Source: a virus (lineage: Duplodnaviria > Caudoviricetes). Taken from it: DNA of 64,000 nucleotides. The translations under genes were made by a program, and so were the position numbers. A model generated the notes under the pieces. It was not told the origin of the DNA and searched no databases. It worked only from the letters and a program-made list of their open reading frames with translations. Location: the IMG/VR virus record IMGVR_UViG_3300028483_000002, positions 9,580-73,579 of that record; one strand, 5' to 3'. Positions 1 to 64,000 of the stretch are shown here, one piece after another (position 1 is the stretch's first letter; every line of letters starts with the position of its first letter).

Positions 1-1055
1 TTATTAGAAAGTCTACTAAACATTACCATTGTATCGGCAACTTCTTTTGACGAACGAGTAAATCCTTTGGCAATACCATCTTCCATAACTTTTTCTATGC
101 CCATAAGAAATTCACCCATTTGAGAATCTTCTAAACCACTTGCTTTAGCCGCTCCATACAAATACGAAAAATCGTTGCCAATATCTTTTGAGCCACCATA
201 ACGCATCATTTTTCCAGCCAAATTGATATATTGGTTTTCATCTCCGTTAGTTGCATAGGCCCACTTTAATGCTGATTGTGCATTAACCCCAGCACTGTCA
301 ATATTTTTGACTCCTTGTTTTGCTAACGCTTGCACATATTGGTTGAACTCCGCATTATCTAAACCCGTTCCAACATTATAATTGTTTAGTCTTTTATATA
401 TATCAAAGTTTTCTTGTGATGAACCATCAAAATTAAAACTTTTTCCTGATTGATTAATTATTGATTCATTGCTAGCATATTTGTCCGAGAAAGCAGTTGC
501 CCCTTTTACAATAGCCCCACCTATTAACAACCCAGGTATAGCTTTGCCTAATATACCTGCAAATGCATCCATACCATTATTTTTTGCCAAATCCTGAATT
601 TTTGAAACAGAATCAGCAGTATTGCTAAAAGCACCTGAAACTGCCCCACCCATATTTCCATGAATAATATTTGATGATAATGAATTCCCGTTGTTAAATA
701 AACCAACTAACAATTGTTCCCTAGTTTTATCTATTTGTTCTTGGCTTTTATCATAATCTTTGATTGTGCGTCGTACTTTTGGAACATCATCTTTTAAATC
801 TGCAAGTGATTTTGAAAGTTGTTGAAAATTGTATATAATAGTTGGTAATGATTTTTCAAATTCACCAACTAACATTTTTTGAGATGAATCAGAAAAAGAT
901 GGATTGTTTAATATATTTCCTTGAATGGCTTCAGAGGAAGAAGAATTAGTGTATAAAGGTTGTTGTTGTGTCTGTTTGGTAATATCATCTAATCCACTCT
1001 TTACGCTGGATGTATCTAATGACACATGACCTTTTATATCTATTTGTGCTGACAT
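1..1055 (-). CDS. Tail tape measure protein, N-terminal part (runs off the left edge)
   Basis: Manual translation from ATG 1055 (SD GGGGGAAG) is open to base 1: MSAQIDIKGHVSLDT...GAVSGAFSN...GLLIGGAIVKGATAFS. It is helical and G/A/S-rich, and sits right after the tube and chaperone genes. Absent from the ORF track because it is truncated. Confidence 0.7.
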   Translation of the reverse strand, partial: MSAQIDIKGHVSLDTSSVKSGLDDITKQTQQQPLYTNSSSSEAIQGNILNNPSFSDSSQKMLVGEFEKSLPTIIYNFQQLSKSLADLKDDVPKVRRTIKDYDKSQEQIDKTREQLLVGLFNNGNSLSSNIIHGNMGGAVSGAFSNTADSVSKIQDLAKNNGMDAFAGILGKAIPGLLIGGAIVKGATAFSDKYASNESIINQSGKSFNFDGSSQENFDIYKRLNNYNVGTGLDNAEFNQYVQALAKQGVKNIDSAGVNAQSALKWAYATNGDENQYINLAGKMMRYGGSKDIGNDFSYLYGAAKASGLEDSQMGEFLMGIEKVMEDGIAKGFTRSSKEVADTMVMFSRLSN

Positions 1056-1075
1056 TTCTTCTTCCCCCTATTTTT

Positions 1076-1423
1076 TTATTCAAAAGTAGCTTTCGCTATT
1101 TCTTCTTCTGAATAACCTAATTCTCTTAATGTATCTGCATCTACTTTAGATTCATTTTTTTCCTTTGCTTTTATATAAGCATTTTTGATCATGTCTTTGT
1201 CAAAGTTCATATAATACTCAAACCAAATATAGAAAAATAAATTATCTAAATTATTATTATTCGAGTTTGTTGCTGCTAATATTGTCGAATAATCCTGGAC
1301 CACCATCATCTGAAACGTTTCCCACGGAAGCCACGTCCGAATAGATTCCTTCCCCATTATTTTCAAGGTGTTGTTGCACTTTGAGGCGAAATTCATACGC
1401 TTTCGCATACACCTCCTGAACAA
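1076..1423 (-). CDS. Second tail assembly chaperone ORF (gpT-like), true start uncertain
   Basis: Lies between the chaperone and tape measure genes and overlaps the upstream ORF by 167 nt in the +1 frame. Confidence 0.45.
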   Translation of the reverse strand: MFRRCMRKRMNFASKCNNTLKIMGKESIRTWLPWETFQMMVVQDYSTILAATNSNNNNLDNLFFYIWFEYYMNFDKDMIKNAYIKAKEKNESKVDADTLRELGYSEEEIAKATFE

Positions 1424-1769
1424 AACTTTGCAAAGGGATTAATCCCCAAGAAAAGTTTGCATTTTCTCTTTTTGCATTTTCATACCAAGTAGGGCCGGAA
1501 ATAACCAAGACATCTAAAGTTGCAATTTGTAACATAATTGATAAAGAAACTTCATCAAAGCATTCAGCAGGAATGTTACTTTGTCTATATGCTTTCAATC
1601 TACCAATAGCCTGTAAATCAGCCATTCTAGGATATTTGATTTTAAATTCCCCCCTAGAAGTTTGAATAGTTTCTGTTACATCTTTTCCCATAACTAACTG
1701 ATTGAACATACTTGTTTTTTCAACTTCGTTCAATACTTCTTCTTTTTTTTCGATTTTTTCAAGAACCAT
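1257..1769 (-). CDS. Tail assembly chaperone (gpG-like)
   Basis: Directly after the tail tube gene. The pattern GEFKIKYP...IATLDVLVISGPTW...YEFR resembles Twort-like chaperones. Confidence 0.6.
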   Translation of the reverse strand: MVLEKIEKKEEVLNEVEKTSMFNQLVMGKDVTETIQTSRGEFKIKYPRMADLQAIGRLKAYRQSNIPAECFDEVSLSIMLQIATLDVLVISGPTWYENAKRENANFSWGLIPLQSFVQEVYAKAYEFRLKVQQHLENNGEGIYSDVASVGNVSDDGGPGLFDNISSNKLE

Positions 1770-1792
1770 TTTTTTCTCCTTTTTTCATATTT

Positions 1793-1822
1793 AAAAAAAG
1801 GGCTATCTATTTACAGTAGCCC
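1793..1822 (-). terminator. Intrinsic terminator after the tail tube gene
   Basis: GGGCTA/TAGCCC stem followed by T7 on the minus strand. Confidence 0.6.
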
Positions 1823-1841
1823 CCTTTTGTTTTTTTATACC

Positions 1842-2378
1842 CTATACTTCTGCATCTGTTTGAGCTTCATAATCTGCACCAGAACTCATATCCAATGCTT
1901 CAAAACCTACGTTTCCTTTAACGTAAGTTCCACCCTGCATTGTTACAGAGAATGAGTTTGGTACAAGTGTATCGACAGAAGCGATAATTAGTTTTTTCTT
2001 TTCATCGTAAAAATCAAGATATTTAAACTTAGAAACGACATTACCTTGTTTAAAATCTTCTGATTTAGGATTAAAAGAAGAAATAGAAACTGATCCCCCG
2101 CCATTCAATTTTTCAGTACCTGAATATACTTTAGGACTCGCTAGAAATCCTGTTAGTCTACCAGAAACAGAAATTGCTTGTGGGTCAATTGATGCAGGGA
2201 AGATAGAATCTAAAACTTGTGCTCTTTGAGTTTGGATTTGTTTTGTCATTTCTGCACTATCAACAAATCCAATAACTTTTGCGTCTGCTGCAGATGTTCC
2301 AACACGAACTTGGCATCTATACCCAATTGTAAAAATTGATGATGCAATACCATGTGTATATTGTGCGATTCCACTCAT
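1842..2378 (-). CDS. Tail tube protein
   Basis: 178 aa beta-rich protein immediately downstream of the sheath gene. Confidence 0.7.
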   Translation of the reverse strand: MSGIAQYTHGIASSIFTIGYRCQVRVGTSAADAKVIGFVDSAEMTKQIQTQRAQVLDSIFPASIDPQAISVSGRLTGFLASPKVYSGTEKLNGGGSVSISSFNPKSEDFKQGNVVSKFKYLDFYDEKKKLIIASVDTLVPNSFSVTMQGGTYVKGNVGFEALDMSSGADYEAQTDAEV

Positions 2379-2392
2379 TATCTTCCTCCCTT

Positions 2393-4132
2393 TTAAATTT
2401 CAACAGTTGAAGTGTAAACGTGATTTACTGCTGTAATAAATACAAAATTAACCGGAGCTGTTAGATAACGTGAATAAGTAAGATATATCTTATCCCCATC
2501 AATTCTGCATTTTATATTCCAAACATTGTCATTTGAATCATTTGGAACAATATAACCATTCAAAGCCCATTCTTTTGCTCTATCAATCAGTGTTTTTATT
2601 GCTTCATTTGTTGAAACTCCTGAACCACCAATAATAGGAATAAATTGAGCTCTTAAATCACGATTCATAAATAAATCTTCACGAACCATAGAACGTTCAT
2701 TATTGATTAAGTCATCCCCTTGGAATGTAGTAACCGAACGAACACAAATATATTCAGCCAAATTCTCTGGATTAGGATTACATACTGTAATACCAGCACG
2801 AATTAAAGAAGTTATGTTAGGAATATCCCGAATTTTTCCAAACGAAAGTACATTAAGAGTTTTGAATGTTAATGGCGTTGAAGGCGACATAGCGCTCTCC
2901 ATAGCTGCTAACATTACTCCTAACCTAGCACCTGTAATTGTTTCTATTTTTCCAGAAATGGCATTTGTTTTAGTTGCATTGTCAATTACATACGATACTA
3001 ATTTATTATTCAAACCTTGTGCTGTATTAATACCATCTGTATCAGCCATACCAATTCCGCCACCAAGGATAGCTGTTCGTTCTTTTCTATTAATAGTAGA
3101 ACTCATTGATGTACAATGTGAAGAAATCAAAGACAGAACACTAGCATCTGTAGATGGAGTAGAAATTATCTGAATATCTTCTACTTCAAGGGCTTTCAAT
3201 GCTTGTTGCCATTGTGTGATGGTGTAAGAACCAATTGTTCCCCCTGTAAAGTAAATGTAACTCTCTGTATTATCAGGAACTTGTCTTGTTGTTGTTTCAA
3301 GAATTTCTAAACCACCAATTAACGACATCTTGTTCAAAGCATTAATGAATGCATCAAAGTTAGCATAAAGTTGTAAACCATTGTCAATATCAATAGGTGA
3401 ATTAGTAATTGTATCAAGTTTATATGATGATAAATCAACATCATCTGCAATTGCTTGATATGAATTAGAGTTATTGATAGCTGATACAAGAGAATCCAAT
3501 GTGTCAAAATCTTCAAAACTTAAAGTTAATTCATCAATAGCAGTTGGCTCACTTCCTTCTTCTGGAATTGATTCAGCAACAAAAGAAATAGAATTATTGT
3601 TGATAGTAACAGTTGCATTCTGTCCTTCACCATAGTAAACAACATTCATTGCTTTTTTTACAATGTTATCTACTTCTTCTTGAATTTCTTTGTACACTAA
3701 ATTAATTTTTTTTGAATTTTGTGCTGTTCCATCACTAATCATAATTTTTAGTTGATTAGTGTGAACTCCGTAATCCCAAGATTTAATTTCAATTGTTGGA
3801 ATACTTCCACTTTGCAATGTTACTGATGATTGTGTACCATCATTTACACGCATCGCAAAAACTCTCTGTGGAATATAAACATTTGAAGCTGTAAAAGCAT
3901 CCCCTATAGCGTCCAAAAGTTCTCCACCTACAAGAGCCTCTTGTGCAGATGCAACACCATCGAATTCTAACAATTCAAAAGGTTTTCCACCGTTTGATTT
4001 ACCAAGAATTACCATATTGCCTGCTGAAACACCACTAGGGCTAGATGTATTATAACTTCTTGAATAAGACCCTGGCACCCAATGTTCTGTTCTTTGGCCA
4101 CCACTCTCAAAAATTGCTGGACCTACACCCAT
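2393..4132 (-). CDS. Tail sheath protein (contractile tail)
   Basis: 579 aa. N-terminal HWVPGSYSR...MVILGKSNGGKP, ALKALEVEDIQII, and C-terminal VTTFQGDD..NERSMVRE..F...APVNFVFIT are sheath-type motifs. Confidence 0.9.
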   Translation of the reverse strand: MGVGPAIFESGGQRTEHWVPGSYSRSYNTSSPSGVSAGNMVILGKSNGGKPFELLEFDGVASAQEALVGGELLDAIGDAFTASNVYIPQRVFAMRVNDGTQSSVTLQSGSIPTIEIKSWDYGVHTNQLKIMISDGTAQNSKKINLVYKEIQEEVDNIVKKAMNVVYYGEGQNATVTINNNSISFVAESIPEEGSEPTAIDELTLSFEDFDTLDSLVSAINNSNSYQAIADDVDLSSYKLDTITNSPIDIDNGLQLYANFDAFINALNKMSLIGGLEILETTTRQVPDNTESYIYFTGGTIGSYTITQWQQALKALEVEDIQIISTPSTDASVLSLISSHCTSMSSTINRKERTAILGGGIGMADTDGINTAQGLNNKLVSYVIDNATKTNAISGKIETITGARLGVMLAAMESAMSPSTPLTFKTLNVLSFGKIRDIPNITSLIRAGITVCNPNPENLAEYICVRSVTTFQGDDLINNERSMVREDLFMNRDLRAQFIPIIGGSGVSTNEAIKTLIDRAKEWALNGYIVPNDSNDNVWNIKCRIDGDKIYLTYSRYLTAPVNFVFITAVNHVYTSTVEI

Positions 4133-4156
4133 TTTTTCTCCCTCCCATTATTTTAT

Positions 4157-4393
4157 TTATCTAATGTTTGTTTTCATTAAGTCAGAAACAGTTTGATCCC
4201 ATTGTGTTTTTGTTTGAATTTTTTTTGGATATAACTGTTTTAATAAGTTTGAAATATAAATATCTTTTGGATATAACTGTAGATATTTATACACACCCAT
4301 CTTTCTGTTATCATTCGCAACAGTCATTACACCTACCGTTGGAACATTCTCAGATTTAATTTTCTTTGACATGATTGATAACCTCCCATACAA
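4157..4393 (-). CDS. Small conserved protein upstream of the sheath (likely start ATG 4372)
   Basis: Coupled to the stop of the upstream gene and syntenic with small ORFs before the sheath in Twort-like phages. Confidence 0.4.
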   Translation of the reverse strand: MYGRLSIMSKKIKSENVPTVGVMTVANDNRKMGVYKYLQLYPKDIYISNLLKQLYPKKIQTKTQWDQTVSDLMKTNIR

Positions 4394-5183
4394 TTTCTCT
4401 GTTTATATTGTTTATTTCAGTATCTAAAATAATTTGTGAAACATTATAATCCACCTCAAAAGTAATATGTGATCCAGATAAAAGAACATCAAAATCAAAA
4501 TTGTAATTACTACTTCTTTCACCCTGTACATTTTGCCCAAAAATAGATGGTGTAAACATTTTATATTTTTCATGTAAAATTCTGTCCAAAGAACAAGTAA
4601 ACATTAAACTTAAATGTTCATACAATTCATCTTTTAACTGATCGTTCTCACACCATATTTCAACAGAAACTTTATCCCTTTTTCTTGTATCAATTTTTAA
4701 ACCATAAACACCACCAATCTCATCTCCAACAGTTCTGCTATCTGCCAATTGTTTTAATTCATCTATCCGTTCTTTGTCGTATATCAATACATAACCGGGA
4801 ATATTTTCTTTTAATGGTTGCCCATTTCTATCGGTTAAAACTTCAACAACTCCACTTTCGTTTATGTACGTTCTATCTCTTGTTGTTTCAGAAAAAATTT
4901 CATCAAAATCTTGACTTGTCAATTTGACAACACTATTTGTTTCAAACATTTCTTGCATTTCAGGAACTTTACCGTCTGACTGAGATGTTATTACAATAGA
5001 TGGAAATGTATCACCTGCCCTTGTGTTATCTTCTAATATCATGTGCGCAAAAGGATGTTCATTCGTAACATGGAAATGAAAGTTGTCATATACAGATTCA
5101 AGATGCAACCTTTCTATATATGTTCTAGTTACATCTACTAGAGCCTGTTCCACAACAAAACCAAAATTAAGATAATAAATCAT
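4356..5183 (-). CDS. Putative tail completion/terminator protein
   Basis: Position between neck genes and sheath. Contains an FPSIVIT motif and C-terminal beta strands. Confidence 0.5.
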   Translation of the reverse strand: MIYYLNFGFVVEQALVDVTRTYIERLHLESVYDNFHFHVTNEHPFAHMILEDNTRAGDTFPSIVITSQSDGKVPEMQEMFETNSVVKLTSQDFDEIFSETTRDRTYINESGVVEVLTDRNGQPLKENIPGYVLIYDKERIDELKQLADSRTVGDEIGGVYGLKIDTRKRDKVSVEIWCENDQLKDELYEHLSLMFTCSLDRILHEKYKMFTPSIFGQNVQGERSSNYNFDFDVLLSGSHITFEVDYNVSQIILDTEINNINREIVWEVINHVKEN

Positions 5184-5207
5184 CCTTAAAACTCCCCGAA
5201 AAAAAAC

Positions 5208-5280
5208 AAAAAAAAGGCAGCTAAAAACTTAATCTTTATTTAGATTAAATTTCTAGCTGCCCTTTTTAGACACACTAATA
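5208..5280 (-). promoter_or_regulatory. Late leader element L1 (TGTG box, GGCAG...CTGCC long hairpin, U tract)
   Basis: Minus strand reads TATTAGTGTGTCTAAAAAGGGCAGCTAG...TAGCTGCCTTTTTTTT. One of five similar copies. Confidence 0.7.
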
Positions 5281-5295
5281 AAAATGTACAATAAT

Positions 5296-5324
5296 ATAAT
5301 AATTTATTTATCAACTGTTGTCAA
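5296..5324 (-). promoter_or_regulatory. Sigma70-type promoter upstream of L1
   Basis: TTGACA-17 nt-TATTAT. Confidence 0.7.
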
Positions 5325-5327
5325 TGT

Positions 5328-6179
5328 TTACATATTTCTATACATTTCTTCATCTTGTTTCAAGCCTAAAGAAATTAAACTATCAATATCTGATTTAACA
5401 GCATTAGTCAATGCTCCAATAACATCAATAGAAGGTTTTGCAGGTTTTTTATAAATCCAACTTCCTTCTGGAGATTTTGCAGAAATAATTCTAAATGTAA
5501 AATATGTACTACCCGTAACATCTTTCATTCTAACCATTCCAACACTTCTATCATTCCACGCATTATCTTCTGTTAGCCTTCCTTTCTTAGCCCAATCATA
5601 ACCTTGTCTTTCGACATCTAAACCTTTATAGTTTTTTTCACTATATTTTTTGAATACGTTTACATAAGATAAATTTAATCCTTTTACAGCAGAATTATAT
5701 GCTTTTTGTGGAATAAAATTGTTAAAATGAGCCCTTTTTGTGTTTTTATCGTTAGGTGTTCCCCACCTAAAAGGTATAATCAAATATGGAACACCTTTTT
5801 TACTTACCCTTGATTTATTACCATAAGGATGAGTTTGTTTCATGTCATATTCAACAGCCTTAGAACCTTTTATTTTAGATTCTAATTGCATATTATTTGA
5901 TCCAACAGAATAATGAAAACTACCTTTTTTTTCTAATCTTAATGATTGCACAATTCTACTTGTTACACCGTCTAAATATGGAATTCCCGGTAATTCTTCC
6001 GTACCTTTTAAATAATTAGAAAATCTTTGATAAACATATCTTCCTGCCATCTCAAAAGCATTAGCTGTATTTGGCAATGCAGCTTCTGGAGAGTTCTTAA
6101 AAGAGTTTTCGAATTCATTTACAAATTCTTTTAATTCTGATAAATCATAATCAATTTTTATTTGTGTCATTCCCCTCAC
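5328..6179 (-). CDS. Putative neck/tail-completion protein
   Basis: Position in the head-tail joining block. Contains the motif YDMK......KSRVSKKGVPYLIIPFR. Confidence 0.45.
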   Translation of the reverse strand: MRGMTQIKIDYDLSELKEFVNEFENSFKNSPEAALPNTANAFEMAGRYVYQRFSNYLKGTEELPGIPYLDGVTSRIVQSLRLEKKGSFHYSVGSNNMQLESKIKGSKAVEYDMKQTHPYGNKSRVSKKGVPYLIIPFRWGTPNDKNTKRAHFNNFIPQKAYNSAVKGLNLSYVNVFKKYSEKNYKGLDVERQGYDWAKKGRLTEDNAWNDRSVGMVRMKDVTGSTYFTFRIISAKSPEGSWIYKKPAKPSIDVIGALTNAVKSDIDSLISLGLKQDEEMYRNM

Positions 6180-6182
6180 CCT

Positions 6183-7421
6183 TTAAAAACTACCATCAAC
6201 ACCTTTTCTCGTAATTGTATTGTTTTTTTGTACATTTATATTCGTTTTTTCTGCATAAGCATTAAATAGTTTTAACACTACTTTTTTGGGAAATCGTTGA
6301 TCTTCTGATGTTCTTAATTGTGGAATTTGTTTTGTTGCTCTATAAGTTGGCAGAACATGATATGTAATTGAATATGATTCACCAAACATAGGAGCATTTT
6401 CAGAAGTTGATAACCATTTTATTTTATTAGTATCTACTAAAACAAAATCCTTTCCTTCAATATATTCAACTTCTTCGCCATCAACAATACCTTTGCATGA
6501 AACAACATCGTACACAAAATAAACACCTAAAGTATCTGTATCAATTTTAGTTCTAGATATAACTTCTTTATTAGTATAAGTGCCTGTCAAAACTGTTAGA
6601 ATATCATCATTTGCAACATCACACCCATAAGGGAACGAACAAATTGCATCTCCATTTACTTCTTCAACTGCTTTTGCATCAGTTTTGCTAAAGTTCTGAC
6701 TTAAAACGACAAAAGTAAAAGGTTTTAAATATTCAACATTTTCAACGGTAATTGGTTCTGTAATCGGAATTTCTTCTTGTGTTTCTTCGTTTTTTGTTGG
6801 TTCAATTAAAAACTTATTTAATCTAAACTCTTTTGCAATATATTCTATTCCTGCTCCATCAATAATTTTCCCAATACTAATAATATCACTTGGAACAGAA
6901 TAATAAACTCCATCAATATTAGACTTGCTGTTTTCTAGCCCTGGAACCGTATAATATGTACTTTGATTATTTTTTTCTGCAACAGCACTATCTAAATGAT
7001 TAATCAGACTTTCTCTTGTTACAACAGTAAAATAAGTGCCTTTTTGGGGAACTTTTTCTACATTAAGATATATAAATGAGCCTAATTTTTCTGCACTGGA
7101 GTATCTATTCCCATTCATATCGTAAACTTCTAATAATTGTCTACCATCACATTCTGCATCTGAAATTTTCAAAAATCCTTCTTCATCATTCAACATTACT
7201 GTTTGATAAGTAATCATTGTTTTTTGGAAAGTGTAATTATAGCCCCTTCCACCACAAATTTTGCAATGAATATCAGGTTGCATAGTAATAGGTTTTACAC
7301 ATGAACATTTTTCTGCAACTCTCCATCTTACAAATTGCCCATGTCTGTCAATTAATGCTTCATAATTGTCTTTTCCAAGAGTTAATAATACTGGTGAATT
7401 TTTCCCCAAGCCTTGACCCAT
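6183..7421 (-). CDS. Putative head-closure/neck protein with Zn-finger-like motif
   Basis: RHGQFVRWRVAEKCSC...HCKICGGRGY resembles Twort-like head-tail connector proteins. Confidence 0.55.
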   Translation of the reverse strand: MGQGLGKNSPVLLTLGKDNYEALIDRHGQFVRWRVAEKCSCVKPITMQPDIHCKICGGRGYNYTFQKTMITYQTVMLNDEEGFLKISDAECDGRQLLEVYDMNGNRYSSAEKLGSFIYLNVEKVPQKGTYFTVVTRESLINHLDSAVAEKNNQSTYYTVPGLENSKSNIDGVYYSVPSDIISIGKIIDGAGIEYIAKEFRLNKFLIEPTKNEETQEEIPITEPITVENVEYLKPFTFVVLSQNFSKTDAKAVEEVNGDAICSFPYGCDVANDDILTVLTGTYTNKEVISRTKIDTDTLGVYFVYDVVSCKGIVDGEEVEYIEGKDFVLVDTNKIKWLSTSENAPMFGESYSITYHVLPTYRATKQIPQLRTSEDQRFPKKVVLKLFNAYAEKTNINVQKNNTITRKGVDGSF

Positions 7422-7431
7422 AATTTCACTC

Positions 7432-8049
7432 CTATTGATAAACGCTTGAATCAGAATATATTTGATGATATTTTTTTACATCAAATAAACTTTTAAAACT
7501 AAATTTTCCCAATCTTATATTTTTAGCAGAGTAATATCCAATCAATGGAGGGCACCATGTTACAAGATCACTCCAATGTGCATATTGTTCAATTTTATTA
7601 AAACATCTTTTTGCTTTTATTTTGGTAAATAAACCAAACAAAGGCTTTGGACTTCCAAATGTAATCAAATCTATCTTTTTACCTGTTGCCTCAAATATTT
7701 CAATCCCACAAATTTGAGCAATAGCCCCGCCAAAACTATACCCGCAAATTTGAACTTTATAATTCGGATAGTAATACATACAATTCAAAATAGAATGTAA
7801 GACAATACCTTTTGCACTCTCCCAACTAATCCACCACCCTTTAGAAAACCAATATGGGCAACCGCCTATTATTACTGGTAAAAACATAAAAACAAAATTT
7901 AAAATCCAATCTGTTTTTTGCCTAGATTCTTGGAACATTACTCTTATAACTTGTTCTTCATCAACAACTTCAATCTTCCAATCTAAATCTTTACCATTGT
8001 GATTATAATGAATAGCTCTTAAATGATTAAACAATTCGTACGGCAACAT
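7432..8049 (-). CDS. Lipase class 3 (alpha/beta hydrolase)
   Basis: Nucleophile elbow ICGYSFGGAIA, ITFGSPK, H.SDLVTWCPP (Asp) and C-terminal YHQIY (His). Also has the SRQKTDWILN lid-like motif. Confidence 0.8.
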   Translation of the reverse strand: MLPYELFNHLRAIHYNHNGKDLDWKIEVVDEEQVIRVMFQESRQKTDWILNFVFMFLPVIIGGCPYWFSKGWWISWESAKGIVLHSILNCMYYYPNYKVQICGYSFGGAIAQICGIEIFEATGKKIDLITFGSPKPLFGLFTKIKAKRCFNKIEQYAHWSDLVTWCPPLIGYYSAKNIRLGKFSFKSLFDVKKYHQIYSDSSVYQ

Positions 8050-8158
8050 TCTTTCACTCTCCTTTTATAAAAAAAACGGTTTTTTTTAATTGGACCGTAA
8101 ACCAATTTTATTTTAACAGAAAGCTGAAAAAAACTAAAAAAAAGACTTTCTGCAAAAA

Positions 8159-9298
8159 TTATAAACATCCCACCCGATAAAATCCAAAACGATATTTATT
8201 TTTTTCGATATATTCTTGAACTTCTTTTTGATAGACAGCAATTCTCGCACCAAAATAAGCAGATGTAGCAGATTGTGTTGAACTAAACGATTCAGAAACT
8301 CCATCCATACTTAAACTAGAACTAGAGAATCCCGACATTAAACCATCACCAATAATATTCAATAATGAAATAGCAGCAACCTTACCAATTATCTGTCTTA
8401 AATCCATAGGTATATCATCACTTGTTTCAAAACCTGCTGAATAATCTATTGCATAAAATAGATGTTGATTCCATGTTTCAGAACCATATCTACTTATTGC
8501 CTGAGAAATTCCTAACCATGTATCACTAGGCTTGTATGGCCTATTCATAAATTTAATAATTCCATTGGGCTTATCTAAAACAACAGAATCCATTAAATCT
8601 TTATCATCATCTCTACCACGATTTAATAAAGTACATCTTGTTACTTTTAAGATTGGTCTTTTTTTTGTTTGTATCATTCCATATCTTTGGATTTTTCTAA
8701 AAGTAAAATCATACAATGTTTCTTCTACATCATAATCTTTCCCTTTTTCGAGTTTATACTGATTAACACTTGCTTCTGATTTTATATTTTCTTTAATAAT
8801 TGTAATATTTAATAATCTTTCAACTTCTCTTGTAGCAGCTTCAATAAACCAAGAAATCTGTTCATCACTAAAGAATTCCCCGTTTGTTGCCTTAAAATCC
8901 GTTCCCCAAAGATATGTATATCTACAATCATCAGGTGTTACTGCTGTTCCCCAACAACCTTCTGGCACAACATAATTCTTAAATGAATAACCTATTGCAG
9001 ATGGAATTCCAAATTTTACCCAACACGAAAATTGATAATCTTTATATTCCGGATTTTCAATATCACTGGCCACAATTCTATATTCATACAAACCATCTTC
9101 CAACCCAAAAGAATCGACAAAATCGCCTGCTGTTAATGCAAGCGGCTCTGTTGTTTCTTCTGTTGGATCGGCAAATCCGTTTTCAGTCCAAATAAGCCAT
9201 TTTTTATTTTTATAAAATGCTCTTTCTAAATAATAAGGTTTTGCACTATTTATAGAAACGAGAATTTTAGTTTTTGTACTTTCAACGGATATTGCCAT
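8159..9298 (-). CDS. Head-tail adaptor/head completion protein
   Basis: C-terminal YSAGF....IPMDLRQIIGKVAAI....GFSSSSLSMDGVSESFS.TQSATSAYFGARI..YQKE is a typical neck-protein motif; the gene follows the capsid gene. Confidence 0.65.
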   Translation of the reverse strand: MAISVESTKTKILVSINSAKPYYLERAFYKNKKWLIWTENGFADPTEETTEPLALTAGDFVDSFGLEDGLYEYRIVASDIENPEYKDYQFSCWVKFGIPSAIGYSFKNYVVPEGCWGTAVTPDDCRYTYLWGTDFKATNGEFFSDEQISWFIEAATREVERLLNITIIKENIKSEASVNQYKLEKGKDYDVEETLYDFTFRKIQRYGMIQTKKRPILKVTRCTLLNRGRDDDKDLMDSVVLDKPNGIIKFMNRPYKPSDTWLGISQAISRYGSETWNQHLFYAIDYSAGFETSDDIPMDLRQIIGKVAAISLLNIIGDGLMSGFSSSSLSMDGVSESFSSTQSATSAYFGARIAVYQKEVQEYIEKNKYRFGFYRVGCL

Positions 9299-9309
9299 CT
9301 TTATTTTCC

Positions 9310-9615
9310 TTATTTTTTAAGACTGTAACCTGGTATAGTTAAAAGTCTTTTTGCTTCAACTTCTGTAACTTCACACAATCCTTTATCATTAAAAGTAATA
9401 GTTCTAGTTGGTAAAACTACAGATTTGTTAATAAGAGATTTGTTGAAAACTAATACATTTCCACTTCCATTTTTAACAGAAGTGTTTTCTTGTTGTTCAT
9501 CAGTTTCCACAACTTCTTCTGTTGTTTCAACTATAATTCCTAATTCCTCTACTGTTTCATTTTTTTCAACAGTAGAGGTTGTGTTTGCATTTGCTGATCT
9601 AGCCATATAACACAA
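9310..9615 (-). CDS. Small hypothetical (possible capsid-associated) protein
   Basis: Directly after the major capsid gene, with an SD sequence. Confidence 0.4.
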   Translation of the reverse strand: MCYMARSANANTTSTVEKNETVEELGIIVETTEEVVETDEQQENTSVKNGSGNVLVFNKSLINKSVVLPTRTITFNDKGLCEVTEVEAKRLLTIPGYSLKK

Positions 9616-9636
9616 CCTCCATTTTTTTTATTTTGT

Positions 9637-11088
9637 CTAGTAAAGACCACCGTTGTAACCAACGTTTTTAATCAAAGCACAATATTCAGGAGCACGAACT
9701 TCGAGCATACCATAAAGAGCAACTACACCACGATGAGCAAGACTTGAATCTGTTGGTAAATCAAAGTTACTCATACCCATAAGCTGACCGAATGATACGT
9801 TAGGTTCCATTTCATCTGTATATGGTGTAACAAGTACAATTGATGCTGTTCCTGGTAAATCTTTGTTCAAATCAACATAAGTTGTTGCACCTTGTGGTGT
9901 TTTTGGAATTCTTACCATTTCCATTAATTGTGTTCCATTGGCATTAGAACGAGTAATAATAAAGCCTGTCGCAGCAGCTCCGTTAGAATCAGGTGTAATT
10001 GTCAATGTAACTTTTTCGCCACTTGCAACTGCAATTGGAGCAGAAACAACTGTTGCAGCTGAAATACCATAAGAGTTAATTGCGTGTACTGCGTATGTAT
10101 AATTCCCTGCATAAGCTGTTGTAAATTGAGATGCAGAATCTGCTGCAGCAACTCCAGCAATTGCTGTTGGAGCATTAGGACGTTTTGTTGCATCACCAGC
10201 TGCATAAACAGGGCCTTTTACTTTAAACATTTTGTCAGCACCACAATCATCTGTAATTCTGATTGTTGAGCTTACAGCTGTTACAATATTTGGTAATTTT
10301 TCAAATGTGAAACGAGTATCTTGTGTTGTAAAACGCAATCTATTGCTATACATTGTTTTGAACTGACTAGCCAAAATTGGTGGGAAATATGCTTCTTCCA
10401 AATCTCCACCTTTGTTGTATACTTGTTCTGCAATTGTATCAAACAATGCTTCACCTGCATCAATAGCAACTCCATCAATAGTGTCAGATTCACCAATTTC
10501 CAAACCACGAATATCAACAACTGTCGAACGAAGTCTTTCAGGTTTTGAAGTATCATTTGCTGCATCAGAAATAATTTTTTCAAAACCATCGTATTGTTTT
10601 GGAGAAACCGAGCTATCACCATGGAAAATACAACGTTCTGTACCTTTTGTAACACGCATAACAGCAGATACTTTTTGAGCGTTAATTGGATTTTCAGCAT
10701 TGTCTGTCAATGTCAATGGATGTGAAACTTCCCATTTGCTTGACATGTATTTAGTTTCGTAAATCTTACGACTGAACTGTGGATCGCCTTCTGTTGCTTG
10801 TTCACCTTCGCCTACAAACAAGAATTCGTCTGAACCCACATCTGTTTGACGGTTTACTTGGTGTACTGTAGAACTTACAGGTTGTTTGTGTAATTTATGG
10901 AAAACTTTACAGTCTTTTTGTTTTACATCAAGAACAGTTACAAGAGTCGCTTCCAAATCTTCTCTTTGTAATGCACGACCTTGTGTATAGTTAGCTGCAT
11001 TTGTTCCATAACCAGCATTAAGAGCTTTTTCAAGCTCATCATTTTGAGATGTTGTAACAAAATCTTCTTGTTCAAAAATATCTCCCAT
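9637..11088 (-). CDS. Major capsid protein (HK97 fold, Herelleviridae-like, Ig-like insertion)
   Basis: LEKALNAGYGT...GRALQREDLEATL, FVGEG, TERCIFHGDS and C-terminal VALYGMLEVRAP....IKNV. Confidence 0.9.
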   Translation of the reverse strand: MGDIFEQEDFVTTSQNDELEKALNAGYGTNAANYTQGRALQREDLEATLVTVLDVKQKDCKVFHKLHKQPVSSTVHQVNRQTDVGSDEFLFVGEGEQATEGDPQFSRKIYETKYMSSKWEVSHPLTLTDNAENPINAQKVSAVMRVTKGTERCIFHGDSSVSPKQYDGFEKIISDAANDTSKPERLRSTVVDIRGLEIGESDTIDGVAIDAGEALFDTIAEQVYNKGGDLEEAYFPPILASQFKTMYSNRLRFTTQDTRFTFEKLPNIVTAVSSTIRITDDCGADKMFKVKGPVYAAGDATKRPNAPTAIAGVAAADSASQFTTAYAGNYTYAVHAINSYGISAATVVSAPIAVASGEKVTLTITPDSNGAAATGFIITRSNANGTQLMEMVRIPKTPQGATTYVDLNKDLPGTASIVLVTPYTDEMEPNVSFGQLMGMSNFDLPTDSSLAHRGVVALYGMLEVRAPEYCALIKNVGYNGGLY

Positions 11089-11101
11089 TTTTCTCTCCTC
11101 C

Positions 11102-12547
11102 CTATCTATTTTCTCTTACAATTGAACAAATTTTAGACCAAACTTCTGGTTTTACAGCCTGTGTTCCAAATTTCATTGATTTTTGGAATTCAGAATTGTA
11201 GAACTGAACTTGTTCTGGATTCATATTCCCTGCTTTTGCAGATTTAACAATTGCTGTTTTGAACTCATCAAAATCAGCCGATGTTGGTTTTCTGTTTGAT
11301 GCGTGTAAATTTGTAGTTGAATCTACAGATTTAGAAATTACAGATTGTCTTTCCATTGGCTGCCCAAGACTTTTTGTTACAGCAATCATTGATTCTTGTA
11401 ATTCATCAATTGATTTTCTAAGTTGATTATTTTCTTCTCTTAAAATATCAATTTCAGAACTCATAGATTTAACTAATTCAGTTGCATCAAGATCTTCTTC
11501 TTCGTCAATTTCTTCATCATCTTCTTCGTCAGATTTTTTGACATTAGATTTTTTAATGCACCCCTTTTTTACACCCTTACCTTTTTTAACTTCATCATCT
11601 TCTTCATCTACTGTTTCATCACCGTCAGATTCAATATATAAATCTTCTTCTTCGTACATTTCATCTTTTGGTTTTGCCATAGATTTTAAAAGTGAATCCA
11701 TTGTTGCAGCAAAATTACTTTTCTTCATTTTGACCCCTCCCTGTTTTATTATTTCAAGAGTAGTTTCTCTTGCTTTATCCTCATCAAATCCCTTATCTAT
11801 AAAGTAATCTTCAATTTCTTCTTGTGTTTTTAATTCCCCAGAATCAATTGCTTTTACACATTCTTTTATTACTTCTTTTTCAGGATCAATTTTTCCTTCA
11901 TTTATTTCTAAAAGTTTTACAGTTTCTTTTTCTAAATCTTCATCTTGCAAGGCTCTACCACCTTCATAGTCAGCTGCGTTTGTTCCATAACCAGCATTCA
12001 AACTTTTACAAAAATCCACCATTGATATTGACTTTGCGAATTTCGCACTCCCAACAGTCCAATTAACAGGAGAAACGGTTAATGCTAAATCATTCCACAT
12101 AAAAGAAGTAATTGTTTCACTGCCATCTGCATTTTTATGTACTTTTGGCATAATCCCACCAATAGACGCTTTTACTCTTGTTGATTTATTTTTTAGAAGT
12201 TCAATATATGGTTTTGCAGCTTCAACACCCTTGTATAAAATACCTTTTACAAAAGTTGATTTTCCTTCTTTGCGAACAGAAATAGGTTCTCCAATAATTT
12301 TCTCTTTATGAGTTTCTACTGAACCATCTTCATTTCTGGTTTTGTGTAAGTGATCATCGGAAATTACCCCATTACTCAGAAAGTAATCTTTTGAATCTTC
12401 CAATGCACTCTGTAAAGTGATTTGATTTTGTAAATCAAGATTTTCATTACTTGCTTCTACTTCAAAAACATAGTTCCCATTTTCATCTTCTTTACCTGTA
12501 ATTGATTTACAAATGTTTTCCTGAATGTAAATGTTCTCATCCATCAT
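11102..12547 (-). CDS. Prohead protease fused to an acidic, KS-rich scaffold region
   Basis: FEVEASNENLDLQNQI, ISDDH, IIGEP, VKASIGG, LALTVSPVN; the C-terminal half is acidic and coiled-coil-like. Confidence 0.85.
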   Translation of the reverse strand: MMDENIYIQENICKSITGKEDENGNYVFEVEASNENLDLQNQITLQSALEDSKDYFLSNGVISDDHLHKTRNEDGSVETHKEKIIGEPISVRKEGKSTFVKGILYKGVEAAKPYIELLKNKSTRVKASIGGIMPKVHKNADGSETITSFMWNDLALTVSPVNWTVGSAKFAKSISMVDFCKSLNAGYGTNAADYEGGRALQDEDLEKETVKLLEINEGKIDPEKEVIKECVKAIDSGELKTQEEIEDYFIDKGFDEDKARETTLEIIKQGGVKMKKSNFAATMDSLLKSMAKPKDEMYEEEDLYIESDGDETVDEEDDEVKKGKGVKKGCIKKSNVKKSDEEDDEEIDEEEDLDATELVKSMSSEIDILREENNQLRKSIDELQESMIAVTKSLGQPMERQSVISKSVDSTTNLHASNRKPTSADFDEFKTAIVKSAKAGNMNPEQVQFYNSEFQKSMKFGTQAVKPEVWSKICSIVRENR

Positions 12548-12575
12548 TTTTGCAACCCTATTAAAAAATTGAAAT

Positions 12576-12640
12576 AAAAAAAGGCAGCCACAACGAACTA
12601 TAAAAAATTCGTTATGACTGCCTTATAATAAGCACATCAA
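12576..12640 (-). promoter_or_regulatory. Late leader element L2
   Basis: TGATGTGC...GGCAGTCATAACGAA...TTCGTTGTGGCTGCC followed by T7. Confidence 0.7.
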
Positions 12641-12651
12641 TTATTTAGTAA

Positions 12652-12680
12652 ATAGTATTACAACTAATACTTTTTGTCAA
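12652..12680 (-). promoter_or_regulatory. Sigma70 promoter of the protease/capsid operon with an embedded palindromic operator
   Basis: TTGACA-17-TACTAT; the palindrome AGTATTACAACTAATACT lies at 12654-12671. Confidence 0.75.
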
Positions 12681-12693
12681 GTTTATTTGTAAT

Positions 12694-14526
12694 CTATAAC
12701 CCACAAATCCCACATTCATTCAAAACTTCTTCAACCTTAAAAGCAATTGAATTAAACAATTCCGGATTTTCTGCTGAATAATCTGAAAACAATGATTCGT
12801 TATTAATTTCTTCAATGACTTCATCTTCATCTTCATCTTCAAAATCATTACAGAACATAATAATATCTTCTAAAGATTTTTTTATATCATTTGTATTGAT
12901 AATACGATTTTCTAACTCAGCACCATTTTCTATTGGTAGTAAAACAACCGCTTTATTTCCACTTTCAAATTTCACTCTGCTTTTGTTATCTCCAGGAATA
13001 ACTTGCATCTTTACATTACTTAATGGACCTAAAAAGTTTTGAACAGTCTTTAGGTAATCAGTATTAAAATATCTATCCCCTAGTTTTATAATTGAAAACT
13101 CTTTTTCTTCTTTCCCGTTATAATCTTTTCCTGTTACAACAGTTTTAGGAGCTGCTTTAATAATTGCATCAATACCATCTGGTATAGCACTTTCTTTCTG
13201 ACCGTCTATTACAAATACTTTATCCATATTAGTGATTTTATCTGTTTTAGTAGGTTCTTCAAATTTTTCTCTGCTACATAACATCACCTTTCCATCTGTT
13301 GTAATAGTCCAATCTTCTCCATCTATGTTATAGTTATGTTTTGCAAAACGTTTTCCTTGATCTGCATTACTGGCTTTTTTTATTGCTTTCTTCTCAAAAT
13401 CATCAAAAGTCTTTTGTTGTTTAGGTGTCATTTGATTCTGTTGTTTTTCTTCTTTATTTTCTTGGAAATACCCATCATCATTTATTTCCAAAGCTCCGCC
13501 TTTATAACTTTCCCAAATTTTTCTTGCAACATTATGATTAACTAATTTTGCCCACTCTTTTGCAATTTCATCAAGAGAAATTTCACTTTTTCTATCAGCC
13601 ATATATTCAATAAACTTATCAATACTACCTTTAAAATCTTCCACATGAGAATTTGCATATCTTTGAATTGTCGTAATTGGTTTTTTAAGCATTTTTTCTG
13701 TTGATAAAATTGTTTTATCAGAAACTTCGGTAACATAATCAATTTGTTTATCTGTAGCAAACTTTCCTTTAATTGCTACCTTTGTTTCATCTTTCTTTTC
13801 AGTTGATTCATTTAATTTATCTAGCACTTTTGCATATCCATCTTCACCTATTAAATTTTTTTCATTCTGAATTAGTCTTTGCCTTTTTATATAATCCTCG
13901 GCTTCCTTTTTTGTGTTAAATTTTTCTACTTCACGACCACCTTCTTCTGTATAAACATAGTATTTGTTACCCATTTTCTGAATTGTAGCTTTGTCGTATT
14001 TATTTGGTTTTAAATCTTTCTTTTCAGTATTTTCAGATTTACCCTTACTTTCAATCTTTCCAGATTGTCTATCTACTTCTGCCCTAATTTTATCCAAAAT
14101 AGGTAAGTCCATTCCATTTTCATCTTGAAATCTTTGTTTATTCTGCATTACAAAGTTCATAAGTTCTTCAACATCATCAATCTTTTTTACTTTTGCAATT
14201 AAATGTCCTACAGCAATGTTTGTACCTCTGCCTTCTTTTTCATACATTCTAGCCCATTTTCCAGGAGCAATCTTTTTATATTTTTTCCCCTTCCAAACAC
14301 GAACTGTACCAATCCCATAACCAGCCTTTTCAATCCATTCACCAGAAATTGATTTTTCCAAATATTTATATTTTTTTTCTTCCTTACTGAATTGTTCTAT
14401 TGCTTTTTTATAGTCTTTTGCTTCTTGTTTTTTAAGAATAGCAATTATTTCCTGTTTGAGTTCATCCAATTTTCTTTTACCAAGTGATTTCCAGATTTCT
14501 TTTAATACAGATTTTTGAATAAGCAT
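12694..14526 (-). CDS. Putative capsid-packaged cargo protein (shared GYGIGTVR module, C-terminal clamp-like domain)
   Basis: MLIQKSV leader; KAGYGIGTVRVWKGKKYKKIAPGKW module shared with 23458..24978; acidic tail after KKSL. Confidence 0.55.
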   Translation of the reverse strand: MLIQKSVLKEIWKSLGKRKLDELKQEIIAILKKQEAKDYKKAIEQFSKEEKKYKYLEKSISGEWIEKAGYGIGTVRVWKGKKYKKIAPGKWARMYEKEGRGTNIAVGHLIAKVKKIDDVEELMNFVMQNKQRFQDENGMDLPILDKIRAEVDRQSGKIESKGKSENTEKKDLKPNKYDKATIQKMGNKYYVYTEEGGREVEKFNTKKEAEDYIKRQRLIQNEKNLIGEDGYAKVLDKLNESTEKKDETKVAIKGKFATDKQIDYVTEVSDKTILSTEKMLKKPITTIQRYANSHVEDFKGSIDKFIEYMADRKSEISLDEIAKEWAKLVNHNVARKIWESYKGGALEINDDGYFQENKEEKQQNQMTPKQQKTFDDFEKKAIKKASNADQGKRFAKHNYNIDGEDWTITTDGKVMLCSREKFEEPTKTDKITNMDKVFVIDGQKESAIPDGIDAIIKAAPKTVVTGKDYNGKEEKEFSIIKLGDRYFNTDYLKTVQNFLGPLSNVKMQVIPGDNKSRVKFESGNKAVVLLPIENGAELENRIINTNDIKKSLEDIIMFCNDFEDEDEDEVIEEINNESLFSDYSAENPELFNSIAFKVEEVLNECGICGL

Positions 14527-14557
14527 TTTATTTTCTCCCCTAAAATAATTTTAAAAC

Positions 14558-14610
14558 AAAAAAAGCAGCCACAACTATAAAAGTTATGACTGCTCTTTTG
14601 AACACATCAA
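14558..14610 (-). promoter_or_regulatory. Late leader element L3
   Basis: TGATGTGTTC...GCAGTCATAAC-TTTTATA-GTTGTGGCTGC followed by T7; the stem is nearly identical to L2. Confidence 0.7.
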
Positions 14611-14695
14611 ATAAACACATTAAATATAATTATATTGTTATAATATATTTAAAAAAAGTCAATATCAATTTTCTTTCAACTTTTCATAAATCAAA

Positions 14696-15856
14696 TTAAT
14701 ATTCCCCTTTTTTATATTTTTCCAAAATAGAACTAGATGATTCTATTTTTTCCCTGCCACCTACCCCAAAGCACAAATCAACCCCTAAAGATTCACACAA
14801 ATCGCATTCCGGAACATTCTTATATTCGGATCTATCCCCACCATTGCAAAATGATAATTTTGCCATAGGATATTTTTCTCTAATTTTTGACAATGCAACT
14901 TTTACAGTTCCGTCAACATCAAAATCATCATAAATAACATCTACAACACCTTTTATTGAACGCAAAACAGCTTCCCTAGATTCACGCTGTAATAATGGCT
15001 GATGTTTTCGTTCTTGTAACCATTCATCACTATTCATAATTACTATTACACCGTCTTTTGATATTTTTGCGGCCTCTTTGATTAATTCAATATGACCTTT
15101 GTGCAATGGATCAAACCCGCCAGAAACGATGCTATATTTTTTTTCTTCTACCTCAAAACATAATTCTTGTGCATAAGGAAGCGACCTTGCCCAGTAAATA
15201 AAATCCTTACTCCATTCTGTCAACTTGTGAAATCGTCTTTGTCCTACAGAACACATATTCAAAAGATTTTCATAATTCATTGTTACAGTTCTTTTCTGTA
15301 ACCAACTTTCTGGAAGCAACCTGATAAGTTCTTTCCAATAGCGTTTGTCTTTTGTTTCAAGGTATATCTTTCTTAATCTTTCTAGTTGACCTATATGTTC
15401 TTCCCAATAATCATCAAAAAAGGAATAAGGTAGAGAAATATGGTCACAACTACCCATAAAGTCATCCATTTCAAAACAATACTTCGTTATTGGAGTATTT
15501 GCTAACTTGTGCATTGTGCTTGTACTGTTTGCAACGGTTCCAACTTTGTAAGTCGAAAATTCTTTCCACCAGTACAATGGAGCTGTAATTGTAACTTCAA
15601 CTTGTATTTGTCTAAGAAACTTTCTATGCTCACTTCCTGCTTTTATAAGTGTTTGTGCAAGTTTCATATCGTTTTCACCAATTATCGCATACTCGCAAAT
15701 ATTATTGTTTTTATGCAAAATAACCATATCATTAGTAACGTCATTTAGGGAACAAAATCCAAACTTACTGTCGATTTTATCCCAACTGTTTTTTGGATTT
15801 CTCATACCATATAAAGCGTTCTCAAAACCACAAACTCTTGTTCTATCAAATTTCAT
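14696..15856 (-). CDS. ThyX-like domain fused to a cytidylyltransferase-like (HxGH) domain
   Basis: N-terminal SEHRKFLRQI.V...ITAPLYWWKEF...LLPESWLQKRTVTMNYENL; C-terminal IVSGGFDPLHKGHIELI...NSDEWL...FCNGGDR...KIESSSSIL. Confidence 0.7.
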   Translation of the reverse strand: MKFDRTRVCGFENALYGMRNPKNSWDKIDSKFGFCSLNDVTNDMVILHKNNNICEYAIIGENDMKLAQTLIKAGSEHRKFLRQIQVEVTITAPLYWWKEFSTYKVGTVANSTSTMHKLANTPITKYCFEMDDFMGSCDHISLPYSFFDDYWEEHIGQLERLRKIYLETKDKRYWKELIRLLPESWLQKRTVTMNYENLLNMCSVGQRRFHKLTEWSKDFIYWARSLPYAQELCFEVEEKKYSIVSGGFDPLHKGHIELIKEAAKISKDGVIVIMNSDEWLQERKHQPLLQRESREAVLRSIKGVVDVIYDDFDVDGTVKVALSKIREKYPMAKLSFCNGGDRSEYKNVPECDLCESLGVDLCFGVGGREKIESSSSILEKYKKGEY

Positions 15857-16284
15857 TTCTTTTCTCCTTTTATAAAATCTTCTGCATTTTGTCTTGCATA
15901 TTCGTGAGAGTTATTTAACAAATCTTTAATAATCGCTTTTGCATATTCCAAATCTGTTTTTAACTCTTCAATTCTATTTGACCATTCAATTTCTCTTTCA
16001 TTAGCCCAATCTAACGATTGTTTTAAGTCTGTGTTATACTCTTTTATTTGCTCATTTTCTTCCATCACTTTTTGATTAATGAGTTCAAGTTCATCACAGT
16101 GTTCTTTTAATTCTTTAAACAACTTTGTGTTTTGTTCGTTTTTTTTACATAACTTTTCAACTGTTTTTCGACAACTCCAAACACCACATTCTAAATCTAT
16201 AAGATATTTATTCTCATCTGCATAATCTTCTCTTACTGGTTTTTCAGGACAAAATTTAAATGCAGGACAATTTGTACAAATCAT
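15853..16284 (-). CDS. Hypothetical protein (Cys-rich N-terminus, coiled coil)
   Basis: Coupled ORF with SD, no recognised family. Confidence 0.45.
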   Translation of the reverse strand: MICTNCPAFKFCPEKPVREDYADENKYLIDLECGVWSCRKTVEKLCKKNEQNTKLFKELKEHCDELELINQKVMEENEQIKEYNTDLKQSLDWANEREIEWSNRIEELKTDLEYAKAIIKDLLNNSHEYARQNAEDFIKGEKK

Positions 16285-16658
16285 TCTTCCACTCCTAATT
16301 GTTTAAATACTTTTTGCATTTTAGGAAATTGTTTCGCAAACCAATCTGTCATTTCTTCATTCGTAGCCCAATCACAATTTTCCCATAAACCACATTCAAA
16401 TAAGAAGGCGTGAATTATTTCGTGTCTAAAAACTGACGGTATATGTCTTTCTAGACCACCTGCAATAGAAGGGGCTTTCTTGTATTCTTCATCATATAAA
16501 TCACTGTTTATATGAATTTCTTTAAGAAACCTTTCTACATATCCATCTGCACGTGTCATTTTTGGGTTACATTTTTCGCTATCGTAAAAAATTTTGTATT
16601 TAACTCCTAAAACATTAACTTCTTTAGGTAATTTATTTGTACTAGTTTTTTTTCTCAT
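16281..16658 (-). CDS. Small zincin-like (HExxH) phage protein
   Basis: VFRHEIIHAFLFECGL...NEEMTDWFAKQFPK. Confidence 0.55.
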   Translation of the reverse strand: MRKKTSTNKLPKEVNVLGVKYKIFYDSEKCNPKMTRADGYVERFLKEIHINSDLYDEEYKKAPSIAGGLERHIPSVFRHEIIHAFLFECGLWENCDWATNEEMTDWFAKQFPKMQKVFKQLGVEE

Positions 16659-16852
16659 TATTTCATTCTCCAGTTACTTAAATTTTCGCAATCACAACCT
16701 TCAAATTCAAAAAGTTTTGTATAATCAATACAATTTTCGCAACATCTAAGATTTTTAATAATTTCTTTTAATTCTTTAATCTCATCTTCCTTTTGTTTTA
16801 GTAAAGTTTCGTTATTCGTGATTAAATTCTTCACAATCAAATTCAACTTCAA
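16658..16852 (-). CDS. Hypothetical protein
   Basis: Coupled small ORF with CCENC motif. Confidence 0.35.
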   Translation of the reverse strand: MKLNLIVKNLITNNETLLKQKEDEIKELKEIIKNLRCCENCIDYTKLFEFEGCDCENLSNWRMK

Positions 16853-17198
16853 TAAGACGTTTTTTAATTTCAGCGTTAAGTTGTTTTTCGTTTTTCAAAT
16901 CCTCTATTAATTTTTCATTTTTAGATTTTTCCCTCGATAAATCAGATTGTAGTTCATATATGCGTTTTGCAAGGCTTTGTTTTTCTTGTTTTAATTCTTC
17001 ATCAAGTTTTTGATATTCAGCAAATCGAACCCAAGACTTGTCATTGAATACTACTATTTCTATATCTTTCATTTGTTTAATATCCTCCTCCACACAAACA
17101 GTCATACCAAGAAATATTTTTACTAGACACAGATTTTCTAGATTGATAATTCTTGTAATTCTTCTGATTAAAATGCTCTTCCACTTTTTCGATTTCAT
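16812..17198 (-). CDS. Hypothetical coiled-coil protein (start probably near 17072)
   Basis: ORF track; SD GGAGGA precedes MKDIEIV. Confidence 0.35.
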   Translation of the reverse strand: MKSKKWKSILIRRITRIINLENLCLVKIFLGMTVCVEEDIKQMKDIEIVVFNDKSWVRFAEYQKLDEELKQEKQSLAKRIYELQSDLSREKSKNEKLIEDLKNEKQLNAEIKKRLIEVEFDCEEFNHE

Positions 17199-17433
17199 TT
17201 ACGACGCAGTAAGTAGCCATATAAAAAGCAGCCTGCCAGCTTTTTCGTTCAAAAGATAAAGGCAACCCTGCTTCAATCGAACATCCAAGAGAATTAAGTT
17301 TGTTAATATCTCTCTCTGATTTTGACAATAACCATTTAGCTTTATTAATTGTGCCACTAGGATTACGATGATGTTCTAAATAGTTTCTTTTTCCAAAAGT
17401 AGTTGTATAAGGTTTAATTATTGTTACTGCCAT
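17077..17433 (-). CDS. Hypothetical protein
   Basis: ORF in operon, no recognised family. Confidence 0.4.
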   Translation of the reverse strand: MAVTIIKPYTTTFGKRNYLEHHRNPSGTINKAKWLLSKSERDINKLNSLGCSIEAGLPLSFERKSWQAAFYMATYCVVNEIEKVEEHFNQKNYKNYQSRKSVSSKNISWYDCLCGGGY

Positions 17434-17436
17434 ATA

Positions 17437-17754
17437 CTAATCCTTGAATTTTGCAATTTCTTCTTCTGTTACACCCATACTTATTAACAATAAAACACAA
17501 TAGCCAATAATATCTGCTACATCGTTTACTCTTGGTTTTTCGTCTGTATTAGATTTAATTCTGCCAATTTTATCGTCAAGTCTAATTAAAATAGAATTTG
17601 TGGCATCTCCCTTGTAAAAAATATTATTAGGATTCAAGGCAGAATCACCATATTTGTGATTTTTATATAGCAACAAATCCTGCATTGCATTTGTGATTTT
17701 TTTAATTTTTTCTTGCGTACTTTCACAAAAAGGATAAATATTATTTTCAATCAT
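17437..17754 (-). CDS. Nucleotide-modification-associated domain 1 (DUF1599/Nmad1-like) protein
   Basis: LLLYKNHKYGDS...ILIRLDDKIGRIK...DVADIIGYCVLLLI. Confidence 0.65.
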   Translation of the reverse strand: MIENNIYPFCESTQEKIKKITNAMQDLLLYKNHKYGDSALNPNNIFYKGDATNSILIRLDDKIGRIKSNTDEKPRVNDVADIIGYCVLLLISMGVTEEEIAKFKD

Positions 17755-17912
17755 GATTTCTCCTTAAAATACCTGGTATAAATTTTATCTTTCAACGAAC
17801 CTAATAAAATTCTGGCACCAGGTAAGCCAAAAATAATTTTAATATAAGTTTTTTTTGTGGTGGTTACTTCTCCACACAGTTTTTTTGAACAATCAACGAT
17901 TGTTTTATATGT

Positions 17913-19595
17913 CTAACAACTTGGCAGCCCAAGAAGTGAAACACCTGAATCAATTCCAACTTGAAAATTAGACTTCCAAATACTGTTTATTTCTTGTTCT
18001 GAAAGATCCATTTCTTTCATGGCCTCTGTTTTATTTTGAACCCATCCGTTTATTCTTGCCATTTCAACGTTTAACTTTTGCATAAACTCTTTACAAAACT
18101 TTACATGTCTATTACCGTTTTTATATAGCTTAATGTTTGCAAAAAGTTTTCCATCAGTTGTATAAACATCAAAATCATTCCAATCGCTTTCTTTTACAGT
18201 TTCGTATTTATCTGGAAATGTAATCTGTGTTTTAAATCCTAGATTTTCTGCAATAATTAAAGTGTCTTGTACAAACTCAATTGCACTTCTATCAATTCTG
18301 CAAGAGTTACTTCCCCAACCATATTCAAAGTTTCTCCAACCTTTAACTACAATCCTGTAATCTAATTGAAAATACTTTGCTTTTTTCATTCTTTCTTTTT
18401 TATCATCCCCATAAAAATGCTTAGTTTCATCAAATGTATCTTTGATATATCGCCAATCATCTTCATTCCAACGTTTATTTGATTTATAACGGTGAATTGT
18501 TTTTGTGTTGCATAAACTAAAGAAATATTCTGTTATCTGCTCGTCAAAAAGTGTATTGGAATGTTTAATCATCCATACTGTAAGTTGAACAATATTTTTT
18601 AATGTGAAATCAATGGCTGTGTTGTCATTCAACCTATTGATAACTTTCTCTCTACCTGTTGATGTTAGCCGACTTGTAAGTTTGTCATATTTTTTGAAAA
18701 GTAAATCCCAATAAATATGTTTCAAACCTTGCAACCTTTCTTTTAGGGCAGCTTTTAATCCAGGAATATCAATTTTTAATTCCTTTAATAAGTCATAATC
18801 AAGTTCTTCCAATTTTCTATAGTTTCTATAGAGTTTTTCCATATCTTTGTTATAGAACTCTACTAGCATTTCTGCTGTATCACCCTTTTGGATAATTTCA
18901 TTTTTAAGATTTTCTTCTGTTTCCCTTCTGTATGATGTTTCATACTGTCTGTTTTTATCTGCATCAATTTTGAAAGTTTCCTCGAACCACAAATCAAAAG
19001 GATCTGTTGGTTTATTATCATAACTTTTGTTTTGATACATATAAGGGGCAGGTGTAAGCACAATCAAGTCTACAGTTGCTCTTGCTTTTCTTTCAGCTTC
19101 TAAAAAATCATAAGTTCCAATAATTTGATATTTGAACTTTCTTTTTTCAATTGCATCAATCAACTTTTCATTATTTTTCCATCGACTAGGAATTACTAAA
19201 GCAATTTTTTCTGCATTGCCTTGTTTTATGATTTTTTCAGTCCAAATTTCAAATTCTGAATAAGGTGGATTACAGAAAATCATATCCACTTTTTTATCAA
19301 TTAAAGTTTGTTCGTGAAAATCTGAACCTAAAAGTACAATATCATCTGGGAGATTTGCTGCAAGAATGTCAGATTTTTCAATTCCATATTTTGTAATATA
19401 TTTAAATTCTTCACAATTACAAAACTTTTCAAAAAATGAGCCATTACCACAACCAATATCTAAAACTTTTCTAGGAATTTTTTCATATTTCAAATGTTTT
19501 TTTAACGCCTCTACAATTTCTGTTGTAGTAGGATAAAATTCAAAATCTTCACACCACTGTTTAAGTTCTTTAACAATTGTCGATGTTCTTTTCAC
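17913..19595 (-). CDS. N6-adenine DNA methyltransferase with DUF4942-like C-terminus
   Basis: FEFYPT, VLDIGCGNG (motif I), NPPY (motif IV), C-terminal NIKLYKNGNRHVKF. Confidence 0.8.
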   Translation of the reverse strand: MKRTSTIVKELKQWCEDFEFYPTTTEIVEALKKHLKYEKIPRKVLDIGCGNGSFFEKFCNCEEFKYITKYGIEKSDILAANLPDDIVLLGSDFHEQTLIDKKVDMIFCNPPYSEFEIWTEKIIKQGNAEKIALVIPSRWKNNEKLIDAIEKRKFKYQIIGTYDFLEAERKARATVDLIVLTPAPYMYQNKSYDNKPTDPFDLWFEETFKIDADKNRQYETSYRRETEENLKNEIIQKGDTAEMLVEFYNKDMEKLYRNYRKLEELDYDLLKELKIDIPGLKAALKERLQGLKHIYWDLLFKKYDKLTSRLTSTGREKVINRLNDNTAIDFTLKNIVQLTVWMIKHSNTLFDEQITEYFFSLCNTKTIHRYKSNKRWNEDDWRYIKDTFDETKHFYGDDKKERMKKAKYFQLDYRIVVKGWRNFEYGWGSNSCRIDRSAIEFVQDTLIIAENLGFKTQITFPDKYETVKESDWNDFDVYTTDGKLFANIKLYKNGNRHVKFCKEFMQKLNVEMARINGWVQNKTEAMKEMDLSEQEINSIWKSNFQVGIDSGVSLLGLPSC

Positions 19596-19610
19596 ATTTT
19601 ACTCCGTTTA

Positions 19611-19663
19611 AGTATTAGTTCTAATACTTTTTATAAAGTATAGCATATTAAACGTTTTGTCAA
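19611..19663 (-). promoter_or_regulatory. Promoter and operator for the methyltransferase
   Basis: TTGACA (19658-19663) with extended -10 TGCTATACT; palindrome AGTATTAGTTCTAATACT at 19611-19628. Confidence 0.65.
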
Positions 19664-19710
19664 CAAAAAGTTTAGTAATTTTTATTACACTTTATGCCGA
19701 TAATATTATT

Positions 19711-19920
19711 ATGAATTTAGAAACACAAGAATTTTGGATTAGAGTTAACAAATTAACAAAAGAAAAGAAACTTACACAAATCAAACTTTGTGAAAAATGT
19801 AACATTGCGTTGCCCACTTACAAGGGATGGATAATGAGAGGTATATATCCAAACGCAAAGCAGGTTGTAGACATGGCAAAAATCTTAGAGACAACACCTG
19901 ATTTTTTGGTCTATGGGTAA
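19711..19920 (+). CDS. XRE/CI-like HTH regulator (likely ATG 19711, no SD)
   Basis: LTQIKLCEKCNIALPTYKGWIMRGIYPNAKQVVDMAKILETTPDFLVYG; divergent from the methyltransferase. Confidence 0.8.
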   Translation: MNLETQEFWIRVNKLTKEKKLTQIKLCEKCNIALPTYKGWIMRGIYPNAKQVVDMAKILETTPDFLVYG

Positions 19921-19985
19921 AATATTTTATTGACAATTAAAATATTTTATATTAATTTAAGTTTAATTATTACGTTGTAATAATT

Positions 19986-20030
19986 AAGGTTGGTAAAAAG
20001 AGTCTCCGTTCTGTTTACCAACCTTTTTTT
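19986..20030 (+). terminator. Intrinsic terminator between the convergent HTH and cargo genes
   Basis: AAGGTTGGTAAA...TTTACCAACCTT followed by a T tract. Confidence 0.65.
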
Positions 20031-20035
20031 AATTT

Positions 20036-23000
20036 TTAATTAATTCTGATATAAAATCTGCCATTCTTAATATAGAATAGTGATTTTTTTACAGTTTTTG
20101 GTTTTAATTCCTTTTCAACCTTTTTCAATTCTGCTTCGTATGTAGAAATCTTTCCTGGTAAGGTTTTTAGATTTTCCTGTGCTTGTTTTAAGTAATACTC
20201 ACCATTGTAATAATTTGTATTACCAGAATATCTTTCAACATCTTCTTTTGCACTTGCCAATTGTTTTTTCATATTAGTAACAGAATTTTTAAGTGCAGCT
20301 CTTTTTACCTGATTGTAATAAGGATTTGATGGGCTGATAGTAATACTATCTTTCTCAAAATAATCAGTCATAATATCTGAATTATTCTCTACTTTATCCG
20401 TTTCTGAACTTAAAAAACCTAACGATGAACCATACCTGTCTGAATGTACTTTTATTGGACCATTTACATCCCCAATACCATAATAAACAGAAACGTATTC
20501 CCCATCAGGTTTTCTAATTCCGTTTACAGTAAACTGATATGGTTTTACTTCTTTGGCTTTTGCTTTGGCTTTTTCTTTTAATTTTTCGTCAATAGTTGTA
20601 AGTTCAATTTTTACATTTTCGCCATTTTCACCATTTTGTTTTCTGTATTCATATCTGTAATTTGGATTACTGTGATAAGAATGGTTTAGCGGCCAACTTC
20701 CTCCATAAGACTTAGATTCAGAACCGTCTTTGTTTAATTTAATTAGATTAAAATGAGTTCCATTATTGGCAACATTTCCAATTCTGAAAAGACCATTTTC
20801 ACCTTTTGTGTAAGAGTTAGAAATTTTGACAATATCACCTTCTTTTATTTCTTGTCCTGTAGTTGTGTCTTTTACTTTAGAAACAACATTACCGTTTACT
20901 ACTTTTAAGCCATTTTTTTGAGCTTCCAGAATTCTTCCAATTTCTTGAACATTTTTCCATTGTTCTTCATCTTTTGGATCTTTTCTATGCCCCCAATATG
21001 AATACCCAGTTTTTGTTTCATACAACTTAGTCATAACATCATGAGAAGATTGTGTTTTTAATTCTCTTTCAATATCTGCAAGAGTTATCCTTGATGGTAA
21101 ATTACCAATTACAGATGGAGCAAAAATACCGGCACTCTGTTGATAACCTGCAATAAGTTCATCTAACATATCAGCCTTTGCTCTTTTTTCACCAAGTTCT
21201 TTTCCGCTACCGTCAGATGTTACAATATCATACATTTCTTTTGAATCTGGTACAGAAATTTTATCTCTTAACTTTTTAATTTCATCCAAAGATAATTCAG
21301 CAAAATCGTTTTTGTAATCTTCCCTAGTTTTGTTATATGAATCGTTGTATTCATCCCATCTATTTGATTCTAAACGGTACTGTTCCATTTCTTTATCTTG
21401 GTTATATTGTTTTTCTGCTTCATCAATTGCACCGTGTTCCAAAGAATTAGTTGTTCTATTACGCAATTCATCAAAGAATTTATCACCAACAGTTTGATTG
21501 TTTTTAATCCTATCAAGAATTCCGTTTTTCATTTTCCATACTTCGTCTTGACGTTTTCTATTCTCAATAATTTTATAAAGTTCAGAATAATTACCGTCTA
21601 ATAATAATTGTCCTTCTGTATGGTAATTTTCATCTTCCAATAACGAAAAGATTTTATATAATTCAACAGTATCACCATTATGAATTGCATTAGACCAACG
21701 ATGTACATAAGATTCTAATAAATCAGTAGTAATACCATGTTCCCATTGTTTTTCTCTTTCATCTTTAATATTTTCCCAAATATTTTGAAGCTCTTCTTTT
21801 GAAAAATCTTCAACAATGTCTTTATATTTTAGTTTTTTTTGTTGCCCACGTTCATCTAAGAAATCTTTTTTTGCAACAAATTTACCACCATTATCATATT
21901 GTTTTTTCAAATCCAATAAGAAAGTAGATAAATCATCAACTTTAGCACCAGCAATAATATTAACAAGATTATTCATAAACAATGGGTCTCTTTTTATGCT
22001 ATTTGCCATTAATCTAGCATAATTTCTATCATCCCATTCCCCATTTGAATCTTCATATACTTCTGCTACTTTTCCCATTAGATAATCAAAATTATCTTTA
22101 CTGATTGTGTAATTTCCAATAGCAGCGTTTAATGATGTTTGTGGTGTTGAAGTGTTTAGTCCATTATCGGCAGCATTGGTAATTTCCCCACTTTGATAAT
22201 AAGAATCGAATTCTTCCATGCTATCAAACTCAATTCTTTCACCATCTTTAGAAGTCATAATTGGAGCATCATTTTTATCAAATCCAACTATAGTCCAAAC
22301 TTTTCCCTCAAAATTATATTGATAACCTTCTTTAATTGGATCTTCAATTACAGTAATATCTTTTTTGGCATTATCATTATTCAATAAAGCAATCGAATTT
22401 CCATGTTCTTGTTTTTGCCCGTTTTCTTCTGCCTCATTAGCGACTTCTTGATTTGTTGGATTAAGTTTCTGTAAATCTTTAACAAATAGTCTAGCAACTT
22501 TTCCATCATCAAATTTTACCATAACCATTTTATCGCTAACTAAATTTGTAATAGAACCTGTTGCCCCATTAAATGACACTTTATCACCAATGTCAAAATC
22601 CAAAGTGTTATTTAATTCAACTTTTTTATCTTCTGGAACAGAATTATACATAGAGTAGATTTTTCTCATTAATGAGTTATTCCATTTTGTTTCAAAGTTT
22701 TTTTCATCATTAGAAGTTAAAGTTTGCTTTTCTTTTTTCTCTTGATCAATTATTTTCTGTTTTGAATTAGAAGATTTCTCTTTTTTGTTTGATGGTGTTT
22801 TATATCTGTCGCGATTGAATTTATCACTAAAGAATTTATCCCACACTTTTTTATTGGATAAGTATTCTAAGACGTGAGCCCCAAATTCATTTTTGGTTAC
22901 ACCATAAGCACTTTCTATGTTATTTCTAACATAAGCGTCTGTGATTTTTTCTTCTTTAATTCCAAAAATAGCCATCAAAGTTTTTAATGGGCTTTTGAAA

Positions 23001-23158
23001 TCTTTAGGATAAATATAGTTATATCCTTTCCCAGCCTTTTTTGGAATTCTTCTGATGTATTTATGACTTCTTCCTGATTTTTCGATGAAGTTATCCCAAT
23101 ACATTTTTGCAAATGTTTTTGAAACTGTAAACATTTTCTCCCCCCCCCTTATAAACAA
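20036..23158 (-). CDS. Large (about 1030 aa) putative capsid-packaged polyvalent protein (likely ATG 23134)
   Basis: KSGRSHKYIRRIPKKAGKGYNYIYP motif; KOW/SH3-like units (FDIGDKVSF, IKEGDIVKI); ends KKSLFYIKNGRFYIRIN. Confidence 0.55.
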   Translation of the reverse strand: MFIRGGEKMFTVSKTFAKMYWDNFIEKSGRSHKYIRRIPKKAGKGYNYIYPKDFKSPLKTLMAIFGIKEEKITDAYVRNNIESAYGVTKNEFGAHVLEYLSNKKVWDKFFSDKFNRDRYKTPSNKKEKSSNSKQKIIDQEKKEKQTLTSNDEKNFETKWNNSLMRKIYSMYNSVPEDKKVELNNTLDFDIGDKVSFNGATGSITNLVSDKMVMVKFDDGKVARLFVKDLQKLNPTNQEVANEAEENGQKQEHGNSIALLNNDNAKKDITVIEDPIKEGYQYNFEGKVWTIVGFDKNDAPIMTSKDGERIEFDSMEEFDSYYQSGEITNAADNGLNTSTPQTSLNAAIGNYTISKDNFDYLMGKVAEVYEDSNGEWDDRNYARLMANSIKRDPLFMNNLVNIIAGAKVDDLSTFLLDLKKQYDNGGKFVAKKDFLDERGQQKKLKYKDIVEDFSKEELQNIWENIKDEREKQWEHGITTDLLESYVHRWSNAIHNGDTVELYKIFSLLEDENYHTEGQLLLDGNYSELYKIIENRKRQDEVWKMKNGILDRIKNNQTVGDKFFDELRNRTTNSLEHGAIDEAEKQYNQDKEMEQYRLESNRWDEYNDSYNKTREDYKNDFAELSLDEIKKLRDKISVPDSKEMYDIVTSDGSGKELGEKRAKADMLDELIAGYQQSAGIFAPSVIGNLPSRITLADIERELKTQSSHDVMTKLYETKTGYSYWGHRKDPKDEEQWKNVQEIGRILEAQKNGLKVVNGNVVSKVKDTTTGQEIKEGDIVKISNSYTKGENGLFRIGNVANNGTHFNLIKLNKDGSESKSYGGSWPLNHSYHSNPNYRYEYRKQNGENGENVKIELTTIDEKLKEKAKAKAKEVKPYQFTVNGIRKPDGEYVSVYYGIGDVNGPIKVHSDRYGSSLGFLSSETDKVENNSDIMTDYFEKDSITISPSNPYYNQVKRAALKNSVTNMKKQLASAKEDVERYSGNTNYYNGEYYLKQAQENLKTLPGKISTYEAELKKVEKELKPKTVKKSLFYIKNGRFYIRIN

Positions 23159-23230
23159 AAAAGGCAGCTATCAAAAAACAAGTATTATTACTTGAAATTT
23201 GATAACTGCCTTTGTTTTAGACACATTATT
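23157..23230 (-). promoter_or_regulatory. Late leader element L4
   Basis: AATAATGTGTCT...GGCAGTTATCAAA...TTGATAGCTGCC followed by T6. Confidence 0.7.
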
Positions 23231-23282
23231 TAATAAAAGACTATCACATATTTATTAATTTCTCGCTTCTTATAAAAAGAAT

Positions 23283-23453
23283 CTATCTTATTCTTATATC
23301 CCCATATTTTTTTAGATATGCTTTTAACGCATCTACAACCTCTTTAGGCGTATTTTCTTTTAAATTATCTAATGTTTCATCTTTACTTGGATCAATTAAA
23401 TATTTTCGCCAAGGAAACATTTTTTCATAATCGCCAGGATTGCTTGTTATCAT
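23283..23453 (-). CDS. Small putative immunity protein downstream of the peptidase cargo gene
   Basis: MITSNPGDYEKMFPWRKYLIDP...LKENTPKEVVDALKAYLKK starts 4 nt after the upstream stop; the ORF track extends it to 23633. Confidence 0.45.
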   Translation of the reverse strand: MITSNPGDYEKMFPWRKYLIDPSKDETLDNLKENTPKEVVDALKAYLKKYGDIRIR

Positions 23454-23457
23454 TATT

Positions 23458-24978
23458 TTACCTCTTAATTGCATTATATTCCATTTTTGCAAGTTGTACA
23501 ATCCTTTTACTAAATGGGCTTGCGTTTTCGCCATATTGGTATACATCAGCAAAGGCTTCTGCAAATAGTTCCATATCAGTTTCTTCTGCATAATCAGAAA
23601 TAGTAAGTTTAGCATCTTCATAAGACATACCATTTAATTGAGTTTGTCGTATTTGTTCGTATGCTTTTTTACAAATTTCTACATCAGAATACATTCCATT
23701 ATTTTTTAATAATGCTGCTAAAACATGAGCTCCTTCATGATACCCAAATGATTCTGCATTTAATTGCTCATCCCCTGCATGAAAATATATATTCTTATCT
23801 TCCTCTTTTTTTGTTCCATCTTCAATTATAAACTTAGATCCAAAACTTATTTCTATTGGTTTTTCATTAATAAATTGAACACACATTATACAATTTTCTC
23901 TCGTAATTCCAATTCTTGGGATTAATTTTTGAACTAAAGGAAACTCATCAAGAAATTCAAGTAACCCAATAGAACATTTTTTCGTATCTTCAAACATTGC
24001 TCTTTTTTTTAAGTCGTCAGAAACTTCAATGCCATATTTATTTACTATATTTTCATAATCATCAAAGTTTCTTGCTTTATTTAATATATTTTTAGAAGTA
24101 TCTCTTTTATTATATTCTTTATGATAATTTTTAAATAAATCAATTCTTTTTTCAATATAGTTTGCTGCATTTACTACCTTTTTATTAGGAATCCCTTTTG
24201 ATATTAAAAATTCTGAAACCCTTTCAATAACATTTTCTGTCGTAACATCTTTGTTTAATATTTTTCGTAATACAGTTTTATATTCTTTTTGAACTAGTTT
24301 ATCCCCAATAAATAATTTAAAATAATTTTGTATAGATTTATTGTTTCCTTTTAGTACACCTTGGTTTGGGAATTTTATAACACTGGTAATAAAATTTTCT
24401 CTCTCTTTAGAAATATCAGAAATATTATTAAAAGTAGTTTTGCTAGTATTAAGTTTAGATTTACGTTCATTCACAGCATTTTTTAATTCTTCTACAATCG
24501 GCAGTAATTTACCATCGCTATCCATAAATCTATTTGTATTTTCCATGACAAGTTGCAATAATTCATCAATACTTTTTGCATTTTCAATTTTCTTCTTAAT
24601 AATTGCAATTGATTGATTTGCTCCCCTAGAATGCACATCATAGATTTTTCGCCATTTTCCAGGAGCAATTTTTCTGTATTTATGCCCTTTCCACTCTCTA
24701 ACAGTTCCTATACCATATCCCCTAGATTTATTAATGCTATATTCAGTTAAAAATGTACGAGCCATTGAATTATCATAATCTTCAATCGCTTTACTAATTA
24801 TCTTTTCTTCTCTTACTTCACTTTCTTCTAAGATTTTTAACAACTCTTTTTTAAAGTGATTCAAAATCCTATTTGAATGTTTGTTTATTAAATTGTCATA
24901 AACACTTTTCTTTACTGTAATCATTTCATACCCCACCTTAAAATTGTTTACAATAATTCCGGGAATACTCTTACCCAT
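23458..24978 (-). CDS. Putative capsid cargo protein with C-terminal zincin metallopeptidase (toxin-like); likely ATG 24924
   Basis: MITVKKSV leader, KSRGYGIGTVREWKG module, GYHEGAH plus ISDYAEETDMELFAEAF. Confidence 0.65.
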   Translation of the reverse strand: MGKSIPGIIVNNFKVGYEMITVKKSVYDNLINKHSNRILNHFKKELLKILEESEVREEKIISKAIEDYDNSMARTFLTEYSINKSRGYGIGTVREWKGHKYRKIAPGKWRKIYDVHSRGANQSIAIIKKKIENAKSIDELLQLVMENTNRFMDSDGKLLPIVEELKNAVNERKSKLNTSKTTFNNISDISKERENFITSVIKFPNQGVLKGNNKSIQNYFKLFIGDKLVQKEYKTVLRKILNKDVTTENVIERVSEFLISKGIPNKKVVNAANYIEKRIDLFKNYHKEYNKRDTSKNILNKARNFDDYENIVNKYGIEVSDDLKKRAMFEDTKKCSIGLLEFLDEFPLVQKLIPRIGITRENCIMCVQFINEKPIEISFGSKFIIEDGTKKEEDKNIYFHAGDEQLNAESFGYHEGAHVLAALLKNNGMYSDVEICKKAYEQIRQTQLNGMSYEDAKLTISDYAEETDMELFAEAFADVYQYGENASPFSKRIVQLAKMEYNAIKR

Positions 24979-27692
24979 GAACCTCTACACCACGGATGAA
25001 CAGTTGCAATTGGAGCATCACCATCCAATTTGCCTTCCCATATCGCATATTTTGCATAAGGATCTTTTATTCTTTCGTTTGGCAATGGAACATCACTCCA
25101 CAATGCAATAGCACCTTTTAATTTTTGGCACTTTTTACAGGTGTTGTCATCTAACACTTCATAGCGTTCAAAATATACCTTTTCTTCTGGTTTGGTGTTG
25201 TACACTTCTTCTTTGATATAAGCTGTATTTGTTGCAATTTGTAATTCTGTATCAGCGATTCGTTGCATATCCCTATTCAAACTTGCGCATTTATCAAATA
25301 AGTTTTGAGCCACAACCGACTTGCTTGATTTGTCTCTTACACCATCAATTATTATTTGTTGGATATTATTTCTCATATCATCTTTAACACGTGTAACTCT
25401 TTGAGTTGCAGAATCAATTGCAACTTGAATTCTTGCAGCCCTTTCTCTAGTGATACTTTCCCCAAAAACATCTTTTATGTTTTTAACACTCTCACTTATC
25501 CAATCAACATCTTTTCTTTTTATTTTTAATTCAGACAGGTGCATTTTTTTTATTGCAGATAAAGAATTTGTTTTACTTAATCGTTCCAATATAGCACCTA
25601 ATGCTTCGCCACTCAGAACAATTTTTTCACCAATACCAGAATAATTACGATTTAGAAACTTTTCTAATTCTGTAATAAAACGTTGCCATTCTTTAGTTGA
25701 TATTGGTTTACCATTTTCAGGATTGTAAATAACCTTACCTTTCCATTTCAATTTAGCTTTACTTACAATTCTTATATCAGGTAAATCAAAATAAGAAATC
25801 ACAAAATTATAAATTGCTAAAGTTTTTTGAGATAATTCTCTAAACAATTTATCTGTCAGTTCTTCTTCGGCCTTGTACAAAAACTTTTCACCTTGTACAG
25901 TTTTCATGTTTGTATCTAAAGACAATGAAACTTTATGCAGAGCTTTTTCAATTTTTTCTTTGTCAAAATTTGTAAATCTCAAATATAAATTATCATATCT
26001 TGTAGATTTATTATCAGATTGAATATGTTTAATTACAAAAGGTTTATTTTCGTAAATTGCATTAAGAGCCTTTTCTAATTGTTCATACTTTTTTTGTTTG
26101 TTATTTTCTGTAATATCAGTTATACAAACATCAAAGGATTTATGTATTCTACTACCTTGTTTTGAGAATACAAAAGACTTAAATTGTTCTACAGTTAAAG
26201 TTTCCATACTTCCAAAAAATCCTGGTCTATCATATTGTTTCATATATGCTTTTTTTGCTGCTTCTGCATTTTCAAAACACAACATACATTTATCTTCATC
26301 GTATTTATGAGTAACAGGATTGTTTTGATGAATTACATAAACTTTTTTTGCGTTTTTATCAGGACCAATATAACAATCTACAAAGTCTGAATCAGTCCCT
26401 ACAGTTCCCCTAATATATCCATAATCATAGTGCATTAAAGTTTTCCACTTATGCCCATCTGAATCAACACCACTTCTATAAGTTCCTTTTTTATTTTCAA
26501 TGGAAATATCCATGCCATAAAGTTTAGTTCTACCCTGTAATTTATGGCCGGAATAAGTTAAAGATTTTGTTAAAGCCTTATATGCTTTGTACGCAATTAC
26601 ATTTTCTACATCTTGATGCAATTGTTCTTCTGCTACAAACCTTGTCAATTTATCATCATACTTCTGAATAACAGAATCATAATTTAAGCCTTTTTTATCA
26701 CAAAGATGATGTAATTCTACTTTCCAATCAGTGAATAATGATTTTGTAACATTTTTACTTGACAAATTATTACAATGCACTATATTAATAGATGGAGATA
26801 GACTACAATCCGGTTGTAGTTGTAACGCTTTATTAAGCTGTCTCCCCTTAAATCCCTTGCTATTTTGCAAGGGATATTTTTTTAACAAAAGTTCTACAGA
26901 GTAGACTAACTTACCTGTAATTTTATATTCCTTAATTGTAATATATGCCATTCCTTTTCTTGTAGATAATTGAATAGGTATATTTCCTCTGTAAATAGAT
27001 TCTACGTTGTCATCACCTTTCCTATCTGGATATTTCTTAAAGTTTTCAACATTTTCAACAAGTTCTTTTATCTTTGATGCCGCTTCAAAATGCTCTTTTG
27101 TTGAAAAACCATTTAGAACAGATTTATTTATAGCTTTATCACAAGATAATTTATCAATAGATTTTTGAGAAAATCTAAATGTTAAATCTTTATTATGAAA
27201 GTTAGTCTGTTTATATTTTACCATTTCTTTCTTAAATGTATTTCTAAGCTCTGTTCTTAAAAGATATTCATTATGATCAATTTTTAATACTTTCCAAGCC
27301 GGAATTTTTTCATTTTCATTTTCTTTGTTTATAAAAATATAATCGTGAGAACCATTTATATAATATTCATATAAATCATACTTAGTCTTATCTAACTTAA
27401 ATTTTATTGGTTTTTGTTTTTCATCGGAAAGACCCTTTAATTTTTTTATTCTTATTCCATAAACATCAGCATCATATTCATATACCCAATGCCCATTTAC
27501 CCATCTTTTATTACGATATTTATGTGATTTTTGTATTTCTTTATCATTTTCAGAATATAAGTCCGATTTTTGCAGATTTTCTGCAAATTCGTCATTTAAA
27601 TTATCTTTTTTTTCATTTCTAACTTGCTTATAACTTTCTAATTTCTTTTTAATTTCTTCTGCAACAGATTTTTCAATTACTATTTTTCCCAT
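24948..27692 (-). CDS. MuF-family head morphogenesis protein fused to LPD3/BECR-like and inorganic-pyrophosphatase-like polyvalent domains
   Basis: C-terminal MuF motifs RIADTE...DDNTCKKCQKLKG...HPWCRG; InPase-like ISIENKKGTYRSG...HYDYGYIRGTVGTDSDFVDCYIG...YDEDKCML; LPD3-like KEHFEAASKIKELVEN...YPDRKGDDNV...AYITIKE...LVYSVEL. Confidence 0.75.
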   Translation of the reverse strand: MGKIVIEKSVAEEIKKKLESYKQVRNEKKDNLNDEFAENLQKSDLYSENDKEIQKSHKYRNKRWVNGHWVYEYDADVYGIRIKKLKGLSDEKQKPIKFKLDKTKYDLYEYYINGSHDYIFINKENENEKIPAWKVLKIDHNEYLLRTELRNTFKKEMVKYKQTNFHNKDLTFRFSQKSIDKLSCDKAINKSVLNGFSTKEHFEAASKIKELVENVENFKKYPDRKGDDNVESIYRGNIPIQLSTRKGMAYITIKEYKITGKLVYSVELLLKKYPLQNSKGFKGRQLNKALQLQPDCSLSPSINIVHCNNLSSKNVTKSLFTDWKVELHHLCDKKGLNYDSVIQKYDDKLTRFVAEEQLHQDVENVIAYKAYKALTKSLTYSGHKLQGRTKLYGMDISIENKKGTYRSGVDSDGHKWKTLMHYDYGYIRGTVGTDSDFVDCYIGPDKNAKKVYVIHQNNPVTHKYDEDKCMLCFENAEAAKKAYMKQYDRPGFFGSMETLTVEQFKSFVFSKQGSRIHKSFDVCITDITENNKQKKYEQLEKALNAIYENKPFVIKHIQSDNKSTRYDNLYLRFTNFDKEKIEKALHKVSLSLDTNMKTVQGEKFLYKAEEELTDKLFRELSQKTLAIYNFVISYFDLPDIRIVSKAKLKWKGKVIYNPENGKPISTKEWQRFITELEKFLNRNYSGIGEKIVLSGEALGAILERLSKTNSLSAIKKMHLSELKIKRKDVDWISESVKNIKDVFGESITRERAARIQVAIDSATQRVTRVKDDMRNNIQQIIIDGVRDKSSKSVVAQNLFDKCASLNRDMQRIADTELQIATNTAYIKEEVYNTKPEEKVYFERYEVLDDNTCKKCQKLKGAIALWSDVPLPNERIKDPYAKYAIWEGKLDGDAPIATVHPWCRGSWVRVFPELL
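26759..26883 (+). ncRNA. Putative antisense sRNA (promoter 26759-26786, RNA about 26791-26883) inside the MuF gene
   Basis: TTGACA-16-TATATT; GGAGATAG/CTGTCTCC closing stem with two inner hairpins; terminator ATCCCTTGC/GCAAGGGAT followed by a T tract. Confidence 0.55.
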
Positions 27693-27747
27693 TTTATCTC
27701 CTTTTAAATAAACAAGGGAAATTTCCCTTAATTTCCATTAATTTCCC

Positions 27748-27978
27748 TTATTTCGACATTTTCTTTTTACACAAATTCTTTAATCTAAACTTCCAATCAC
27801 AAATAAAGTATTGTTCATAATGCTTTTTATATTCCCCACCACTACCAACTCTTTCTTTACGACATCTTTTATTTGCTTGTCTTTTAAAAAATTGTTTATG
27901 TTTGCCATTATCTTTTACTATTGGAGTTTTTCGATAACTTCTACTCATGATTAAATTCCCCACAATCACATTCATCAT
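27748..27978 (-). CDS. Small basic hypothetical protein (likely ATG 27948, MSRSYRKTP)
   Basis: Basic ORF of a type common in phages. Confidence 0.45.
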   Translation of the reverse strand: MMNVIVGNLIMSRSYRKTPIVKDNGKHKQFFKRQANKRCRKERVGSGGEYKKHYEQYFICDWKFRLKNLCKKKMSK

Positions 27979-28097
27979 CAGATTTTTTATGTGTAAATAA
28001 ATCTTGCAATAGACAAAAACCTTTATTTTGTTTTAGAGCTTCCTTATGTTCGTACTCTCCGATTATATCAGTTTCTTCTACCCACCAAGTACAATTT

Positions 28098-28514
28098 TTA
28101 CATTTTGTGTCCATATTCAACTCCCCCTAATTGATTTGCCCAATTTTCAGGAAAGCCGCTGTAATACCAAACATCTCGCTGTGAATAAGTCCATTTTTTA
28201 TGAAACAATCTATCAAATATATTTCTTGCAACAGACGGAATTCCAACAATTAATAAATATAACCAACCTAACTTTTTGGATTGTAAAGAATACCCATATT
28301 CGTGTCTTAACGTGTTGTATAAATCCCCTGAAGAATAGTTAGAATCAATAATAATGTACTGCCCTAAACTTACCCCAAAATCAAAAAAATTATTAATTGA
28401 ATAACATATTATTCCTGATATTTCATGTTTTTTACCAAACAAAGATAAAACAAAACCTAAAATATTTTGGGGAAGTTGCCACACATACAAAACGAAAGCG
28501 ATTAAATATTTCAT
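28098..28514 (-). CDS. Membrane protein with a degenerate zincin motif
   Basis: WQLPQN..G, SLG.YI, LRHEYGYSLQS..LGWLYLLIVGIPS, YYSGFPENWANQLG. Confidence 0.55.
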   Translation of the reverse strand: MKYLIAFVLYVWQLPQNILGFVLSLFGKKHEISGIICYSINNFFDFGVSLGQYIIIDSNYSSGDLYNTLRHEYGYSLQSKKLGWLYLLIVGIPSVARNIFDRLFHKKWTYSQRDVWYYSGFPENWANQLGGVEYGHKM

Positions 28515-28524
28515 TCTTTATCTC

Positions 28525-30147
28525 CTAAATAAACAACATTGATTTATTAATTGATTTATTCATATCTTCTGGTAACATTGGTTCTTCCATATCTTCTGGT
28601 AACATAGGCTCATCTGCATCAGACTGTTCTTCCATTCCCAAATCACCACCTTGCATATCATCTTCATTACCCATGCCACCCATACCATCTTGGGCTTGTT
28701 GTGATTGGAATAATTGAGTTAATTGAACATTCATAGGTAAATCAGCAGGATTTTCTATTTTTGATAAATCAATTGGACCAAGCCCTTTTTCTTCTCTTTT
28801 TTCGTTGATACTTTTCCAGGTTCTAACTTCTTTTTCATCCAAGTCTGCTACAGTGTTTGGATTATCTTTTTCATAGCCTACAAACTCGATAACATATTCT
28901 GGATTAATTCTTTTAATTATTTTATTAAGATAAGATTCTAAAAATGTTAATAAATCACCTAATAGAGCCGATTTTGCAGCTTGAATTCTATCCCCACCAC
29001 CATTTTCAAACATAGCTTGTGATTTTTGAGATTGGATTCCTAATTCATCGGCACTACAACCAAACAAAGCCATAACACCACTAGACAGATAATCTAACCA
29101 TTGTTGGAATTCCATATCTCTATTAGTGTTAATTGATTTCCATTCGATTGAACTTTCTTTTGTTCCCGATGGCATAATTGGAATTCTCCATTGATTTAAT
29201 GGTCCACCACTCATAATTTCTGCAATGTAATCTTCCATCTGTGCTATAACAGTATCATCTGCTTCACCATTAATTAAAAACATTCCTTTTGGCAGTTTAT
29301 TTTCAGTAAAGTTTCCAGAATTATACACAAAAGTATTAATTTCTGATGTAATTAAATCAATTGCTTGTTCTACATACGAATAACCATATTGAGAATGGTA
29401 AATGTCTGTTCTTGGATTTTGAAAATCAAAGACCATATTATCCATCGTATATCCGGCGGCAGGCATACCTTCTACGATTTGCAAAAACTTAAAATCTGTT
29501 TTGTTGTTGCTATCATCAATAACTCTTTCGATTGTTGCAGCGTCAACAGCGAAAAAAGCAACTGCATCACCTTTTTTATTATATTGAATTTCCGTTGCAA
29601 CTTGATCCAATGTTAAAATATCTCTAATAATTTTTGTGGCATACTTTACTAAATCATCTCTAGTTAAATCTTCATAATCTCCGGTATTACAAATAAAATC
29701 TCTAATACGTTCAATTTCTTTTTCATCTTGATTTTTAGATGTTATATCTTCAAATTTTTTATGAATTAAAAAACCTCTCTCATTTCTAGCTGTTACAGGT
29801 TTTAGGTAGGGCTTAATTTTTCGTATAACATGTACAATACAACAGTTAATAATCCATGCTTTTTGAGCAACAGCTCTTAAAGTTCTACAATGGATTCCCC
29901 CACATTGAATTCTAGACATCGTTCTGATGCCATCAAAAGCGTTAGAAGCAACAAAATAAGGATCATAAAAAACAGAATCAGCTCCATGTTCACGCCCTTC
30001 GTCCTGAAAAAAATACTGATTAAATATCTTATTTCCTTCTGCCATTTTGTTGTATGCAACTCTTTTAGCTAAAAGTTTATCCATATCAATTTTCTCTCTA
30101 GCCATCTTTCCCTCCCAAAAATATTTAAAATAAAAAAAAACAGCCAC
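28525..30147 (-). CDS. Portal protein
   Basis: DQVATEIQY...FFAVDAATI, GYSYVEQAI, FTENKLPKGMF, RDMEFQQWL, INEKREEKGLGPI. Confidence 0.9.
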   Translation of the reverse strand: MAVFFYFKYFWEGKMAREKIDMDKLLAKRVAYNKMAEGNKIFNQYFFQDEGREHGADSVFYDPYFVASNAFDGIRTMSRIQCGGIHCRTLRAVAQKAWIINCCIVHVIRKIKPYLKPVTARNERGFLIHKKFEDITSKNQDEKEIERIRDFICNTGDYEDLTRDDLVKYATKIIRDILTLDQVATEIQYNKKGDAVAFFAVDAATIERVIDDSNNKTDFKFLQIVEGMPAAGYTMDNMVFDFQNPRTDIYHSQYGYSYVEQAIDLITSEINTFVYNSGNFTENKLPKGMFLINGEADDTVIAQMEDYIAEIMSGGPLNQWRIPIMPSGTKESSIEWKSINTNRDMEFQQWLDYLSSGVMALFGCSADELGIQSQKSQAMFENGGGDRIQAAKSALLGDLLTFLESYLNKIIKRINPEYVIEFVGYEKDNPNTVADLDEKEVRTWKSINEKREEKGLGPIDLSKIENPADLPMNVQLTQLFQSQQAQDGMGGMGNEDDMQGGDLGMEEQSDADEPMLPEDMEEPMLPEDMNKSINKSMLFI

Positions 30148-30200
30148 TTATTCCAAAAAAAATAGAATAAAATGGCTGCTTGTTATAAACACACCTAATA
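30132..30200 (-). promoter_or_regulatory. Late leader element L5
   Basis: TATTAGGTGTGTTT...GCAGCCATTTTATTC...GAATAAGTGGCTG followed by T9; an extended -10 TGTTATAAA lies upstream. Confidence 0.65.
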
Positions 30201-30240
30201 TTTAATTCATTTTATAACATTTTTTATTAAATGTATAGTT

Positions 30241-30801
30241 TCATTTTATTTCCTTAATTACGAATTGAGATCCATAATAATAACAACAGTCTATACATTT
30301 TGTTGTATTATAAGTTTCATTATTATAATTATTACAAATTTTACAAGGGGAAGTGATGTTTGGAATTTCATTCATAAAATCTTGAACCTTGGATAAACAG
30401 AGAATTTTTTCCAATTCTTTTATCCTATCAGAACACTTTGCAAGTTGTTGAATAAGATTAGTGTTTTCTAGGTCTTGTTCGGGAAATGTAGGTTGTATAT
30501 TATTTGGGTTAGATAAGTTTTCAAAATGCTTGTTAATTCTTGCAAATACATCTTCTGCCGTTAAATATCCTAGAACTGTATCTCCAATTCCTTCCAATTC
30601 TTGTTCTGTTAATAATCCTTGTATTTCCAATTTATCTTTTTCTCTTCCGTAAGAGCAATCGTGTTCTATGACAGAACAAATAACATTATCTTTGCTTGGA
30701 TAACAAATATGATAACCACCATGAAATTCTGAAAAGTCAAAAGGGATTTGGTGTTGAGTTAACATTTCTTTTAATTTTAAAATTTCATTATATTTTTCCA
30801 T
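30241..30801 (-). CDS. Hypothetical protein
   Basis: SVIEHDCSYGREKDKLEI.GL...GDTVLGYLT phage-type motif; Cys pairs. Confidence 0.5.
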   Translation of the reverse strand: MEKYNEILKLKEMLTQHQIPFDFSEFHGGYHICYPSKDNVICSVIEHDCSYGREKDKLEIQGLLTEQELEGIGDTVLGYLTAEDVFARINKHFENLSNPNNIQPTFPEQDLENTNLIQQLAKCSDRIKELEKILCLSKVQDFMNEIPNITSPCKICNNYNNETYNTTKCIDCCYYYGSQFVIKEIK

Positions 30802-31117
30802 ACATTGCTCCTTTAATCTTCAAACATTTTTAGCCAGCCCATTATTCCTAAAAATAGAATACATAATGGAGCTGTAATAATCAATAAGATTGTCATTCCA
30901 ATTTTGAACAAGTTATTTGTATTTTTCATTCCGTATCCCTATCTTATTAGTACAGTGAGGTGCGGCAAAATATAATACACTCATTTCTATTCACTCCTTT
31001 TCTTCCATTCCTTTTTAAAGATACCTTTTGTGCAACTGCAAGCAACAAGCCCTTTTACATCTTTCTCCTTACATTTTCTGCAAGGTGAAAGATACCATAA
31101 GATTTTCTGAATTATTT

Positions 31118-31501
31118 TCATTCAATCTCCTTTGGAAGTTCTGGAAGTTTTTCTGAGTATTTCCAAGCATAAATCTTCCCAAAAATATCTACCTTTTTCC
31201 AGCCAACAGGTTTTCTAGCATCCCAATAAATGAAATTAGTTCCATCAAAACAACAGTCCTTTTCACAAGGATTTTGGTAAGCATTGATGTAAGCAACTGT
31301 AACATCTGCTCTACCGAACTCTGTATTCGGTAAATCTCCATCTTTCACAAAATGCCATTCATTAGCCTTGTTATAACCGAACTCTGCACCTTTCTGAAAG
31401 GCTTTTTTAACATTGTTATAATCAGTAATGTATGCATATTCATCACTGCCATATACCTTTTTATTTTCTTCTGCGTATTCTTCTGCTTCTTTCTCAAACA
31501 T
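31118..31501 (-). CDS. Hypothetical protein (DUF551-like)
   Basis: EKEAEEYA...NEWH.VKDGDLP...AW....LP. Confidence 0.45.
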   Translation of the reverse strand: MFEKEAEEYAEENKKVYGSDEYAYITDYNNVKKAFQKGAEFGYNKANEWHFVKDGDLPNTEFGRADVTVAYINAYQNPCEKDCCFDGTNFIYWDARKPVGWKKVDIFGKIYAWKYSEKLPELPKEIE

Positions 31502-31503
31502 AG

Positions 31504-31854
31504 TTACTCCTTAAACGGTTCAATATAACACCAATACTCAACTTCATTATCATCTACCCAATCACCGTCTAACTGTTCAAATTGAGTAAGGATATGTCCA
31601 TATCCAATTTCATCTTCTGTAGGATAATAGGCAAAAGTTTTACAAATATATTCTTCTCTATATTTAGTTCTTACTCTTACGAGCCTATCTAATTTAGGAT
31701 AGTCTTTTTTCCAATCAAGTTTGTGCCACTTAGATTTGCCTGCTTTAAGTCCAGCAAGATAAGCTTGTTTTAATGCTTTGTAGTTAGTTTGTCCTTCTTC
31801 GTAATGTTTCCAATTTTCAATTGCATATTTTTCTGCCATTTCTTCATCTGTCAT
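31504..31854 (-). CDS. Hypothetical protein (DUF551-like)
   Basis: EEMAEKYA...AYLAGLKAGKSKWH...YP...VEYWCYI. Confidence 0.45.
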   Translation of the reverse strand: MTDEEMAEKYAIENWKHYEEGQTNYKALKQAYLAGLKAGKSKWHKLDWKKDYPKLDRLVRVRTKYREEYICKTFAYYPTEDEIGYGHILTQFEQLDGDWVDDNEVEYWCYIEPFKE

Positions 31855-32026
31855 ATCTATCCTCCTTATAATCCTGTACTCTCTGTCTTACAACCACACT
31901 TAACACAAATCCAGTAAAAACCTCCGCCACAATACTTACATTGTAACATCGGAATATTACAAGTAGGGCAAAGTGTTGTGGTAGTAACTTTGTTTATATA
32001 AGTTTTCTTGTCTTTCTCAAACATAG

Positions 32027-32488
32027 TTACTCCTTTAAAAATTGCTCTGCTTCTTCACAAAGTTCATTCCACATTTTTGTATGTACTTCGGGATTTTCGG
32101 GGTCATATTCAACTTCATTATTTACAAACTCCAGAAATCTTTTAACAATACCTTTTAATTTGGTGAGTTGGTTATAGAACTTCTGCTCCATTTTGGAGTA
32201 GTTATCAACCATAACCTTGTTATCGTCTTTCAGTTCTGCTAACTCCCACTTATCTTTGTATTTATTGTCGTTTATTGGTGTTGGACCGAAATGAATACAA
32301 TTATCACAAATGCAGTAAAAGTTTTCTACATTTTTACAATTTTGACAACATCGCATCTTTTTATTTATTAACTTCAATTGCTCGATTTCTTCTTCAAGTT
32401 CAACTATATATTCAAGTGCAATTGTGCCAATTGCCTCGCCAATGTTGGAAAGTCTATTTTTAATTACTTCTGGTGTATATTTTGTCAT
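32027..32488 (-). CDS. Hypothetical protein
   Basis: Coupled ORF; RCCQNC motif; ends EAEQFLKE. Confidence 0.4.
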   Translation of the reverse strand: MTKYTPEVIKNRLSNIGEAIGTIALEYIVELEEEIEQLKLINKKMRCCQNCKNVENFYCICDNCIHFGPTPINDNKYKDKWELAELKDDNKVMVDNYSKMEQKFYNQLTKLKGIVKRFLEFVNNEVEYDPENPEVHTKMWNELCEEAEQFLKE

Positions 32489-32808
32489 TCTTTCACCTCG
32501 TTATTTAAGAATTGCTCTGCTTTATTTACAGCATCTTGAAAAGAAAACATTTTCTTCTGTTGTAACTCGATATTAGTGCCAGAATAAGTATCTGGTGCAT
32601 TAGCAATCAATTTCTGCATAATTTCTTTTGCTTCGATGAGATTTTCGTTTAAGTCTATTAAATCTTTTTCATACTGTTCATTTTGTGCAAGAAAAGTATT
32701 TCGTTCATTTCTTAAAGAAAACTGTTGTTTTTTCAGTTCTGCGTTTTCTTTTGTACATTCATCAAGATTTTCGCCGAACTCCATAGCAGCTTCTATCCAA
32801 GCACACAA
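32485..32808 (-). CDS. Hypothetical coiled-coil protein
   Basis: Coupled ORF; ends KAEQFLN. Confidence 0.4.
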   Translation of the reverse strand: MCAWIEAAMEFGENLDECTKENAELKKQQFSLRNERNTFLAQNEQYEKDLIDLNENLIEAKEIMQKLIANAPDTYSGTNIELQQKKMFSFQDAVNKAEQFLNNEVKE

Positions 32809-33065
32809 CTGCTTAACTTTTCATTCATAATAATGCTATCTTTTAATGCTCGAACAAAGCTCGTATCTTTTAGTTTTAGCATGTATTCATTTTCTAGTTC
32901 TTTTGCACCTGCAATATAGCCTTCTTCCAAACCATTAATATAGCCTTCGTTATAACCTTTATCATACTCTAAGTCAGAAGTATCATCATAAACTCCTAAT
33001 ATACAATGTTTTTCTTGTTCTTCAGCATAGTTTTCTGCTTTCTTTTCTAATTCTTTATCTATCAT
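32793..33065 (-). CDS. Hypothetical protein
   Basis: KKAENYAE...GYIAGAKE small-ORF family. Confidence 0.4.
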   Translation of the reverse strand: MIDKELEKKAENYAEEQEKHCILGVYDDTSDLEYDKGYNEGYINGLEEGYIAGAKELENEYMLKLKDTSFVRALKDSIIMNEKLSSCVLG

Positions 33066-33339
33066 TTATAACCTCGTCATAAGTTTTGTTTACAATTACT
33101 GTTAAACAAAGTTTTTGAGTAACTCCATCAACTTTATCCCAATTTTCAATTACTTCTGTTATAACCAAATCATTCCACCCTTTTGGAAAAGATGATATGG
33201 AATACAGAAGCATTGGGAATTCTTTACCATCTGAACTCTTTACAGCACAATCTGGTCTGTTGTCTTGGAACATTTCTTCTAAAATATCAGAAGCATCTTT
33301 TAGTGTTCGGTTAATTAAATTTTCATATTTTCTTAACAT
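33055..33339 (-). CDS. Hypothetical protein
   Basis: Coupled ORF. Confidence 0.35.
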   Translation of the reverse strand: MLRKYENLINRTLKDASDILEEMFQDNRPDCAVKSSDGKEFPMLLYSISSFPKGWNDLVITEVIENWDKVDGVTQKLCLTVIVNKTYDEVINDR

Positions 33340-33566
33340 TCTTCACCTCTTTGTTTTCTTATTCTTTTAACCCTTTCGTGTCCTTTCCAATTAGAATCAA
33401 GTTTATTTAAATGTAATTTAACAAATTCTAATACATTGTTTACTTCGCACATTCTTAGTTTGTTCATGTCTTCTTTTAAAACTTTTTTTGCCTTATCAAT
33501 CTCTCGGTATGTTTCTTTAAGTTTTCTTTGGTCTTTGTTTATTTCTTCTAAAATATTATGTTTCAT
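33333..33566 (-). CDS. Hypothetical protein
   Basis: Coupled ORF with SD GGAGG. Confidence 0.35.
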   Translation of the reverse strand: MKHNILEEINKDQRKLKETYREIDKAKKVLKEDMNKLRMCEVNNVLEFVKLHLNKLDSNWKGHERVKRIRKQRGEEC

Positions 33567-33814
33567 TCTTCCACCTCCTCAAACTTTTCAAGAAACTCTT
33601 TCTTTTCTCTTATGAATAATTTTTTACCATCATTGTAAAGAATACAAATCGTTCCATCTCTTTCATTTGTACAATCTATTACTTCACTAATAACTATATA
33701 GATTTTTCCGTTCTTTTTATTTCTGTATTTATTATTTTTCATTCTTCTATCTCAAATTCTCTTAAAGTTTTGTATAGAATATCTAAATCACCACGACACC
33801 AACCCAATAAATAT

Positions 33815-34150
33815 TCAAACATTCTTCTTTACCTCACCAAAAGTATTTTTAATCTTCATTAAGACTGCTCCAACTTGTGATAGTTCTGAAATGCAATATT
33901 CAAGGTATTCTTCAATGACTATATCAATATCTTTTGGATTTATTTTTGTATCTTGTTTAATCCATTTCCAAAAATCTTCTAAAGAATATTTTATTCTTGT
34001 CATATCTTCGCTTGCTTCTTCCACTTCTTCCAAAAGAACAGCATAACCCTCGTGAAGTGAGTGGTATTTTTCTCCAAACTTTTCGCAAGCATTCTTATAT
34101 TCTGTTTGGATAAGTTCATTTACTAACTTTTCTGTTTCTGGTGCAAACAT
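33815..34150 (-). CDS. MazG-like all-alpha nucleotide pyrophosphatase-like protein
   Basis: YHSLHEGYAVLLEEVEEA...ELSQVGAV. Confidence 0.5.
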   Translation of the reverse strand: MFAPETEKLVNELIQTEYKNACEKFGEKYHSLHEGYAVLLEEVEEASEDMTRIKYSLEDFWKWIKQDTKINPKDIDIVIEEYLEYCISELSQVGAVLMKIKNTFGEVKKNV

Positions 34151-34155
34151 TTTCC

Positions 34156-35058
34156 TTACTCCTTATTTTCTTTTTCTATTTCTGCTTCTGCGTCGATTCC
34201 AGAAATTTCTTTGAATATTTCGTTATCCCAATTTGGCAAGCCAAGAAGTTTTTTATGTTCTTCTGTGTTTGCTTTATCCCAAGCAAGTTTAAACGCTTCT
34301 TTGTATTCAAGAGTTTTTAGAAAGCCACCACAAATTTCTATCTCTTGTTTGTGCTCTTTTTTTTCTTCATCAGTAGCAGTGTCGTGAGATACCCAAACAG
34401 TTAAGTCAAAGTAAAGAAATGATGGGAAATTAATATCATTTCTTTCAATAGCAGTTTCTTTATTGAACATTCTAAGTAATGGTGTGCTGGTATTGAAAAA
34501 ACCACTATTCCAATCGCCACTATTCCAATTGCCACTATTATAACTTCCACTGTTATAACTTCCAGTATTGTAAAAACCACTATTCCAATCGCCACTATTC
34601 CAATTGCCACTATTACGATCGCCACTATTACAATTGCCACTATTACGATCGCCACTATTCCAATTGCCACTATTATAACTTCCACTGTTATAACTTCCAG
34701 TATTGTAAAAACCACTATTCCAATCGCCACTATTCCAATCGCCACTATTACAATTGCCACTATTAATCAGTTCTTTTTTTTCATCTCCTGTAATCTCACG
34801 GAGGATTGTAATTGAATTCGTTCCGTACTTGTCGCCCTGTTTTATATATTCACCTGCGATAATTTCGCAAATTCTCGATTCTGAAAGTTTGTAATTACTT
34901 TCTTTTTTTATAGCAAGAAGTTCTCGACAAAAATGAAATACTTTGTCAGTACAACATTCTAAATCTTCTTTTTTAGTGTCTTTTGTATAAGTTTTTCCCA
35001 CTTCAAACTGGAATCCTCGACAACATAAATTTTGGTCAAATGCTTTATACCCTATCAT
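34156..35058 (-). CDS. Pentapeptide (NSGxx) repeat phage protein
   Basis: MIGYKAFD..L.CRGFQFEVGKTY N-terminus, a run of NSG(D/N)(W/C/R)/NTGSY repeats, and C-terminal LPNWDNEIFKEISGID. Confidence 0.8.
   Translation of the reverse strand: MIGYKAFDQNLCCRGFQFEVGKTYTKDTKKEDLECCTDKVFHFCRELLAIKKESNYKLSESRICEIIAGEYIKQGDKYGTNSITILREITGDEKKELINSGNCNSGDWNSGDWNSGFYNTGSYNSGSYNSGNWNSGDRNSGNCNSGDRNSGNWNSGDWNSGFYNTGSYNSGSYNSGNWNSGDWNSGFFNTSTPLLRMFNKETAIERNDINFPSFLYFDLTVWVSHDTATDEEKKEHKQEIEICGGFLKTLEYKEAFKLAWDKANTEEHKKLLGLPNWDNEIFKEISGIDAEAEIEKENKE
34497..34765. repeat. Tandem 15-bp repeat array (about 18 units) encoding the pentapeptides
   Basis: Recurrent CCACTATT(C/A)CAAT(C/T)G units with a higher-order duplicated block. 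Confidence 0.9.
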
Positions 35059-35530
35059 AAATTTCCCCTGTCAATTTATAAAATTCTTCCATATCCACAA
35101 AGTCTACAATTTCATCACATTTTCGCCGATTGTATAATTCTTTCTGGACCCGGCAGTAAAACTATCCTTCACTAATTTTTCTGTTTGTTCACTAAAGGCC
35201 ATAATATCCCCCATAAAAAATACGGTTTGATATTTCGCACGTTTGTAGTCGATTTATCCATTGCAGAACTACCTCTGTGTTATCCCCACCACCGTAAGGT
35301 CAAAACTAAAAAGGTTAATAGAAATAAAAAAAATATTTTATGCACAACTTTTTTTTCGGAAGTTGCTACCGAGATTTATTTTAAATAGTCAACGACTATT
35401 TTTTTTAACAAAAAAAGCTAACCACATTTCTTCTCCCAAAAGGAGGTTGCGTAAGAAATATGATTAGCAAAAATTTTTCAACTTAAAAAATCACGCAACA
35501 CAATTTCTTAAACTGAAACAAAAAAAATAA

Positions 35531-35603
35531 TTTACATTTGTAAACTTAACTTATAATAAATCACAGGTGTTATTTTGTCAAGATTAATTTTAACATTTGT
35601 AAA
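35531..35603 (-). promoter_or_regulatory. Sigma70 promoter flanked by two TT(T/A)ACATTTGTAAA operators
   Basis: TTGACA-17-TATTAT; operators at 35531-35544 and 35590-35603. Confidence 0.75.
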
Positions 35604-37235
35604 CTAATAACCAAACATTTTATTCAATTGTCTTAAACTTTTCCCTTTTGGAATGATAATTCCAGATTCCGTTTGAACTGTTCCGCCATGATCTCTAGCA
35701 TAATCAGAATTATTTTGATTAATCTTTTCTTGCATTTTTCGTTCTGCACGTTGAGACCAATAATTAATCGTTTGTGTATTCCCACACGCAATATTAGACA
35801 AGGCAAAACTCCAAAATGTATCTGCATGCCCGTTTTCATCTCGGTCTGCATCATACCTAAAATTATTTCCACTAGTTGCAATTCTTCTGATACTGTGTAT
35901 TTGATGATGCAAGTTTTTATCATTTGGCAAAATGAACTCTCTGTGTTGTAACCCTATTTTTATTCCCTGTGCCATTTCCTCTTTCGCTTGGGCTGTAAAA
36001 TATATTCCTTCAACTTTTGCTTTTCCAATATCTTTTTCAAGTCTTTCAAGTATCGGCAACCCCATTCCCGTACAGTCAATACACATTCTTCTAATAGGCA
36101 ATGCCTGATTCAATCTTTTTATTGCTGCAATCTGATATTCAAAATCTTTACCCCTTAATTCTTCATACCCAAAAACTTTCTTTTTACCATTTGGCAAAAG
36201 CCCCAAAACAAAAATACTTGCCGCATCTCTTTTTTTCGCAATATCATATCCCAAGTACAAAACTCCATGTTTTTCCGGATTGTATTCTGTAGTACACATA
36301 TCATCTACAGTCTTGCAAATTTGTAATTCTTTACCAAAAAAACTATCTGCTTCACCAAATTCTAAATCTTTTTCTAAATCTTCATTAGAATAATCTTCAT
36401 TCATTCCAGGAGTACAAGAATAAATTTCCTCCAAAGTGATATAACTTTCGGCGCTATCAATAAACAGACATTCACACTCTTGCTGAAAATCCTCCAAAAC
36501 ATCGTTCCTAAAAATCTCTTTTAATGTTTCTGTTGCAAACTTCTCAACTCTTTCCTCTGTATTCATATTAGGTGCTTCACGAACAGCTGTTCCTACATCG
36601 ATACATAATGCAGTCGAAAACCACCAAGGTACATTAAATCTTTGATATGCAGGATATTTTTTTTTGTCAGTACATATCTCATAAAATCTCCCAATACATC
36701 CTAATGGTGTTGAGCCTACTTCAATCGTTCCTCCGCGTGAAATAACATATAAAGCGGCAGTGTATACTAATTTAGACATGTTAGGAAGAAATATACCGTA
36801 TTCATCAAGAGAAATGTCCCCACCTTTTCCACGAGGTGGTCTACAAGGCATAGAAATTAAACGAGATGTAGTTTTCCCATTTGCGTCCAATAATTCAATT
36901 TCTGATTTATTCTCTGTTCTAATTCTTTTTTTTGCAAAATTTGGAATTGAATCATAAAACTCCCGTATATACCTAATTTTTTCTTGTGCGTCAGATTCAT
37001 TATAAGATACAAATTGTTTTACATATTTTTGGCGGCCAGGATCTAAAGCCTTAGACAACCCTTTTAATCCTGTCGCAAAAGAAAATCCAGTACGTCTGGA
37101 TTTGAGAATTGAAATAAATTGTTTTGTTGATAAGATAAAATCTTCTTGCCAAGGATCAAGAATTAATTGTTTATCATCGAATTTACAGTAAGCGTAGAGA
37201 TAATCTAATCTTTGTTCTGGTGTTAATTTATCCAC
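35604..37235 (-). CDS. terL: Terminase large subunit
   Basis: ILKSRRTGFS (Walker A), ISLDEYG (Walker B), STPLG, GYDIAKKRD, CIDCTGMG, GHADTFWSFAL. Confidence 0.9.
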   Translation of the reverse strand: MDKLTPEQRLDYLYAYCKFDDKQLILDPWQEDFILSTKQFISILKSRRTGFSFATGLKGLSKALDPGRQKYVKQFVSYNESDAQEKIRYIREFYDSIPNFAKKRIRTENKSEIELLDANGKTTSRLISMPCRPPRGKGGDISLDEYGIFLPNMSKLVYTAALYVISRGGTIEVGSTPLGCIGRFYEICTDKKKYPAYQRFNVPWWFSTALCIDVGTAVREAPNMNTEERVEKFATETLKEIFRNDVLEDFQQECECLFIDSAESYITLEEIYSCTPGMNEDYSNEDLEKDLEFGEADSFFGKELQICKTVDDMCTTEYNPEKHGVLYLGYDIAKKRDAASIFVLGLLPNGKKKVFGYEELRGKDFEYQIAAIKRLNQALPIRRMCIDCTGMGLPILERLEKDIGKAKVEGIYFTAQAKEEMAQGIKIGLQHREFILPNDKNLHHQIHSIRRIATSGNNFRYDADRDENGHADTFWSFALSNIACGNTQTINYWSQRAERKMQEKINQNNSDYARDHGGTVQTESGIIIPKGKSLRQLNKMFGY

Positions 37236-37354
37236 GAAAAACCCCTTGTTTTGTAAAAAATGATAAAATAGGATAATTTTTGTGGGATATTTTTATAAAT
37301 TTTTTAATAAAAAAACAATTTAAAAATTAAAAACCATGAAGATTTTAATACAAA

Positions 37355-38062
37355 TTAATCATAATCAGGCTGATTCTCGTTAGTTTCGATGTATTCACCA
37401 GCAGCTTCTCTAATTTCTTGATTTCTAAGTTTAATTGTTGTTTTAACTGATGCGAAGTTTTCTTTGATTACATCAAGAGTAGTTTCAACATCATACTCGT
37501 TGTTTGATTTAGTACCATTCAATTGTTCATTGAGTTTGAACAGTTCTTGTGTTTCTTTTTCTCTGTTAGGTAGTTTGTATGTTGGTATGCCCGAATTATT
37601 AATCTCAACGTTATCAATGATACTCGCTTGTTCTTCACTCATATTTTTTAGAGGTCTAATAACAGTGATATTTCGTACAGCCCCAGATTCTGTTTGTATT
37701 TGTTCATTTTCGTAGTAATCCTTAATGTTGTATGTGGCCCTAGAAATTTTTTGAGAAATTAATTTATCAACAGCATCTTTTACGGAAACCTTAATTTGTT
37801 CATCTGTAAATTTTTTAATAAGATTTGCAACAGTAGGGCATTCACGAATTAATTTGTGTTTGGCAACGTAAGAAGTTTTTGTAGAATACCCAGCTTTTTG
37901 AGCTGCAACTGTAGGATTTTTATATCCATTTTGTCCTGGCGTTGTATACCAAATAATTAATAACTTTTGCCGTTTTAATAATTTTACATCGCCCCAGTCA
38001 TAAGCATCTAAATCAATTATTGAGCCATCTGGTAATGTATCTGTATACTTTTCTCTCCCCAT
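37355..38062 (-). CDS. Terminase small subunit-like protein
   Basis: HTH-like TVAAQKAGYSTKTSY; directly upstream of terL. Confidence 0.65.
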   Translation of the reverse strand: MGREKYTDTLPDGSIIDLDAYDWGDVKLLKRQKLLIIWYTTPGQNGYKNPTVAAQKAGYSTKTSYVAKHKLIRECPTVANLIKKFTDEQIKVSVKDAVDKLISQKISRATYNIKDYYENEQIQTESGAVRNITVIRPLKNMSEEQASIIDNVEINNSGIPTYKLPNREKETQELFKLNEQLNGTKSNNEYDVETTLDVIKENFASVKTTIKLRNQEIREAAGEYIETNENQPDYD

Positions 38063-38068
38063 TTTTAA

Positions 38069-38323
38069 TTACTCCTCCAAAACAACAGCAATATCATTGT
38101 TGTCGCAAATATGAGTAGCACCATCAATTGTTACTTCAACTAATTTATATTTGTCTACTAGGACAACATCCCCATTTTTTATGTCTTTTATTTCGCAAGG
38201 GCATTCAACCACTAAAGCCTTGATAAATCTTTCTTCTGATTCTTTAGTTAAAATAATTCCAGAACTTGTTTTATTTTCAATTTCAATTTTTTTAATTAAT
38301 ACTTTGTTGTTCAACATTTTCAT
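38069..38323 (-). CDS. groES: GroES-like co-chaperonin
   Basis: LNNKVLIKK...KTSSGIIL...A.VV...IKNGDVVLV.KY...VTIDG....DNNDIAVVL. Confidence 0.8.
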   Translation of the reverse strand: MKMLNNKVLIKKIEIENKTSSGIILTKESEERFIKALVVECPCEIKDIKNGDVVLVDKYKLVEVTIDGATHICDNNDIAVVLEE

Positions 38324-38483
38324 TATTTTCCCCTTTCATTTTACATTTATGTAAGACATAAACTTTAATTTCTCTGCCCGTATAAGTGTATGCTGTTTGT
38401 TCTTCTGCATCACAACATACAACTTGATCTTTGGTGGTTGGAATATACCTAATTTCTTTTTGGCAAATCTGACATAACTGCAT
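38292..38483 (-). CDS. Small Zn-finger hypothetical protein
   Basis: CQIC...CCD...HKC. Confidence 0.4.
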   Translation of the reverse strand: MQLCQICQKEIRYIPTTKDQVVCCDAEEQTAYTYTGREIKVYVLHKCKMKGENNENVEQQSIN

Positions 38484-38787
38484 TTACTTTATTCCTCAAA
38501 TCTTGTCCGTTACAAGAGTAAAACCAATCAAATTGGGTTATTTCCCCGTTACAAATGTCAAATTCAAAAGCCCCAAAATATGGGGAATATTCAGTTTTCA
38601 ATTCTCCAATTTGGTTTTCAATATCTTTTAAACTAACTGTCTGGTTAGAAGAATTACATTTTGAATTCATTGACAGAGCCACAACGTTTGATTTTTCCAC
38701 ACCAAAACGAACATGCCCCTGAAACCCCGAGCATAACAAATTAGATAATTCACAAATAATAAAATTAATCATCATTACACCACCCAT
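38449..38787 (-). CDS. Hypothetical protein
   Basis: ORF track; in operon. Confidence 0.3.
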   Translation of the reverse strand: MGGVMMINFIICELSNLLCSGFQGHVRFGVEKSNVVALSMNSKCNSSNQTVSLKDIENQIGELKTEYSPYFGAFEFDICNGEITQFDWFYSCNGQDLRNKVNAVMSDLPKRN

Positions 38788-38825
38788 TTTAATTATATAT
38801 CAAAAATTTAATTAAGTCTAGTTTA

Positions 38826-39266
38826 CTAAACTTCTTTGAAAATAATTTCTGAATATTTATACTTAAATAATTTTCTTTTCAAAATGTATGTGGGATTTTT
38901 TTTAGTAATTTTGCTCTTAACATCTTCTGCAATAGTTTTTCCGTCTTGTTCATAAACAAAATCTGCAATGTAGTAAACAGCCCTTTCATCTTTTGTTTTT
39001 GGTATGATCTCATATTTTTTTTGGCATTCTAAATTATGAATAAAGCCTTGTTCCTGTAATTTTTTTAATTCAAAAAACCTTTGTGCTTCTTTCTGTGAAT
39101 CAAATGTGCCAAATTCTGTAATTGTCTTTTTTGCATTATATTTATTTTTGCCCTTAAAATATTTGCAATCAGAACACTCATAAATTGTCGTTCTCAAAAC
39201 TTCGCAATAAAACATGTTAGAATGAATTGTGATAACTTTTGCATTTTTACATTTTGCACATTTCAT
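38826..39266 (-). CDS. DUF1064-family PD-(D/E)xK nuclease with N-terminal Zn finger
   Basis: NKYNAKKT...FDSQKEA.RF..L...YIADFVY.....AEDVKS...YILKRKLF. Confidence 0.8.
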   Translation of the reverse strand: MKCAKCKNAKVITIHSNMFYCEVLRTTIYECSDCKYFKGKNKYNAKKTITEFGTFDSQKEAQRFFELKKLQEQGFIHNLECQKKYEIIPKTKDERAVYYIADFVYEQDGKTIAEDVKSKITKKNPTYILKRKLFKYKYSEIIFKEV

Positions 39267-39325
39267 TTTTACCCCTCCAAAGAAATGACAGAGATTAAAT
39301 AAATAACCCCTGCCATTTTTTATTA

Positions 39326-39655
39326 TTAATCTTTAGACAATTTTACACCTGTAAAAATACCAAAAATTAATAATAATACACCACCAACTGCTGCGATTAG
39401 TTTAGTGATATTATCTGCCGGAATACCAGCCAAACCTAAAAGAAAAGAACCAACAGCAATTAAAATAATTGCTAAGATTGTTTTCCAATCTTTTTTTTCT
39501 GATTTTTTCCAAACAGACATACATGCACTTGCTGCGGCAACAAAAGCCACAGCTAAAGCTGAATACTCAACAATTGCAACATCAGTAAAGAATGCAACAA
39601 TTGTTCCAATTAGCACTAATGCTAAACAAACATACTTGAAAACTTTGCTATTCAT
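39326..39655 (-). CDS. Small multi-pass membrane protein (holin candidate)
   Basis: About four hydrophobic helices with a basic loop; strong SD GGGAGGTG. Confidence 0.4.
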   Translation of the reverse strand: MNSKVFKYVCLALVLIGTIVAFFTDVAIVEYSALAVAFVAAASACMSVWKKSEKKDWKTILAIILIAVGSFLLGLAGIPADNITKLIAAVGGVLLLIFGIFTGVKLSKD

Positions 39656-39763
39656 GTTTTCACCTCCCTTTATTTTTCTAGTTTTACAACGGGTAAGGTA
39701 ATAATAATATTACACGCAGCATGAAGCTGGCATTTCCCCGTAAAAAACTAGCAAACCCCAAAA

Positions 39764-40207
39764 TTAAAAAGGCATTCCTTCACCAAATTCACTGTCAGAA
39801 TATCCACCCCAATTATCACTATTTTGTTGTGGATAAATATTTTCAGGTTGGAAATCAGCCTTTTGATTTTCTGCATTTCTGGCCCCAACTAGTTGAACAC
39901 TGTTAGCAACAATTTGAATTTTGCTGAACTTTTGACCATCTTTTTCCCAACGGTCTTGTTTTAAATAACCATCAACGGCAATTTTTTGACCTTTTACCAA
40001 ATATGGTTTTAAGTTTTCAGCAGTTTTTCCCCAAATAGTAATATCAAAATAGCTTACTTCATCGACCCATTGATCCCCGTTTTTTTTACTTCTGTTTACA
40101 GCAATACTAACACTTGCTTTTGCAGTGCCATTTGACAAAACAGAATATCCATCTCCAACATCTCTAGTTAGATTCCCAATTAAAACAACATGATTTAAGT
40201 CTGTCAT
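39764..40207 (-). CDS. ssb: Single-stranded DNA-binding protein
   Basis: LNHVVLIGNLTRD...SIAVNR...SYFDITIWGKTAENL..YL.KG..IAVDG.LKQDRW; acidic tail ending MPF. Confidence 0.95.
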   Translation of the reverse strand: MTDLNHVVLIGNLTRDVGDGYSVLSNGTAKASVSIAVNRSKKNGDQWVDEVSYFDITIWGKTAENLKPYLVKGQKIAVDGYLKQDRWEKDGQKFSKIQIVANSVQLVGARNAENQKADFQPENIYPQQNSDNWGGYSDSEFGEGMPF

Positions 40208-40226
40208 TTATTATATCCCCCTAAAA

Positions 40227-40928
40227 TTATTTATCTCTCATGTTTATTCGGTAAGATTCAAAGTTGAATTCAAGACAAGTACAATTTTCTGTAAATCTGT
40301 CATAAATAGGTTGCCCCAAATATTCAATCAATTCCATTTTTGATTTATTTGAAATCAAAACAGTGCTTTTATTTTTTTCATATCTCTCATTTAAAATCAT
40401 GAAAAGAAATTTTACCTCATCTTTGCTTTCAAATTTGCCAATTTCGTCAATCACCAATAACGGATATTCAGCATATCTTTTGATTAAATCAGAGTTAGAT
40501 TCTTTTGCTTTAAAACTTTTGCAATCATCTAGTTCTAATTCGATTTGGTATGATTTTACGTAATGACTTCCCCAACACTCCCGACAGATAATAGCAGCTA
40601 GCATTGTCTTTCCTGTTCCAGGATTGCCAACTAACCACAATGTCCTTTTCAAATAATTAATAACAAAGTCTTTTATTTTATCTAAAATATTTTTTTTCTG
40701 TGGAATATCAATTTTAAAACTATCAAAACTACAATTCCAATATTTAGAACCGATTCCACTTTCTTTTAGTCTTTCAAACTTTGCTGTTTCATTAATATTT
40801 TTTTGGTGTTCTTTTTCAAAGACTGTATCGTCAGCAGAAAGTGGCACTTCTTCCCATTCCTGCATTTCTTTGCATATTTCATCTAAACGACCCAACCCAT
40901 AAGAAACACCTTGTTTTATTTCCCCCAT
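40227..40928 (-). CDS. DnaC/IstB-like helicase loader ATPase
   Basis: LVGNPGTGKT, LLVIDEIG, ILNERY...TVLISN, IYDRF. Confidence 0.85.
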   Translation of the reverse strand: MGEIKQGVSYGLGRLDEICKEMQEWEEVPLSADDTVFEKEHQKNINETAKFERLKESGIGSKYWNCSFDSFKIDIPQKKNILDKIKDFVINYLKRTLWLVGNPGTGKTMLAAIICRECWGSHYVKSYQIELELDDCKSFKAKESNSDLIKRYAEYPLLVIDEIGKFESKDEVKFLFMILNERYEKNKSTVLISNKSKMELIEYLGQPIYDRFTENCTCLEFNFESYRINMRDK

Positions 40929-40937
40929 GTTTACCCC

Positions 40938-41753
40938 TTAAAAAGCAATATCTGCTTCTGTGAAATTATCTGGAATTCTATCACTCCTAGATTTTCCAAT
41001 ATTTTTTGGATCATAATAATTATTTTTATTTGGCCCATCTCTTTGTTCGTATGCAGAAATTCCCCATTTTTTAAGAGCAAGATAATCAGAGTTATATTTA
41101 TACCCTTTCATTTCTTTCAGTTCTGAAAAAAAGTTAATAATATTATTTGTTTTTTCTTCACCGTGTTCTGTTTTTAATTTATCAAATTCAGAATCAGAAA
41201 GTAAAACATTTTTATACTCACCATATTTATTTTTTTTAGGCTTTGTTTTTTTAGGCTTTTCTTCTGGTATATATATATTATTAATACTTGTATTGTTAAC
41301 TCTTGTATTATTCTCTTTGGCAATTTGGCAATACCCCTCTTGCCAAATATCAATACCCTCTTGGCAATTTGGCAATACCCCTTGACAAATATCAATACCC
41401 TCTTGGCAATTTGGCAATACCCCTTGACAAATATCAATACCCTCTTGATTTTCTGCACTACCTTTAGCATTTGTATTAATAAAGATTTTTCTCTCAGTAC
41501 ATTCCTTGCCATTGTATTTATATTCAATCTTGATATACCCTTTATCTGCAAGCTGCTTTAACCATTTTGAAATTGAAGAAGGATCAACTTCATACAATTT
41601 TGCAAAATAATTATTTGATGCATAACAATAGCCATCTTTTTCTGATAAACAAGTTAATTCTGAGTATAAAAGTTTTGCATTTGCTTTTAATGATTTATCA
41701 TATCGGACTGTAGCCGGTATAATTCCAAAATATGACGGTTTTTCTTTACCCAT
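40938..41753 (-). CDS. Phage replication initiator (N-terminal winged HTH)
   Basis: YFGIIPA.VRYD..L..NAKLLY.EL..L....GYCYASNNYFA.LY; internal repeats; C-terminal YGEYKNVLLSD.E..KL...Y.SDYLA. Confidence 0.85.
   Translation of the reverse strand: MGKEKPSYFGIIPATVRYDKSLKANAKLLYSELTCLSEKDGYCYASNNYFAKLYEVDPSSISKWLKQLADKGYIKIEYKYNGKECTERKIFINTNAKGSAENQEGIDICQGVLPNCQEGIDICQGVLPNCQEGIDIWQEGYCQIAKENNTRVNNTSINNIYIPEEKPKKTKPKKNKYGEYKNVLLSDSEFDKLKTEHGEEKTNNIINFFSELKEMKGYKYNSDYLALKKWGISAYEQRDGPNKNNYYDPKNIGKSRSDRIPDNFTEADIAF
41317..41447. repeat. About three 42-44 bp tandem repeats in the initiator gene; candidate origin iterons
   Basis: TTGGCAATTTGGCAATACCCCTTGACAAATATCAATACCCTC at 41361 and 41403, with a 44-bp variant at 41317. 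Confidence 0.8.
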
Positions 41754-41774
41754 TTTTTACCCCCTATATATTTT

Positions 41775-42185
41775 TTACACCACTTGTTTTAAGTTTTGAT
41801 TTTCAATCTCAACCCACTTAAAATTAACATCATCCCACTTTGCAGGAACAAAACAATTTTTTTCGATGCTCCAAATACTTCCTGGCTCAATAGGCCTTTC
41901 ATTCCATTTAGTTCCATCACTTCTACAAGTATAAAATAATCGGAATGTGTCTACTGTAATCCTATCTGAATTACAATTAGGGCATCTATATTTATCTTCA
42001 TAAAACAATTTGCCTTGCCCATCTGGAGTTTTCATGTATACAGAGTAAGTAACAACAATTAAAGGCTTTAAAAAGTCTTTGTACTTTTTACCTTCGTTTT
42101 CAGCCTTTTTAACACAGTAAGGACAATATGAATATTTATCTTCTCCACTTAAATATTTTTTACCAACTTCTTTAATATTTTCCAT
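41775..42185 (-). CDS. Hypothetical Zn-finger protein
   Basis: CPYC...CPNC. Confidence 0.45.
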   Translation of the reverse strand: MENIKEVGKKYLSGEDKYSYCPYCVKKAENEGKKYKDFLKPLIVVTYSVYMKTPDGQGKLFYEDKYRCPNCNSDRITVDTFRLFYTCRSDGTKWNERPIEPGSIWSIEKNCFVPAKWDDVNFKWVEIENQNLKQVV

Positions 42186-42519
42186 CTATAGCCCCCCTAT
42201 TTTTTTTCATAGACACCCCATTTTTTTTTATAGCCCCCCTATTTTTTTTATATAGGGTGTCTATAGGCCCCCTATTCCATCGTTGGTTTGCACCTTTTTG
42301 ACCGTTTATTTTCGATGTTTCAAGGTCTAAATCATAAAAATCTTTGATAGATTCAAAATATTTCTTTGTTTTTTTATTTAATTTGGGTGTTGTTCCTTTT
42401 TCTGCATAATCAATAATTGCAATAATCAAACTTTTTGCATTTCGACCAGATAACTCGACAAAAGCACCTTTATACAAATAAAAAAATTTAAACCATCTTG
42501 ATTTTTTATTGTGCTCCAT
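42172..42519 (-). CDS. DUF6291-like short protein ending in repeats
   Basis: FKFFYLY...LSG.NAKSLIIAIIDYA.KG..P...NGQKGANQRW. Confidence 0.5.
   Translation of the reverse strand: MEHNKKSRWFKFFYLYKGAFVELSGRNAKSLIIAIIDYAEKGTTPKLNKKTKKYFESIKDFYDLDLETSKINGQKGANQRWNRGPIDTLYKKNRGAIKKNGVSMKKNRGAIDGKY
42187..42275. repeat. About 20-bp imperfect direct repeats ATAGCCCCCCTATTTTTTTT
   Basis: Seen directly; encode the KKNRGAI repeats. Confidence 0.7.
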
Positions 42520-42521
42520 AA

Positions 42522-43328
42522 TTATTTACTCCTATTTATTAATAAAGAATTGTTTTCCTGTACTAATTCTGCTGCTTTACGTTGAGCAGTTTCAATTTTT
42601 CCTCTCAAATGAGGATAACGTTCTAAAAATTCATCATAATTTTTACATTGTTGGTGAAAAAAATTATGTTCATCAGGCGTAAGAGCAAGGATATTCCATG
42701 CTTTGTCAATAGCTGCAGGACATGCCCCACGTGATACAATATGGTGATAATGGACAGGCGTTCTTCCACTTGCCTCTGAAAAAATAACATACTCTCGCAT
42801 TTCTTCAATACTTGAAAATTCTTCAAATTCATTTTCCGGCTTATACTTCCATTCTTCCCATTCATAAATGAACTTTCTAACACTACTTTGCAAATCAATT
42901 GATAACTCGCACAATGTAGCAAGATGGAATAGTAAAGAATTAATGAATCTTCCGGCCTGTTCTGTATTCATTTCTGATAAGTGAATAGGTCGTAATCTAT
43001 CGTTTAATCTGGATGGTTTTTTATCTGCATATTCTTCAAGTAAATCACAATACAATTCATATAATTCTTCATGTGTTCCATTGCGACCTTCCATGCTCTG
43101 AAAAATTATGCTAATTAAAATCCATACAGCATTATTTTGTTTAAATGTTCTATGTTGATATGGAGCATTTATTTCACACCTGAGTAAAACTTCTTGTTTT
43201 GTTCTACCTTCTCTTTCTTTTTTATTTCTAAAGAGCTTTTCAACTATGTATCTGTCATTTTCATCTACAAGTTTTAAGACAATAAAATTATTCTGATAGA
43301 CACCGTGAAAATGTGATATTATTTTCAT
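42522..43328 (-). CDS. NinB-like protein with C-terminal HNH-type nuclease
   Basis: RTFKQNNAVW..I; SEASGR..VHYHHIVSRGA...WNILALTPDEH..FH. Confidence 0.6.
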   Translation of the reverse strand: MKIISHFHGVYQNNFIVLKLVDENDRYIVEKLFRNKKEREGRTKQEVLLRCEINAPYQHRTFKQNNAVWILISIIFQSMEGRNGTHEELYELYCDLLEEYADKKPSRLNDRLRPIHLSEMNTEQAGRFINSLLFHLATLCELSIDLQSSVRKFIYEWEEWKYKPENEFEEFSSIEEMREYVIFSEASGRTPVHYHHIVSRGACPAAIDKAWNILALTPDEHNFFHQQCKNYDEFLERYPHLRGKIETAQRKAAELVQENNSLLINRSK

Positions 43329-44131
43329 CGCACACTCTCCTTTATTGCTCTATCAACTGAATAACCCTTTCTTAAACGGTTATAAAGCATATTCTTTGAA
43401 AGATTTAGCTCTCTGCACCAATCAGAAACACACTGTGTTTTACCCTGATATGTTAGAAAATGATTTTTTCGAGTATTACAATTTTGTCTTTCCAATGGAA
43501 TCCAGGTACAATTATTAGGTTCATAATTTCCATTGAAATCCTTACGTTCAATAGTTAGGTTATCAGCATAACCATTGTCATAAGCCCATTTTCTGAAACA
43601 ATCAAAATCTAGCCAATCATCACAAATTGTAATTCCTCTTGCACCATACCACTTCCAATTTACAGAACTTTTTACAAAACATCTGGCTTTCATATTTGAC
43701 CATATTTTATATAATCGTGTATAACAACCACCGTGTTTTGTAGTTCCGATTTTTCTATGAGCTTTGCCTAAACAACCACAAGACAATATTTTTCCGGCTT
43801 TCAAATCTGGACTAGAAACATCTTTTATTGTTCCACAATCACACAGAACCTTAAAAAAAGCCTTATTCTTAATGGTTTTAGAATAACTTAATACAGTGAG
43901 AATTCCATATCTATTACCGGAAATATCTTCATATTGTTTTGTATGTTTTAAGCATCCACAACTTTTTGTATGGCCTGACTGTAAATGACATAGACTAACT
44001 GTACAGGTATTTCCACAATCACATAAACATTCATAATATGATGCATTACGACCATTATTTTGTTTCTTGTAAAAGTGTTTCTGTAGTGTAAGAATTCCTA
44101 TTCTTTTTCCAACTAGATCATTTACAGCCAT
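43325..44131 (-). CDS. HNH homing endonuclease-like protein
   Basis: Two CLCDCG...L..G.TKSCGC repeats; RLY.IW..MKARC...YGARGITIC.DW...LTIER.D.NGNYEP.NC.W. Confidence 0.85.
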   Translation of the reverse strand: MAVNDLVGKRIGILTLQKHFYKKQNNGRNASYYECLCDCGNTCTVSLCHLQSGHTKSCGCLKHTKQYEDISGNRYGILTVLSYSKTIKNKAFFKVLCDCGTIKDVSSPDLKAGKILSCGCLGKAHRKIGTTKHGGCYTRLYKIWSNMKARCFVKSSVNWKWYGARGITICDDWLDFDCFRKWAYDNGYADNLTIERKDFNGNYEPNNCTWIPLERQNCNTRKNHFLTYQGKTQCVSDWCRELNLSKNMLYNRLRKGYSVDRAIKESVR

Positions 44132-44160
44132 TTTTTTACTTCCCCTTAGAAAATATCGTT

Positions 44161-45090
44161 CTAAAATACACTAGCATTATCAAAAGCCTGTGAAACCGCC
44201 ATTTCTTCATCAGGACTTAACATTTGTTGCTGTGGTAAAGATTGTGGTTGGTTTTCAACAGTTATTTTCGCTGTTTCTACAATTTCAACATCATCTGCAA
44301 CATCTGAAACGTTATAATCTTCTTCATTTAATACAGTTGCGTCTTTCAAATCTTCTTTTTCTTCTCTTTCTACAGCATCAAGAGCTTCAATTGAAATAGG
44401 ACACAATTTTAATGCCTGAATTACACAAGTTTTTAATGCCATTGCATCAAAATTCTTATTCCAAATGTTTTCTTTATCGTCTTTGTTGTAAGCCTTAGAA
44501 AATTTATCTCTATGCAATTCAACATCTTTTTTGCTCATGACTTTAAATTGCACACCACCGTTTTCTAATTCAACTAAACAGTAATACCCAACGATTTCAC
44601 CACGTTCTTTTTTTAGATCCATTCGATGAGATAGATTTCTACCCACACCTAACTGAACGTCAAAAATGTCATTCTCATAAACCGGTTCTGCGGCAATAGT
44701 TTTAATAGTTGCAGAACGTCGAGCTAACGCAATTAAACCTTTATACCCCATTTGAAAATGACAAATCATTCTCTTTTCCCATTTGCCATTTACATTCACA
44801 CTTTCATTGTAAGGTATAAGATACGCTTGCCCTAAAGTGCCATTCAATTCCAATCCATAACTAGCAGCTTCTTTTAAAGCTCTAAAGATTGAATCTTTAT
44901 CACAATTTAAAAGCTGTTTTTGCTTTGGATTTGTAATAGCAAGAAAAGCAGATTGCATAAATCTGTCAATTTCTACAGTTCCTTTTGGAATAGCAGAAAG
45001 AAAAGATTCCTTTCTTTCACTCAACCATTCACCCAAAGTTCCAGTTTTACCTGTCTGTTGAGTAACAGGTACACTTCCGTTTGTTTTCAT
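44161..45090 (-). CDS. recT: RecT family ssDNA annealing recombinase
   Basis: AASYGLELNG.LGQAYLIPY, FQMGYKGLIALARRS, VYENDIF, W..NFDAMALKT. Confidence 0.9.
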   Translation of the reverse strand: MKTNGSVPVTQQTGKTGTLGEWLSERKESFLSAIPKGTVEIDRFMQSAFLAITNPKQKQLLNCDKDSIFRALKEAASYGLELNGTLGQAYLIPYNESVNVNGKWEKRMICHFQMGYKGLIALARRSATIKTIAAEPVYENDIFDVQLGVGRNLSHRMDLKKERGEIVGYYCLVELENGGVQFKVMSKKDVELHRDKFSKAYNKDDKENIWNKNFDAMALKTCVIQALKLCPISIEALDAVEREEKEDLKDATVLNEEDYNVSDVADDVEIVETAKITVENQPQSLPQQQMLSPDEEMAVSQAFDNASVF

Positions 45091-45103
45091 TTTTTTCTCC
45101 TAC

Positions 45104-45191
45104 AAAAAAAGCCGCCCTGAATCCCACAATTTCAAGACGGCCCAAATTGCTTTTAAAGCAATTAAGCAATGTGGGCAAACTTAATCACTCT
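45104..45191 (-). promoter_or_regulatory. Leader RNA element C: hairpin plus terminator with complementary loops, upstream of recT
   Basis: AGAGTGATTAAG/CTTAATTGCTTT stem with CCCACA in the loop; terminator GCCGTCTTGAA/TTCAGGGCGGC followed by T7 with TGTGGG in the loop. Confidence 0.6.
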
Positions 45192-45234
45192 ACCAATTTT
45201 TTATAAAAGCACAGTTTCCTGTACCCTTATATTA

Positions 45235-45263
45235 AAAGTATCACATCTAATACTTTTTGTCAA
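45235..45263 (-). promoter_or_regulatory. Sigma70 promoter for recT, nearly identical to the capsid-operon promoter
   Basis: TTGACAAAAAGTATTAGATGTGATACTTT versus TTGACAAAAAGTATTAGTTGTAATACTAT. Confidence 0.75.
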
Positions 45264-45266
45264 TTA

Positions 45267-46262
45267 TTATTTTTTAGAAATTCTTAAAACTTTTGAAACA
45301 GATTCTTTTGAATATTCTTCAAAAAGCCCAGATTTTTTTAACAAATCTGTATCTACCATTTTTTTTCTTTGAGTATTGTAAGTGAGTTTGTATTTATCAC
45401 CAATTGCAGTTACTTTATCTATTTTTTTGCTGTCATCAGATGATAATTTATAAAGGTTCACAACAATTTGATTTTTAATCTGGTCTAGTTTTTGTTTTAA
45501 TTTTTTTATTTCTTCATCTAATTGTTGTTGTTCTTCAACCAATTGATTTGTTTCATCATCTAATGTAATTTCTGCATTAATTGGTAAATTTTTTAGGTAA
45601 TCTTTTTCAGATTCAACACCTTTTGGAGCAGGAGGAACATTCGCTAAAACATTATTTTCCCAAAAATCACGTTCTGCAGGAATTAAAGTTGTATAAATAA
45701 ATTCATCGCTGCGAAGAATAACATAATGTCGTGCTTTTTTTGATGATAAAATAAAAACAGTTAAAATAAACCAAGGTAAATCAGTTACAGCCATATAGTG
45801 CTGTACTTGGCAATAATAACTATCTGGAATTTCACCATCCCCAAAACCATCACCTTTTGCACTAGTTTTGATTTCATGGCCACCAAAACCTTGAATTTCT
45901 TTCCCCTCAATTATTTTTGCCACTGGAACATAGCACAAACCGTCTAAATTCGCATTCATAAACGGATAATCATAACTAGTATACATTCCTGGTACAGTTA
46001 CAATTTCAATTCCCAACTCTTTAGCTGTCATTTGTCTAATAGGATCTTCTAGAATATGCCCCCATTCCGTTGAAGCATTTCCTTCAAATCCATTAATGTT
46101 TTTTTTAGCAAAATAGACATTCAAAGCTGATGTATACTCATTCATTCCTAAAATTGCACCAGCATCACTGCCACCAATTCCAGTAGTTCTTAATTCTAAC
46201 CATTTTTTTTCTTCTGTTGCTTGATCAACAGGTGTAAATTTTGCATTAATTTTTATATCCAT
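45267..46262 (-). CDS. YqaJ-like viral recombinase exonuclease
   Basis: WLELRTTGIGGSDAGAILG, WGHILED.I, ANLDG, GHEIKT, YYCQVQHYMAVT. Confidence 0.9.
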   Translation of the reverse strand: MDIKINAKFTPVDQATEEKKWLELRTTGIGGSDAGAILGMNEYTSALNVYFAKKNINGFEGNASTEWGHILEDPIRQMTAKELGIEIVTVPGMYTSYDYPFMNANLDGLCYVPVAKIIEGKEIQGFGGHEIKTSAKGDGFGDGEIPDSYYCQVQHYMAVTDLPWFILTVFILSSKKARHYVILRSDEFIYTTLIPAERDFWENNVLANVPPAPKGVESEKDYLKNLPINAEITLDDETNQLVEEQQQLDEEIKKLKQKLDQIKNQIVVNLYKLSSDDSKKIDKVTAIGDKYKLTYNTQRKKMVDTDLLKKSGLFEEYSKESVSKVLRISKK

Positions 46263-46397
46263 AACTATTTCCTTCCTTTTTTTTCTTTAATATAAAAGCC
46301 TTGTGCCGCTTTCATGTAAAATTGCATTAATAAAAAATCCTTTTTATTAAAACATTCCATTGCTTTTTTCACACATTCATTATGTTCTTTTGTGTAA

Positions 46398-46640
46398 TTA
46401 CTCTTGTATATCATCTTCATAATCCATTTCCTCATCTTCAATTAATGTGTGAATCTTTTTTTCATCCAAATTGTTGCTTTTAATGTAATTATCAATTTTC
46501 TTTTGTGCCTCATAGTTATTTTTACACCAAAAGTCAGCAATTTTTTGGCCATCTGCATCAAAAATATATCCAATTGAACAAACTGCCATATTATTCCTCC
46601 TTCCCATTGCATTCACCTTTTGGATTGTAATATGTCCCAT
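46398..46640 (-). CDS. Hypothetical protein (likely start ATG 46589)
   Basis: Coupled small ORF. Confidence 0.3.
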   Translation of the reverse strand: MGHITIQKVNAMGRRNNMAVCSIGYIFDADGQKIADFWCKNNYEAQKKIDNYIKSNNLDEKKIHTLIEDEEMDYEDDIQE

Positions 46641-47604
46641 CTTTTATTCTAGAATAAATATCAAAAGCCTTTTTTAATATTTCCATACCTTTCTCTGTAA
46701 TTTTATTATCATCATCAATGTATTCATTTGCTAAAATTGTTTTTTTACCTGTAAAATCTGCATAATGACGAATTTTTAAATATTCCTTAATCATGTTTTC
46801 AGGAATATCTAAAATTACAGATGCTTCTTTCAATGTATAAGAATGACTTTCAACAGATTCAATAAACTTTTCAGAAGTTTTATTGATAATTTTTTGATAT
46901 TCTTCTTCACCTTTTTCAATAAAACTCTCTGCAACAGCTCCAGGTTTATACTTATTAATAAAGTATGTAATCCCTTCCATATTTAAAAGAAGTTGTTCAC
47001 CTGTTTTGTCTGTTGATTTGTTAAAAGTTCTTAAAGTGAAGTATTTTTGATATTCTGCTTTTGCTCTGTATTCACCAATAGAATTTTTATAAACATATTT
47101 TGCTTTCAAAATTGTCATAAATTCTGTTTGTTTCATACCGAGTTTTGCGGCCATATCTCTAAAGTTCATTGTCTTAGATCGGTCTACTAATTCATCATAA
47201 ACAACTGCTTTTGGTTGCATAATTGCTACTTGATGTCTAATGTTGTCTAATGTTTGGTTTGCAAGTTGCAAGGCTCTAGACATTACAGCTTCTGGTGTGT
47301 TCCATGCTTTTTCGAGTCTGATTAAATAATTGCGATATGTTTTACCAATTTCTGTTCTAGACATTAAACAGATTGATTTAGCCATATCAATAGAAATTGC
47401 ATAGTCTTGAATTTCTTGTTCTCCACCATGTTGGTTGCCCTGTATCTTTAAATACACCCCAGAAAAATCTTCATTTTCAACGAACTCTTTAGAATTATTT
47501 TCCCACCAAAGAGAAAAACGACATTTAATTTGTAAACCTTTGTACAATTCTCTAGCTGATACAGCTTGAATTCCGTCTTTTTCAATAATTTGTAATTCGT
47601 TCAT
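46591..47604 (-). CDS. AntA/AntB plus KilA-C-type antirepressor
   Basis: VSARELY..L...F..W...FVENEDF...DYAISIDMAKSICLM.RTE.GK.YR.YLI.LEKAWNTPEAVM.RAL, MQPKAVVYD. Confidence 0.85.
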   Translation of the reverse strand: MNELQIIEKDGIQAVSARELYKGLQIKCRFSLWWENNSKEFVENEDFSGVYLKIQGNQHGGEQEIQDYAISIDMAKSICLMSRTEIGKTYRNYLIRLEKAWNTPEAVMSRALQLANQTLDNIRHQVAIMQPKAVVYDELVDRSKTMNFRDMAAKLGMKQTEFMTILKAKYVYKNSIGEYRAKAEYQKYFTLRTFNKSTDKTGEQLLLNMEGITYFINKYKPGAVAESFIEKGEEEYQKIINKTSEKFIESVESHSYTLKEASVILDIPENMIKEYLKIRHYADFTGKKTILANEYIDDDNKITEKGMEILKKAFDIYSRIKDGTYYNPKGECNGKEE

Positions 47605-47606
47605 AG

Positions 47607-48299
47607 TTACCCTCTCTTTTGAAGTTTGTCTAATGTTTTTTTGATATAATCAACACCCTTTTGAAAAACAACTGTTTTAAGGTTGATGTGGGTATCTCCG
47701 TCTTTATCTTCAAACTTTGTTTCGATAACTCTGAAATATCCAGCGTCAATATATTTCTGATATGGTTGATTGTGATTGTCTAAGATTTTTTCATCTCGTA
47801 AGATTTCAAAAAGTTTATTTCTGCCGACATTCTTATAATTAAGAAGTTTTGCAACTTCTTTCATATCGCAAGTATCAGGTGAACCTGTTACTTTGTTGTA
47901 GAAGTCAACCTTTGGCTGCATACTATTTAGCTGTGCCATCAATTCATTGTTACGATTTTGCAAAATTGCCATTGCTTTCATAACAATTTGATTTTCTTCT
48001 ACTTGTGTAGAAACAGAATCAATTTGTCTTGTTGCCAAGTTGTGATGCTTTTGAATTTCCTGTTTAATCAATGTTGCTTGTTCTTCGGTAAAAACCTTGA
48101 CAGATTGATTTCCACCATTGGTTTTTAAGGTATGGAAAGTACCTTCCACCCCTTTAGTTTTAGCTGTTTCTCTAATTGTTCTTTCTGATACTCCAAGAAC
48201 TGTGGCAAGTTCTTTTGTAGTCATTGTTTTTTGATTTTGCTGTGTGGAAGTTTTCACGCTTGTAAAATCTTTATTTTCAATAATTTGCAATTCATTCAT
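47607..48299 (-). CDS. Antirepressor with KilA-C domain
   Basis: MTTKELA.VLGVSERT HTH; QPKVDFY..V......M.EVAKLL...GRNKLF..LR...N.PYQKYI.AGYF. Confidence 0.85.
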   Translation of the reverse strand: MNELQIIENKDFTSVKTSTQQNQKTMTTKELATVLGVSERTIRETAKTKGVEGTFHTLKTNGGNQSVKVFTEEQATLIKQEIQKHHNLATRQIDSVSTQVEENQIVMKAMAILQNRNNELMAQLNSMQPKVDFYNKVTGSPDTCDMKEVAKLLNYKNVGRNKLFEILRDEKILDNHNQPYQKYIDAGYFRVIETKFEDKDGDTHINLKTVVFQKGVDYIKKTLDKLQKRG

Positions 48300-48301
48300 A
48301 A

Positions 48302-48778
48302 TTAGTTCCCTCCATTTAATGATTCAGGCAAAGCGTTTGTTTTTAATGTTTCTTCTGTAACTGAATTAAAGAAATCAATGTTTAGTTTCTTTGCGTTTTT
48401 CCAAAATTTAAGAAGAAATTGAAATTCTTCGTTTTCTGAATTTCTAATTCTTTCCCGAAATTCCTGTGTGGCATCAGTCAATCTTCTTTCTAGCATCATG
48501 TAATTTTTCATAATTTTATTGCGTCGTAAATTCAATGCTGCCATTTCTCTGTTGTAGATGTTTGAGCCAGGAATCATTCTTGTTGTTGCAATAAATTCAG
48601 TCTTTTCCTGTTTTAAATCATGAAGGGAATCTTTTACTTTTCTAAAGATTTTACTTATCTCTTTTGGAGATAAAAGATCAAGTTCCTTTTCTGAAAACTG
48701 ATAGTTTTCAAAATTTGAAATTTGTAGTAAACTATTTTTTGAGTTTACCGATACTTTAATTGTAGGTGTCATAGACAT
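48302..48778 (-). CDS. Hypothetical protein (first gene behind RNA element A)
   Basis: ORF with SD AGGAG. Confidence 0.45.
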   Translation of the reverse strand: MSMTPTIKVSVNSKNSLLQISNFENYQFSEKELDLLSPKEISKIFRKVKDSLHDLKQEKTEFIATTRMIPGSNIYNREMAALNLRRNKIMKNYMMLERRLTDATQEFRERIRNSENEEFQFLLKFWKNAKKLNIDFFNSVTEETLKTNALPESLNGGN

Positions 48779-48844
48779 CTCCTATAAATTTTCGTGTTAC
48801 TAGGTGCTTGGCGGTGCGATAAGTAACACGAAAGAAATAAAAAA

Positions 48845-48965
48845 GGCTCAAGCCTTTTCCATCACAAAAAGTCTTGAGCCAGAGGTCTACACACCCACTT
48901 TTATAGTATCGGTGATCACCCTGACAGAGCAATCAAGTAGTGTGATGGACCTGCTTCATTACTCT
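48845..48965 (-). ncRNA. Structured RNA element A (leader or sRNA, C4/CI-like logic)
   Basis: Paralog of 50490-50606; hairpin loop GTCCATCACA is complementary to terminator loop TGTGATGG. Confidence 0.65.
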
Positions 48966-48974
48966 ATAGGTTGT

Positions 48975-49057
48975 AAAGATGAATATTCGTCTTTACATTT
49001 GTCATTATAGTTAAGTATTTATCTTTGTCAAGTTAAAAAAGATAAATATTCATCTTT
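48975..49057 (-). promoter_or_regulatory. Promoter TTGACA-16-TATAAT with palindromic operators AAAGATRAATATTCRTCTTT
   Basis: Operators at 48975-48994 and 49038-49057; -35 at 49026-49031. Confidence 0.7.
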
Positions 49058-49066
49058 TTTTTAATT

Positions 49067-49336
49067 ATGGACTTCTACGAAAACGTAAAAATTCTTGTAA
49101 AAAAACATGGGCTTCAGTTAATACCTTTGTTGGAATCGTTAGGAATTAACTATTCAACTTACAAAGGGTACAAACAGTATGGCAATCTTCCAAGAGCTGA
49201 CGAAGCGGTGAAGATTGCTCAAGCCCTCGAAACCACTGTTGAATACTTAGTAACTGGTAATAAACCAGACCTAAGTTCTAAAACAAAATCTCTAATAAAT
49301 GAATTAGAGATGACCATAAATAAGTACAAAAACTAA
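49067..49336 (+). CDS. XRE/CI-like HTH repressor
   Basis: LGINYSTYKGYKQYGNLPRADEAVKIAQALETTVEYLVTG. Confidence 0.85.
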   Translation: MDFYENVKILVKKHGLQLIPLLESLGINYSTYKGYKQYGNLPRADEAVKIAQALETTVEYLVTGNKPDLSSKTKSLINELEMTINKYKN

Positions 49337-50184
49337 GCATCTGGTTGAATAGATTCGTCTATTTCTGCATTGAATTTCTTCGCAAGATAAACAAGACCTT
49401 TTCCAGTAACCAATGTTACAGGTTTACTTCCAATCTCATCGTTAATATGTTTAACTACAACTTTGAAATGACCTGAGTTTATTTGGTCTTGCTTAGGAGA
49501 GTTATCTTGATTTAATACTTGTAAGGTTCTTAGATTCTGAAATAAAGTTTTGTTACCATAAGGGAGTTTTAATGCTTTTGCAGCCTGATTAACTGTATAA
49601 CAGCCTTTGCCATCAGCAATGCGATTAAGAGCTGTTTCTGCTAATTCAGCTCTGACTGTTAATTCTTCAATTCTTTTATCTCGATATGCATCTAAAAGTT
49701 TTTGTTCTTCTTCTCTTTTCTTTAATAAAGCAAAAAACTCTAAATCATTGCCAATTTGAGAAACAACAGAGTTATCTTTTAAATTATTACGTTCTCTCAA
49801 TTTTAATTTTATTAAGGTTGCTTGTTTTTCAGTTAATAAGTAACCACCTTGATTATTTTTTTTGACTTCGCCAAGTACTTGCCGGAGTTCGTTTATATTA
49901 TTTTTAATTGTACTTTCTGCTACTTTTAAGTCATTTGCTAATTCTTTTACAGTTACAACTACAGCAACTTCTGCTGCCTTTTTTATTTTTAATGCAGGTA
50001 TTAGGTCGGTAGTAGTTTCTAACCTACAAGGCTGCCTTGTAGGTTCTAGAGTTTCTGCAACTTGTTTCACTGTCATTGTTTTTTGATTTTGGTTAATTTC
50101 TAATTCGTTCATGTTCTGTTGAACAACCTCTTGTTTTTGTGATAAAATAACACTTGGTTTAGTCGATGATTTTATTGTAGTCAT
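49333..50184 (-). CDS. Antirepressor-like protein (HTH plus KilA-C)
   Basis: TVKELANDLKVAESTI; YTVNQAAKAL...GNKTLF..LR...LVTGKGLVYL. Confidence 0.75.
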   Translation of the reverse strand: MTTIKSSTKPSVILSQKQEVVQQNMNELEINQNQKTMTVKQVAETLEPTRQPCRLETTTDLIPALKIKKAAEVAVVVTVKELANDLKVAESTIKNNINELRQVLGEVKKNNQGGYLLTEKQATLIKLKLRERNNLKDNSVVSQIGNDLEFFALLKKREEEQKLLDAYRDKRIEELTVRAELAETALNRIADGKGCYTVNQAAKALKLPYGNKTLFQNLRTLQVLNQDNSPKQDQINSGHFKVVVKHINDEIGSKPVTLVTGKGLVYLAKKFNAEIDESIQPDA

Positions 50185-50248
50185 TAACTATCTCCTTTTT
50201 AAAATTAGAGAAGTTAAGGGTTTTTATCTCTAATTTTTAAGATAAAAA

Positions 50249-50354
50249 ACGACCCTAAAAACTTTCCTACATTGCAACTGCAATGTTAACCCCAGGAAAG
50301 TTTTTAAGGTCGTAAGTTGTTTTACCAACTTAGAAATGGGGTTAAAATTTCTAA
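50249..50354 (-). promoter_or_regulatory. Leader RNA element D: 5' hairpin plus long bulged terminator
   Basis: Loop TTTAACCCC; terminator ACGACCTTAAAAACTTTCCT/AGGAAAGTTTTTAGGGTCGT followed by a T tract, carrying a GGGGTTAA bulge. Confidence 0.6.
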
Positions 50355-50375
50355 AGTGGCAAACTAACCTTATAA

Positions 50376-50446
50376 TTAACGTTTGTAAACTACAATTTAA
50401 TATAAAATACATCTGTTGCTTTGTCAATAATATTTACATTTGTTAA
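50376..50446 (-). promoter_or_regulatory. Promoter TTGACA-17-TATATT with two operators; duplicated at 57338-57412
   Basis: Near-identical approximately 70-bp block; operators TTAACGTTTGTAAA and TTTACATTTGTTAA. Confidence 0.8.
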
Positions 50447-50482
50447 TTTTTATTAAAGTAATTTATGTATAAACCGATACAT

Positions 50483-50606
50483 AAAAAAAGGCACAAGCCT
50501 TATCTTCCCTTTAAGACTTGTGCCAAACGGAGTAAAACCTAATATAGGATGGCGATTACCCTCGGCAGAGCAATCAAATAATAGGGAAGCCTTATTTCAT
50601 TGCTCT
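50483..50606 (-). ncRNA. Structured RNA element B (stand-alone sRNA of about 125 nt)
   Basis: Its own promoter (TTGACA 50637-50642, 17 nt, TATATA) puts +1 at the first hairpin; ends in terminator GGCACAAG/CTTGTGCC followed by T7; loops CTTCCCT and AGGGAAG. Confidence 0.7.
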
Positions 50607-50681
50607 AGTTATATATATAATACACATTTGTTTAATTGTCAATAAACTTTTGTGTATTAATTATTAATATTTAAAATTATT

Positions 50682-51008
50682 ATGGAATTTTCTGCTGAAT
50701 TAATTATTAATCGCATAAAAGATTTATGTGAATTGAAAGAATTAGAAAAAATAAGTATTTCTCCCCAAGTAGTTTCAAATTGGAAATCAAGAAATACAGT
50801 GCCAAAAGCAGATGATTTATACAGAATTGCAAAATATTTAAATGTAACAATGGAATGGCTGCTAACCGGAGAGAATCCAAATACAGAACTTCCAGAAGAT
50901 ATTCAAAAATCAGTTCAAAAAATGCTAACTTTAACCGAAAAGCAACGTGAACCAATTAATGTGCTTATTGACGGACAAGTAAATTATTGGAAAAATATAG
51001 ATAGATAG
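50682..51008 (+). CDS. XRE/CI-like HTH repressor
   Basis: ISPQVVSNWKSRNTVPKADDLYRIAKYLNVTMEWLLTG. Confidence 0.85.
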   Translation: MEFSAELIINRIKDLCELKELEKISISPQVVSNWKSRNTVPKADDLYRIAKYLNVTMEWLLTGENPNTELPEDIQKSVQKMLTLTEKQREPINVLIDGQVNYWKNIDR

Positions 51009-51018
51009 GAGATTTTTA

Positions 51019-51696
51019 TTGGATATTATTAATCAAAGAAAAAAAGACGTTTTACTGTTTGATACAGGAATTTTAACATTTGTTTTTATTGTTTTATACG
51101 CTTGGAAAAACTACATTGACGGTTTCAATCTAAGTAATATCCTATATATTGCTGTAAATGCAATATATTTCCCCCTAATATTCATCTGGAAAAGAAAATA
51201 TTTTTGTTTATATCACGTTTTGTACGCCTACATTTTAGTTGCTACAATTATATTAAGAAAAACTTTATTGTATAATAATTTCACAGCATATTTTATTATT
51301 TTAGCAATTGCTATAATTCGGCCACGTTGGAAAATCAGTATTTTAATTGGGTATTTCACAATTGCGACTATAGCTTTTATTCATAACGACCAACACTTAG
51401 TTAATTATCTAATACACATTTCTAGAGCTGCATATTATTACGTTATCTTTAATTATTTTATTTTTACTCATTTTAGAACTAAGGCCATAAATAAAAACAT
51501 AGAATTATTAGATTTGAAAGAAGAAGAAATTGAGATATTGACCCAAATGGCTGCTGGTAAAAAACAGAAAGAAATAGAAGGTTATTCAATTAACACTGTT
51601 ACAAAAAAATTGCTCCAAGCAAGAACAAGAAATAACATTAACACTACACAAGAATTATTAATAAGATTCATTGGAGAAGTAATTAAAGAAGAATAA
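51019..51696 (+). CDS. Multi-pass membrane protein with C-terminal LuxR-like HTH
   Basis: About six hydrophobic segments, then LKEEEIEILTQMAAGKKQKEI...INTVTKKL..AR. Confidence 0.6.
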   Translation: MDIINQRKKDVLLFDTGILTFVFIVLYAWKNYIDGFNLSNILYIAVNAIYFPLIFIWKRKYFCLYHVLYAYILVATIILRKTLLYNNFTAYFIILAIAIIRPRWKISILIGYFTIATIAFIHNDQHLVNYLIHISRAAYYYVIFNYFIFTHFRTKAINKNIELLDLKEEEIEILTQMAAGKKQKEIEGYSINTVTKKLLQARTRNNINTTQELLIRFIGEVIKEE

Positions 51697-51999
51697 GAAA
51701 ATTGTGAACAAATCACACAGTAATTCACATACTAATAAATAAAATACTGTTATATTTTTTCTTAATTTTTAATTATTATAATTTTAGGAGATTAAAAAAA
51801 TGAAAATTATTCAGTATTTCAAATTAATAATTCAGTTTGTGCAGTTGCCAATTGAATTTAAAAATTCGGTTTTTAATGTTATCAGCTCTTACAGCAAATT
51901 AAACAATCGTGAAAAGATAGAAGAATACGAAGATTAATTAAAAAGACCCTGTACGAAACAGACCTGCTCTACCAATAATCGCTTAGGAGAAAAATTAAG

Positions 52000-54474
52000 A
52001 TGAGTAAAAGTAAGTTCTTTGATAAGATTAAACATGCAAAAGAAGAAAGAGAAGTTGAAAATGTTTATAATGAAGGGATTTCTCTGTATTTTTTAAAAGA
52101 AGATGATTGTGTTATAACTCATCCTTATAAATGTGATGGTCTTGTTGACTGGGGCTTGTTTTTACGATTAATTATTGAATATAAATTCAATGAAGAACTT
52201 CATAATCCAACTTCAAGAGCCAAAGTTTTAATTCAAGTTATTTACTACTTAAAACAATTTGAATTAAATGGAGATAGACTTCCAAATGTAGTAATGGTCG
52301 GAGATAGAGATGAAGTCTTTGTTATGCACACAAATCCATTATTAAAGTATTTAGATGAAGAAACAAACTGGAATATTGCTCCAAGTAATGCTCATGATAA
52401 AAACCCTGCTTTATTATTAAAAATCTCAAAAGATACAGAAATAGATCCTTATGTTTATGACATAAATGAAACATTTTCTTTTAAAGAAGTTGCAGAAAAA
52501 ATAGTTGAAATTGCGACAAATATTGTTAGAAAAGTTCGTGTTACAGAACATAATATTTCAAAAATATTTGATGATTTCTCAAAAAGAGTACTTAGAGATG
52601 TAAAAGACATATCTCCAAATGATTTAGTAGGAGTTTTTATAAACTCCATAATTGATAGGGAAAATTGTTATCAGCATCCAAATAATCCTAATATATTGAT
52701 TTGTTATAACAAACAATATCAAATAAATGGAACTTACTATCAAACATTTTTTAAGCATTTTGAAAAAGAATATTCTCCAAAAGATAAAAATAAATTTACC
52801 GAAGTATCTGACCGTTTAATTGAAGATGCGAAACGGCGAAAGAGTGGAGAGTTTTATACACCAACTCTTTTTACAGATTATGCACATAAAATGCTTTCCG
52901 AAGAATTAGGTGAGGATTGGAAAGAAAAATATGTTGTTTGGGATTGTTGTTGGGGAACTGGAAATCTAACACGAGATTATAGATTTAAAGAATTATATGC
53001 TAGTACTTTAGAGCAGGCTGAATTGGATTGTGGTAATAGATATAATCCCGAAGCTACAAAATTTGTATTTGATTTTTTGAATGATGATATTACTTTTCTC
53101 GACCAAAAAACTGGAAAACTTCCTGAAGGTTTGTACAATGCTTTAGAATCAAAAAAGCCCATTGTTTTTTTGATAAATCCACCTTATGCAACTTCTTCTA
53201 GTAATATGGGACAGGGTGATAAACAAGGAAAAGGAAAAAATGCAACCTTATCTGTTGTTTATAATGAAATGGTAAAAACTGACCTAAAAGAAGCTTGTAA
53301 AAATTTATTTTCACAGTTTTTGTACAGAATTTATCAGATAAAAAAGAATTATGAATTAACAGATATTGTTATAGGATTATTTTGTAACCCTATATATTTA
53401 AGCGGCTCAACTTTTGAAAGTTTTAGAAAATTATTCTTTAAGGAATTTGAATATAAACAAGGGATTTTGTTTAATGCTTCAAATTTCTCTGATGTTTCTG
53501 ATAGATGGGGTATTCATTTTACTGTTTGGAAACATGGAGAAACAAAGAATAAATCAGATTTTTTACATAATCTGATTGAAGAAAATGATGCTGAATTACA
53601 AATTGTAGGAAAGAAAATTATTTACAATTTGGATGGAATTCAATCTGCAAAAGATTGGATAAAAGAACCTATTGTTAATATAAAAACTTCAAAAGTAAAA
53701 AAGCCACCTTTATCTAATGCTATCACGGTAAAACCAGGTAAAAGTTCAAATACATCAATATTTGAAAACGCATTGGGTTGTTATTTGAACGTAGGCAATG
53801 ATGTTTATAACAGTGCTATAAAAGTTGCATTGTTTACAAGCTGTGATAGTAGTAATGCAAATGGAATATCTGTTACACCTGAAAATTATGATAGAATTAT
53901 GACAATATTCTCTGCAAGAAAACTTATTGAATCAACCTGGATAAATAACAAAGATAACTACTTACAACCAGATGAAAAACATAGCAAGTGGGAAGAATTT
54001 AAGACCGACAGTTATATTTATAGCTTGTTTCATTCTGCTTCCAATCAATCTTCATTAAAAAATCTAGTATATGAAAATAAATCCTGGAATATAAAAAACG
54101 AGTTCTTCTTTATGTCTAAACAAGATATTATGGTTTTAGCAGATAAACATAGTTATGATTTCACATATAATGATGCCAGAGTTTCAGAAGATAGATTTGT
54201 TTATAAGAAACTTCAAAATATTACATTATCAACAGAAGCAAAAGCTGTTTTGGATAAAGCTAGAGAATTAACAATCAAAACTTTTGAATATCGAGAAATG
54301 TTTAATCAACAATATCCTGAATATCAAATTATGAACTGGGATTGTGGATGGTATCAAATAAAAGGATTGTTGAAAGAATATTTCGCAGATGATTTAAACG
54401 AGTTTAATAATTTGTTTAAGCAATTAAGTGATAAAATGCGACCTTGTGTTTATGAGTTGGGTTTTTTGAAATAG
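52000..54474 (+). CDS. Type IIG-like single-chain restriction-modification enzyme (nuclease, N6A MTase, TRD)
   Basis: CDGLVD....IIEYKF (PD-D/ExK), GEFYTP, VVWDCCWGTGNL, FLINPPY. Confidence 0.75.
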   Translation: MSKSKFFDKIKHAKEEREVENVYNEGISLYFLKEDDCVITHPYKCDGLVDWGLFLRLIIEYKFNEELHNPTSRAKVLIQVIYYLKQFELNGDRLPNVVMVGDRDEVFVMHTNPLLKYLDEETNWNIAPSNAHDKNPALLLKISKDTEIDPYVYDINETFSFKEVAEKIVEIATNIVRKVRVTEHNISKIFDDFSKRVLRDVKDISPNDLVGVFINSIIDRENCYQHPNNPNILICYNKQYQINGTYYQTFFKHFEKEYSPKDKNKFTEVSDRLIEDAKRRKSGEFYTPTLFTDYAHKMLSEELGEDWKEKYVVWDCCWGTGNLTRDYRFKELYASTLEQAELDCGNRYNPEATKFVFDFLNDDITFLDQKTGKLPEGLYNALESKKPIVFLINPPYATSSSNMGQGDKQGKGKNATLSVVYNEMVKTDLKEACKNLFSQFLYRIYQIKKNYELTDIVIGLFCNPIYLSGSTFESFRKLFFKEFEYKQGILFNASNFSDVSDRWGIHFTVWKHGETKNKSDFLHNLIEENDAELQIVGKKIIYNLDGIQSAKDWIKEPIVNIKTSKVKKPPLSNAITVKPGKSSNTSIFENALGCYLNVGNDVYNSAIKVALFTSCDSSNANGISVTPENYDRIMTIFSARKLIESTWINNKDNYLQPDEKHSKWEEFKTDSYIYSLFHSASNQSSLKNLVYENKSWNIKNEFFFMSKQDIMVLADKHSYDFTYNDARVSEDRFVYKKLQNITLSTEAKAVLDKARELTIKTFEYREMFNQQYPEYQIMNWDCGWYQIKGLLKEYFADDLNEFNNLFKQLSDKMRPCVYELGFLK

Positions 54475-54689
54475 TCGAAAAAACAAATATACTATGTCCC
54501 TTAAATTTATCTTAGGGTACAATTTTTTTATATATTAAACAATACTATGTCCGTACAGAGCCATTAAAAAAGGGGGTGGGATTTAATTAACGTTGTGCAT
54601 TTTCCAATTCTCTTAAAATTTGATGTAATTTTGATTTCCAGGAAACCCTATTTTTAAATGATGGCTCGGCATTCACGAGTTTTAACAAT

Positions 54690-54998
54690 TTATCTATCAA
54701 TTTCATAGCTTTGTAATAATTCATTTTTTTTATATGAGATGTTTTTTTGTTCATTATTAATTCTCCTTTTGATTCTTTTTATTCTTCTGCATGATAAATT
54801 GTACAGATGTTTAGTTTCTTCATAGTTTGATAAAACAGAATCAAATAAAACTAAAAAATCACAATCATTTTCTAATTCTTTATTATTATAAGAAACACGA
54901 GCAATACATTTTGTCGCTTTTTTATTTTCAACAAGCAAATGAAAAAGCAATTTGTTAGTGAACCTTTCCGATTGCAACTCTGCAATTAATCTTTTCAT
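54690..54998 (-). CDS. Hypothetical protein
   Basis: Coupled ORF. Confidence 0.35.
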   Translation of the reverse strand: MKRLIAELQSERFTNKLLFHLLVENKKATKCIARVSYNNKELENDCDFLVLFDSVLSNYEETKHLYNLSCRRIKRIKRRINNEQKNISYKKNELLQSYEIDR

Positions 54999-55294
54999 AA
55001 AAGCTCCTGTTTGTTTTTTTGTTTCAAAATCTGATTAACATATTGCCTAGTGCAACCTAATTTTCTTGCAATTTCAATTTCTTTCATTTGTCCTGCTAAT
55101 TCTATAACACTTTTTGCAAGTTTGGATTGCAAACGATTAGGTTTGTGGCTATAGCGAACGCCATATTTATACAGTATGTATCGAATAAAACCCTCATCAA
55201 AACCTGTTTCTTTTGCAATTTCGCAAAGATATTTTTTTTCCTTTGCAATTTCACAAATCTTTTTATCTCGTGCAGCCCGTTCCGCTTTCGTCAT
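54995..55294 (-). CDS. Small protein with tandem HTH motifs
   Basis: LCEIAKETGF...; EIEIARKLGCTRQYVNQIL. Confidence 0.55.
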   Translation of the reverse strand: MTKAERAARDKKICEIAKEKKYLCEIAKETGFDEGFIRYILYKYGVRYSHKPNRLQSKLAKSVIELAGQMKEIEIARKLGCTRQYVNQILKQKNKQELL

Positions 55295-55617
55295 CTTCTT
55301 TTTGCTCCTGTTGCATATTTTTTATGATATTCTTCTAATTTATCATCAGTTAATTTTGCCCATTCCTGAACAGATGCCCTACTCCATACTTTTCGACCAC
55401 CAACATAAGCATCAGGGATTCCACCTTTACACTGAAAAAACCTATTACTTCTATAAGTTGATAATGAACAACCACCTTTTTTCTGCCAACAAGCCTCATC
55501 GTTATACCACTCGGCTTGCCATTCAGTAGAATTTATATTTTCTGTTAGGATGGATTTTAGTTTACTTATTTCATTTAATATAAATTTAAATTCAGGAATT
55601 TCCATTTTAATCACCAA
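55291..55617 (-). CDS. Excisionase/AlpA-like winged-helix protein
   Basis: WYNDEACW.KKGG..LSTYRSNR..Q.KGGIPDAYVGGRKVWSR..V.EW. Confidence 0.5.
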   Translation of the reverse strand: MVIKMEIPEFKFILNEISKLKSILTENINSTEWQAEWYNDEACWQKKGGCSLSTYRSNRFFQCKGGIPDAYVGGRKVWSRASVQEWAKLTDDKLEEYHKKYATGAKRR

Positions 55618-56185
55618 AATCTAAAGTATCAAAATAAAGAGATTCGTAAACATCCTTATGATACGCATTTACTTCACCATAATTTGCATCAAAAACTTTT
55701 TTTACGTCATATCCTAATTTTTTTGATTCTTTTTTTAGTACAGAATATTTAAATACAACATTAGGATTTAACTTCTGCATTCTTTTTATAGAAAACCAAT
55801 CTTTTGCTTCGTCAAGTTCAATCAATAAATTATCACGTTGTTTCAGAATTCTATTCTTTTCTGCTTCAATACGTTTTAATTCTAATTCATATCCTTTTTG
55901 AGCCAATTCCATTGCTTGTTTTATCATTAAAGCTGGTGTAAGATCGGTGGATGTATTTTCAACTGTTGAGTTCAACTCAACACTTCTATTGTTTGATTTA
56001 TGATTTTGCATATAATCAATTAAAACAGTTACTTCTGCTTTATCCCAAAAAGTTTTTTTACCATGTTCAATAACCTTATTAGGTAAACATTTTTTTGCAT
56101 TTGCCAAAACAACATCTTTTGTTGTTCCCAAACAATCAGCTATTTCTTTTGTTGTCATAAAATCTTTACTAGTTATTTCCTTCAT
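55607..56185 (-). CDS. Antirepressor-like HTH protein
   Basis: MTTKEIADCLG; C-terminal LGYDVKKVFDANYGEVNAYH. Confidence 0.6.
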   Translation of the reverse strand: MKEITSKDFMTTKEIADCLGTTKDVVLANAKKCLPNKVIEHGKKTFWDKAEVTVLIDYMQNHKSNNRSVELNSTVENTSTDLTPALMIKQAMELAQKGYELELKRIEAEKNRILKQRDNLLIELDEAKDWFSIKRMQKLNPNVVFKYSVLKKESKKLGYDVKKVFDANYGEVNAYHKDVYESLYFDTLDFGD

Positions 56186-56364
56186 AAATTATCCTTATTT
56201 CTTTTCTCTAATGTTTTTTGCACCAATAATATTAATTGCCATTTTTATTCTGTATTTCAATGGCAATTTTGCCATTGTTTCAAAAAACATATCCCAACTA
56301 TCAGAAACTAATTTATTCTGATTTCTTCTTACCAATTGTCTTAATTTTTTTTGTTGTTTATTAC

Positions 56365-57228
56365 TCATAGTTTTATATACTCCAATCCTGAATTAATAAT
56401 ATATTGACGAAGTGCAATCATTTTTTCTCTAGGACCTTTTATTTTTAAAGTGTATTCTTCAATTTGTTGTGAGTTTTGAGGAATATTTGTTTTAGTAACC
56501 TGTTCTGTTCTAACAGGTTCTACAGTTTCTTTTTTTTGTTCTTCTGCAGCTTTTAGAACAGCTCTATTCGCTTTAAGTTGATTACCTTTTTGAAGTGTTG
56601 CATTAAGATCTAAACAATCTAAATAGAATGATTGCAAAATTTCTTTATCTTCATCATCCATTGATTCTAATGTTTGTAATTCAGATTTAATTTTGGCAAC
56701 GATATTCTCTAAAGTTGTTGTAATTTCTGTAATTTTGCAAGTTTTGTTTAACCATTTTGGATCAAATATTTTATCTAAAGAAATAATTTTAAAATCAAAA
56801 GATTCCCATATTGTTTTAATTTGTTCATATTTAGAATCTTTTTCTTTTTGTGCAGCTTCATCTACAATTTGCTTTAATTGATCTGATGCTTCATTAATTG
56901 TCTTTTCTAGAGTTTTCATTTCATTTTCAAACTCTGCTAACGGAGAGTTCCAAAGTTTCGTTGCTGTTTTTCGTTTTTCAGCAACTTCATCTTTTAATTT
57001 ATTAAGATATGCTTTATCAGATTTTGCTGCATCAGGATTATTTAAATAACGTTCAATAGAAAATGTTTCTAACTCTTTCTCAATTGCAGCTTTATATTCT
57101 TTTGCATTTGATGTTAATTTTCCGACTGCAATTTCAGTAACCAATTCAACAGTTTTGATTTCTGAAACCATTGGTAAATCTGTATTATCTTCAACAGATT
57201 CAATAATTAATTTTTTTGTTCTTGGCAT
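56365..57228 (-). CDS. DUF1351-family protein
   Basis: AKSDKAYLNKLKDEV..KR....K.WN.P..EFE, KEKDSKY..I, FDPKWLNKT. Confidence 0.7.
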   Translation of the reverse strand: MPRTKKLIIESVEDNTDLPMVSEIKTVELVTEIAVGKLTSNAKEYKAAIEKELETFSIERYLNNPDAAKSDKAYLNKLKDEVAEKRKTATKLWNSPLAEFENEMKTLEKTINEASDQLKQIVDEAAQKEKDSKYEQIKTIWESFDFKIISLDKIFDPKWLNKTCKITEITTTLENIVAKIKSELQTLESMDDEDKEILQSFYLDCLDLNATLQKGNQLKANRAVLKAAEEQKKETVEPVRTEQVTKTNIPQNSQQIEEYTLKIKGPREKMIALRQYIINSGLEYIKL

Positions 57229-57255
57229 AAATACTCCTTTATCGCCTGTGGGATA

Positions 57256-57329
57256 TGGCGGGCGTAGGGCTCGAACCTACAATCTCTGGATTATGATTCC
57301 AGTGAGTTAACCAATTTCTCCAACCCGCT
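57256..57329 (-). tRNA. tRNA-Met(CAU) with initiator-like features, CCA not encoded
   Basis: AGCGGGT/GCCCGCC acceptor stem, GAG/CTC D stem, CTGGA-ATCATAA-TCCAG anticodon arm, GTAGG-TTCGAGC-CCTAC T arm. Confidence 0.9.
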
Positions 57330-57337
57330 ATAAATAA

Positions 57338-57412
57338 TTAACGTTTGTAAACTACAATTTAATATAAAACACATCTGTTGTTTTGTCAATAATTTTTATT
57401 TACATTTGTAAA
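57338..57412 (-). promoter_or_regulatory. tRNA promoter TTGACA-17-TATATT with two operators
   Basis: Copy of 50376-50446; operators at 57338-57351 and 57399-57412. Confidence 0.8.
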
Positions 57413-57433
57413 TTTTTATCCGATAATATAAAT

Positions 57434-57775
57434 ATGAAGAACGAAACATTATTGAAAAATATTAAAGCCGCGTGTAAATCAAGAAATATTACTGTGGCAC
57501 AATTTTTGAAGGCTTTAGGTTTGCCAAAATCAAACTTTACTGTTTGGGAACAAAGGGGAACAATCCCTAGTGCTGATATTTTATTCAGAATTTCCCAATA
57601 TTTTAATTTGCCAATGGAATTGATGTTGGGTGGATATGATTCAACCATTGATGATGATTTGATCATTGCCTTAGTTAAATTAAGAGAATTATCAAAAGAA
57701 GAGCGAGAGCCGATAATATCTTTAATTATTAATCAGGTAGACTTTTTCAAAGCAAAAAAAGAAAACGCCAATTAG
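57434..57775 (+). CDS. XRE/CI-like HTH repressor (likely ATG 57434)
   Basis: ITVAQFLKALGLPKSNFTVWEQRGTIPSADILFRISQYFNLPMELMLGG. Confidence 0.85.
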   Translation: MKNETLLKNIKAACKSRNITVAQFLKALGLPKSNFTVWEQRGTIPSADILFRISQYFNLPMELMLGGYDSTIDDDLIIALVKLRELSKEEREPIISLIINQVDFFKAKKENAN

Positions 57776-57797
57776 TTTTTAATTGGCGTTTCTGAAC

Positions 57798-58904
57798 CTA
57801 CTGTTGCATAGGCATAATGATATGTTTTGTGTCATTCTGATTGTCATTATGGCCTTGCACTGTTATCGCACTAAGAATCTTACCATCAACAATAGAACAA
57901 CTAATTTCAATATTATCATCATTTATTACTTTTAATATATCTTCTAAGTATTGATAATTTATATGTAATTCAGCATTTGGAATTTCTGTTTTACAACTAA
58001 TTTCTTCCGCAGCATTACCTATTTCTGTGTCCGGTGTTGTAATTTTTAGAGAATTACCCCCAATATAAAATGACAATCTACCCGTTGAATTACTCATAAT
58101 TTTACTTCTTTTCATTGCTTCTTCCAAATCTTTTTTGGGAATAACAAAATTACTATCTAACCCAACAGGAATAACACGTGCATAACTTGGATATTGCCCA
58201 TCAATTAAGTTTGAATACAATTCAAAATTATTACAAAAGAAAGAAATTGATTTATCATTTATTTTGACAACAACATTCCCTTCTGTACCAAGTAATTCAG
58301 TCAAAATATTCAATACTTTTGTCGGAATAATAACTCCAGGAAAGTTTTCTGTAGATGATTTTGTCATAATTGACATTCTTCTTCCATCTGTTGCAACAGC
58401 AGTAATGTTTACCCCATCAGCAACAAGAAAAACTCCTGTCATAAAATACCTATTCTTTTCTGTAGAAACAGCAAAAATTGTATTTTGTATCATATTTTTT
58501 AAGTCTTTGCATGCGATTTCAAATTGTCTACAGTCTTTATTTGAGATAAATTCAGGAAATTTATCACTTGCCAACATTTTCATTTTGAACTTAACTTTTT
58601 TTGCATTTGGTTTAATAACCACTCCGTTTTCATCTTGCGATAATTCAACATCACCAGATGGCAATGAAGAAAGAATACTCATAAATTTATCACAGAAAAT
58701 TGTTATTATTCCTTCATTCTCAATTTCAACAGGTATTTTAGTTACAAATTTTACAGTAGAATCTGTTGCTCTGATTACTAATCTATTATCTTTTGCCTCC
58801 AATAAAACATTTGACAAAATGGATAATGGACTTTTATTTGCAATAACCTTTTGAGCAATTGAAATTTCTCTAATCATTGCTTCTTTGTTAAAAATAATTT
58901 TCAT
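57798..58904 (-). CDS. dnaN: DNA polymerase III beta sliding clamp
   Basis: 368 aa; LSILSNVLL, IRATD, FCDKF..IL..LP, TIFAVS...RYFMTGV, VATDGRRM, NLIDGQYPSYARVIP, INYQYL, HIIMPMQ. Confidence 0.95.
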   Translation of the reverse strand: MKIIFNKEAMIREISIAQKVIANKSPLSILSNVLLEAKDNRLVIRATDSTVKFVTKIPVEIENEGIITIFCDKFMSILSSLPSGDVELSQDENGVVIKPNAKKVKFKMKMLASDKFPEFISNKDCRQFEIACKDLKNMIQNTIFAVSTEKNRYFMTGVFLVADGVNITAVATDGRRMSIMTKSSTENFPGVIIPTKVLNILTELLGTEGNVVVKINDKSISFFCNNFELYSNLIDGQYPSYARVIPVGLDSNFVIPKKDLEEAMKRSKIMSNSTGRLSFYIGGNSLKITTPDTEIGNAAEEISCKTEIPNAELHINYQYLEDILKVINDDNIEISCSIVDGKILSAITVQGHNDNQNDTKHIIMPMQQ

Positions 58905-58914
58905 TTTTTTTCCC

Positions 58915-59223
58915 CTATTTATTTTGAACGTATTTTACTTGATGGCTTTGATCAAAAAAATCTGTATAATTATTCAAAAAATTCTGAATATCCGGTATAG
59001 AAAATGCTTTGTATTCTCTACCGTTAGAACTTTTTTTATACACTAAACAGTTTATCATTTTTTTTTCATAAGCATTTTTCAAAGTTAGATATACTTTTGG
59101 AACAGAATAATCTTCTTTTCCAAAAATATAAAACCATAATTTACTTATCTCGTTATTTCCTTCGTTAATCATACGAGTAATCTCTCTAGCTGTATAAAAG
59201 TGAGTATCTTTATAAAAAATCAT
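58915..59223 (-). CDS. Hypothetical protein
   Basis: ORF in operon. Confidence 0.4.
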   Translation of the reverse strand: MIFYKDTHFYTAREITRMINEGNNEISKLWFYIFGKEDYSVPKVYLTLKNAYEKKMINCLVYKKSSNGREYKAFSIPDIQNFLNNYTDFFDQSHQVKYVQNK

Positions 59224-59227
59224 TTTA

Positions 59228-59521
59228 CTAATCTCCTTTCATAATTTTAAGACTTACTAAATCTTTAGTATTAACAACTCTAGATATTGTGCAACTACCA
59301 ATTTTAATCCTAGTTTGTGCCAAACCATTATGGCATAACATAGTCAATTCATCACATAATTCCTGCACTGTCATTCCAGTCTCTTTGTGAGCATACATGC
59401 CGCATTCTTTTTTTATTTGCTGATTCTGCAGCAGCTCACCCATTACAACATTCTTTGTAACTTTGCAAATGTGTTTAATCCCCTCTTTTTTATAATGTTT
59501 GCATTTTTTACAGTTAATCAT
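59228..59521 (-). CDS. Hypothetical protein
   Basis: CKKCKHY...C motif; SD present. Confidence 0.4.
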   Translation of the reverse strand: MINCKKCKHYKKEGIKHICKVTKNVVMGELLQNQQIKKECGMYAHKETGMTVQELCDELTMLCHNGLAQTRIKIGSCTISRVVNTKDLVSLKIMKGD

Positions 59522-59531
59522 TTTTTCCTCC

Positions 59532-60089
59532 CTATTCTTTAAAATTATTGCCTGTGTTATTATTTTCTAAATGAACAAATTCCGTATGATCAATAAAATC
59601 ATAACAAACATATCCACTACAAAAACTCGATGTTTTCCCATTAAAAGAAACCTTTTTATCTGGAATAATGAATTGAATGCCTTTCCCAACAAACTGAAAT
59701 AAATTCCCAATTTCTTGATAATTTATCGCCATCATATTCATCAACAAAACAAAAGGCCTATGTAAATCAAAAATAATACGTTCAAAAACATCTAACTTTA
59801 AGCTAAATGGTGGATTTGAAACAATTAAATCGTACGATTCTGGCTCATACTCAAAAAAATTTTTTCCATCATTTAGATGGCTTCTAACAACCTGAAAACC
59901 TTTTTTTTGTAGTATTTCTACATATTTTGACGTTTCTTCATCGAAAGGACACCAAATAATAGGTTTATGACCATTTTTTGATATAAAATCTGATTCCCAC
60001 TTTTGAAGATAAGGAACAATCATATTAACAAGAACGGAAGGCGTTTTCCACTCGTCTTGTACCTTAAATGTTTTCTTAAAACTTTTCAT
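59532..60089 (-). CDS. Small phage N6-adenine DNA methyltransferase
   Basis: DEWKTP, IIWCPFD, FFEYEP..YD.IVSNPPFS. Confidence 0.8.
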   Translation of the reverse strand: MKSFKKTFKVQDEWKTPSVLVNMIVPYLQKWESDFISKNGHKPIIWCPFDEETSKYVEILQKKGFQVVRSHLNDGKNFFEYEPESYDLIVSNPPFSLKLDVFERIIFDLHRPFVLLMNMMAINYQEIGNLFQFVGKGIQFIIPDKKVSFNGKTSSFCSGYVCYDFIDHTEFVHLENNNTGNNFKE

Positions 60090-60691
60090 TTTTCTCCACC
60101 CTTTAATAAATTAAAATTATTTTTAACTCTACATAAATAAATCTTTGTGCTTTCAGGAATTGTTCTGTTAATTGTTGCCCCAATACCACAGTTATAAGCC
60201 ATCACAACATCGTCAAAAATTTTCAACCTACTTTGTAACCATTCAATTTGGTGTAAGGCTATAAATGTGTTGTGTTTCCAATCAAAAGCATTCAGTTCAA
60301 CATTTTCAAACTTCCAAAAATTATTTGTAAAAGTTGTGTACAAATATTTATCATTAAGTTGCCACAATCCTAGATCCATAGTTCCGTTTTCATTCCTATG
60401 AGTGGCATTTAAATTAATTTCCGGATTCTCCTGCATTAAAATGGCAACTGCCAAATCAGGATCAATTTCTAATTCTGTACACATTCTGACTATATAATCA
60501 GATAGTTCAGCAGGCAGAAATTGATATTTATGTATATTTTCTTGCTCTGTTTCTATTTCTTCTGAAATAAAATCAACATATACAATTTTTTTCATTTTGA
60601 TTGACTCAAAATGTTTTCCAATTGCATAGCCAATAAAAAAACACCCAATAACAATAAGAATAATTAAACAAATTTTCCTAATTAATTTCAT
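60086..60691 (-). CDS. Membrane-anchored SLT lytic transglycosylase
   Basis: N-terminal transmembrane helix; AILMQEN, N.NGTMDLGLWQLN, VMAYNCG. Confidence 0.8.
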   Translation of the reverse strand: MKLIRKICLIILIVIGCFFIGYAIGKHFESIKMKKIVYVDFISEEIETEQENIHKYQFLPAELSDYIVRMCTELEIDPDLAVAILMQENPEINLNATHRNENGTMDLGLWQLNDKYLYTTFTNNFWKFENVELNAFDWKHNTFIALHQIEWLQSRLKIFDDVVMAYNCGIGATINRTIPESTKIYLCRVKNNFNLLKGGEK

Positions 60692-60701
60692 TTTCCCACC
60701 T

Positions 60702-61331
60702 TTATATCCATTTTATTTCTGGATTACCCTTAAATCCTTTTTCCCATACAAACCACCCATAAGCAATAGCACTTGACGGATATTTTTCAAAATCTCCATT
60801 TTTTGCACAGTTTCTGCGTTGTGAAAAAACATACAAGGTTCTAAACGGATTACTGTCAAATAATGCCCTTCTGCTTTGACTTTCTAAAAAAGTTAATTTT
60901 AAAAACATTGCTATTTTTGTTCCTTCTGGAGAAATGTTCAAAGCGTGTTCAACAAATTCTTTACATAATACATACGGAGGATTAGTTACAATATCATTTT
61001 TATTTTCTGTAATCCCCAAAAAATTTTTTATTTCTGTTCCAGGAAAACCTCTATCTACAATGTCTTTAGCAATTATTTTATACCCTTTTTCTTTAAGCAC
61101 TGCTGCTATATGCCCCCCACCCACACAAGGTTCTAATATTGTTTCAGAAAAACTTTCTCTTTCTAACAATTCATAAACAGCTCTTGGCTCTGTGGCATAA
61201 TAATCTTCATGCTGTCGTTCTTCTTTTGCGTAAGTTCTCGCACCATTACAAGTGAATATAGCTTTATTATTTTCAATCCAATCTTTTTTGTTTGATTTTT
61301 CTTCTATTTCGTTACCGAACAAATCAATCAT
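60702..61331 (-). CDS. Phage amino-methyltransferase (N6A/N4C)
   Basis: DYYATEP, ILEPCVGGGHI, DIVDRG, DIVTNPPY, LKLTFLES. Confidence 0.8.
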   Translation of the reverse strand: MIDLFGNEIEEKSNKKDWIENNKAIFTCNGARTYAKEERQHEDYYATEPRAVYELLERESFSETILEPCVGGGHIAAVLKEKGYKIIAKDIVDRGFPGTEIKNFLGITENKNDIVTNPPYVLCKEFVEHALNISPEGTKIAMFLKLTFLESQSRRALFDSNPFRTLYVFSQRRNCAKNGDFEKYPSSAIAYGWFVWEKGFKGNPEIKWI

Positions 61332-61514
61332 TCTTTACCACCTCAAATTGTACATCGCTAAAGTTTTCAGCCGATAAAATATAATCTTCATCTGCTGCCC
61401 TATACTTATCATCAACTAATTGCAAAGCTTCTCTTTCATTCTTTGCATCAACTTCTACAATCTTTACCAAATTTTCTGTTATCTTTACTTTCATTTATTT
61501 TCTCCTTTTTTTTA

Positions 61515-61669
61515 TTGACAAATATTTATTCTATCTGTAAACTATAGATGGTGATAGGAACGGTTTCAGTATCTACTATCGGACACACCAAGAAGTTGTC
61601 AATTAAAACTCCCTAGAAGGATCGGATATTGCACTTAACTGTGCCTCTATCGGGGCGGGAGTTTTTTTT
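61515..61669 (+). ncRNA. Putative convergent antisense sRNA (promoter 61515-61543, RNA about 61547-61669)
   Basis: TTGACA-17-TAAACT; 5' hairpin GATGGTGATA/TATCTACTATC; terminator AAAACTCCC/GGGAGTTTT followed by a T tract. Confidence 0.65.
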
Positions 61670-62294
61670 GTTTTAAAACCTTACACTTGCCTTTGTATTC
61701 AATAATTACATAACCATTCCTATTATCTTTTTTTATTTCATCTTTTAATTTTTTATACTTGTTATAAGTTATTTCACCCTTAATAGAAATGAAACAACTT
61801 GGAGCTTGTTTTTTTGTTTCATTAAATCTTGTTATTAGTTTATGTTCCCCAGTATTTTTTATTTCCATAAAATCTCTATCATTAAATAATTTATAAAAAA
61901 TATCAGCCTTTTTGTTATTAGAATAACTTTCTCTTAATAAATAAACATCAAAACCTAACATCTTTATTTTTTTACAAGTTTCTACTTCATCTTTACATCT
62001 TCCTTCTCTTACAGCATCTATTTTTCCAACAGAAACTTTTATACCTTCAAAATCTTCATAAGTTTCTTTTTCTAAATAATCTAAAAGTAATTCTCTATCT
62101 TTTTCAGATAATTCCATTATCCCTTTTTCTGTAAATCTTCCCTTATCATCTCTCGGATGCACAGCAGAATTAAATCCTTTTTGTACAGAATCTTCTTCAT
62201 GATTAAAAATTACATATATTTTAGGTTTATAATTCAACTTTTCCATTAGCTCATCATAAACTGATTTTCTTATTACTAATTTTACTTTACTCAT
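61647..62294 (-). CDS. Putative capsid cargo protein with HPRD motif and CdiA-C-like (PD-D/ExK tRNase-type) domain
   Basis: MSKVKLVIRKSVYDEL leader; QKGFNSAVHPRDDKGRFT; E.ETCKKI..LGFDVYLLRE...KKADI...MEIKN...KKQA..CFI. Confidence 0.55.
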   Translation of the reverse strand: MSKVKLVIRKSVYDELMEKLNYKPKIYVIFNHEEDSVQKGFNSAVHPRDDKGRFTEKGIMELSEKDRELLLDYLEKETYEDFEGIKVSVGKIDAVREGRCKDEVETCKKIKMLGFDVYLLRESYSNNKKADIFYKLFNDRDFMEIKNTGEHKLITRFNETKKQAPSCFISIKGEITYNKYKKLKDEIKKDNRNGYVIIEYKGKCKVLKQKKLPPR

Positions 62295-63051
62295 CTTTTT
62301 TTTCTCCGCAAACCAAAATATTTTTGTCCCTAAAGATATTCTCTAAATCAAAAACTGTTTTCCCATCACTTCTAAAAGGTATTTCAATTTTTGATTGTAA
62401 TTCTTTTAATTTTTCCCAATAGCCTGGAAGAAATAAAAACATATTTTCAAGTTCTTTTAAGTTTTTATTTCTGCAACACCAACAAGAAACACGGTCTAAA
62501 ACTTTGTAAAGTTCAATTCCGTTTTCTTCCCAATTAAAGCCTTTTTCATAGCAATAATTCAAACAGTCTTTTTCAGACATTCCCCATTCTGCTAAGGGAT
62601 AAATCTTCAATCTGTTTTTATATCTTTTCACTCTTTCTCTTAACAGTCTTTCTTGTTCGTCGACTGCTATTCCAACATATTCAACAATAAACTCATCGCC
62701 ATACTTTTTATTATTTTCTTTTATGGCATTAAGTTTTAATGTTGTTCCCCAACGACATAAACCACCACACCATTTATAGCCCGATTGTTTTTGCCCATTT
62801 CTCTTTTGCACTTCTTTTTCTAACATTGTGTAGAAAAAATCATGTTTCGGTTTTAACTCTGTAAACTGTATTTCACGCTTACCAAGTTCCTTTTTTATAA
62901 GTTCTTTATTTGTATAAATAGATTTAAATTCTGCTCCAATATCAAAATATACAACTTCATCTAATGGATAATTCAGTTCTAATAATTTCAATATCATCGC
63001 TAAACTATCTTTTCCAAAACTACAACTTGCTATGTATTTCACGCTTACCAA
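62287..63051 (-). CDS. PAPS reductase-family (PP-loop) protein
   Basis: ASCSFGKDSLAM, RWGT..LKL, YVGIA.DE..R, YPL.EWG.SEKDCL.YC, RVSCWCC. Confidence 0.85.
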   Translation of the reverse strand: MVSVKYIASCSFGKDSLAMILKLLELNYPLDEVVYFDIGAEFKSIYTNKELIKKELGKREIQFTELKPKHDFFYTMLEKEVQKRNGQKQSGYKWCGGLCRWGTTLKLNAIKENNKKYGDEFIVEYVGIAVDEQERLLRERVKRYKNRLKIYPLAEWGMSEKDCLNYCYEKGFNWEENGIELYKVLDRVSCWCCRNKNLKELENMFLFLPGYWEKLKELQSKIEIPFRSDGKTVFDLENIFRDKNILVCGEKKDE

Positions 63052-63151
63052 TACGCATTTATTCCGTATTGGATTTTCTACTTGCTAAAAGCCACGATTT
63101 CAAAATTACGCAACAATCACATCTCGCTGTTGCAACCTAGTCTACTAGGAA

Positions 63152-63850
63152 TTAAGCGTTTTCCTCCTTTCTATCCATAACTGTATTCTTATGAACTAAT
63201 GCAATCCTTTCATCTTCTGTCATATCATTCCATTTCTTTTTTCCTTGTATTCCTAATTGACTGAATAATGCACAAAAAACTGATACAACTATTGCATTGC
63301 CCGCAACCTTGTAGAGTTGCGAGTTAGATACAACTTTTTCTGCCCTATTAAACTGTTCTTCTTCAACATTCATCAATCTAAAACATTCTCTAGGAGTAAG
63401 TTTTCTGATTCTGTATCTTTCTACTACTGGTAAAATTGCAGTTTTCTTTCCTTCTGGTCTTGTTGTAATTGTTGGAGAAATCCCATCAGTTAAAACTTTC
63501 TGTTTAAAAGCGTCTATAATATCACCTTCTTGTGCGTTATTTTCTAAAATATGGGGATTCGCATATCCATGACACCCTGCAGAAATAGTTGGATATAACC
63601 CTTCTGTAGATACAACTGTTCCACATTGAGAACCTTCGTTACTTATTTGTCCTACTTTTTCAATTTTTACAACTTCTTCTTCAATTTCTTCTAACACTAA
63701 ATTATCCTTTTGAACTGTTGTTAAGGTGTTGCAAATACCTTCTGAATTTGGCTCTAATCTTTGTTCTAATTCTATTCCTGGTGTTCTGTCTGATGGATTA
63801 TTAGGATTGCGGCCTATCATTCTCACAATCTGTTTTTCTTCAATAATCAT
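63152..63850 (-). CDS. C5-cytosine DNA methyltransferase, C-terminal part (frame broken at a G9 tract)
   Basis: RIRKLTPRECFRLM...SNSQLYKVAGNAIVV (motifs IX and X); repeated PTI/PTL TRD-like units. Confidence 0.8.
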   Translation of the reverse strand: MIIEEKQIVRMIGRNPNNPSDRTPGIELEQRLEPNSEGICNTLTTVQKDNLVLEEIEEEVVKIEKVGQISNEGSQCGTVVSTEGLYPTISAGCHGYANPHILENNAQEGDIIDAFKQKVLTDGISPTITTRPEGKKTAILPVVERYRIRKLTPRECFRLMNVEEEQFNRAEKVVSNSQLYKVAGNAIVVSVFCALFSQLGIQGKKKWNDMTEDERIALVHKNTVMDRKEENA

Positions 63851-63980
63851 AGGCTCTCTGCCCCCCCCCTTGCATTGTCGTTAATGTCGGACATAATCCG
63901 TTTTTATCCCAAACATTCCCCGCAAACCCTAGTCCTGCTTTTTCGTTGTAAATATTCCCTAAACGGATTACTTTTGACAT
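63840..63980 (-). pseudogene. Upstream out-of-frame segment of the C5 methyltransferase
   Basis: MSKVIRLGNIY...GNVWDKNGLCPTLTTMQGGG joins the downstream ORF if the G9 at 63861-63869 is G8. Confidence 0.65.
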
Positions 63981-64000
63981 TCAATTACACCCCCCCCCCC

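Follow-up and report, generated by a model that had tools for sequence, protein, structure and literature searches.

Five genes in the genome of an uncultured phage (Caudoviricetes) with kinship to the SPO1/Twort/A511 group encode proteins that start alike, raising the question of whether their shared N-termini mark them for the phage head and for the phage's own prohead protease. We examined this question in a 64,000-nucleotide stretch of that genome (hereafter, the window). On balance, and somewhat above even odds, the sequence comparisons favor a reading in which the five proteins are prohead-protease substrates with pro-regions, which would be loaded into the head, trimmed and delivered with the DNA.

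Five candidate cargo proteins carry a predicted modular N-terminal pro-region

The five open reading frames and their leaders lie where a preliminary description of the window had placed them, all on the minus strand (Table 1), and a GGAG-type Shine-Dalgarno sequence precedes each proposed start (14526, 23134, 24924, 27692 and 62294). Longer calls for P506 (from 24978) and P1040 (from 23158) were rejected as upstream read-throughs. Four of the five genes sit between the portal and protease genes, an arrangement also found in relatives. The fifth, encoding P215, lies among modification genes and shares 8 nt at its start with the PAPS-reductase-like gene upstream; given this setting, its expression may not be late.

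Table 1. Features of the candidate cargo and head genes in the window (arrows, predicted cuts)
Feature	Positions	Strand	Basis
Small head protein (DUF7349), acidic N-terminal extension ending VFNK↓SLINK↓SVV	9310..9606	minus	
Major capsid protein; predicted propeptide residues 1-21 (11026-11088), ending ELEK↓ALNAGYGTNAANY	9637..11088	minus	phrog_752
Prohead protease fused to scaffold-like C-terminal half	11102..12547	minus	phrog_1028
P610, candidate cargo: pro-region, shared N-domain, payload, acidic C-terminal tail after IKK↓SL (residue 548)	12694..14526	minus	ORF and start
P610 predicted pro-region, residues 1-67: MLIQK↓S leader, IWK↓S, LEK↓S, boundary IEK↓A directly before GYGIGTVRVWKG	14326..14526	minus	site lists
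P1040, large candidate cargo	20036..23134	minus	ORF and start; phrog_18160 (unknown function)
P1040 C-terminal tail SLFYIKNGRFYIRIN after VKK↓S	20039..20083	minus	tail in homologous cargo
P1040 predicted pro-region, residues 1-19: MFTVSKTFAKMYWDNFIEK↓S, then GRSHKYIRRIPKKAGKGYNYIY	23078..23134	minus	HKY module spacing in relatives
P506, candidate cargo: pro-region, shared N-domain, HExxH zincin-like payload	23458..24924	minus	ORF and start, HEGAH motif
P506 predicted pro-region, residues 1-66: MITVKK↓S leader, helix LNHFKKELLKILE, ISK↓A, boundary INK↓S before RGYGIGTVREWKG	24727..24924	minus	
P914, polyvalent protein LPD3 + InPase + MuF	24948..27692	minus	Pfam PF18798, PF18823, PF04233
P914 predicted pro-region, residues 1-55: MGKIVIEK↓S leader, LQK↓S, IQK↓S directly before HKYRNKRWVNGHWVYEY	27528..27692	minus	
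Portal protein; C-terminal tail 28528-28554 MNK↓SINK↓SMLFI after acidic tract	28525..30105	minus	Pfam/PHROG portal
P215, small cargo candidate: pro-region, HPRD motif, PD-(D/E)xK nuclease-like payload	61647..62294	minus	
P215 predicted pro-region, residues 1-39: leader MSKVKLVIRK↓SVYDELMEKL; VQK↓G six residues before HPRDDKGRF	62178..62294	minus	

The pro-regions, 19-67 residues long among the five proteins, share a layout of strand-helix leader, often an extra helix and a terminal K↓(S/A/G), followed by a retained basic/aromatic motif. This second motif, with a K-(S/A/G) dipeptide ahead of it, had been reported for all five proteins and was found in all five: GYGIGTVR(V/E)WKG in both P610 (after IEK↓A) and P506 (INK↓S), the HKY type in P914 (HKYRNKRWVNGHWVYEY, after IQK↓S) and P1040 (HKYIRRIPKKAGKGYNYIY, after IEK↓S), and HPRD in P215 (VQK↓G). 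The reported C-terminal tails of P610, P1040 and the portal are likewise real, and homologous cargo of L017, L032 and L041 ends with the same tail as P1040, K↓S followed by φ-φ-φ-K-(N/D)-G-R-F-φ-I-R (φ, hydrophobic). The initial notion of a "KSV" tag proved too narrow, in that the leaders and sites are indeed shared but the conserved unit is the whole pro-region. Moreover, describing the five as otherwise unrelated was an overstatement, since P610 and P506 are paralogues with a common N-terminal domain of ~160 aa (37% identity). The leader serine codons vary (TCT, AGT, TCT and TCA), which points to constraint at the protein level and which we count in favor of the pro-region reading.

A leader HMM of 17 columns, made from 19 leaders all taken from other contigs, scored P215 at 25.0 bits, P610 at 14.3, P506 at 13.8 and P914 at 13.1, as against 11.5 bits for the best of 2000 shuffled N-termini and 5.2 for the next real ORF. 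This comparison, proposed at the outset as a check, thus placed four of the five proteins above all shuffles and other ORFs, and failed for P1040, whose leader (MFTVSKTF) the HMM missed. The candidacy of P1040 is accordingly based on its IEK↓S...HKY module and C-terminal tail rather than on its leader. Motif-bearing ORFs were 13-fold enriched in leaders (Fisher p 5e-9). A loose N-terminal pattern, whose observed count of 7 was reached by one shuffle in 300, also picked up, seemingly by chance, a methylase-like ORF unrelated to the set (59532-60089, MKSFKKTF).

Predicted sites concentrate in head proteins and suggest a cutting rule

Eight head-interior proteins, a set partly picked after the motif was noticed, together contain 26 copies of φ-x-K-S-φ, versus 2.5 ± 1.5 expected from composition-preserving shuffles (z 15.8), and the motif shows no enrichment in the other 92 ORFs (8 observed, 9.8 expected). 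More broadly, K↓(S/A/G) sites concentrate in the scaffold, the portal tail, the small head protein and the five N-terminal pro-regions; the protease-scaffold fusion by itself holds 13 φ-x-K-S sites plus an N-terminal ICK↓SI. Related portals keep φ-x-K-S and a hydrophobic tail at their C-terminus.

Aligned to the prohead protease of Kayvirus (E 2e-7), the protease is colinear and matches it at both K↓S sites; its FCK↓SLNAGYGTNAADY (FCK↓SLNAGYG) copies the mature N-terminus of the capsid protein. The Twort and Team1 proteases likewise repeat the capsid motif, and their scaffolds have seven V-x-K-S each. The capsid protein is homologous to those of SPO1, phi812-type phages, A511 and PDB entry 9row, and its alignment with Herelleviridae capsid proteins begins at residue ~16. 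In the A511 record, the mature capsid protein is annotated from S24 onward (EDALK↓SFTTGYG), a site to which LEK↓ALNAGYG (K21↓A22) aligns here; the first residue of PDB chain 9row_B aligns with A22, and φ-x-K↓(A/S) is found at this position in 11 distinct related capsid proteins. We infer that the protease cuts after Lys in aliphatic-x-K↓(S/A/G), a rule anchored in a single annotated mature peptide, the capsid protein of another Herelleviridae genus. These comparisons support a match between the K↓(S/A/G) sites of the candidate cargo and the predicted specificity of the phage's Herelleviridae-type prohead protease.

Relatives conserve the closing site and combine the header with many payloads

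Among 29 non-redundant homologues of the P506/P610 header, an I-E-K↓(A/S/G)-type site directly abuts the conserved GYGIGTVRxWKG core, with Lys at P1 in 29/29, an aliphatic residue at P3 in 28/29 and A, S or G at P1'. K66 of P506 is invariant in the header alignments (A1 and A3). The homologues' pro-regions hold 90 sites per 1748 aa versus 17 expected (z 19), and their payloads 100 per 15,976 aa versus 111 expected, i.e., sites are not depleted there. The spacing of the other two motifs is also kept: the HKY module lies 1-4 residues past K↓(S/A) in 11/11 distinct proteins of relatives, and HPRD lies 6 residues past K↓(S/A/G) in 6/7 distinct cases, the seventh having the motif at residue 9 and no preceding lysine. 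Homologues with 34-70% identity keep the sites; the leader and second site of P215, for example, are retained in P0125, P0126, P0128, P0134 and P0137 (34-43% identity).

The leader itself is less constant. The extreme leader is missing from roughly half of the homologues of P506/P610, which nevertheless keep the later site; hence the leader cannot be the sole targeting element. Relatives have K-D at the leader position in two cases and K-E in one, and the two K-D cases raise the possibility that the serine of the leader caps a helix instead of marking a cut. Similarly, outside the clade the lysine before HPRD is retained with D or E as the next residue, so that this lysine may be a motif residue rather than part of a protease site.

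In AlphaFold models, the predicted sites sit in low-confidence segments, which are presumably flexible and would leave the sites accessible: in P506, residues 56-69 (pLDDT < 50) link a long helix to a three-stranded sheet, and in P215, residues 1-57 are low, with pLDDT about 90 at residues 58-215.

At least 10 unrelated payload groups were found joined to the same header, among them ddrB-ParB, PBECR1/3, LPD3 and ADP-ribosyltransferase (Pfam PF18763, PF18809, PF18812, PF18798 and PF03496), and individual phages have several tagged paralogues each. The idea of a portable tag is borne out by these combinations. The argument first made for it, namely that P215 lies about 35 kb from the other members, is weaker than claimed: the contig ends are open, and on a circular map P215 could therefore fall just past the tail genes.

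Payloads of the candidate cargo

Pfam confirmed the LPD3 (PF18798), InPase (PF18823) and MuF (PF04233) assignment of P914, with the MuF score falling under Pfam's cut-off. P914 has internal φ-x-K↓S at 188, 315, 374, 516, 539 and 581, all between modules; K374↓S and K516↓S match module boundaries in relatives, and the natural N-termini of the relatives' stand-alone MuF proteins coincide with K516↓S517. At the InPase junction, K-S-L-T-Y-S-G may belong to the domain itself rather than form a protease site.

No Pfam domains were found in P610, P506, P1040 or P215. The zincin-like payload proposed for P506 is kept as a tentative assignment, with HExxH (HEGAH) present and weak zincin fold matches in Foldseek, all at E 0.017 or weaker: 4l7a was best (probability 0.98, E 0.017), followed by M34-family peptidases. 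The CdiA-like nuclease call for P215 is likewise putative and drawn from its model, whose best structural match is the Bp1026b-type CdiA-CT 4g6v_A (Z 8.8, with 114 residues superposed at rmsd 3.8), restriction endonucleases coming next (Z 7); a KAD...F-x-E-x-K pattern is conserved among its homologues (alignment A2), and a sequence-level match was absent. As to P610, Pfam and PDB sequence searches gave no match, and the "clamp-like" label (sliding clamp, DNA polymerase III beta-like) is a tentative one drawn from weak Atlas leads (TM 0.33-0.38, feature score 0.77). P1040, for which KOW repeats had been suggested, gave no Atlas match, leaving phrog_18160 as its sole match.

A proposed route into the head, and its alternatives

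In the model that we propose, the five proteins would be substrates of the scaffold-fused serine protease of HK97/Herelleviridae type; their cleavage, the targeting role of the pro-region, residence in the virion and injection are what we infer. The pro-region, opening in four of the five with a ~16-residue strand-helix leader (φ-φ-φ-x-K-(S)-φ-Y-x-E-φ), would carry each protein into the assembling procapsid alongside the protease-scaffold core. The protease would then dice the pro-region, as it would the scaffold, at any extra sites that the pro-region may hold beyond the leader and always at a closing K↓(S/A/G), 0-6 residues ahead of a retained GYGIGTVRxWKGxKYxKIAPGKW, HKYxRRxPxxxGxxYxY or HPRDxxGRF. 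It would also trim the C-terminal tail of the portal, and P914-like polyvalent proteins would probably be cut at their inter-module sites. The mature enzymes would remain in the head and exit with the DNA.

Alternatively, the pro-region could be mainly a safety catch, i.e., an inhibitory or chaperoning prodomain that holds enzymes such as the nuclease and the peptidase inactive within the producing cell until the prohead protease removes it, with incorporation occurring via the retained motifs (GYGIGTVR, HKY or HPRD) or via MuF-portal contacts. Such a role would suit P215, whose nuclease-like payload has no obvious adjoining immunity gene, and would be in keeping with retained motifs whose conservation far exceeds that of the leaders, with the absence of the extreme leader from half of the homologues and with the recurrence of HPRD in the 2302-aa P0139, where another residue follows the lysine. 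We nonetheless deem it unlikely as the main role, as the pro-regions are short stretches, helical or disordered for the most part, that do not pack on the payload in models, and as one header serving at least 10 unrelated payloads is hard to square with specific inhibition; it is in any case compatible with head targeting, not exclusive of it.

Slightly less likely is that the shared N-termini are an unprocessed, recombination-spread mobile "header" of polyvalent-protein genes with a structural or oligomerization role, in which the leader K-S would mark a strand-to-helix junction with a serine cap and the other K-(S/A/G) would be parts of conserved motifs. Ser, Thr and Asp are classic helix caps, and all three are seen at the leader position; the low-confidence model of the P215 leader gives a strand at residues 6-9 and a helix at 10-19, and the lysine before HPRD is conserved even where D/E comes next. 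However, an unprocessed header leaves unexplained the ~10-fold enrichment of the same tetrapeptide in the scaffold half, the portal C-terminus and the small head protein, the identity of the sites with the annotated A511 maturation site, and the enrichment in pro-regions but not in payloads.

Finally, chance or composition is a very improbable source of the pattern: Lys-rich N-termini are common and K-S arises often in an AT-rich genome (30% G+C; 28-33%), and the loose pattern did find the methylase-like ORF and the one shuffle described above, but the composition-preserving shuffles gave a large excess in head proteins and none elsewhere, the independent leader HMM parted four proteins from 2000 shuffles, and the sites are positionally conserved in homologues.

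Comparison with known systems

The known relatives in kind of this arrangement are the T4 capsid-targeting sequence (CTS), the propeptides of giant phages and the polyvalent proteins. T4-type proteases cut after Glu, unlike the protease here, which is of the HK97/Herelleviridae type (homologous to the Kayvirus protease and phrog_1028) with Lys predicted at P1. In T4, the CTS on internal proteins IPI-III is removed by the prohead protease gp21 (PMC3012670; CTS work of Mullaney and Black 1996, as cited in PMC10052503). As with the CTS, a short N-terminal leader is common to otherwise diverse proteins, which are head-packaged and injected in T4 and predicted to be so here; the consensus site of the cognate prohead protease (here, the predicted φ-x-K↓S) closes the leader, and the cargo set is diverse and, here putatively, anti-host. 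In contrast to T4, the pro-regions here are longer (19-67 aa), multi-site and followed by retained basic/aromatic motifs, the cargo includes large polyvalent proteins, and targeting is read from the sequence.

In SPN3US and phiKZ, propeptides of head and ejection proteins are cut by gp245/gp175 (PMC10052503, PMC5694885), and the SPN3US ejection protein gp54 is among the head proteins with an N-terminal propeptide (PMC10052503). There, as predicted here, several head-internal proteins have variable-length, multi-site N-terminal propeptides, and the protease processes itself and the portal. These phages differ in belonging to another lineage, in their Glu-ending cut motif and in having no common short leader across proteins. 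By analogy, we count both precedents, the T4 CTS and the SPN3US propeptides including that of gp54, in favor of head targeting.

Passages of Iyer et al. 2017 (PMC5512222) describe polyvalent proteins of phages and conjugative elements as predicted to be packaged and injected, with genes adjoining the portal. In line with these passages, P914 combines LPD3, InPase and MuF, and thus at least two repertoire domains; header homologues carry ddrB-ParB, PBECR1/3, LPD3 and ART; and four of the five genes lie in a head-morphogenesis neighborhood. Unlike the scheme proposed here, the same passages propose processing by embedded MPTase peptidase domains, and the N-terminal leader, the K↓(S/A/G) junction and the GYGIGTVR, HKY and HPRD motifs are absent from those passages of the paper that were searched. 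MuF polymorphic toxins of temperate phages consist of an N-terminal MuF, a C-terminal toxin and an immunity gene (Jamet et al. 2017, PMC5576092). There, and by prediction here, a MuF head protein encoded in the packaging module carries enzymatic or toxic domains; in P914, the domain order is reversed, since MuF occupies residues 775-870 of 914 (C-terminal), and most of the cargo here has no MuF and instead bears a predicted cleavable header.

Head maturation links the phage to the Herelleviridae (A511, Twort, the phage K group and SPO1), which have homologous portal, protease and capsid proteins, φ-x-K↓(S/A) at the aligned site, a protease that copies the capsid N-terminal motif and a scaffold rich in V-x-K-S. 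Unlike here, the protease gene of A511, Twort and Team1 directly follows the portal gene, neither MuF nor cargo genes intervening, and the leader HMM had no match in the first 50 kb of A511; in turn, the phage described here has its protease and scaffold fused and a genome about half as large. Taken together with these precedents, the setup of this phage suggests, rather than proves, a T4-like system of leader-tagged head cargo that would operate under a different cutting rule.

Genome setting and candidate cargo genes

The window covers 64 kb of a single 73.6-kb phage contig with open ends, the comparison of which found no terminal overlap. Its G+C content is 28-33%, and almost every gene lies on the minus strand. 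At about 25-30% identity, the portal and capsid proteins are remotely related to their counterparts in Herelleviridae such as A511, Twort, the phage K group and SPO1, and homologous proteins carry source names of 'Herelleviridae sp.' MAGs and Treponema contigs. Searching 50,697 phage records with the cargo region (near-DNA search) and with P506 (tblastn) gave no match; judged by these searches, no close relative of the phage is in culture. A search for related loci with the protease as single query returned no relative, and the genomic context of database homologues was taken from viral contig loci.

The five candidate cargo proteins (P610, P506, P914, P1040 and P215) have ORFs, leaders (extreme N-termini) and second motifs exactly as in the preliminary description, with a strong Shine-Dalgarno sequence at every proposed start; for P506 and P1040, ORF calls that extend further upstream are read-throughs. 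The P215 gene overlaps an upstream PAPS-reductase-like gene and has methylase genes around it, and, as the contig ends are open, its distance to the late genes is uncertain. Leaderless genes intersperse the cargo genes in the head module (14696-19595). A complete sliding clamp (DNA polymerase III beta; all three Pfam domains present) is also encoded in the window and is distinct from the weakly clamp-like P610 payload. Two homopolymers may be slippage tracts or mark breakpoints of the assembly: a G9 run (about 23139-23147, minus strand) within the P1040 ribosome-binding site (AAGGGGGGGGGAGAAA ATG), and the terminal C11 run of the contig.

Features of the window and of related loci (window coordinates unless a locus is named)
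Feature	Position	Setting or motif
Sheath	2393-4132	late region
DUF7349 small head protein	9310-9606	
Major capsid protein	9637-11088	late region
Protease fused to scaffold-like half	11102-12547	late region
P610, candidate cargo	12694-14526	GYGIGTVRxWKG
Cytidylyltransferase-like fusion, leaderless	14696-15856	head module
Methyltransferase with DUF4942, leaderless	17913-19595	head module
P1040, candidate cargo	20036-23134	HKY
P506, candidate cargo	23458-24924	GYGIGTVRxWKG
P914, candidate cargo	24948-27692	HKY
Portal	28525-30105	late region
Portal C-terminus	28528-28554	
Terminase	35604-37235	late region
Sliding clamp	57798-58904	
Methylase-like ORF	59532-60089	
P215, candidate cargo	61647-62294	HPRD
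Fourth tagged class	L020:11687-12232	KVMFSKSVYAEMEK, then (A/S)FGKKDLSKL
Fourth tagged class	L023:12116-13363	KVMFSKSVYAEMEK, then (A/S)FGKKDLSKL
Fourth tagged class	L024:12476-13756	KVMFSKSVYAEMEK, then (A/S)FGKKDLSKL
Fourth tagged class	L030:12445-13695	KVMFSKSVYAEMEK, then (A/S)FGKKDLSKL

A predicted cutting rule for the prohead protease

The N-terminus of the capsid protein reads ELEK↓ALNAGYGTNAANY (the arrow marks a predicted prohead-protease cut), and the protease holds FCK↓SLNAGYGTNAADY. This duplication is also present in Twort and Team1 (capsid VVK↓SFQTGYGITPDT, protease FMK↓SFLTGHGTSPDT), whose scaffolds carry seven V-x-K-S sites each. The Team1 prohead protease is colinear with the protease of our phage (E 2e-7), and the alignment pairs both K↓S positions as well as the blocks that contain His and Ser. 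In the A511 record, the mature capsid peptide is annotated from S24 of EDALK↓SFTTGYG (mat_peptide feature), an annotation whose experimental origin is reportedly the 1995 work of Loessner and Scherer; the literature collection searched yielded no published data on K↓S cleavage in this family, making this feature the only anchor. SPO1 gp6.1 has ALNK↓AL at the aligned capsid place, and the first residue of the deposited capsid chain 9row_B aligns with A22 of the capsid protein of our phage. Among related viral contigs, 11 distinct capsid proteins keep phi-x-K↓(A/S) at the capsid site (phi, hydrophobic), and the protease-scaffold proteins of these contigs have 8-20 such sites each. Given the conservation of the capsid and protease sites and the A511 annotation, we take aliphatic-x-K↓(S/A/G) to be the cutting rule, which by homology would be that of the protease family. 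Cleavage, packaging and injection of the candidate cargo proteins are predictions.

Predicted sites in head proteins and at module boundaries

Eight motif-bearing or head-interior proteins (the protease-scaffold, the portal, the DUF7349 protein and the five candidates) together hold 26 phi-x-K-S-phi sites, as opposed to 2.5 +/- 1.5 in per-protein shuffles, a descriptive figure because the set was partly picked after the motif had been seen; the other 92 ORFs hold 8, with 9.8 expected. The protease-scaffold by itself has 13 phi-x-K-S sites.

At the C-terminus of the portal, an acidic tract leads into MNK↓SINK↓SMLFI. Almost all of 13 distinct related portals (at least 46% identity) close with phi-x-K-S and a short, mostly hydrophobic stretch. 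In related portals of loci L001, L008, L018, L019 and L023-L035, such endings (e.g., VQKSILII and VNKSLNFNF) come after an acidic tract, and they resemble a conserved tail that could be removed. The C-terminus of P1040 reads VKK↓SLFYIKNGRFYIRIN, with the same kind of ending in homologous cargo. The DUF7349 protein has an acidic N-terminal extension with two tandem sites, VFNK↓SLINK↓S; no such K↓S sites were found in the proteins at the same post-capsid position in A511 (gp87), Twort (ORF138) and Team1 (ORF098).

Within P914, the InPase module is bracketed by K374↓S and K516↓S, where the BLAST segment boundaries of relatives also fall. Whatever lies upstream, phi-x-K↓SLT(Y/W/F)SG always precedes InPase modules (P914, L019, L023, L024, L028 and L031), and the stand-alone MuF proteins of relatives start 4-20 residues from the position of K516↓S517. 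Module boundaries thus coincide with predicted cut sites, a pattern that fits processing of polyvalent proteins into modules.

Leaders are conserved as more than a KSV triplet

The preliminary description proposed that a KSV leader with protease sites forms a portable prohead-targeting and maturation tag, shared by five otherwise unrelated proteins, that loads injected effectors. The proteins are not all unrelated, as the first ~160 residues of P610 and P506 are homologous (37% identity). The leader Ser codons differ (TCT, AGT, TCT and TCA) and extended DNA identity is absent, indicating that the likeness is kept at the protein level. A leader HMM of 17 columns, built from 19 leaders exclusively from other contigs and proteins, was scored on 100 real and 2000 shuffled N-termini, the comparison with shuffles that the preliminary description had called for. 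Four candidates ranked first, namely P215 (25.0 bits), P610 (14.3), P506 (13.8) and P914 (13.1), the scores of P215 and P610 being inflated since some training leaders are their orthologues; the top shuffle reached 11.5 bits and the next real ORF 5.2, and P1040 was not recovered. 'KSV' alone was rejected as the tag, since conservation spans a longer unit. Homologues may lack the extreme leader, and some relatives have D, T, E or A in place of its Ser, as would be expected of a helix cap. The methylase-like ORF lacks a second module and gets no score with the leader HMM; the likeness of its start, MKSFKKTFKVQDEW, to that of P1040, MFTVSKTFAKMYWD, is probably due to chance. Over the first 50 kb of A511 the leader HMM found no match, such that the cargo tags seem proper to the uncultured clade rather than to classical Herelleviridae.

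A conserved junction precedes variable payloads

The header, i.e., the N-terminal region shared by P506 and P610, was followed across homologues using P506 residues 1-165, which matched 128 protein clusters of 294-1644 aa. In all 121 sequences examined, K-(S/A/G) directly precedes the GYGIGTVRxWKGxKYxKIAPGKW core; K66 of P506 is invariant in two alignments. Among 29 representatives taken at 80% identity or less, the junction I-E-K↓(A/S/G) has Lys in 29/29 and an aliphatic P3 in 28/29. The pro-regions before it differ in length (38-82 aa) as well as in sequence and contain 90 phi-x-K-(S/A/G) sites in 1748 aa, compared with 17 expected, whereas the remainder of the same proteins contains 100 in 15,976 aa, compared with 111 expected. 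About half of the header homologues start with a leader resembling MKVVVxAELIK↓SL or MKIVFQQSTLNALQK↓SL; the leaderless ones begin at the helix LNYFKKxLxxILE, with a first site near residue 29. The payloads behind the header belong to at least 10 unrelated groups, including ddrB-ParB, PBECR1, PBECR3, LPD3 and an ADP-ribosyltransferase.

Pfam and PHROGs searches of P610, P506, P1040 and P215 returned nothing informative, nor did PDB sequence searches of three payloads and the protease return anything useful. In its AlphaFold model, P215 has a confident payload (residues 58-215, pLDDT about 90), with CdiA-CT of B. pseudomallei as nearest structure (Z 8.8), followed by restriction endonucleases and Hjc resolvases; residues 1-57 are of low confidence, with a weak strand-helix-strand prediction. 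The P506 model shows a long N-terminal helix, a low-confidence linker (56-69) around K66↓S67 and a three-stranded sheet (GTVREW/KYRKIA/KWRKIY); a helical bundle comes next, joined to the payload by a disordered linker. These low-confidence segments suggest, at the level of the models, that the predicted cut sites would be accessible. P506 has a HEGAH motif and weak zincin matches, and the clamp likeness of the P610 payload is a weak Atlas lead.

HKY, HPRD and a fourth tagged class

Related phage contigs carry two or three tagged paralogues per genome, always by the same head module. HKY stands 1-4 residues after K↓(S/A) in 11 distinct proteins, with leaders such as MAKLVILK↓SV and MKFVINK↓SLYDEIEK↓S; since a word-based search with the N-terminal 70 aa of P1040 matched its own cluster alone, the breadth of this class rests on these 11 proteins of related loci. 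HPRD lies exactly 6 residues after K↓(S/A/G) in 6/7 distinct cases (in the seventh, it lies at residue 9 with no preceding lysine), both at N-termini and deep within proteins of 945-2310 aa. P215 homologues (34-43% identity) keep both leader and second site. Leaders are enriched 13-fold on motif-bearing ORFs (15/47 vs 14/408, p 5e-9), and several matches on other ORFs form a fourth class, comprising a leader and EK↓(A/S)FGKKDLSKL, whose genes directly follow header-bearing cargo genes in relatives.

In P0139, a protein of 2302 aa from another lineage, the unit K-(D/E)-(W/F)-x-E-x-x-HPRD-x-x-G-(R/K)-(F/W) occurs seven times along the chain. HPRD is thus widespread as an inter-module unit; outside the clade, another residue follows the lysine, and the lysine may belong to the motif itself. 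The literature collection searched yielded nothing on the HPRD motif.

A possible two-part head-cargo grammar

We suggest, tentatively and with considerable doubt, that a general two-part head-cargo grammar, consisting of a disposable tag and a retained motif, operates in this large uncultured clade and possibly in many other lineages. The first part would be a disposable terminal strand or helix tag, linked to the protein by the very site that the prohead protease cuts; cargo would carry it at the N-terminus, the portal and P1040-type proteins at the C-terminus. The second would be one of a few retained motifs (GYGIGTVRxWKGxKYxKIAPGKW, HKYxRRxPxxxGxxYxY or HPRDxxGRF), which, once exposed as the new N-terminus, would serve as the true signal for retention or ejection. 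Within the capsid, giant polyvalent proteins would be split into separate enzymes at these junctions as well. The seven P0139 units, with their different residue after the lysine, hint that the motif set may be common to several protease specificities.

Comparison with known systems and possible uses

The predicted tags and cut sites would follow the logic of the T4 capsid-targeting sequence (CTS; PMC3012670) and of giant-phage propeptides (PMC10052503), with the polyvalent proteins described by Iyer et al. (PMC5512222) as cargo. As T4 differs in protease type and in P1 residue, the system is not a member of the T4 CTS family, although it would work in a similar way. In the passages searched, Iyer et al. 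propose MPTase-based processing and make no mention of the leader or of the K↓(S/A/G) junction.

If correct, the finding would provide a simple readable rule for the capsid-loaded, infection-delivered proteins of a whole uncultured phage clade, and would predict cut positions in giant polyvalent proteins, thereby bearing on the open question of Iyer et al. (2017) as to how multi-enzyme proteins are deployed. Aliphatic-x-K↓(S/A/G) is a testable protease specificity, whose predicted cuts would be invisible to trypsin-based virion proteomics, since trypsin too cleaves after Lys. Herelleviridae phages are in therapeutic use, and the T4 CTS has been used to load foreign proteins into heads. As the capsid site is also kept in the cultured Herelleviridae examined (A511, Twort, Team1 and SPO1), such tags might likewise serve to load foreign proteins into the heads of phages of this family.

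Follow-up and report, generated by a model that had tools for sequence, protein, structure and literature searches.

A probable family of small-RNA genes nested antisense in the linkers of phage MuF polyvalent proteins, with a possible role beside effector modules

Introduction

Can the gene of a virion protein carry, antisense and within its own reading frame, a complete gene for a small RNA, and what might such an RNA do beside the effector-like modules of that protein? This question is raised by a locus in the 64,000-nt stretch of Caudoviricetes DNA that we analysed (hereafter the window; positions 9,580 to 73,579 of the IMG/VR record IMGVR_UViG_3300028483_000002). A first-pass annotation, made from the sequence alone, had proposed that a complete antisense transcription unit is hidden in a MuF gene of this phage and that its RNA may be an antitoxin or decoy travelling with a nuclease domain. 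We describe here the unit, its relatives, the evidence that selection acts on the RNA, and the readings of its function that have to be weighed.

An antisense RNA unit in the linker of a MuF protein

The gene concerned (24948..27692, minus strand) encodes an LPD3-InPase-MuF polyvalent head protein of 914 aa, with homologues P0002-P0034, whose domains are LPD3 (aa 147-257), InPase (aa 386-507) and Mu_F (aa 775-870). The small-RNA unit occupies 26759-26883 on the plus strand, wholly within this open reading frame, and every element described in the first-pass annotation could be located. The -35 hexamer TTGACA (26759-26764, plus strand) is followed, after a 16-nt spacer, by the -10 hexamer TATATT (26781-26786, plus strand), and this promoter (26759-26786) agrees with the consensus at 11 of 12 positions, the top score on both strands in a scan of 20-34 kb. 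The -35 hexamer and the T-rich block ACATTTTTAC before it (together 26749..26764, plus strand) form a block that is kept in all embedded cassettes and is read on the minus strand as ..L-S-S-K-N-V.. of the MuF linker. The cassette promoter looks like a host promoter, because a near-identical stretch, TTTTTTTACTTGACAAATTAT, precedes an AAGGAG motif in a Treponemataceae genome.

The RNA, with a predicted length of about 90 nt, presumably starts at about 26788-26793. Its body, which we call type B (26793..26850, plus strand), carries the 5' motif GATGGAGATAG and is predicted to form a three-way junction, in which an outer stem GGAGATA/TGTCTCC (26794-26800 with 26839-26845, one G-U pair included) is combined with a 9-bp hairpin (26801-26809 with 26813-26821, two of the pairs being G-U) and a GCTT/AAGC hairpin (26827-26830 with 26835-26838), all on the plus strand. 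The intrinsic terminator (26852..26883, plus strand) consists of a 9-bp stem with the arms ATCCCTTGC/GCAAGGGAT (26852-26860 with 26867-26875), a 6-nt loop and a T7 tract (26877-26883), and was the top terminator-like site in the 14 kb scanned. Read on the minus strand, it encodes K-K-Y-P-L-Q-N-S-K-G, the T run giving Lys-Lys; the T tract adjoins the stem on the antisense strand only. The fold of 26793-26885 has an energy of -33.8 kcal/mol, against -15.6 +/- 2.6 for shuffled sequences (z = -6.96), and none of 200 shuffles matched it.

On the protein side, the unit falls in a linker between domains, as had been supposed: aa 270-317 (26742..26885, minus strand) carry the RNA cassette in frame, and lie between KKY, replaced by KKSL in most relatives, and TKSL. 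Likeness to other proteins ends at aa 310, where the -35 hexamer lies. A KSL motif is present at every module junction of these MuF polyvalent proteins, and these motifs may be maturation-protease sites. The homologue P0004 retains the peptide of the promoter block without a recognisable upstream domain.

A family of cassettes with exchangeable bodies

About 20 distinct cassettes of one architecture were found in related phages and Treponema-type genomes, the copies in MuF genes coming from independent assemblies. Common to them are a conserved -35 block, a structured body and an ATCC..GGAT-T7 terminator. The -35 hexamer is invariant, and the -10 sequence varies (TATTAT, TAAACT, TATTCT, TAATAT, TAGACT and TACTAT in relatives) while fitting TAnnnT at a spacing of 16-17 nt, with a looser fit in L064 and L078 only. 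Between the constant promoter and the constant terminator, the bodies (types A, B, C, D and others) are exchangeable, and the same types are found also as free-standing genes. An exchange is seen between near-identical phages: compared with the free-standing unit of the window (61.5 kb), L066/L065 have a P0035 gene that is 95% identical and the identical -35 and terminator, and the body is unrelated.

The type B body of the window occurs also in L043/L044/L052 and in L045, with 2-4 body substitutions, each of which affects an unpaired base or leaves a G-U pair intact; a search of 401 sampled Treponemataceae genomes did not find it. Type A bodies are 80-93% identical across three coding contexts, being embedded in MuF linkers (L049-51, L055, L061-62), forming the C-terminal tail of a protein (L076), or standing free (61.5 kb in the window, L075, L077, L078), and their neighbours include an LPD3-like domain, CdiA_C-like genes and AAA_14-DUF4143 genes. 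The free-standing copies, which have no coding need, keep promoter-like -35 and -10 elements and a hairpin with a T run behind it.

A covariance model, R1, was built from types A and C, the relatives of the RNA at 61.5 kb. It matches exactly two loci in the window: 61544-61669, with 77 bits, and 26788-26880, over the full model length with 27 bits and an E-value of about 4e-4. The resemblance of the 5' end to an RNA at 61547, noted on first reading, amounts to 13 of the 14 bases of the motif, and the full-length R1 match and the comparison of bodies and motifs bear out the kinship of the two RNAs. The host of the phages carrying this family is probably a rumen Treponema: of the five genome contigs that match, four belong to Treponema/Spirochaetaceae MAGs, in which phage contigs can be mis-binned.

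Searches of general collections added little. The Rfam gathering scan of the whole window gave tRNA only, and permissive scans with both RNAs reached at most 21.6 bits against a threshold of 52. Exact-pattern scans of IMG/VR gave no match to the type B body, four matches to the type A core, none of which looks like this RNA, and for the promoter block two already-known loci and one probable chance match. A metagenome scan gave two loci only, and blastn of the whole MuF gene against phage GenBank sequences gave no match.

Evidence for selection at the RNA level

Compensatory changes are seen in both constant and variable parts. Across cassettes, the terminator has three compensatory pairs (CG/UA, GC/AU, UA/CG) and the stem P1 has two, and where one terminator arm has a synonymous Leu change (TTG>CTG), the other has AAG>AGG (Lys>Arg). 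Among 11 type A bodies, 97.7% of the cells are paired and three pairs have changed on both sides; their covariation score was reached by none of 500 shuffles, and slid controls were 20-63% paired. The one-sided changes in type A are all GC>GU on the RNA strand. For 14 of the 19 RNAs the fold is better on the RNA strand than on its complement, and a slightly better fold on the opposite strand was found for type C, L012 and L078.

The reading frame gives a further indication. The motif CTATC(A/T)CCATC is translated as L-S-P-S-I in type B (phase 0) and as P-I-T-I-Y in type A (phase 1), and is therefore conserved at the nucleotide level and not at the protein level. A small peptide starting at the AUG of AGAUGG (14-22 codons in some copies) was considered and rejected, since this AUG is replaced by ACG in L051, L055, L062 and L075 and the start codon is thus not conserved.

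Within type B, the cassette and its coding flank are conserved equally, at about 96%, a comparison that is uninformative. Because the type B cassette is no more conserved than its flank, the RNA-level evidence rests on types A and C, and type B is included by extension, through the shared architecture and the R1 match. Conservation of the structure beyond coding constraints, on which the first-pass annotation had made its proposal depend, is found in covariation, in the use of two frames and in non-coding contexts. The roughly 20 versions, the compensatory stems, the two frames and the multiple contexts argue that the family of autonomous small-RNA genes is real, and on this comparative evidence the unit is very probably a genuine RNA gene under selection.

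The free-standing RNA at 61.5 kb

The second member of the family in the window (61515..61669, plus strand) has a type A body. Its -35 hexamer is TTGACA (61515-61520) and its -10 hexamer TAAACT (61538-61543), and the RNA, at about 61546-61669, has a long terminator domain. It converges on a minus-strand gene (61647..62294), and the two 3' ends overlap by about 23 nt (61647-61669). The hairpin there may terminate transcription in both directions, because an A run precedes it and a T run follows it.

The convergent gene encodes P0035, a protein of 215 aa, whose family (alignment A5) conserves E122, D131 and E144-x-K146, a PD-(D/E)xK-like pattern that would resemble CdiA_C. P0035 itself had no match in Pfam, and a distant relative in the same arrangement (L075) matches Pfam CdiA_C with an E-value of 1.3e-4, below the curated cut-off. 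In two distantly related cases (18% identity), the gene on whose 3' end a free-standing RNA converges is CdiA_C-like.

Modules beside the RNA

The cassette signature, an SSKNV motif, is present in 19 MuF homologues and absent in 14; the latter have a leader only, an unrelated module or a different domain order. Where the upstream module could be identified, by domain searches on about one-third of the 19, it was LPD3 or LPD3-like, CdiA_C-like, or MuF_C. LPD3 accompanies type B, an LPD3-like domain types A and C, and a CdiA_C-like domain other types; in L012 the cassette comes after a MuF_C domain, which is not nuclease-like. The idea that the RNA travels with the domain as a cassette is supported in that the cassette is co-inherited with an upstream effector module; the body swap in L066/L065 argues against strict pairing.

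The nuclease nature of LPD3 is only hinted at by its structure model (pLDDT 87). In a wide structure search with this model (VIA), the top rows include CdiA-CT toxins with weak Z scores of 4.6-4.7, and comparison with RelE, ParE, MqsR and RegB gave 3.3-3.8; none of these Z scores reaches the level at which relatives can be told from common arrangements. Foldseek with the LPD3 and P0035 models gave no match at E <= 1e-3, and PDB sequence searches with both proteins gave nothing. When the upstream domain of types A and C was aligned with LPD3 by hhalign, the probability was 0.1, and only a short KLxC..N..V....EH motif was shared; P0035 showed no BLASTP similarity to the N-terminal domain of either P0011 or P0005. 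The function of LPD3 has been listed as elusive (Iyer et al., 2017, PMC5512222).

Possible function

Our preferred reading, which we put forward tentatively and at somewhat less than an even chance, is that an autonomous small-RNA gene nested in the MuF linker supplies an in-trans antidote or modulator of the effector modules. The host RNA polymerase would make the RNA from the sigma-70-type promoter, independently of phage late transcription, and the RNA would act in trans on LPD3/BECR-like and CdiA_C-like nuclease modules. It would thereby fill the slot in which polymorphic-toxin loci normally carry a protein immunity gene, a gene that presumably could not be placed within an open reading frame. 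In the protein, the RNA body is read as a sequence-tolerant spacer between two copies of KSL, with the T tract giving Lys-Lys, the -35 hexamer L-S-S and the terminator stem S/Y-L/P-L..K/R-D/G. The location of the cassettes, mostly after toxin-like modules (LPD3, CdiA_C-like), fits the idea of an RNA antidote; this role taken by itself is a somewhat doubtful proposition, and a one-toxin-one-RNA specificity is disfavoured because the body has been swapped beside a 95%-identical nuclease-like gene (L066/L065). A bolder form, which we regard as unlikely, is that the cassettes are RNA immunity genes for effectors packaged in the capsid and injected, the RNA being antisense in a linker excised by the protease. 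An antidote RNA could then be transcribed at once by the host polymerase, needing no translation, and effector and antidote would be welded in one polyprotein gene and shuffle together.

The swapped body beside an unchanged neighbour gene would be expected also if the RNA were a moron-like trans riboregulator of host or rival-phage genes, for which the linker is a permissive site and the promoter and terminator serve as recombination handles. This alternative, to which we give a rather low probability, is favoured further by the presence of type A in several unrelated neighbourhoods, some of them chromosomal-looking, by the resemblance of the promoter to a host promoter, and by two traits of many base-pairing sRNAs, an A/U-rich spacer ahead of the terminator and a 3' module that stays constant while the 5' part varies. 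However, it has to take the recurrence right after effector modules or nuclease-like genes as coincidence or linkage, and no candidate target was found in the sequences searched, which were the 73.6-kb phage and the loci's own MuF mRNAs: blastn-short of both RNAs against the phage gave 12-13 nt matches with chance E-values, and pairing of the RNA with each locus's own MuF mRNA, with G-U pairs tolerated, gave no position common to the loci. Pairing in cis is a different matter, as perfect complementarity to the mRNA of the host gene is guaranteed. The RNA might silence the MuF or P0035 mRNA through cleavage or a ribosome block and so keep a harmful head protein off in lysogens; the overlap of the 61.5-kb unit with the 3' end of P0035 through a possible two-way terminator, stem-loops typical of antisense RNAs, and the precedents of OOP/cII (PMC5869508) and of the RalR DNase with its sRNA RalA (PMC4041452) point in this direction. 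We nevertheless consider such silencing improbable, since one and the same body persists where the sense transcripts are unrelated; moreover, in free-standing copies the covarying, conserved body is antisense to no gene, and therefore has a function beyond cis pairing.

It is very improbable that there is no functional RNA and that what is conserved are protein-level protease motifs (SSKNVTKSL, KKSL) in shuffling linkers, with hairpins that act in the sense mRNA by making ribosomes pause between domains, or with the promoter and terminator as by-products. Such an explanation would account well for the homology breakpoints of domain shuffling, which coincide exactly with the cassette ends, for KSL at all junctions and the promoter-block peptide of P0004, and for the better fold of type C on the sense strand. 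It accounts poorly for the free-standing copies, which keep -35/-10-like elements, the body, and a hairpin with a T run without an open reading frame, for the shared motif read in two frames, for -10 hexamers that vary and nearly all still fit TAnnnT, for a T tract that comes right after the stem on the antisense strand only, and for the GC>GU changes, which would give C-A mismatches in the sense mRNA. A programmed -1 frameshift in the MuF mRNA, yielding a stand-alone LPD3 protein, is suggested by a heptamer A AAA AAA in phase and followed by a hairpin (window and L047), and by a shifted frame that reads I-S-L-A-K, five more codons, and then a stop. Known frameshift signals have a spacer of about 5-9 nt, and the heptamer and stem are separated here by just 0-1 nt, so that the site was rejected; L009 has an A4 run only, and frameshifting, which we take to be extremely improbable, would leave the promoter, the body and the free-standing copies unexplained.

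Comparison with known systems

The 61.5-kb copy resembles lambda OOP, a short phage RNA with its own promoter and intrinsic terminator, running against the direction of the surrounding genes and overlapping the end of a coding unit; the OOP promoter is constitutive and the RNA is antisense to the 3' end of cII. OOP differs in being a single conserved RNA that pairs with cII mRNA, whereas the cassette lies wholly in an open reading frame and in frame, and has exchangeable bodies that are conserved even when antisense to nothing. Type I toxin-antitoxin systems (txpA/RatA and bsrG/SR4 of B. subtilis prophages, and RalR/RalA) likewise place a prophage sRNA 3' of a toxin unit, and the RalR DNase toxin of the rac prophage has RalA as its sRNA antitoxin (PMC4041452). 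In these, however, the toxins have genes of their own, most of them coding for small membrane peptides, and the RNA acts by pairing to the toxin mRNA; the complementarity of our RNA to the neighbouring mRNA is trivial because it is cis-encoded, and unlike type I systems no extra pairing site was found for the cassette RNA in its own MuF mRNAs. With type III systems (ToxIN, AvcID) the likeness is that the RNA could neutralise an enzyme toxin by direct binding. In type III systems the RNA consists of tandem repeats, lies upstream of the toxin gene and on its strand, and is processed by the toxin, whereas the cassette RNAs have no repeats and are antisense or convergent.

Closer in organisation are the polymorphic and MuF toxin-immunity cassettes (PMC5576092, PMC3482391), in which a toxin-like module and the next element are exchanged together at conserved junctions, and the protein that hosts the cassette belongs to the MuF family, as do the MuF toxins (Jamet et al., 2017, PMC5576092). 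In polymorphic toxins, the sequence for a C-terminal toxin domain is followed by a gene for an immunity protein (Zhang et al., 2012, PMC3482391; PMC5576092); here, by contrast, the effector modules lie on the N-terminal side of MuF, and what comes next is an RNA gene inside the open reading frame. Phage morons share with the cassette an autonomous promoter-to-terminator unit in the late region that can be expressed from a prophage (as predicted here), but they sit between genes and encode proteins, whereas the cassette sits within a gene and encodes an RNA.

Significance of the nested arrangement

Both antisense RNAs of phages and nested genes have precedents; the novelty lies in a family of promoter-to-terminator RNA genes that lie in frame in the linkers of multi-domain virion proteins, occur also as free-standing genes, and have their bodies swapped like alleles. 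We found no description of an RNA gene arranged within a linker in this way, and Rfam has no matching family; the paper on polyvalent proteins (Iyer et al., 2017, PMC5512222) mentions neither linker nor antisense RNAs. If the RNA-immunity reading is true, the family would represent a new toxin-immunity pairing and a systematic overprinting of RNA genes on a protein linker, and it already provides a concrete candidate for the control of injected phage effectors by an RNA in phages of rumen spirochaetes. For annotators it is a warning that the apparent linkers of phage polyproteins can conceal genes. The cassette also shows how dual coding can be tolerated, with the U tract corresponding to Lys-Lys, the stem to Ser-Leu..Lys-Asp and the -35 hexamer to Leu-Ser-Ser.

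A complete antisense unit within the MuF gene

The first-pass annotation had proposed a complete antisense unit (promoter, folded RNA and terminator) inside the MuF gene, and such a unit is present far beyond chance expectation, as judged from its fold and from about 20 related cassettes. On the plus strand, a −35 box TTGACA (26759-26764) is followed after 16 nt by a −10 box TATATT (26781-26786), and the approximately 90-nt stretch downstream is closed by a terminator hairpin, ATCCCTTGC-N6-GCAAGGGAT, with a T7 run at 26877-26883. When 20-34 kb was scanned on both strands, this promoter was the top match (11/12) and the terminator stem was the longest. For the RNA at 26793-26885 (type B), the predicted fold combines a three-way junction with the terminator and has an energy of −33.8 kcal/mol, against −15.6 ± 2.6 for dinucleotide shuffles (z = −6.96; 0 of 200 folded equally well). 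In the 73.6-kb source IMG/VR virus record, whose minus strand carries nearly all genes, the cassette lies wholly within a minus-strand ORF of 914 aa (24948..27692) with LPD3 (aa 147-257), InPase (aa 386-507) and Mu_F (aa 775-870) domains, and spans the inter-domain aa 270-317.

The two genes share their nucleotides: the T tract is read as Lys-Lys, the stem base as Ser, and the −35 box as Leu-Ser-Ser. The cassette is flanked by two x-K-S-L sites, a motif found at every module junction of these MuF polyvalent proteins (P0002-P0034), for example INKSLFTDW, VQKSLFTDW and ALTKSLTYSG, and these boundaries may be protease sites, recombination points or both. If the K-S sites are cut by a maturation protease, the linker peptide would be excised or left as a tail. 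In the window protein (24948-27692) junctions occur at aa 317-319 and 376-378, and exactly the 59 aa between its two TKSL repeats are missing from the homologues P0031, P0032 and P0034. A −1 frameshift site in the MuF mRNA was rejected because the spacer is only 0-1 nt. A AAA AAA does stand in the zero frame just before the hairpin (26877-26890, minus-strand sense), with the −1 frame stopping 5 codons later; slippage on the A7 run, transcriptional or translational, could give some stand-alone LPD3 protein, the geometry being wrong for frameshifting.

Cassettes in related phages and genomes

In tblastn against 36 related IMG/VR loci, protein homology ended exactly at aa 310, the position of the −35 box, and nucleotide searches found the promoter block about 94% identical in L012 and L009, both times within the MuF ORF and with a different structured RNA downstream that ends in a T run. 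Searching for proteins similar to the linker region yielded 33 homologues, 19 of which have an insert of about 45 aa between KKSL and SSKNVTKSL. Cassette DNA was taken from 12 of these 19, and five genome contigs supplied further cassettes. About 20 cassettes, counting distinct sequences only, share one common plan. They begin with ACATTTTTAC-TTGAC(A/T), then 16-17 nt to a −10 box (TATATT, TATTAT, TAAACT, TATTCT, TAATAT, TAGACT or TACTAT, all fitting TAnnnT except in L064 and L078, where it is looser), continue with a body of 60-70 nt, and end in a hairpin with an ATCC..GGAT base and T6-8. A clear terminator with T6 or more is absent from L009, L046, L048, L002 and L056, and another stem precedes the T run in L012 and L053. 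By these sequence comparisons, we judge the cassette to be a member of a previously undescribed small-RNA gene family that can be nested in frame in phage polyprotein linkers.

A stretch near-identical to the promoter block, TTTTTTTACTTGACAAATTAT, lies upstream of an AAGGAG motif in a Treponemataceae genome and looks like a host promoter. Another Treponemataceae locus, L082 (G265:C11, ~23750-23900), has a free-standing TTTACA-17-TATAAT promoter and an RNA of about 95 nt with a terminator 85% identical to that of type B, and may represent a host relative of the 3' module of the family.

Selection on the nucleic acid

An objection would be that the structure is conserved merely through its coding constraints, and three lines of evidence speak against this: compensatory changes, use of two reading frames, and non-coding contexts. 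Among nine RNAs of types A and C, three terminator pairs switch (CG/UA, GC/AU and UA/CG) and two pairs of stem P1 switch AU/GC. In type A bodies (n = 11), 97.7% of cells pair, with both sides changed at three pairs; the covariation score was matched by 0 of 500 shuffles, and slid controls pair at 20-63%. The terminator arms also change together: where TTG>CTG leaves Leu unaltered on one arm, AAG>AGG replaces Lys by Arg on the other. Types A and B have a 5' motif in common (coding-strand sequence CTATC(A/T)CCATC) that type B reads in phase 0, as L-S-P-S-I, and type A in phase 1, as P-I-T-I-Y. Its conservation cannot be a protein constraint. Furthermore, identity of the type A body stays at 80-93% over three contexts: embedded (L049-51, L055, L061-62), forming the C-terminal tail where a MuF ORF terminates just past the −35 box (L076), and free-standing (window 61.5 kb, L075, L077, L078), where promoter-like −35/−10 boxes, hairpin and T run are retained with no ORF through them. 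One-sided changes in type A bodies are in every case GC>GU on the cassette strand, and this strand folds better than its complement in 14 of 19 RNAs, the exceptions being type C, L012 and L078. These patterns argue that selection is acting on the nucleic acid, and on the strand of the cassette RNA.

The RNA at 61.5 kb and exchange of bodies

The intergenic unit at 61515-61669 has a type A body, which other phages hold in the MuF linker. R1, a covariance model derived from type A and type C RNAs, matched the window at exactly two sites, 61544-61669 (77 bits) and, over its full length, 26788-26880 (27 bits). The 13/14 match noticed earlier between the 5' ends of the two RNAs reflects real homology; neither RNA matched any Rfam family. 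In the near-identical phage represented by L066/L065, the neighboring gene is 95% identical to P0035 (61647..62294, minus strand, 215 aa), and the −35 box and long terminator domain hardly differ from those of the window, while the roughly 80 nt between them are replaced by an unrelated stretch of about 125 nt. The MuF gene of that same phage contig carries a type C cassette. On this evidence, phages mix body types between two loci, and the constant cassette ends serve as recombination handles. The longer type D body there (L066:2126-2296, minus strand) does not have a significant fold on its own (z = +0.4).

Modules beside the RNA and possible function

The module just before the cassette varies among loci. 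Type B cassettes follow LPD3 (38 bits, above cut-off) and type A cassettes a domain that weakly resembles LPD3 (E 0.002). In L064 the preceding module is the toxin-like nuclease domain CdiA_C (31 bits, exceeding the cut-off), to which the module in L048 shows a weak match, and in L012 it is MuF_C. In an exhaustive structure comparison, CdiA-CT toxins were among the top rows for the LPD3 model (pLDDT 87), with RelE-type and RegB RNases further down, and at Z 4.6-4.7 we take this predicted likeness to CdiA-CT toxins as a hint, not a finding. LPD3 was called functionally elusive in the paper defining LPD3 and InPase (PMC5512222), which makes no mention of linker RNAs or antisense units. Free-standing copies run convergently towards the 3' end of P0035, whose family conserves E122, D131 and ExK at 144-146, and the L075 copy converges on a CdiA_C-like gene 18% identical to P0035. 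The type A copies in L077 and L078 adjoin AAA_14-DUF4143 ATPase genes; metabolic genes (adenine deaminase, nitroreductase) occur in the surroundings, and these copies are apparently outside any recognizable prophage.

An RNA antidote or modulator ranks first among the readings because the position resembles that of the immunity gene in polymorphic-toxin loci. We hold this reading tentatively, at appreciably less than an even chance, because the body is swapped beside an unchanged P0035 and because MuF_C precedes the cassette in L012. The antitoxin idea of the first-pass annotation is a plausible hypothesis; strict pairing of one toxin with one RNA is contradicted. The layout is similar to that of lambda OOP and of convergent type I toxin-antitoxin pairs, and RalR/RalA (PMC4041452) is a case in which an sRNA serves as antitoxin to a nuclease toxin. 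The body itself is unlikely to act purely as a cis-antisense RNA, given that it is also conserved at places where no gene lies opposite it. Searches of the phage and of the MuF mRNAs found no trans target. The RNAs fall outside the definition of type III toxin-antitoxin systems, having no repeats and the opposite orientation.

Hosts and other features of the loci

Of the five genome contigs that encode the MuF protein, four are from Treponema/Spirochaetaceae MAGs, as are the named P0035 homologues. A sample of 401 Treponemataceae genomes included 4 with type A. One protein, P0023, carries a Methanobrevibacter MAG label, probably a binning error, all other host clues being Treponema.

At its N terminus P0035 carries a K-S-V leader, as do other putative cargo proteins. 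Its homologue P0036 has lost the stop codon and extends 15 codons into the RNA terminator domain, which resembles an early stage of embedding. At L076:1465-1591 in a Treponemataceae genome, where the MuF ORF ends just after the −35 box, an overlapping Eco57I/N6-methylase ORF begins, and it seems that the cassette marks a split in the polyprotein. Many relatives have a separate small ORF (106-248 aa) directly upstream of the MuF gene, which matches the window LPD3 region by tblastn in L013, L012, L009, L002 and L007 (~2900-3366) and weakly matches the LPD3 Pfam model in L048, L050 and L062; a 138-aa ORF occupies this position in the window (28098..28514). An insertion of about 1 kb splits the InPase domain between query residues 445 and 439 in L002, L003-L005, L008, L011 and L012. 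The insert in P0027 matches Intein_splicing and weakly LAGLIDADG, which makes it a homing-endonuclease intein lodged in the pyrophosphatase-like domain.

What the first reader, a model, noticed from the sequence alone, without database searches (positions are those of the whole stretch)
48845..50606. Paralogous sRNA/leader pair with covarying kissing-loop address codes in front of antirepressor genes
Elements A (48845-48965) and B (50490-50606) share one architecture on the minus strand. P1 is AGAG(T/C)AAT/ATTGCTCT with a G-G mismatch, a covarying upper stem (AAGCAG/CTACTT versus AAATAA/TTATTT) and a 10-nt loop. A conserved core CTCTGYC(G)AGGGTRATCRCC follows, then a small CTATA hairpin, then a terminator GGC(T/A)CAAG/CTTG(A/T)GCC with a U tract. 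In each element the P1 loop is complementary to its own terminator loop, and the two codes differ entirely: CCATCACA/TGTGATGG in A and CTTCCCT/AGGGAAG in B. B has its own promoter with +1 at P1. The logic recalls P1 C4 and P4 CI antisense immunity RNAs, which control antirepressor or lytic transcripts, but I do not recognise this sequence or fold. It may be a new family of orthogonally coded RNA immunity switches, and it is the strongest candidate for a novel system in this window.
Basis: partly seen in the sequence, partly recalled or inferred. Interest (0 to 1): 0.88.

Follow-up and report, generated by a model that had tools for sequence, protein, structure and literature searches.

The report
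Kissing-loop terminator leader RNAs in phage
Two early operons of this gut phage start with a roughly 125-base folded RNA whose first hairpin tip base-pairs with the tip of its own transcription-stop hairpin; nine related copies keep this pairing with different letters, so it is a real RNA control element absent from Rfam, and what it does is untested.

Summary
Elements A (48965-48839) and B (50606-50483), minus strand, each have a sigma70-like promoter, a 15-bp hairpin P1 with a 10-nt loop, a middle domain and an intrinsic terminator. The P1 loop is complementary to the terminator loop.

I found seven more members: K2 in this window and six in related IMG/VR phages. All nine keep a 6-9 bp loop-loop helix using nine different sequences. 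Two copies that are 95% identical differ by two adjacent compensatory pairs. The stems also covary.

No Rfam family matches, GenBank phages hold no look-alike, and two literature searches found no description.

A second design, hairpin loop against a 5' bulge in a long terminator, occurs at D and K1. So all five consensus -35 promoters between 35 and 51 kb on the minus strand carry mutually orthogonal leaders.

The link to antirepressor genes is only partial: K2 precedes recT.

Function is inferred. I favour a cis gate on each leader's own terminator, possibly with code-specific feedback from the terminated RNA.

This scan has flagged the same design on other phage DNA: notes from at least 88 genomes.

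The parts
49004..49031 (-). Promoter of leader A: TTGACA, 16-bp spacer, TATAAT (12/12). An operator-like TGACAAATGTAAAG lies just downstream.
48972..48997 (-). Extra 5' hairpin of the A transcript, between the predicted start and P1.
48926..48965 (-). A, hairpin P1: 8-bp lower stem, G-G mismatch, 6-bp upper stem, 10-nt loop. Loop code CCATCACA at 48948-48941.
48914..48922 (-). A, 'core' AGGGTGATC. It is a 9-bp alternative partner (3 G-U pairs) of the P1 3' strand GATTGCTCT.
48839..48880 (-). A, intrinsic terminator with U tract. Loop code TGTGATGG at 48866-48859.
50614..50642 (-). Promoter of leader B: TTGACA, 17-bp spacer, TATATA. It is divergent from the CI-like repressor gene at 50682-51008 (+). 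P1 begins about 7 nt after the -10.
50567..50606 (-). B, hairpin P1. Loop code CTTCCCT at 50589-50583.
50554..50562 (-). B, 'core' AGGGTAATC, the alternative partner of the P1 3' strand.
50483..50524 (-). B, intrinsic terminator with U tract. Loop code AGGGAAG at 50510-50504.
45104..45191 (-). K2, a third type-1 member with no middle hairpin. P1 AGAGTGATTAAG/CTTAATTGCTTT carries loop code CCCACA (45175-45170). The terminator loop carries TGTGGG (45128-45123). The recT ribosome-binding site follows the U tract.
50238..50427 (-). Promoter plus leader D (type 2). The loop of a long 5' hairpin (TTAACCCC, 50345-50338) is complementary to a 5' bulge (GGGGTTAA, 50293-50286) in a terminator whose lower stem is about 20 bp. 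It precedes the Ant gene at 49333-50184.
35405..35581 (-). Promoter plus leader K1 (type 2). Hairpin loop GTTGCGT (35499-35493) is complementary to terminator bulge ACGCAAC (35452-35446). It lies between terL and a pentapeptide-repeat gene.

Best explanation
A and B belong to a family of promoter-proximal 'kissing-loop terminator leaders'.

Host RNA polymerase starts at a repressor-flanked sigma70-type promoter and makes hairpin P1 first. About 60-75 nt later (42 nt in K2, and shorter in the other copies that lack a middle hairpin) it makes an intrinsic terminator whose loop is the Watson-Crick complement of the P1 loop. I propose that this loop-loop helix forms in cis on the nascent RNA and sets what fraction of polymerases pass the terminator into the early genes (antirepressor-like genes, recET, replication genes). 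Each leader has a private code, so the five leaders expressed together do not mispair.

My lean on direction, about 55:45: the loop helix forms as soon as the terminator loop emerges and before the 3' strand of the terminator is made. A stem of 13-20 bp then has to wind up inside a loop that is already closed. This delays terminator folding and lets some polymerases read through. Terminated leader RNA that accumulates presents the same terminator loop on a pre-formed hairpin. It could occupy nascent P1 loops in trans and so restore termination, giving code-specific negative feedback.

The P1/Alt alternative pairing would modulate how the P1 loop is presented.

Shown here: the anatomy, the covariation, the orthogonality of the codes, and the alternative pairing of P1's 3' strand with the core. 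The leader position (promoter motif upstream, ribosome-binding site right after the U tract) is read from the sequence. Inferred: that the RNA is made, that the loop helix affects termination, the direction of that effect, and any action in trans.
For: 1. P1 and terminator stems. On the model-guided alignment of six members, 99.4% of cells are paired, 12 of 26 pairs show compensatory change, and 0 of 500 shuffles reach this. Ten wobble cells pair only on this strand, which argues for an RNA transcribed from the minus strand.
2. Loop-loop helix. It is 6-9 bp in 9 of 9 type-1 members, with nine different codes. Non-cognate pairs average 3.2 bp. Per-element P is 5e-5 to 7e-3 against random genomic windows.
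3. L106b and L113b are 95% identical, yet their codes differ by two adjacent compensatory pairs: CCGCAAC/GTTGCGG versus CCGTGAC/GTCACGG.
4. Cognate loop duplex energies fall in a narrow band, -10.5 to -14.1 kcal/mol. Non-cognate pairs average -3.9. The five leaders of this phage are mutually orthogonal, with the best cross pair at -6.9.
5. Leader layout. A sigma70-like promoter lies upstream of every member, and the ribosome-binding site of the first gene follows the U tract directly in K2, F, L095, L106b and L107a.
6. All five minus-strand promoters with a consensus -35 between 35 and 51 kb carry such a leader. Immediate-early expression by unmodified polymerase therefore needs read-through.
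7. For cis action: in the second design, the hairpin loop sits a constant 29-33 nt upstream of the terminator base in 5 of 5 bulged terminators, and none has a match downstream. In type 1, P1 and the terminator are of similar height, 13-16 bp by my count from the folds.
8. An alternative hairpin between the P1 3' strand and the 'core' is seen in the members. It is 7-9 bp in A, B, C, F, K2 and L095; all mismatches relative to a perfect DNA palindrome are G-U on this strand; F keeps the pairing through compensatory changes. In L106b, L113b and L107a it is 6 bp by my own reading; the script cut those partners off. This fits a conditional switch.
Against: - There is no evidence that the RNA is made, and no termination data of any kind.
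- I found no classical antiterminator pairing that sequesters a terminator strand (inspection).
- The terminators look strong by themselves: a GC-rich base and 6-8 U.
- The similar heights of the two helices also fit a loop helix that coexists with the folded terminator and locks it. That is the opposite direction to my lean.
- Loops evolve much faster than stems between A, B and C, and orthologous B and C carry unrelated codes. That pattern is what one expects of trans-acting specificity determinants.
- The topological-delay argument is my inference and has not been computed.
Confidence: 0.45

Rival explanations
1. Trans-acting immunity RNA. The terminated RNA of about 125 nt is the effector. 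Through its loops it binds nascent transcripts carrying the same code, from the same or a superinfecting phage, and forces premature termination before the antirepressor genes. This is how P4 CI RNA works (PMC4825925), and N15 CA RNA as I recall it. The complementarity within one molecule simply reflects effector and target lying in one transcript.
For: - Six of nine type-1 members precede Ant-like or Bro-like genes.
- Stems are about 90% conserved among A, B and C, while their loops differ at about half of the positions.
- The orthologous B and C leaders sit next to CI genes that are 75% identical, yet carry unrelated codes.
- The codes are orthogonal within one phage.
- There is precedent for terminated or processed leader RNAs acting on their own longer transcript: P4 CI and IsrK (PMC4825925) and StxS (PMC7547250).
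Against: - The promoters carry operator-like palindromes and face repressor genes, so the RNA is probably not made in a lysogen, where an immunity RNA is needed.
- There is one partner only, and it lies in the terminator loop. No second target is found at a ribosome-binding site or downstream.
- A trans RNA would have under a second to catch a terminator loop.
- K2 (recT) and K1 (a gene after terL) use the same design without any antirepressor gene.
- The constant spacing in type 2 has no explanation under a purely trans role.
Confidence: 0.25
2. The loop helix is a tertiary lock on a stable small RNA whose real job lies elsewhere. It could be a terminated by-product RNA that has its own targets, or head-to-tail dimers or multimers held by the two complementary loops, as in phi29 pRNA. 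It would have little effect on the termination decision.
For: - Intramolecular end-to-end kissing looks strained with linkers that short. This is my inference from the folds.
- StxS shows that by-product leader RNAs can gain functions of their own (PMC7547250).
Against: - No other complementary targets are found in the phage.
- Codes differ between near-identical phages, which is hard to square with a conserved external target.
- The position directly in front of ribosome-binding sites points to control of the downstream gene.
Confidence: 0.15
3. A riboswitch-like or protein-responsive attenuator. A ligand or a phage or host protein binds the middle domain or P1 and stabilises or breaks the loop helix to the expression-platform hairpin, as the L5-L13 kissing loop does in cobalamin riboswitches.
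For: - The element has a leader layout.
- It has a bistable P1/Alt pairing.
- There are conserved non-Watson-Crick positions in both helices.
Against: - The middle domain is not conserved. It is absent in K2 and L095 and different in F and L106b.
- The loop sequences are hypervariable rather than conserved.
- No Rfam riboswitch matches.
Confidence: 0.08
4. A DNA-level feature or chance. The inverted repeats would be operator half-sites or recombination sites, not RNA structure.
For: - The elements lie next to repressor genes.
- In the L106 phage, the P1-stem word AATTGCTT also occurs as palindromes around the promoter.
Against: - Wobble pairs are consistent only on the transcribed strand.
- The complementary words sit precisely in the loops of two other covarying hairpins in nine members, with a joint chance probability far below 1e-10.
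- The likely operators are different words at the promoters.
Confidence: 0.03

Closest known systems
Satellite phage P4 CI RNA (seqB with seqA and seqC); by my recollection also N15 CA RNA
   Same: It is a small RNA derived from the untranslated leader of an early or anti-immunity operon. It is complementary to other segments of the same transcript, and the output is premature transcription termination (PMC4825925, discussion, for P4).
   Different: CI is cut out by processing and has two linear targets, one upstream and one downstream. Here there is a single partner, both partners are hairpin loops, the target is the terminator's own loop, and the RNA would end by termination rather than processing. 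No sequence or Rfam similarity was found.
P1/P7 c4 antisense RNA with a1/b1 and a2/b2 (Rfam C4 family)
   Same: The loop sequences are specificity codes that differ between related phages while the stems stay the same. It sits in the leader of an antirepressor operon (my knowledge).
   Different: c4 blocks the ribosome-binding site of icd and acts through translation and Rho. It has two loop pairs. Here no code copy lies at a ribosome-binding site and there is no hit to the C4 model.
Lambdoid PR' - 6S RNA - tR' unit, and its StxS derivative
   Same: A strong promoter is followed within about 100-200 nt by an intrinsic terminator ahead of the genes, so a short terminated RNA is the default product. 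StxS shows that such RNAs can be functional (PMC7547250).
   Different: The lambdoid unit is released by the Q protein loaded at the promoter, and no loop-loop pairing is known there. Here five early promoters, not one late promoter, carry the unit, and no Q-like gene was identified.
Zipper-type attenuator cATT of pLS20-family conjugation operons (PMC13401043)
   Same: It is a leader with an upstream hairpin, a middle hairpin and an intrinsic terminator, in which upstream and terminator sequences are complementary.
   Different: In the zipper type the complementarity covers the stem strands and forms an antiterminator by extending the central stem. Here it is confined to the loops, and both hairpins can stay folded.
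Cobalamin riboswitch L5-L13 kissing loop
   Same: A kissing loop links an upstream domain to the hairpin loop of the expression platform (my knowledge).
   Different: The riboswitch loops are conserved and the contact depends on a ligand. Here the loops are hypervariable, no conserved aptamer exists, and Rfam gives no hit.
Antisense-RNA attenuation of pT181 and pIP501 replication leaders
   Same: Loop-loop kissing with a nascent leader decides whether an intrinsic terminator forms, and the loops define specificity groups (my knowledge).
   Different: The regulator there is a countertranscript from the opposite strand, and it works by freeing a terminator strand from a pre-emptor. Here both partners are on the sense transcript and I found no pre-emptor.

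Membership tests
Rfam C4 antisense RNA / c4-a1b1 (P1, P7) | Match to the covariance model at or near the gathering score | tested here: not met
   cmscan of the whole window at gathering thresholds found only a tRNA. A scan of 48700-50750 at E up to 10 gave only sub-threshold, unrelated hits on or near the elements.
Rfam C4 antisense RNA / c4-a1b1 (P1, P7) | A second complementary target covering the ribosome-binding site of the first downstream gene | tested here: not met
   Each code occurs once as a pair inside its own element. The other copies in the window are scattered and none lies near a ribosome-binding site of the early region.
P4 CI RNA type immunity | One effector segment with complementary targets both upstream and downstream in the same leader | tested here: not met
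   There is only one partner per code, and it lies in the terminator loop.
P4 CI RNA type immunity | Termination of nascent transcripts depends on the small RNA supplied in trans | not testable with these tools
   This needs in vitro or in vivo termination assays.
Promoter-proximal intrinsic-terminator leader (attenuator class) | Promoter, then a GC-based hairpin with a U tract, before the first gene of the operon | tested here: met
Promoter-proximal intrinsic-terminator leader (attenuator class) | A mutually exclusive antiterminator pairing that uses a terminator strand | tested here: not met
   The only conserved alternative pairing, P1 3' strand with the core, does not touch the terminator.
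Kissing-loop (loop-loop pseudoknot) RNA | Watson-Crick complementarity between two hairpin loops, kept by compensatory change | tested here: met
   All 9 of 9 members have 6-9 bp with nine codes. L106b and L113b differ by two compensatory pairs.
Zipper-type attenuator (pLS20 cATT) | Upstream hairpin and terminator stem strands pair to extend the central stem | tested here: not met
   By inspecting the arms flanking the middle hairpin, I found no extension beyond the loops. The feature is defined in PMC13401043.
Cobalamin or other riboswitch with a kissing loop | Conserved aptamer core | tested here: not met
   There is no Rfam hit, and the middle domain is absent or unrelated in K2, L095, F and L106b.

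The most novel reading that the evidence does not exclude
These leaders are a widespread and so far undescribed class of phage transcription gate. An upstream hairpin 'addresses' its own terminator through a private loop-loop code. The helix forms before the terminator can wind up and so decides read-through. The terminated RNA feeds back in trans only on leaders carrying the same code. This would give a phage several independent, orthogonal RNA-only switches, and, between phages, an RNA-level immunity specificity.
Probability: 0.3. Interest if true: 0.9.

Novelty: new variant of a known kind. Interest (0 to 1): 0.72.

Why it matters
If the loop-loop helix controls termination, this would be a compact, protein-free way to gate operons, with addresses that can be reprogrammed by changing 6-9 nt on each side. 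That bears on how temperate phages keep antirepressor and recombination genes silent and then release them. It would also offer ready-made orthogonal parts for synthetic transcription control. Nine natural codes with matched energies (-10.5 to -14 kcal/mol) are already a designed-looking set. The element matches no Rfam family, and two full-text literature searches found no description. Notes of this scan suggest the same design in many unrelated phage groups, so a general principle may have been overlooked.

Tried and rejected
- Rfam, gathering and E up to 10: nothing relevant.
- blastn of A and B against 50,697 GenBank phage records: no homolog.
- Exact-pattern scans of IMG/VR. The core pattern found nothing. 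The P1 pattern re-found only variant C.
- A pattern in which I set the gap wrongly returned five coding-region false positives, L043-L047.
- The single metagenome pattern scan re-found only the contig that carries C. Its other 22 hits are plain hairpins.
- The genome-contig scan with CI homologs gave no type-1 hit with model R1. The best CI match is a MAG filed under Bacteroidales. I do not take this as the host, because the promoters and Shine-Dalgarno sites look unlike Bacteroidota.
- Model hits in L102, L086, L094, L112 and at L113:1220 have no loop complementarity and are not members.
- A crude genome-wide test asked whether any terminator-like hairpin has a complement of 7 nt or more upstream rather than downstream. 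It showed no enrichment, because AT-rich chance matches swamp it. Only after restricting to strong terminators and loop positions did the elements stand out.
- Sequencing runs: no RNA holder was listed. DNA holders are animal-gut, mostly bovine, metagenomes with small shares. Laying four of them showed relatives covering A and B, with no listed change in the loop codes (most differences were not shown) and no information on expression.
- Relatives could not be drawn for a virus record.
- I looked for an antiterminator pairing with the terminator strands and for a zipper-type extension, and found none.
- Two literature searches for a described kissing-loop terminator leader found none.
Full report
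**What the window is.** The window lies in an IMG/VR virus record of 73.6 kb, estimated 91% complete. GC content is 31%.

**Gene context around the finding, read on the minus strand.**
- A CI-like HTH repressor gene lies at 50682-51008 on the plus strand.
- Diverging from it, in order: promoter, element B with its terminator, a second promoter (-35 at 50427), a second leader D with a terminator, and an Ant (KilAC) gene at 49333-50184.
- A second HTH gene lies at 49067-49336 on the plus strand.
- Diverging from that one: a 12/12 consensus promoter (49031-49004), element A with its terminator, orf158, two more Ant-type genes, a YqaJ exonuclease gene, another promoter and leader (K2), then recT, replication genes, terS and terL.

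- A and B align at 79-82% identity.
- Both fold as described, with energies well below dinucleotide shuffles: z = -3.65 for A and -5.22 for B.
- P1 is an 8-bp lower stem, a G-G mismatch, a 6-bp upper stem and a 10-nt loop. The terminator is an 8-bp GC-based stem extended by an A/U-rich upper stem, followed by 6-7 U.
- The loop words are complementary within each element: CCATCACA/TGTGATGG in A (9 bp with one flanking pair) and CTTCCCT/AGGGAAG in B. Each occurs as a pair inside its own element; the other copies in the window are scattered.

**Is it known?**
- Rfam 15 gives only a tRNA at gathering thresholds and nothing meaningful at E up to 10 on either strand of 48700-50750.
- GenBank phages hold no similar DNA.
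- Two full-text searches found no description of a hairpin loop pairing with a terminator loop in a phage leader.

**Homologs.**
- Loci encoding CI homologs and YqaJ homologs from IMG/VR were searched with covariance models built from A, B and C (R1) and then from six members (R2).
- True members are:
  - C (L018:2363-2490), next to a CI gene 75% identical to this phage's;
  - F (L105:5438-5565);
  - K2 in this window (45191-45104);
  - L106b and L113b;
  - L107a, which is the same sequence as L106a and L113a;
  - L095.
- Every member has a sigma70-like promoter upstream. In several, the ribosome-binding site of the first gene follows directly after the U tract.

**Covariation of the stems.** On the model-guided alignment, the P1 and terminator stems are 99.4% paired. 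Twelve of 26 pairs show changes on both sides, and no shuffle out of 500 or slid register comes close. Ten cells are G-U wobbles that would be A-C on the other strand, so the constraint acts on an RNA read from this strand.

**Covariation of the loop-loop helix.**
- All nine members have a perfect 6-9 bp helix between the P1 loop and the terminator loop. The nine codes are CCATCACA, CTTCCCT, CCCACA, CACCGC, CCACCAC, CCGCAAC, CCGTGAC, CAGGTCTT and CAGCGC.
- Non-cognate combinations average 3.2 bp.
- Against random windows from five phage genomes, the per-element probability is 5e-5 to 7e-3.
- L106b and L113b are 95% identical over 260 nt, yet differ in the code by two adjacent compensatory pairs.
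- A and F share a code apart from one compensatory T-A to C-G change.
- Cognate duplex energies are narrowly distributed, -10.5 to -14.1 kcal/mol, against a non-cognate mean of -3.9.

**A second design.**
- Leader D (50385-50238), leader K1 (35545-35405) and leaders in related phages (G001, G003, and a MAG contig, L023) have a long 5' hairpin. Its loop is complementary to a 7-8 nt bulge on the 5' side of a terminator with a 16-20 bp lower stem.
- Of five terminators with this bulged shape found in five phage genomes, all five have the complement 29-33 nt upstream of the terminator base. None has one downstream or far upstream.
- K1 and its G001 counterpart keep the same code while their stems differ.
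- With A, B and K2, this makes five leaders in this phage, one behind each consensus -35 promoter on the minus strand between 35 and 51 kb. They are mutually orthogonal. An earlier first-stage note of this scan (e1-5869497) listed the same five. I checked K1 and K2 myself.

**The 'conserved core'.**
Its meaning is different: it is a near copy of the P1 5' strand and pairs with the P1 3' strand.
- This alternative hairpin is 9 bp in A, B and C, and 7 bp in F, K2 and L095. In L106b, L113b and L107a it is 6 bp by my own reading; the script cut those partners off.
- F keeps the pairing through compensatory changes. All departures from a perfect palindrome are G-U on this strand.
- When the 5' strand is blocked in silico, this hairpin forms. 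The cost relative to P1 is 1.4-10 kcal/mol, and in A the two states are nearly equal in energy.
- The RNA therefore looks bistable. The alternative pairing does not touch the terminator.

**What it does (inference).**
- The layout is that of a leader attenuator, but no antiterminator pairing with a terminator strand exists.
- I favour a cis role, confidence 0.45. P1 is complete long before the terminator loop emerges. The loop helix can form at once, while the terminator 5' strand is still single-stranded and anchored at both ends. The 13-20 bp terminator stem must then wind inside a closed loop.
- I lean slightly to the view that this delays terminator folding and allows read-through. All five consensus -35 promoters in this stretch are followed by terminators that otherwise look strong, and immediate-early genes must be reached by unmodified polymerase.
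- The constant 29-33 nt spacing in the second design, and the similar heights of the two helices, also point to an intramolecular constraint.
- The opposite sign, a lock that strengthens termination, is not excluded.
- The terminated RNA could then compete in trans for nascent P1 loops in a code-specific way.

- In its favour: loops evolve fast between near-identical stems; orthologous B and C have different codes; and Ant-like genes follow 6 of 9 members.
- Against it: operator-like palindromes (TTTACAAATGTAAA and variants) flank these promoters, so I infer they are probably repressed in lysogens. There is no second target. K1 and K2 have no antirepressor gene downstream.

**Lesser rivals** are a structural or dimerising small RNA (0.15), a ligand- or protein-responsive switch (0.08), and a DNA-level feature or chance (0.03).

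**Comparison with known systems.**
- It works most like leader-derived regulatory RNAs of phage immunity and anti-immunity operons: P4 CI, summarised in PMC4825925, and P1 c4.
- It also resembles promoter-proximal terminated units such as PR'-6S-tR' and StxS (PMC7547250).
- It fails the testable membership features of both the c4 and the CI families.
- It differs from the pLS20 zipper attenuator (PMC13401043) because only the loops are complementary.
- I file it as a new variant of the leader-attenuator or leader-RNA kind. It is absent from Rfam, and my literature searches found no description.

**Relation to the rest of the scan.** This scan's notes report the same design in other phages. Ninety-five notes from at least 88 genomes match the words, and several were followed up, including one on a Treponema phage. 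Within the scan this is therefore a further, well-supported instance rather than a first sighting. I did not test those other cases.

Noticed in passing
window 48833-48790 (-); L018:2492-2535 (+); L018:3943-3990 (+): Between the leader terminator and the ribosome-binding site of orf158-type and Ant genes lies a 12-14 bp hairpin. Its stem differs between copies, but its 17-20 nt loop keeps a ..CGCCAA.. motif (CACCGCCAAGCAC, GTGTCGCCAAACTC, CCACTCGCCAAAGTT). It looks like a protein- or RNA-binding site on the 5' UTR.
   Followed up: no
window 35603-35590, 35552-35539, 50446-50433, 50392-50378, 49001-48989, 50632-50619: Variants of the palindrome TTTACAAATGTAAA flank or overlap the promoters of leaders K1, D, A and B. 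They are probably the operators of one repressor that controls all of them. The related phage G001 has different words (TACTAAAA/TTTTAGTA) at its CI-divergent promoter.
   Followed up: partly
L106:5500-5567 (+) and L113:5590-5655 (+): In this phage lineage the word of the P1 stem (AATTGCTT/AAGCAATT) also forms a perfect 8-bp hairpin or palindrome between the -10 and P1. It recurs upstream of the -35 and in the spacer. Several alternative RNA pairings, or operator sites, therefore share one word.
   Followed up: no
window 57256-57329 (-) and 57389 (-): A tRNA gene (Rfam, 53 bits) lies about 30 nt downstream of a promoter with a consensus TTGACA -35, a 17-bp spacer and TATATT.
   Followed up: no
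window 34156-35058 (-): Leader K1 lies after terL and precedes a DUF7666 plus pentapeptide-repeat protein. This looks like a moron-like cassette with its own operator-flanked promoter inside the packaging and structural region.
   Followed up: partly
L023:2335-2530 (-): A MAG contig filed under Bacteroidales ('Candidatus Scybalousia') carries a CI homolog, 70% identical over 64 residues, and a type-2 leader (loop CTCTCTC against terminator bulge GAGAGAG). The sigma70-type promoters and strong Shine-Dalgarno sites of these phages look unlike Bacteroidota, so the binning or the host assignment is doubtful.
   Followed up: no
L005:3950-3860 (-): Phage F has, next to its CI gene, another promoter followed by a short RNA and a terminator (CCCGGAG...CTCCGGG). 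I saw no loop complementarity there, so not every leader in these phages is of the kissing type.
   Followed up: no
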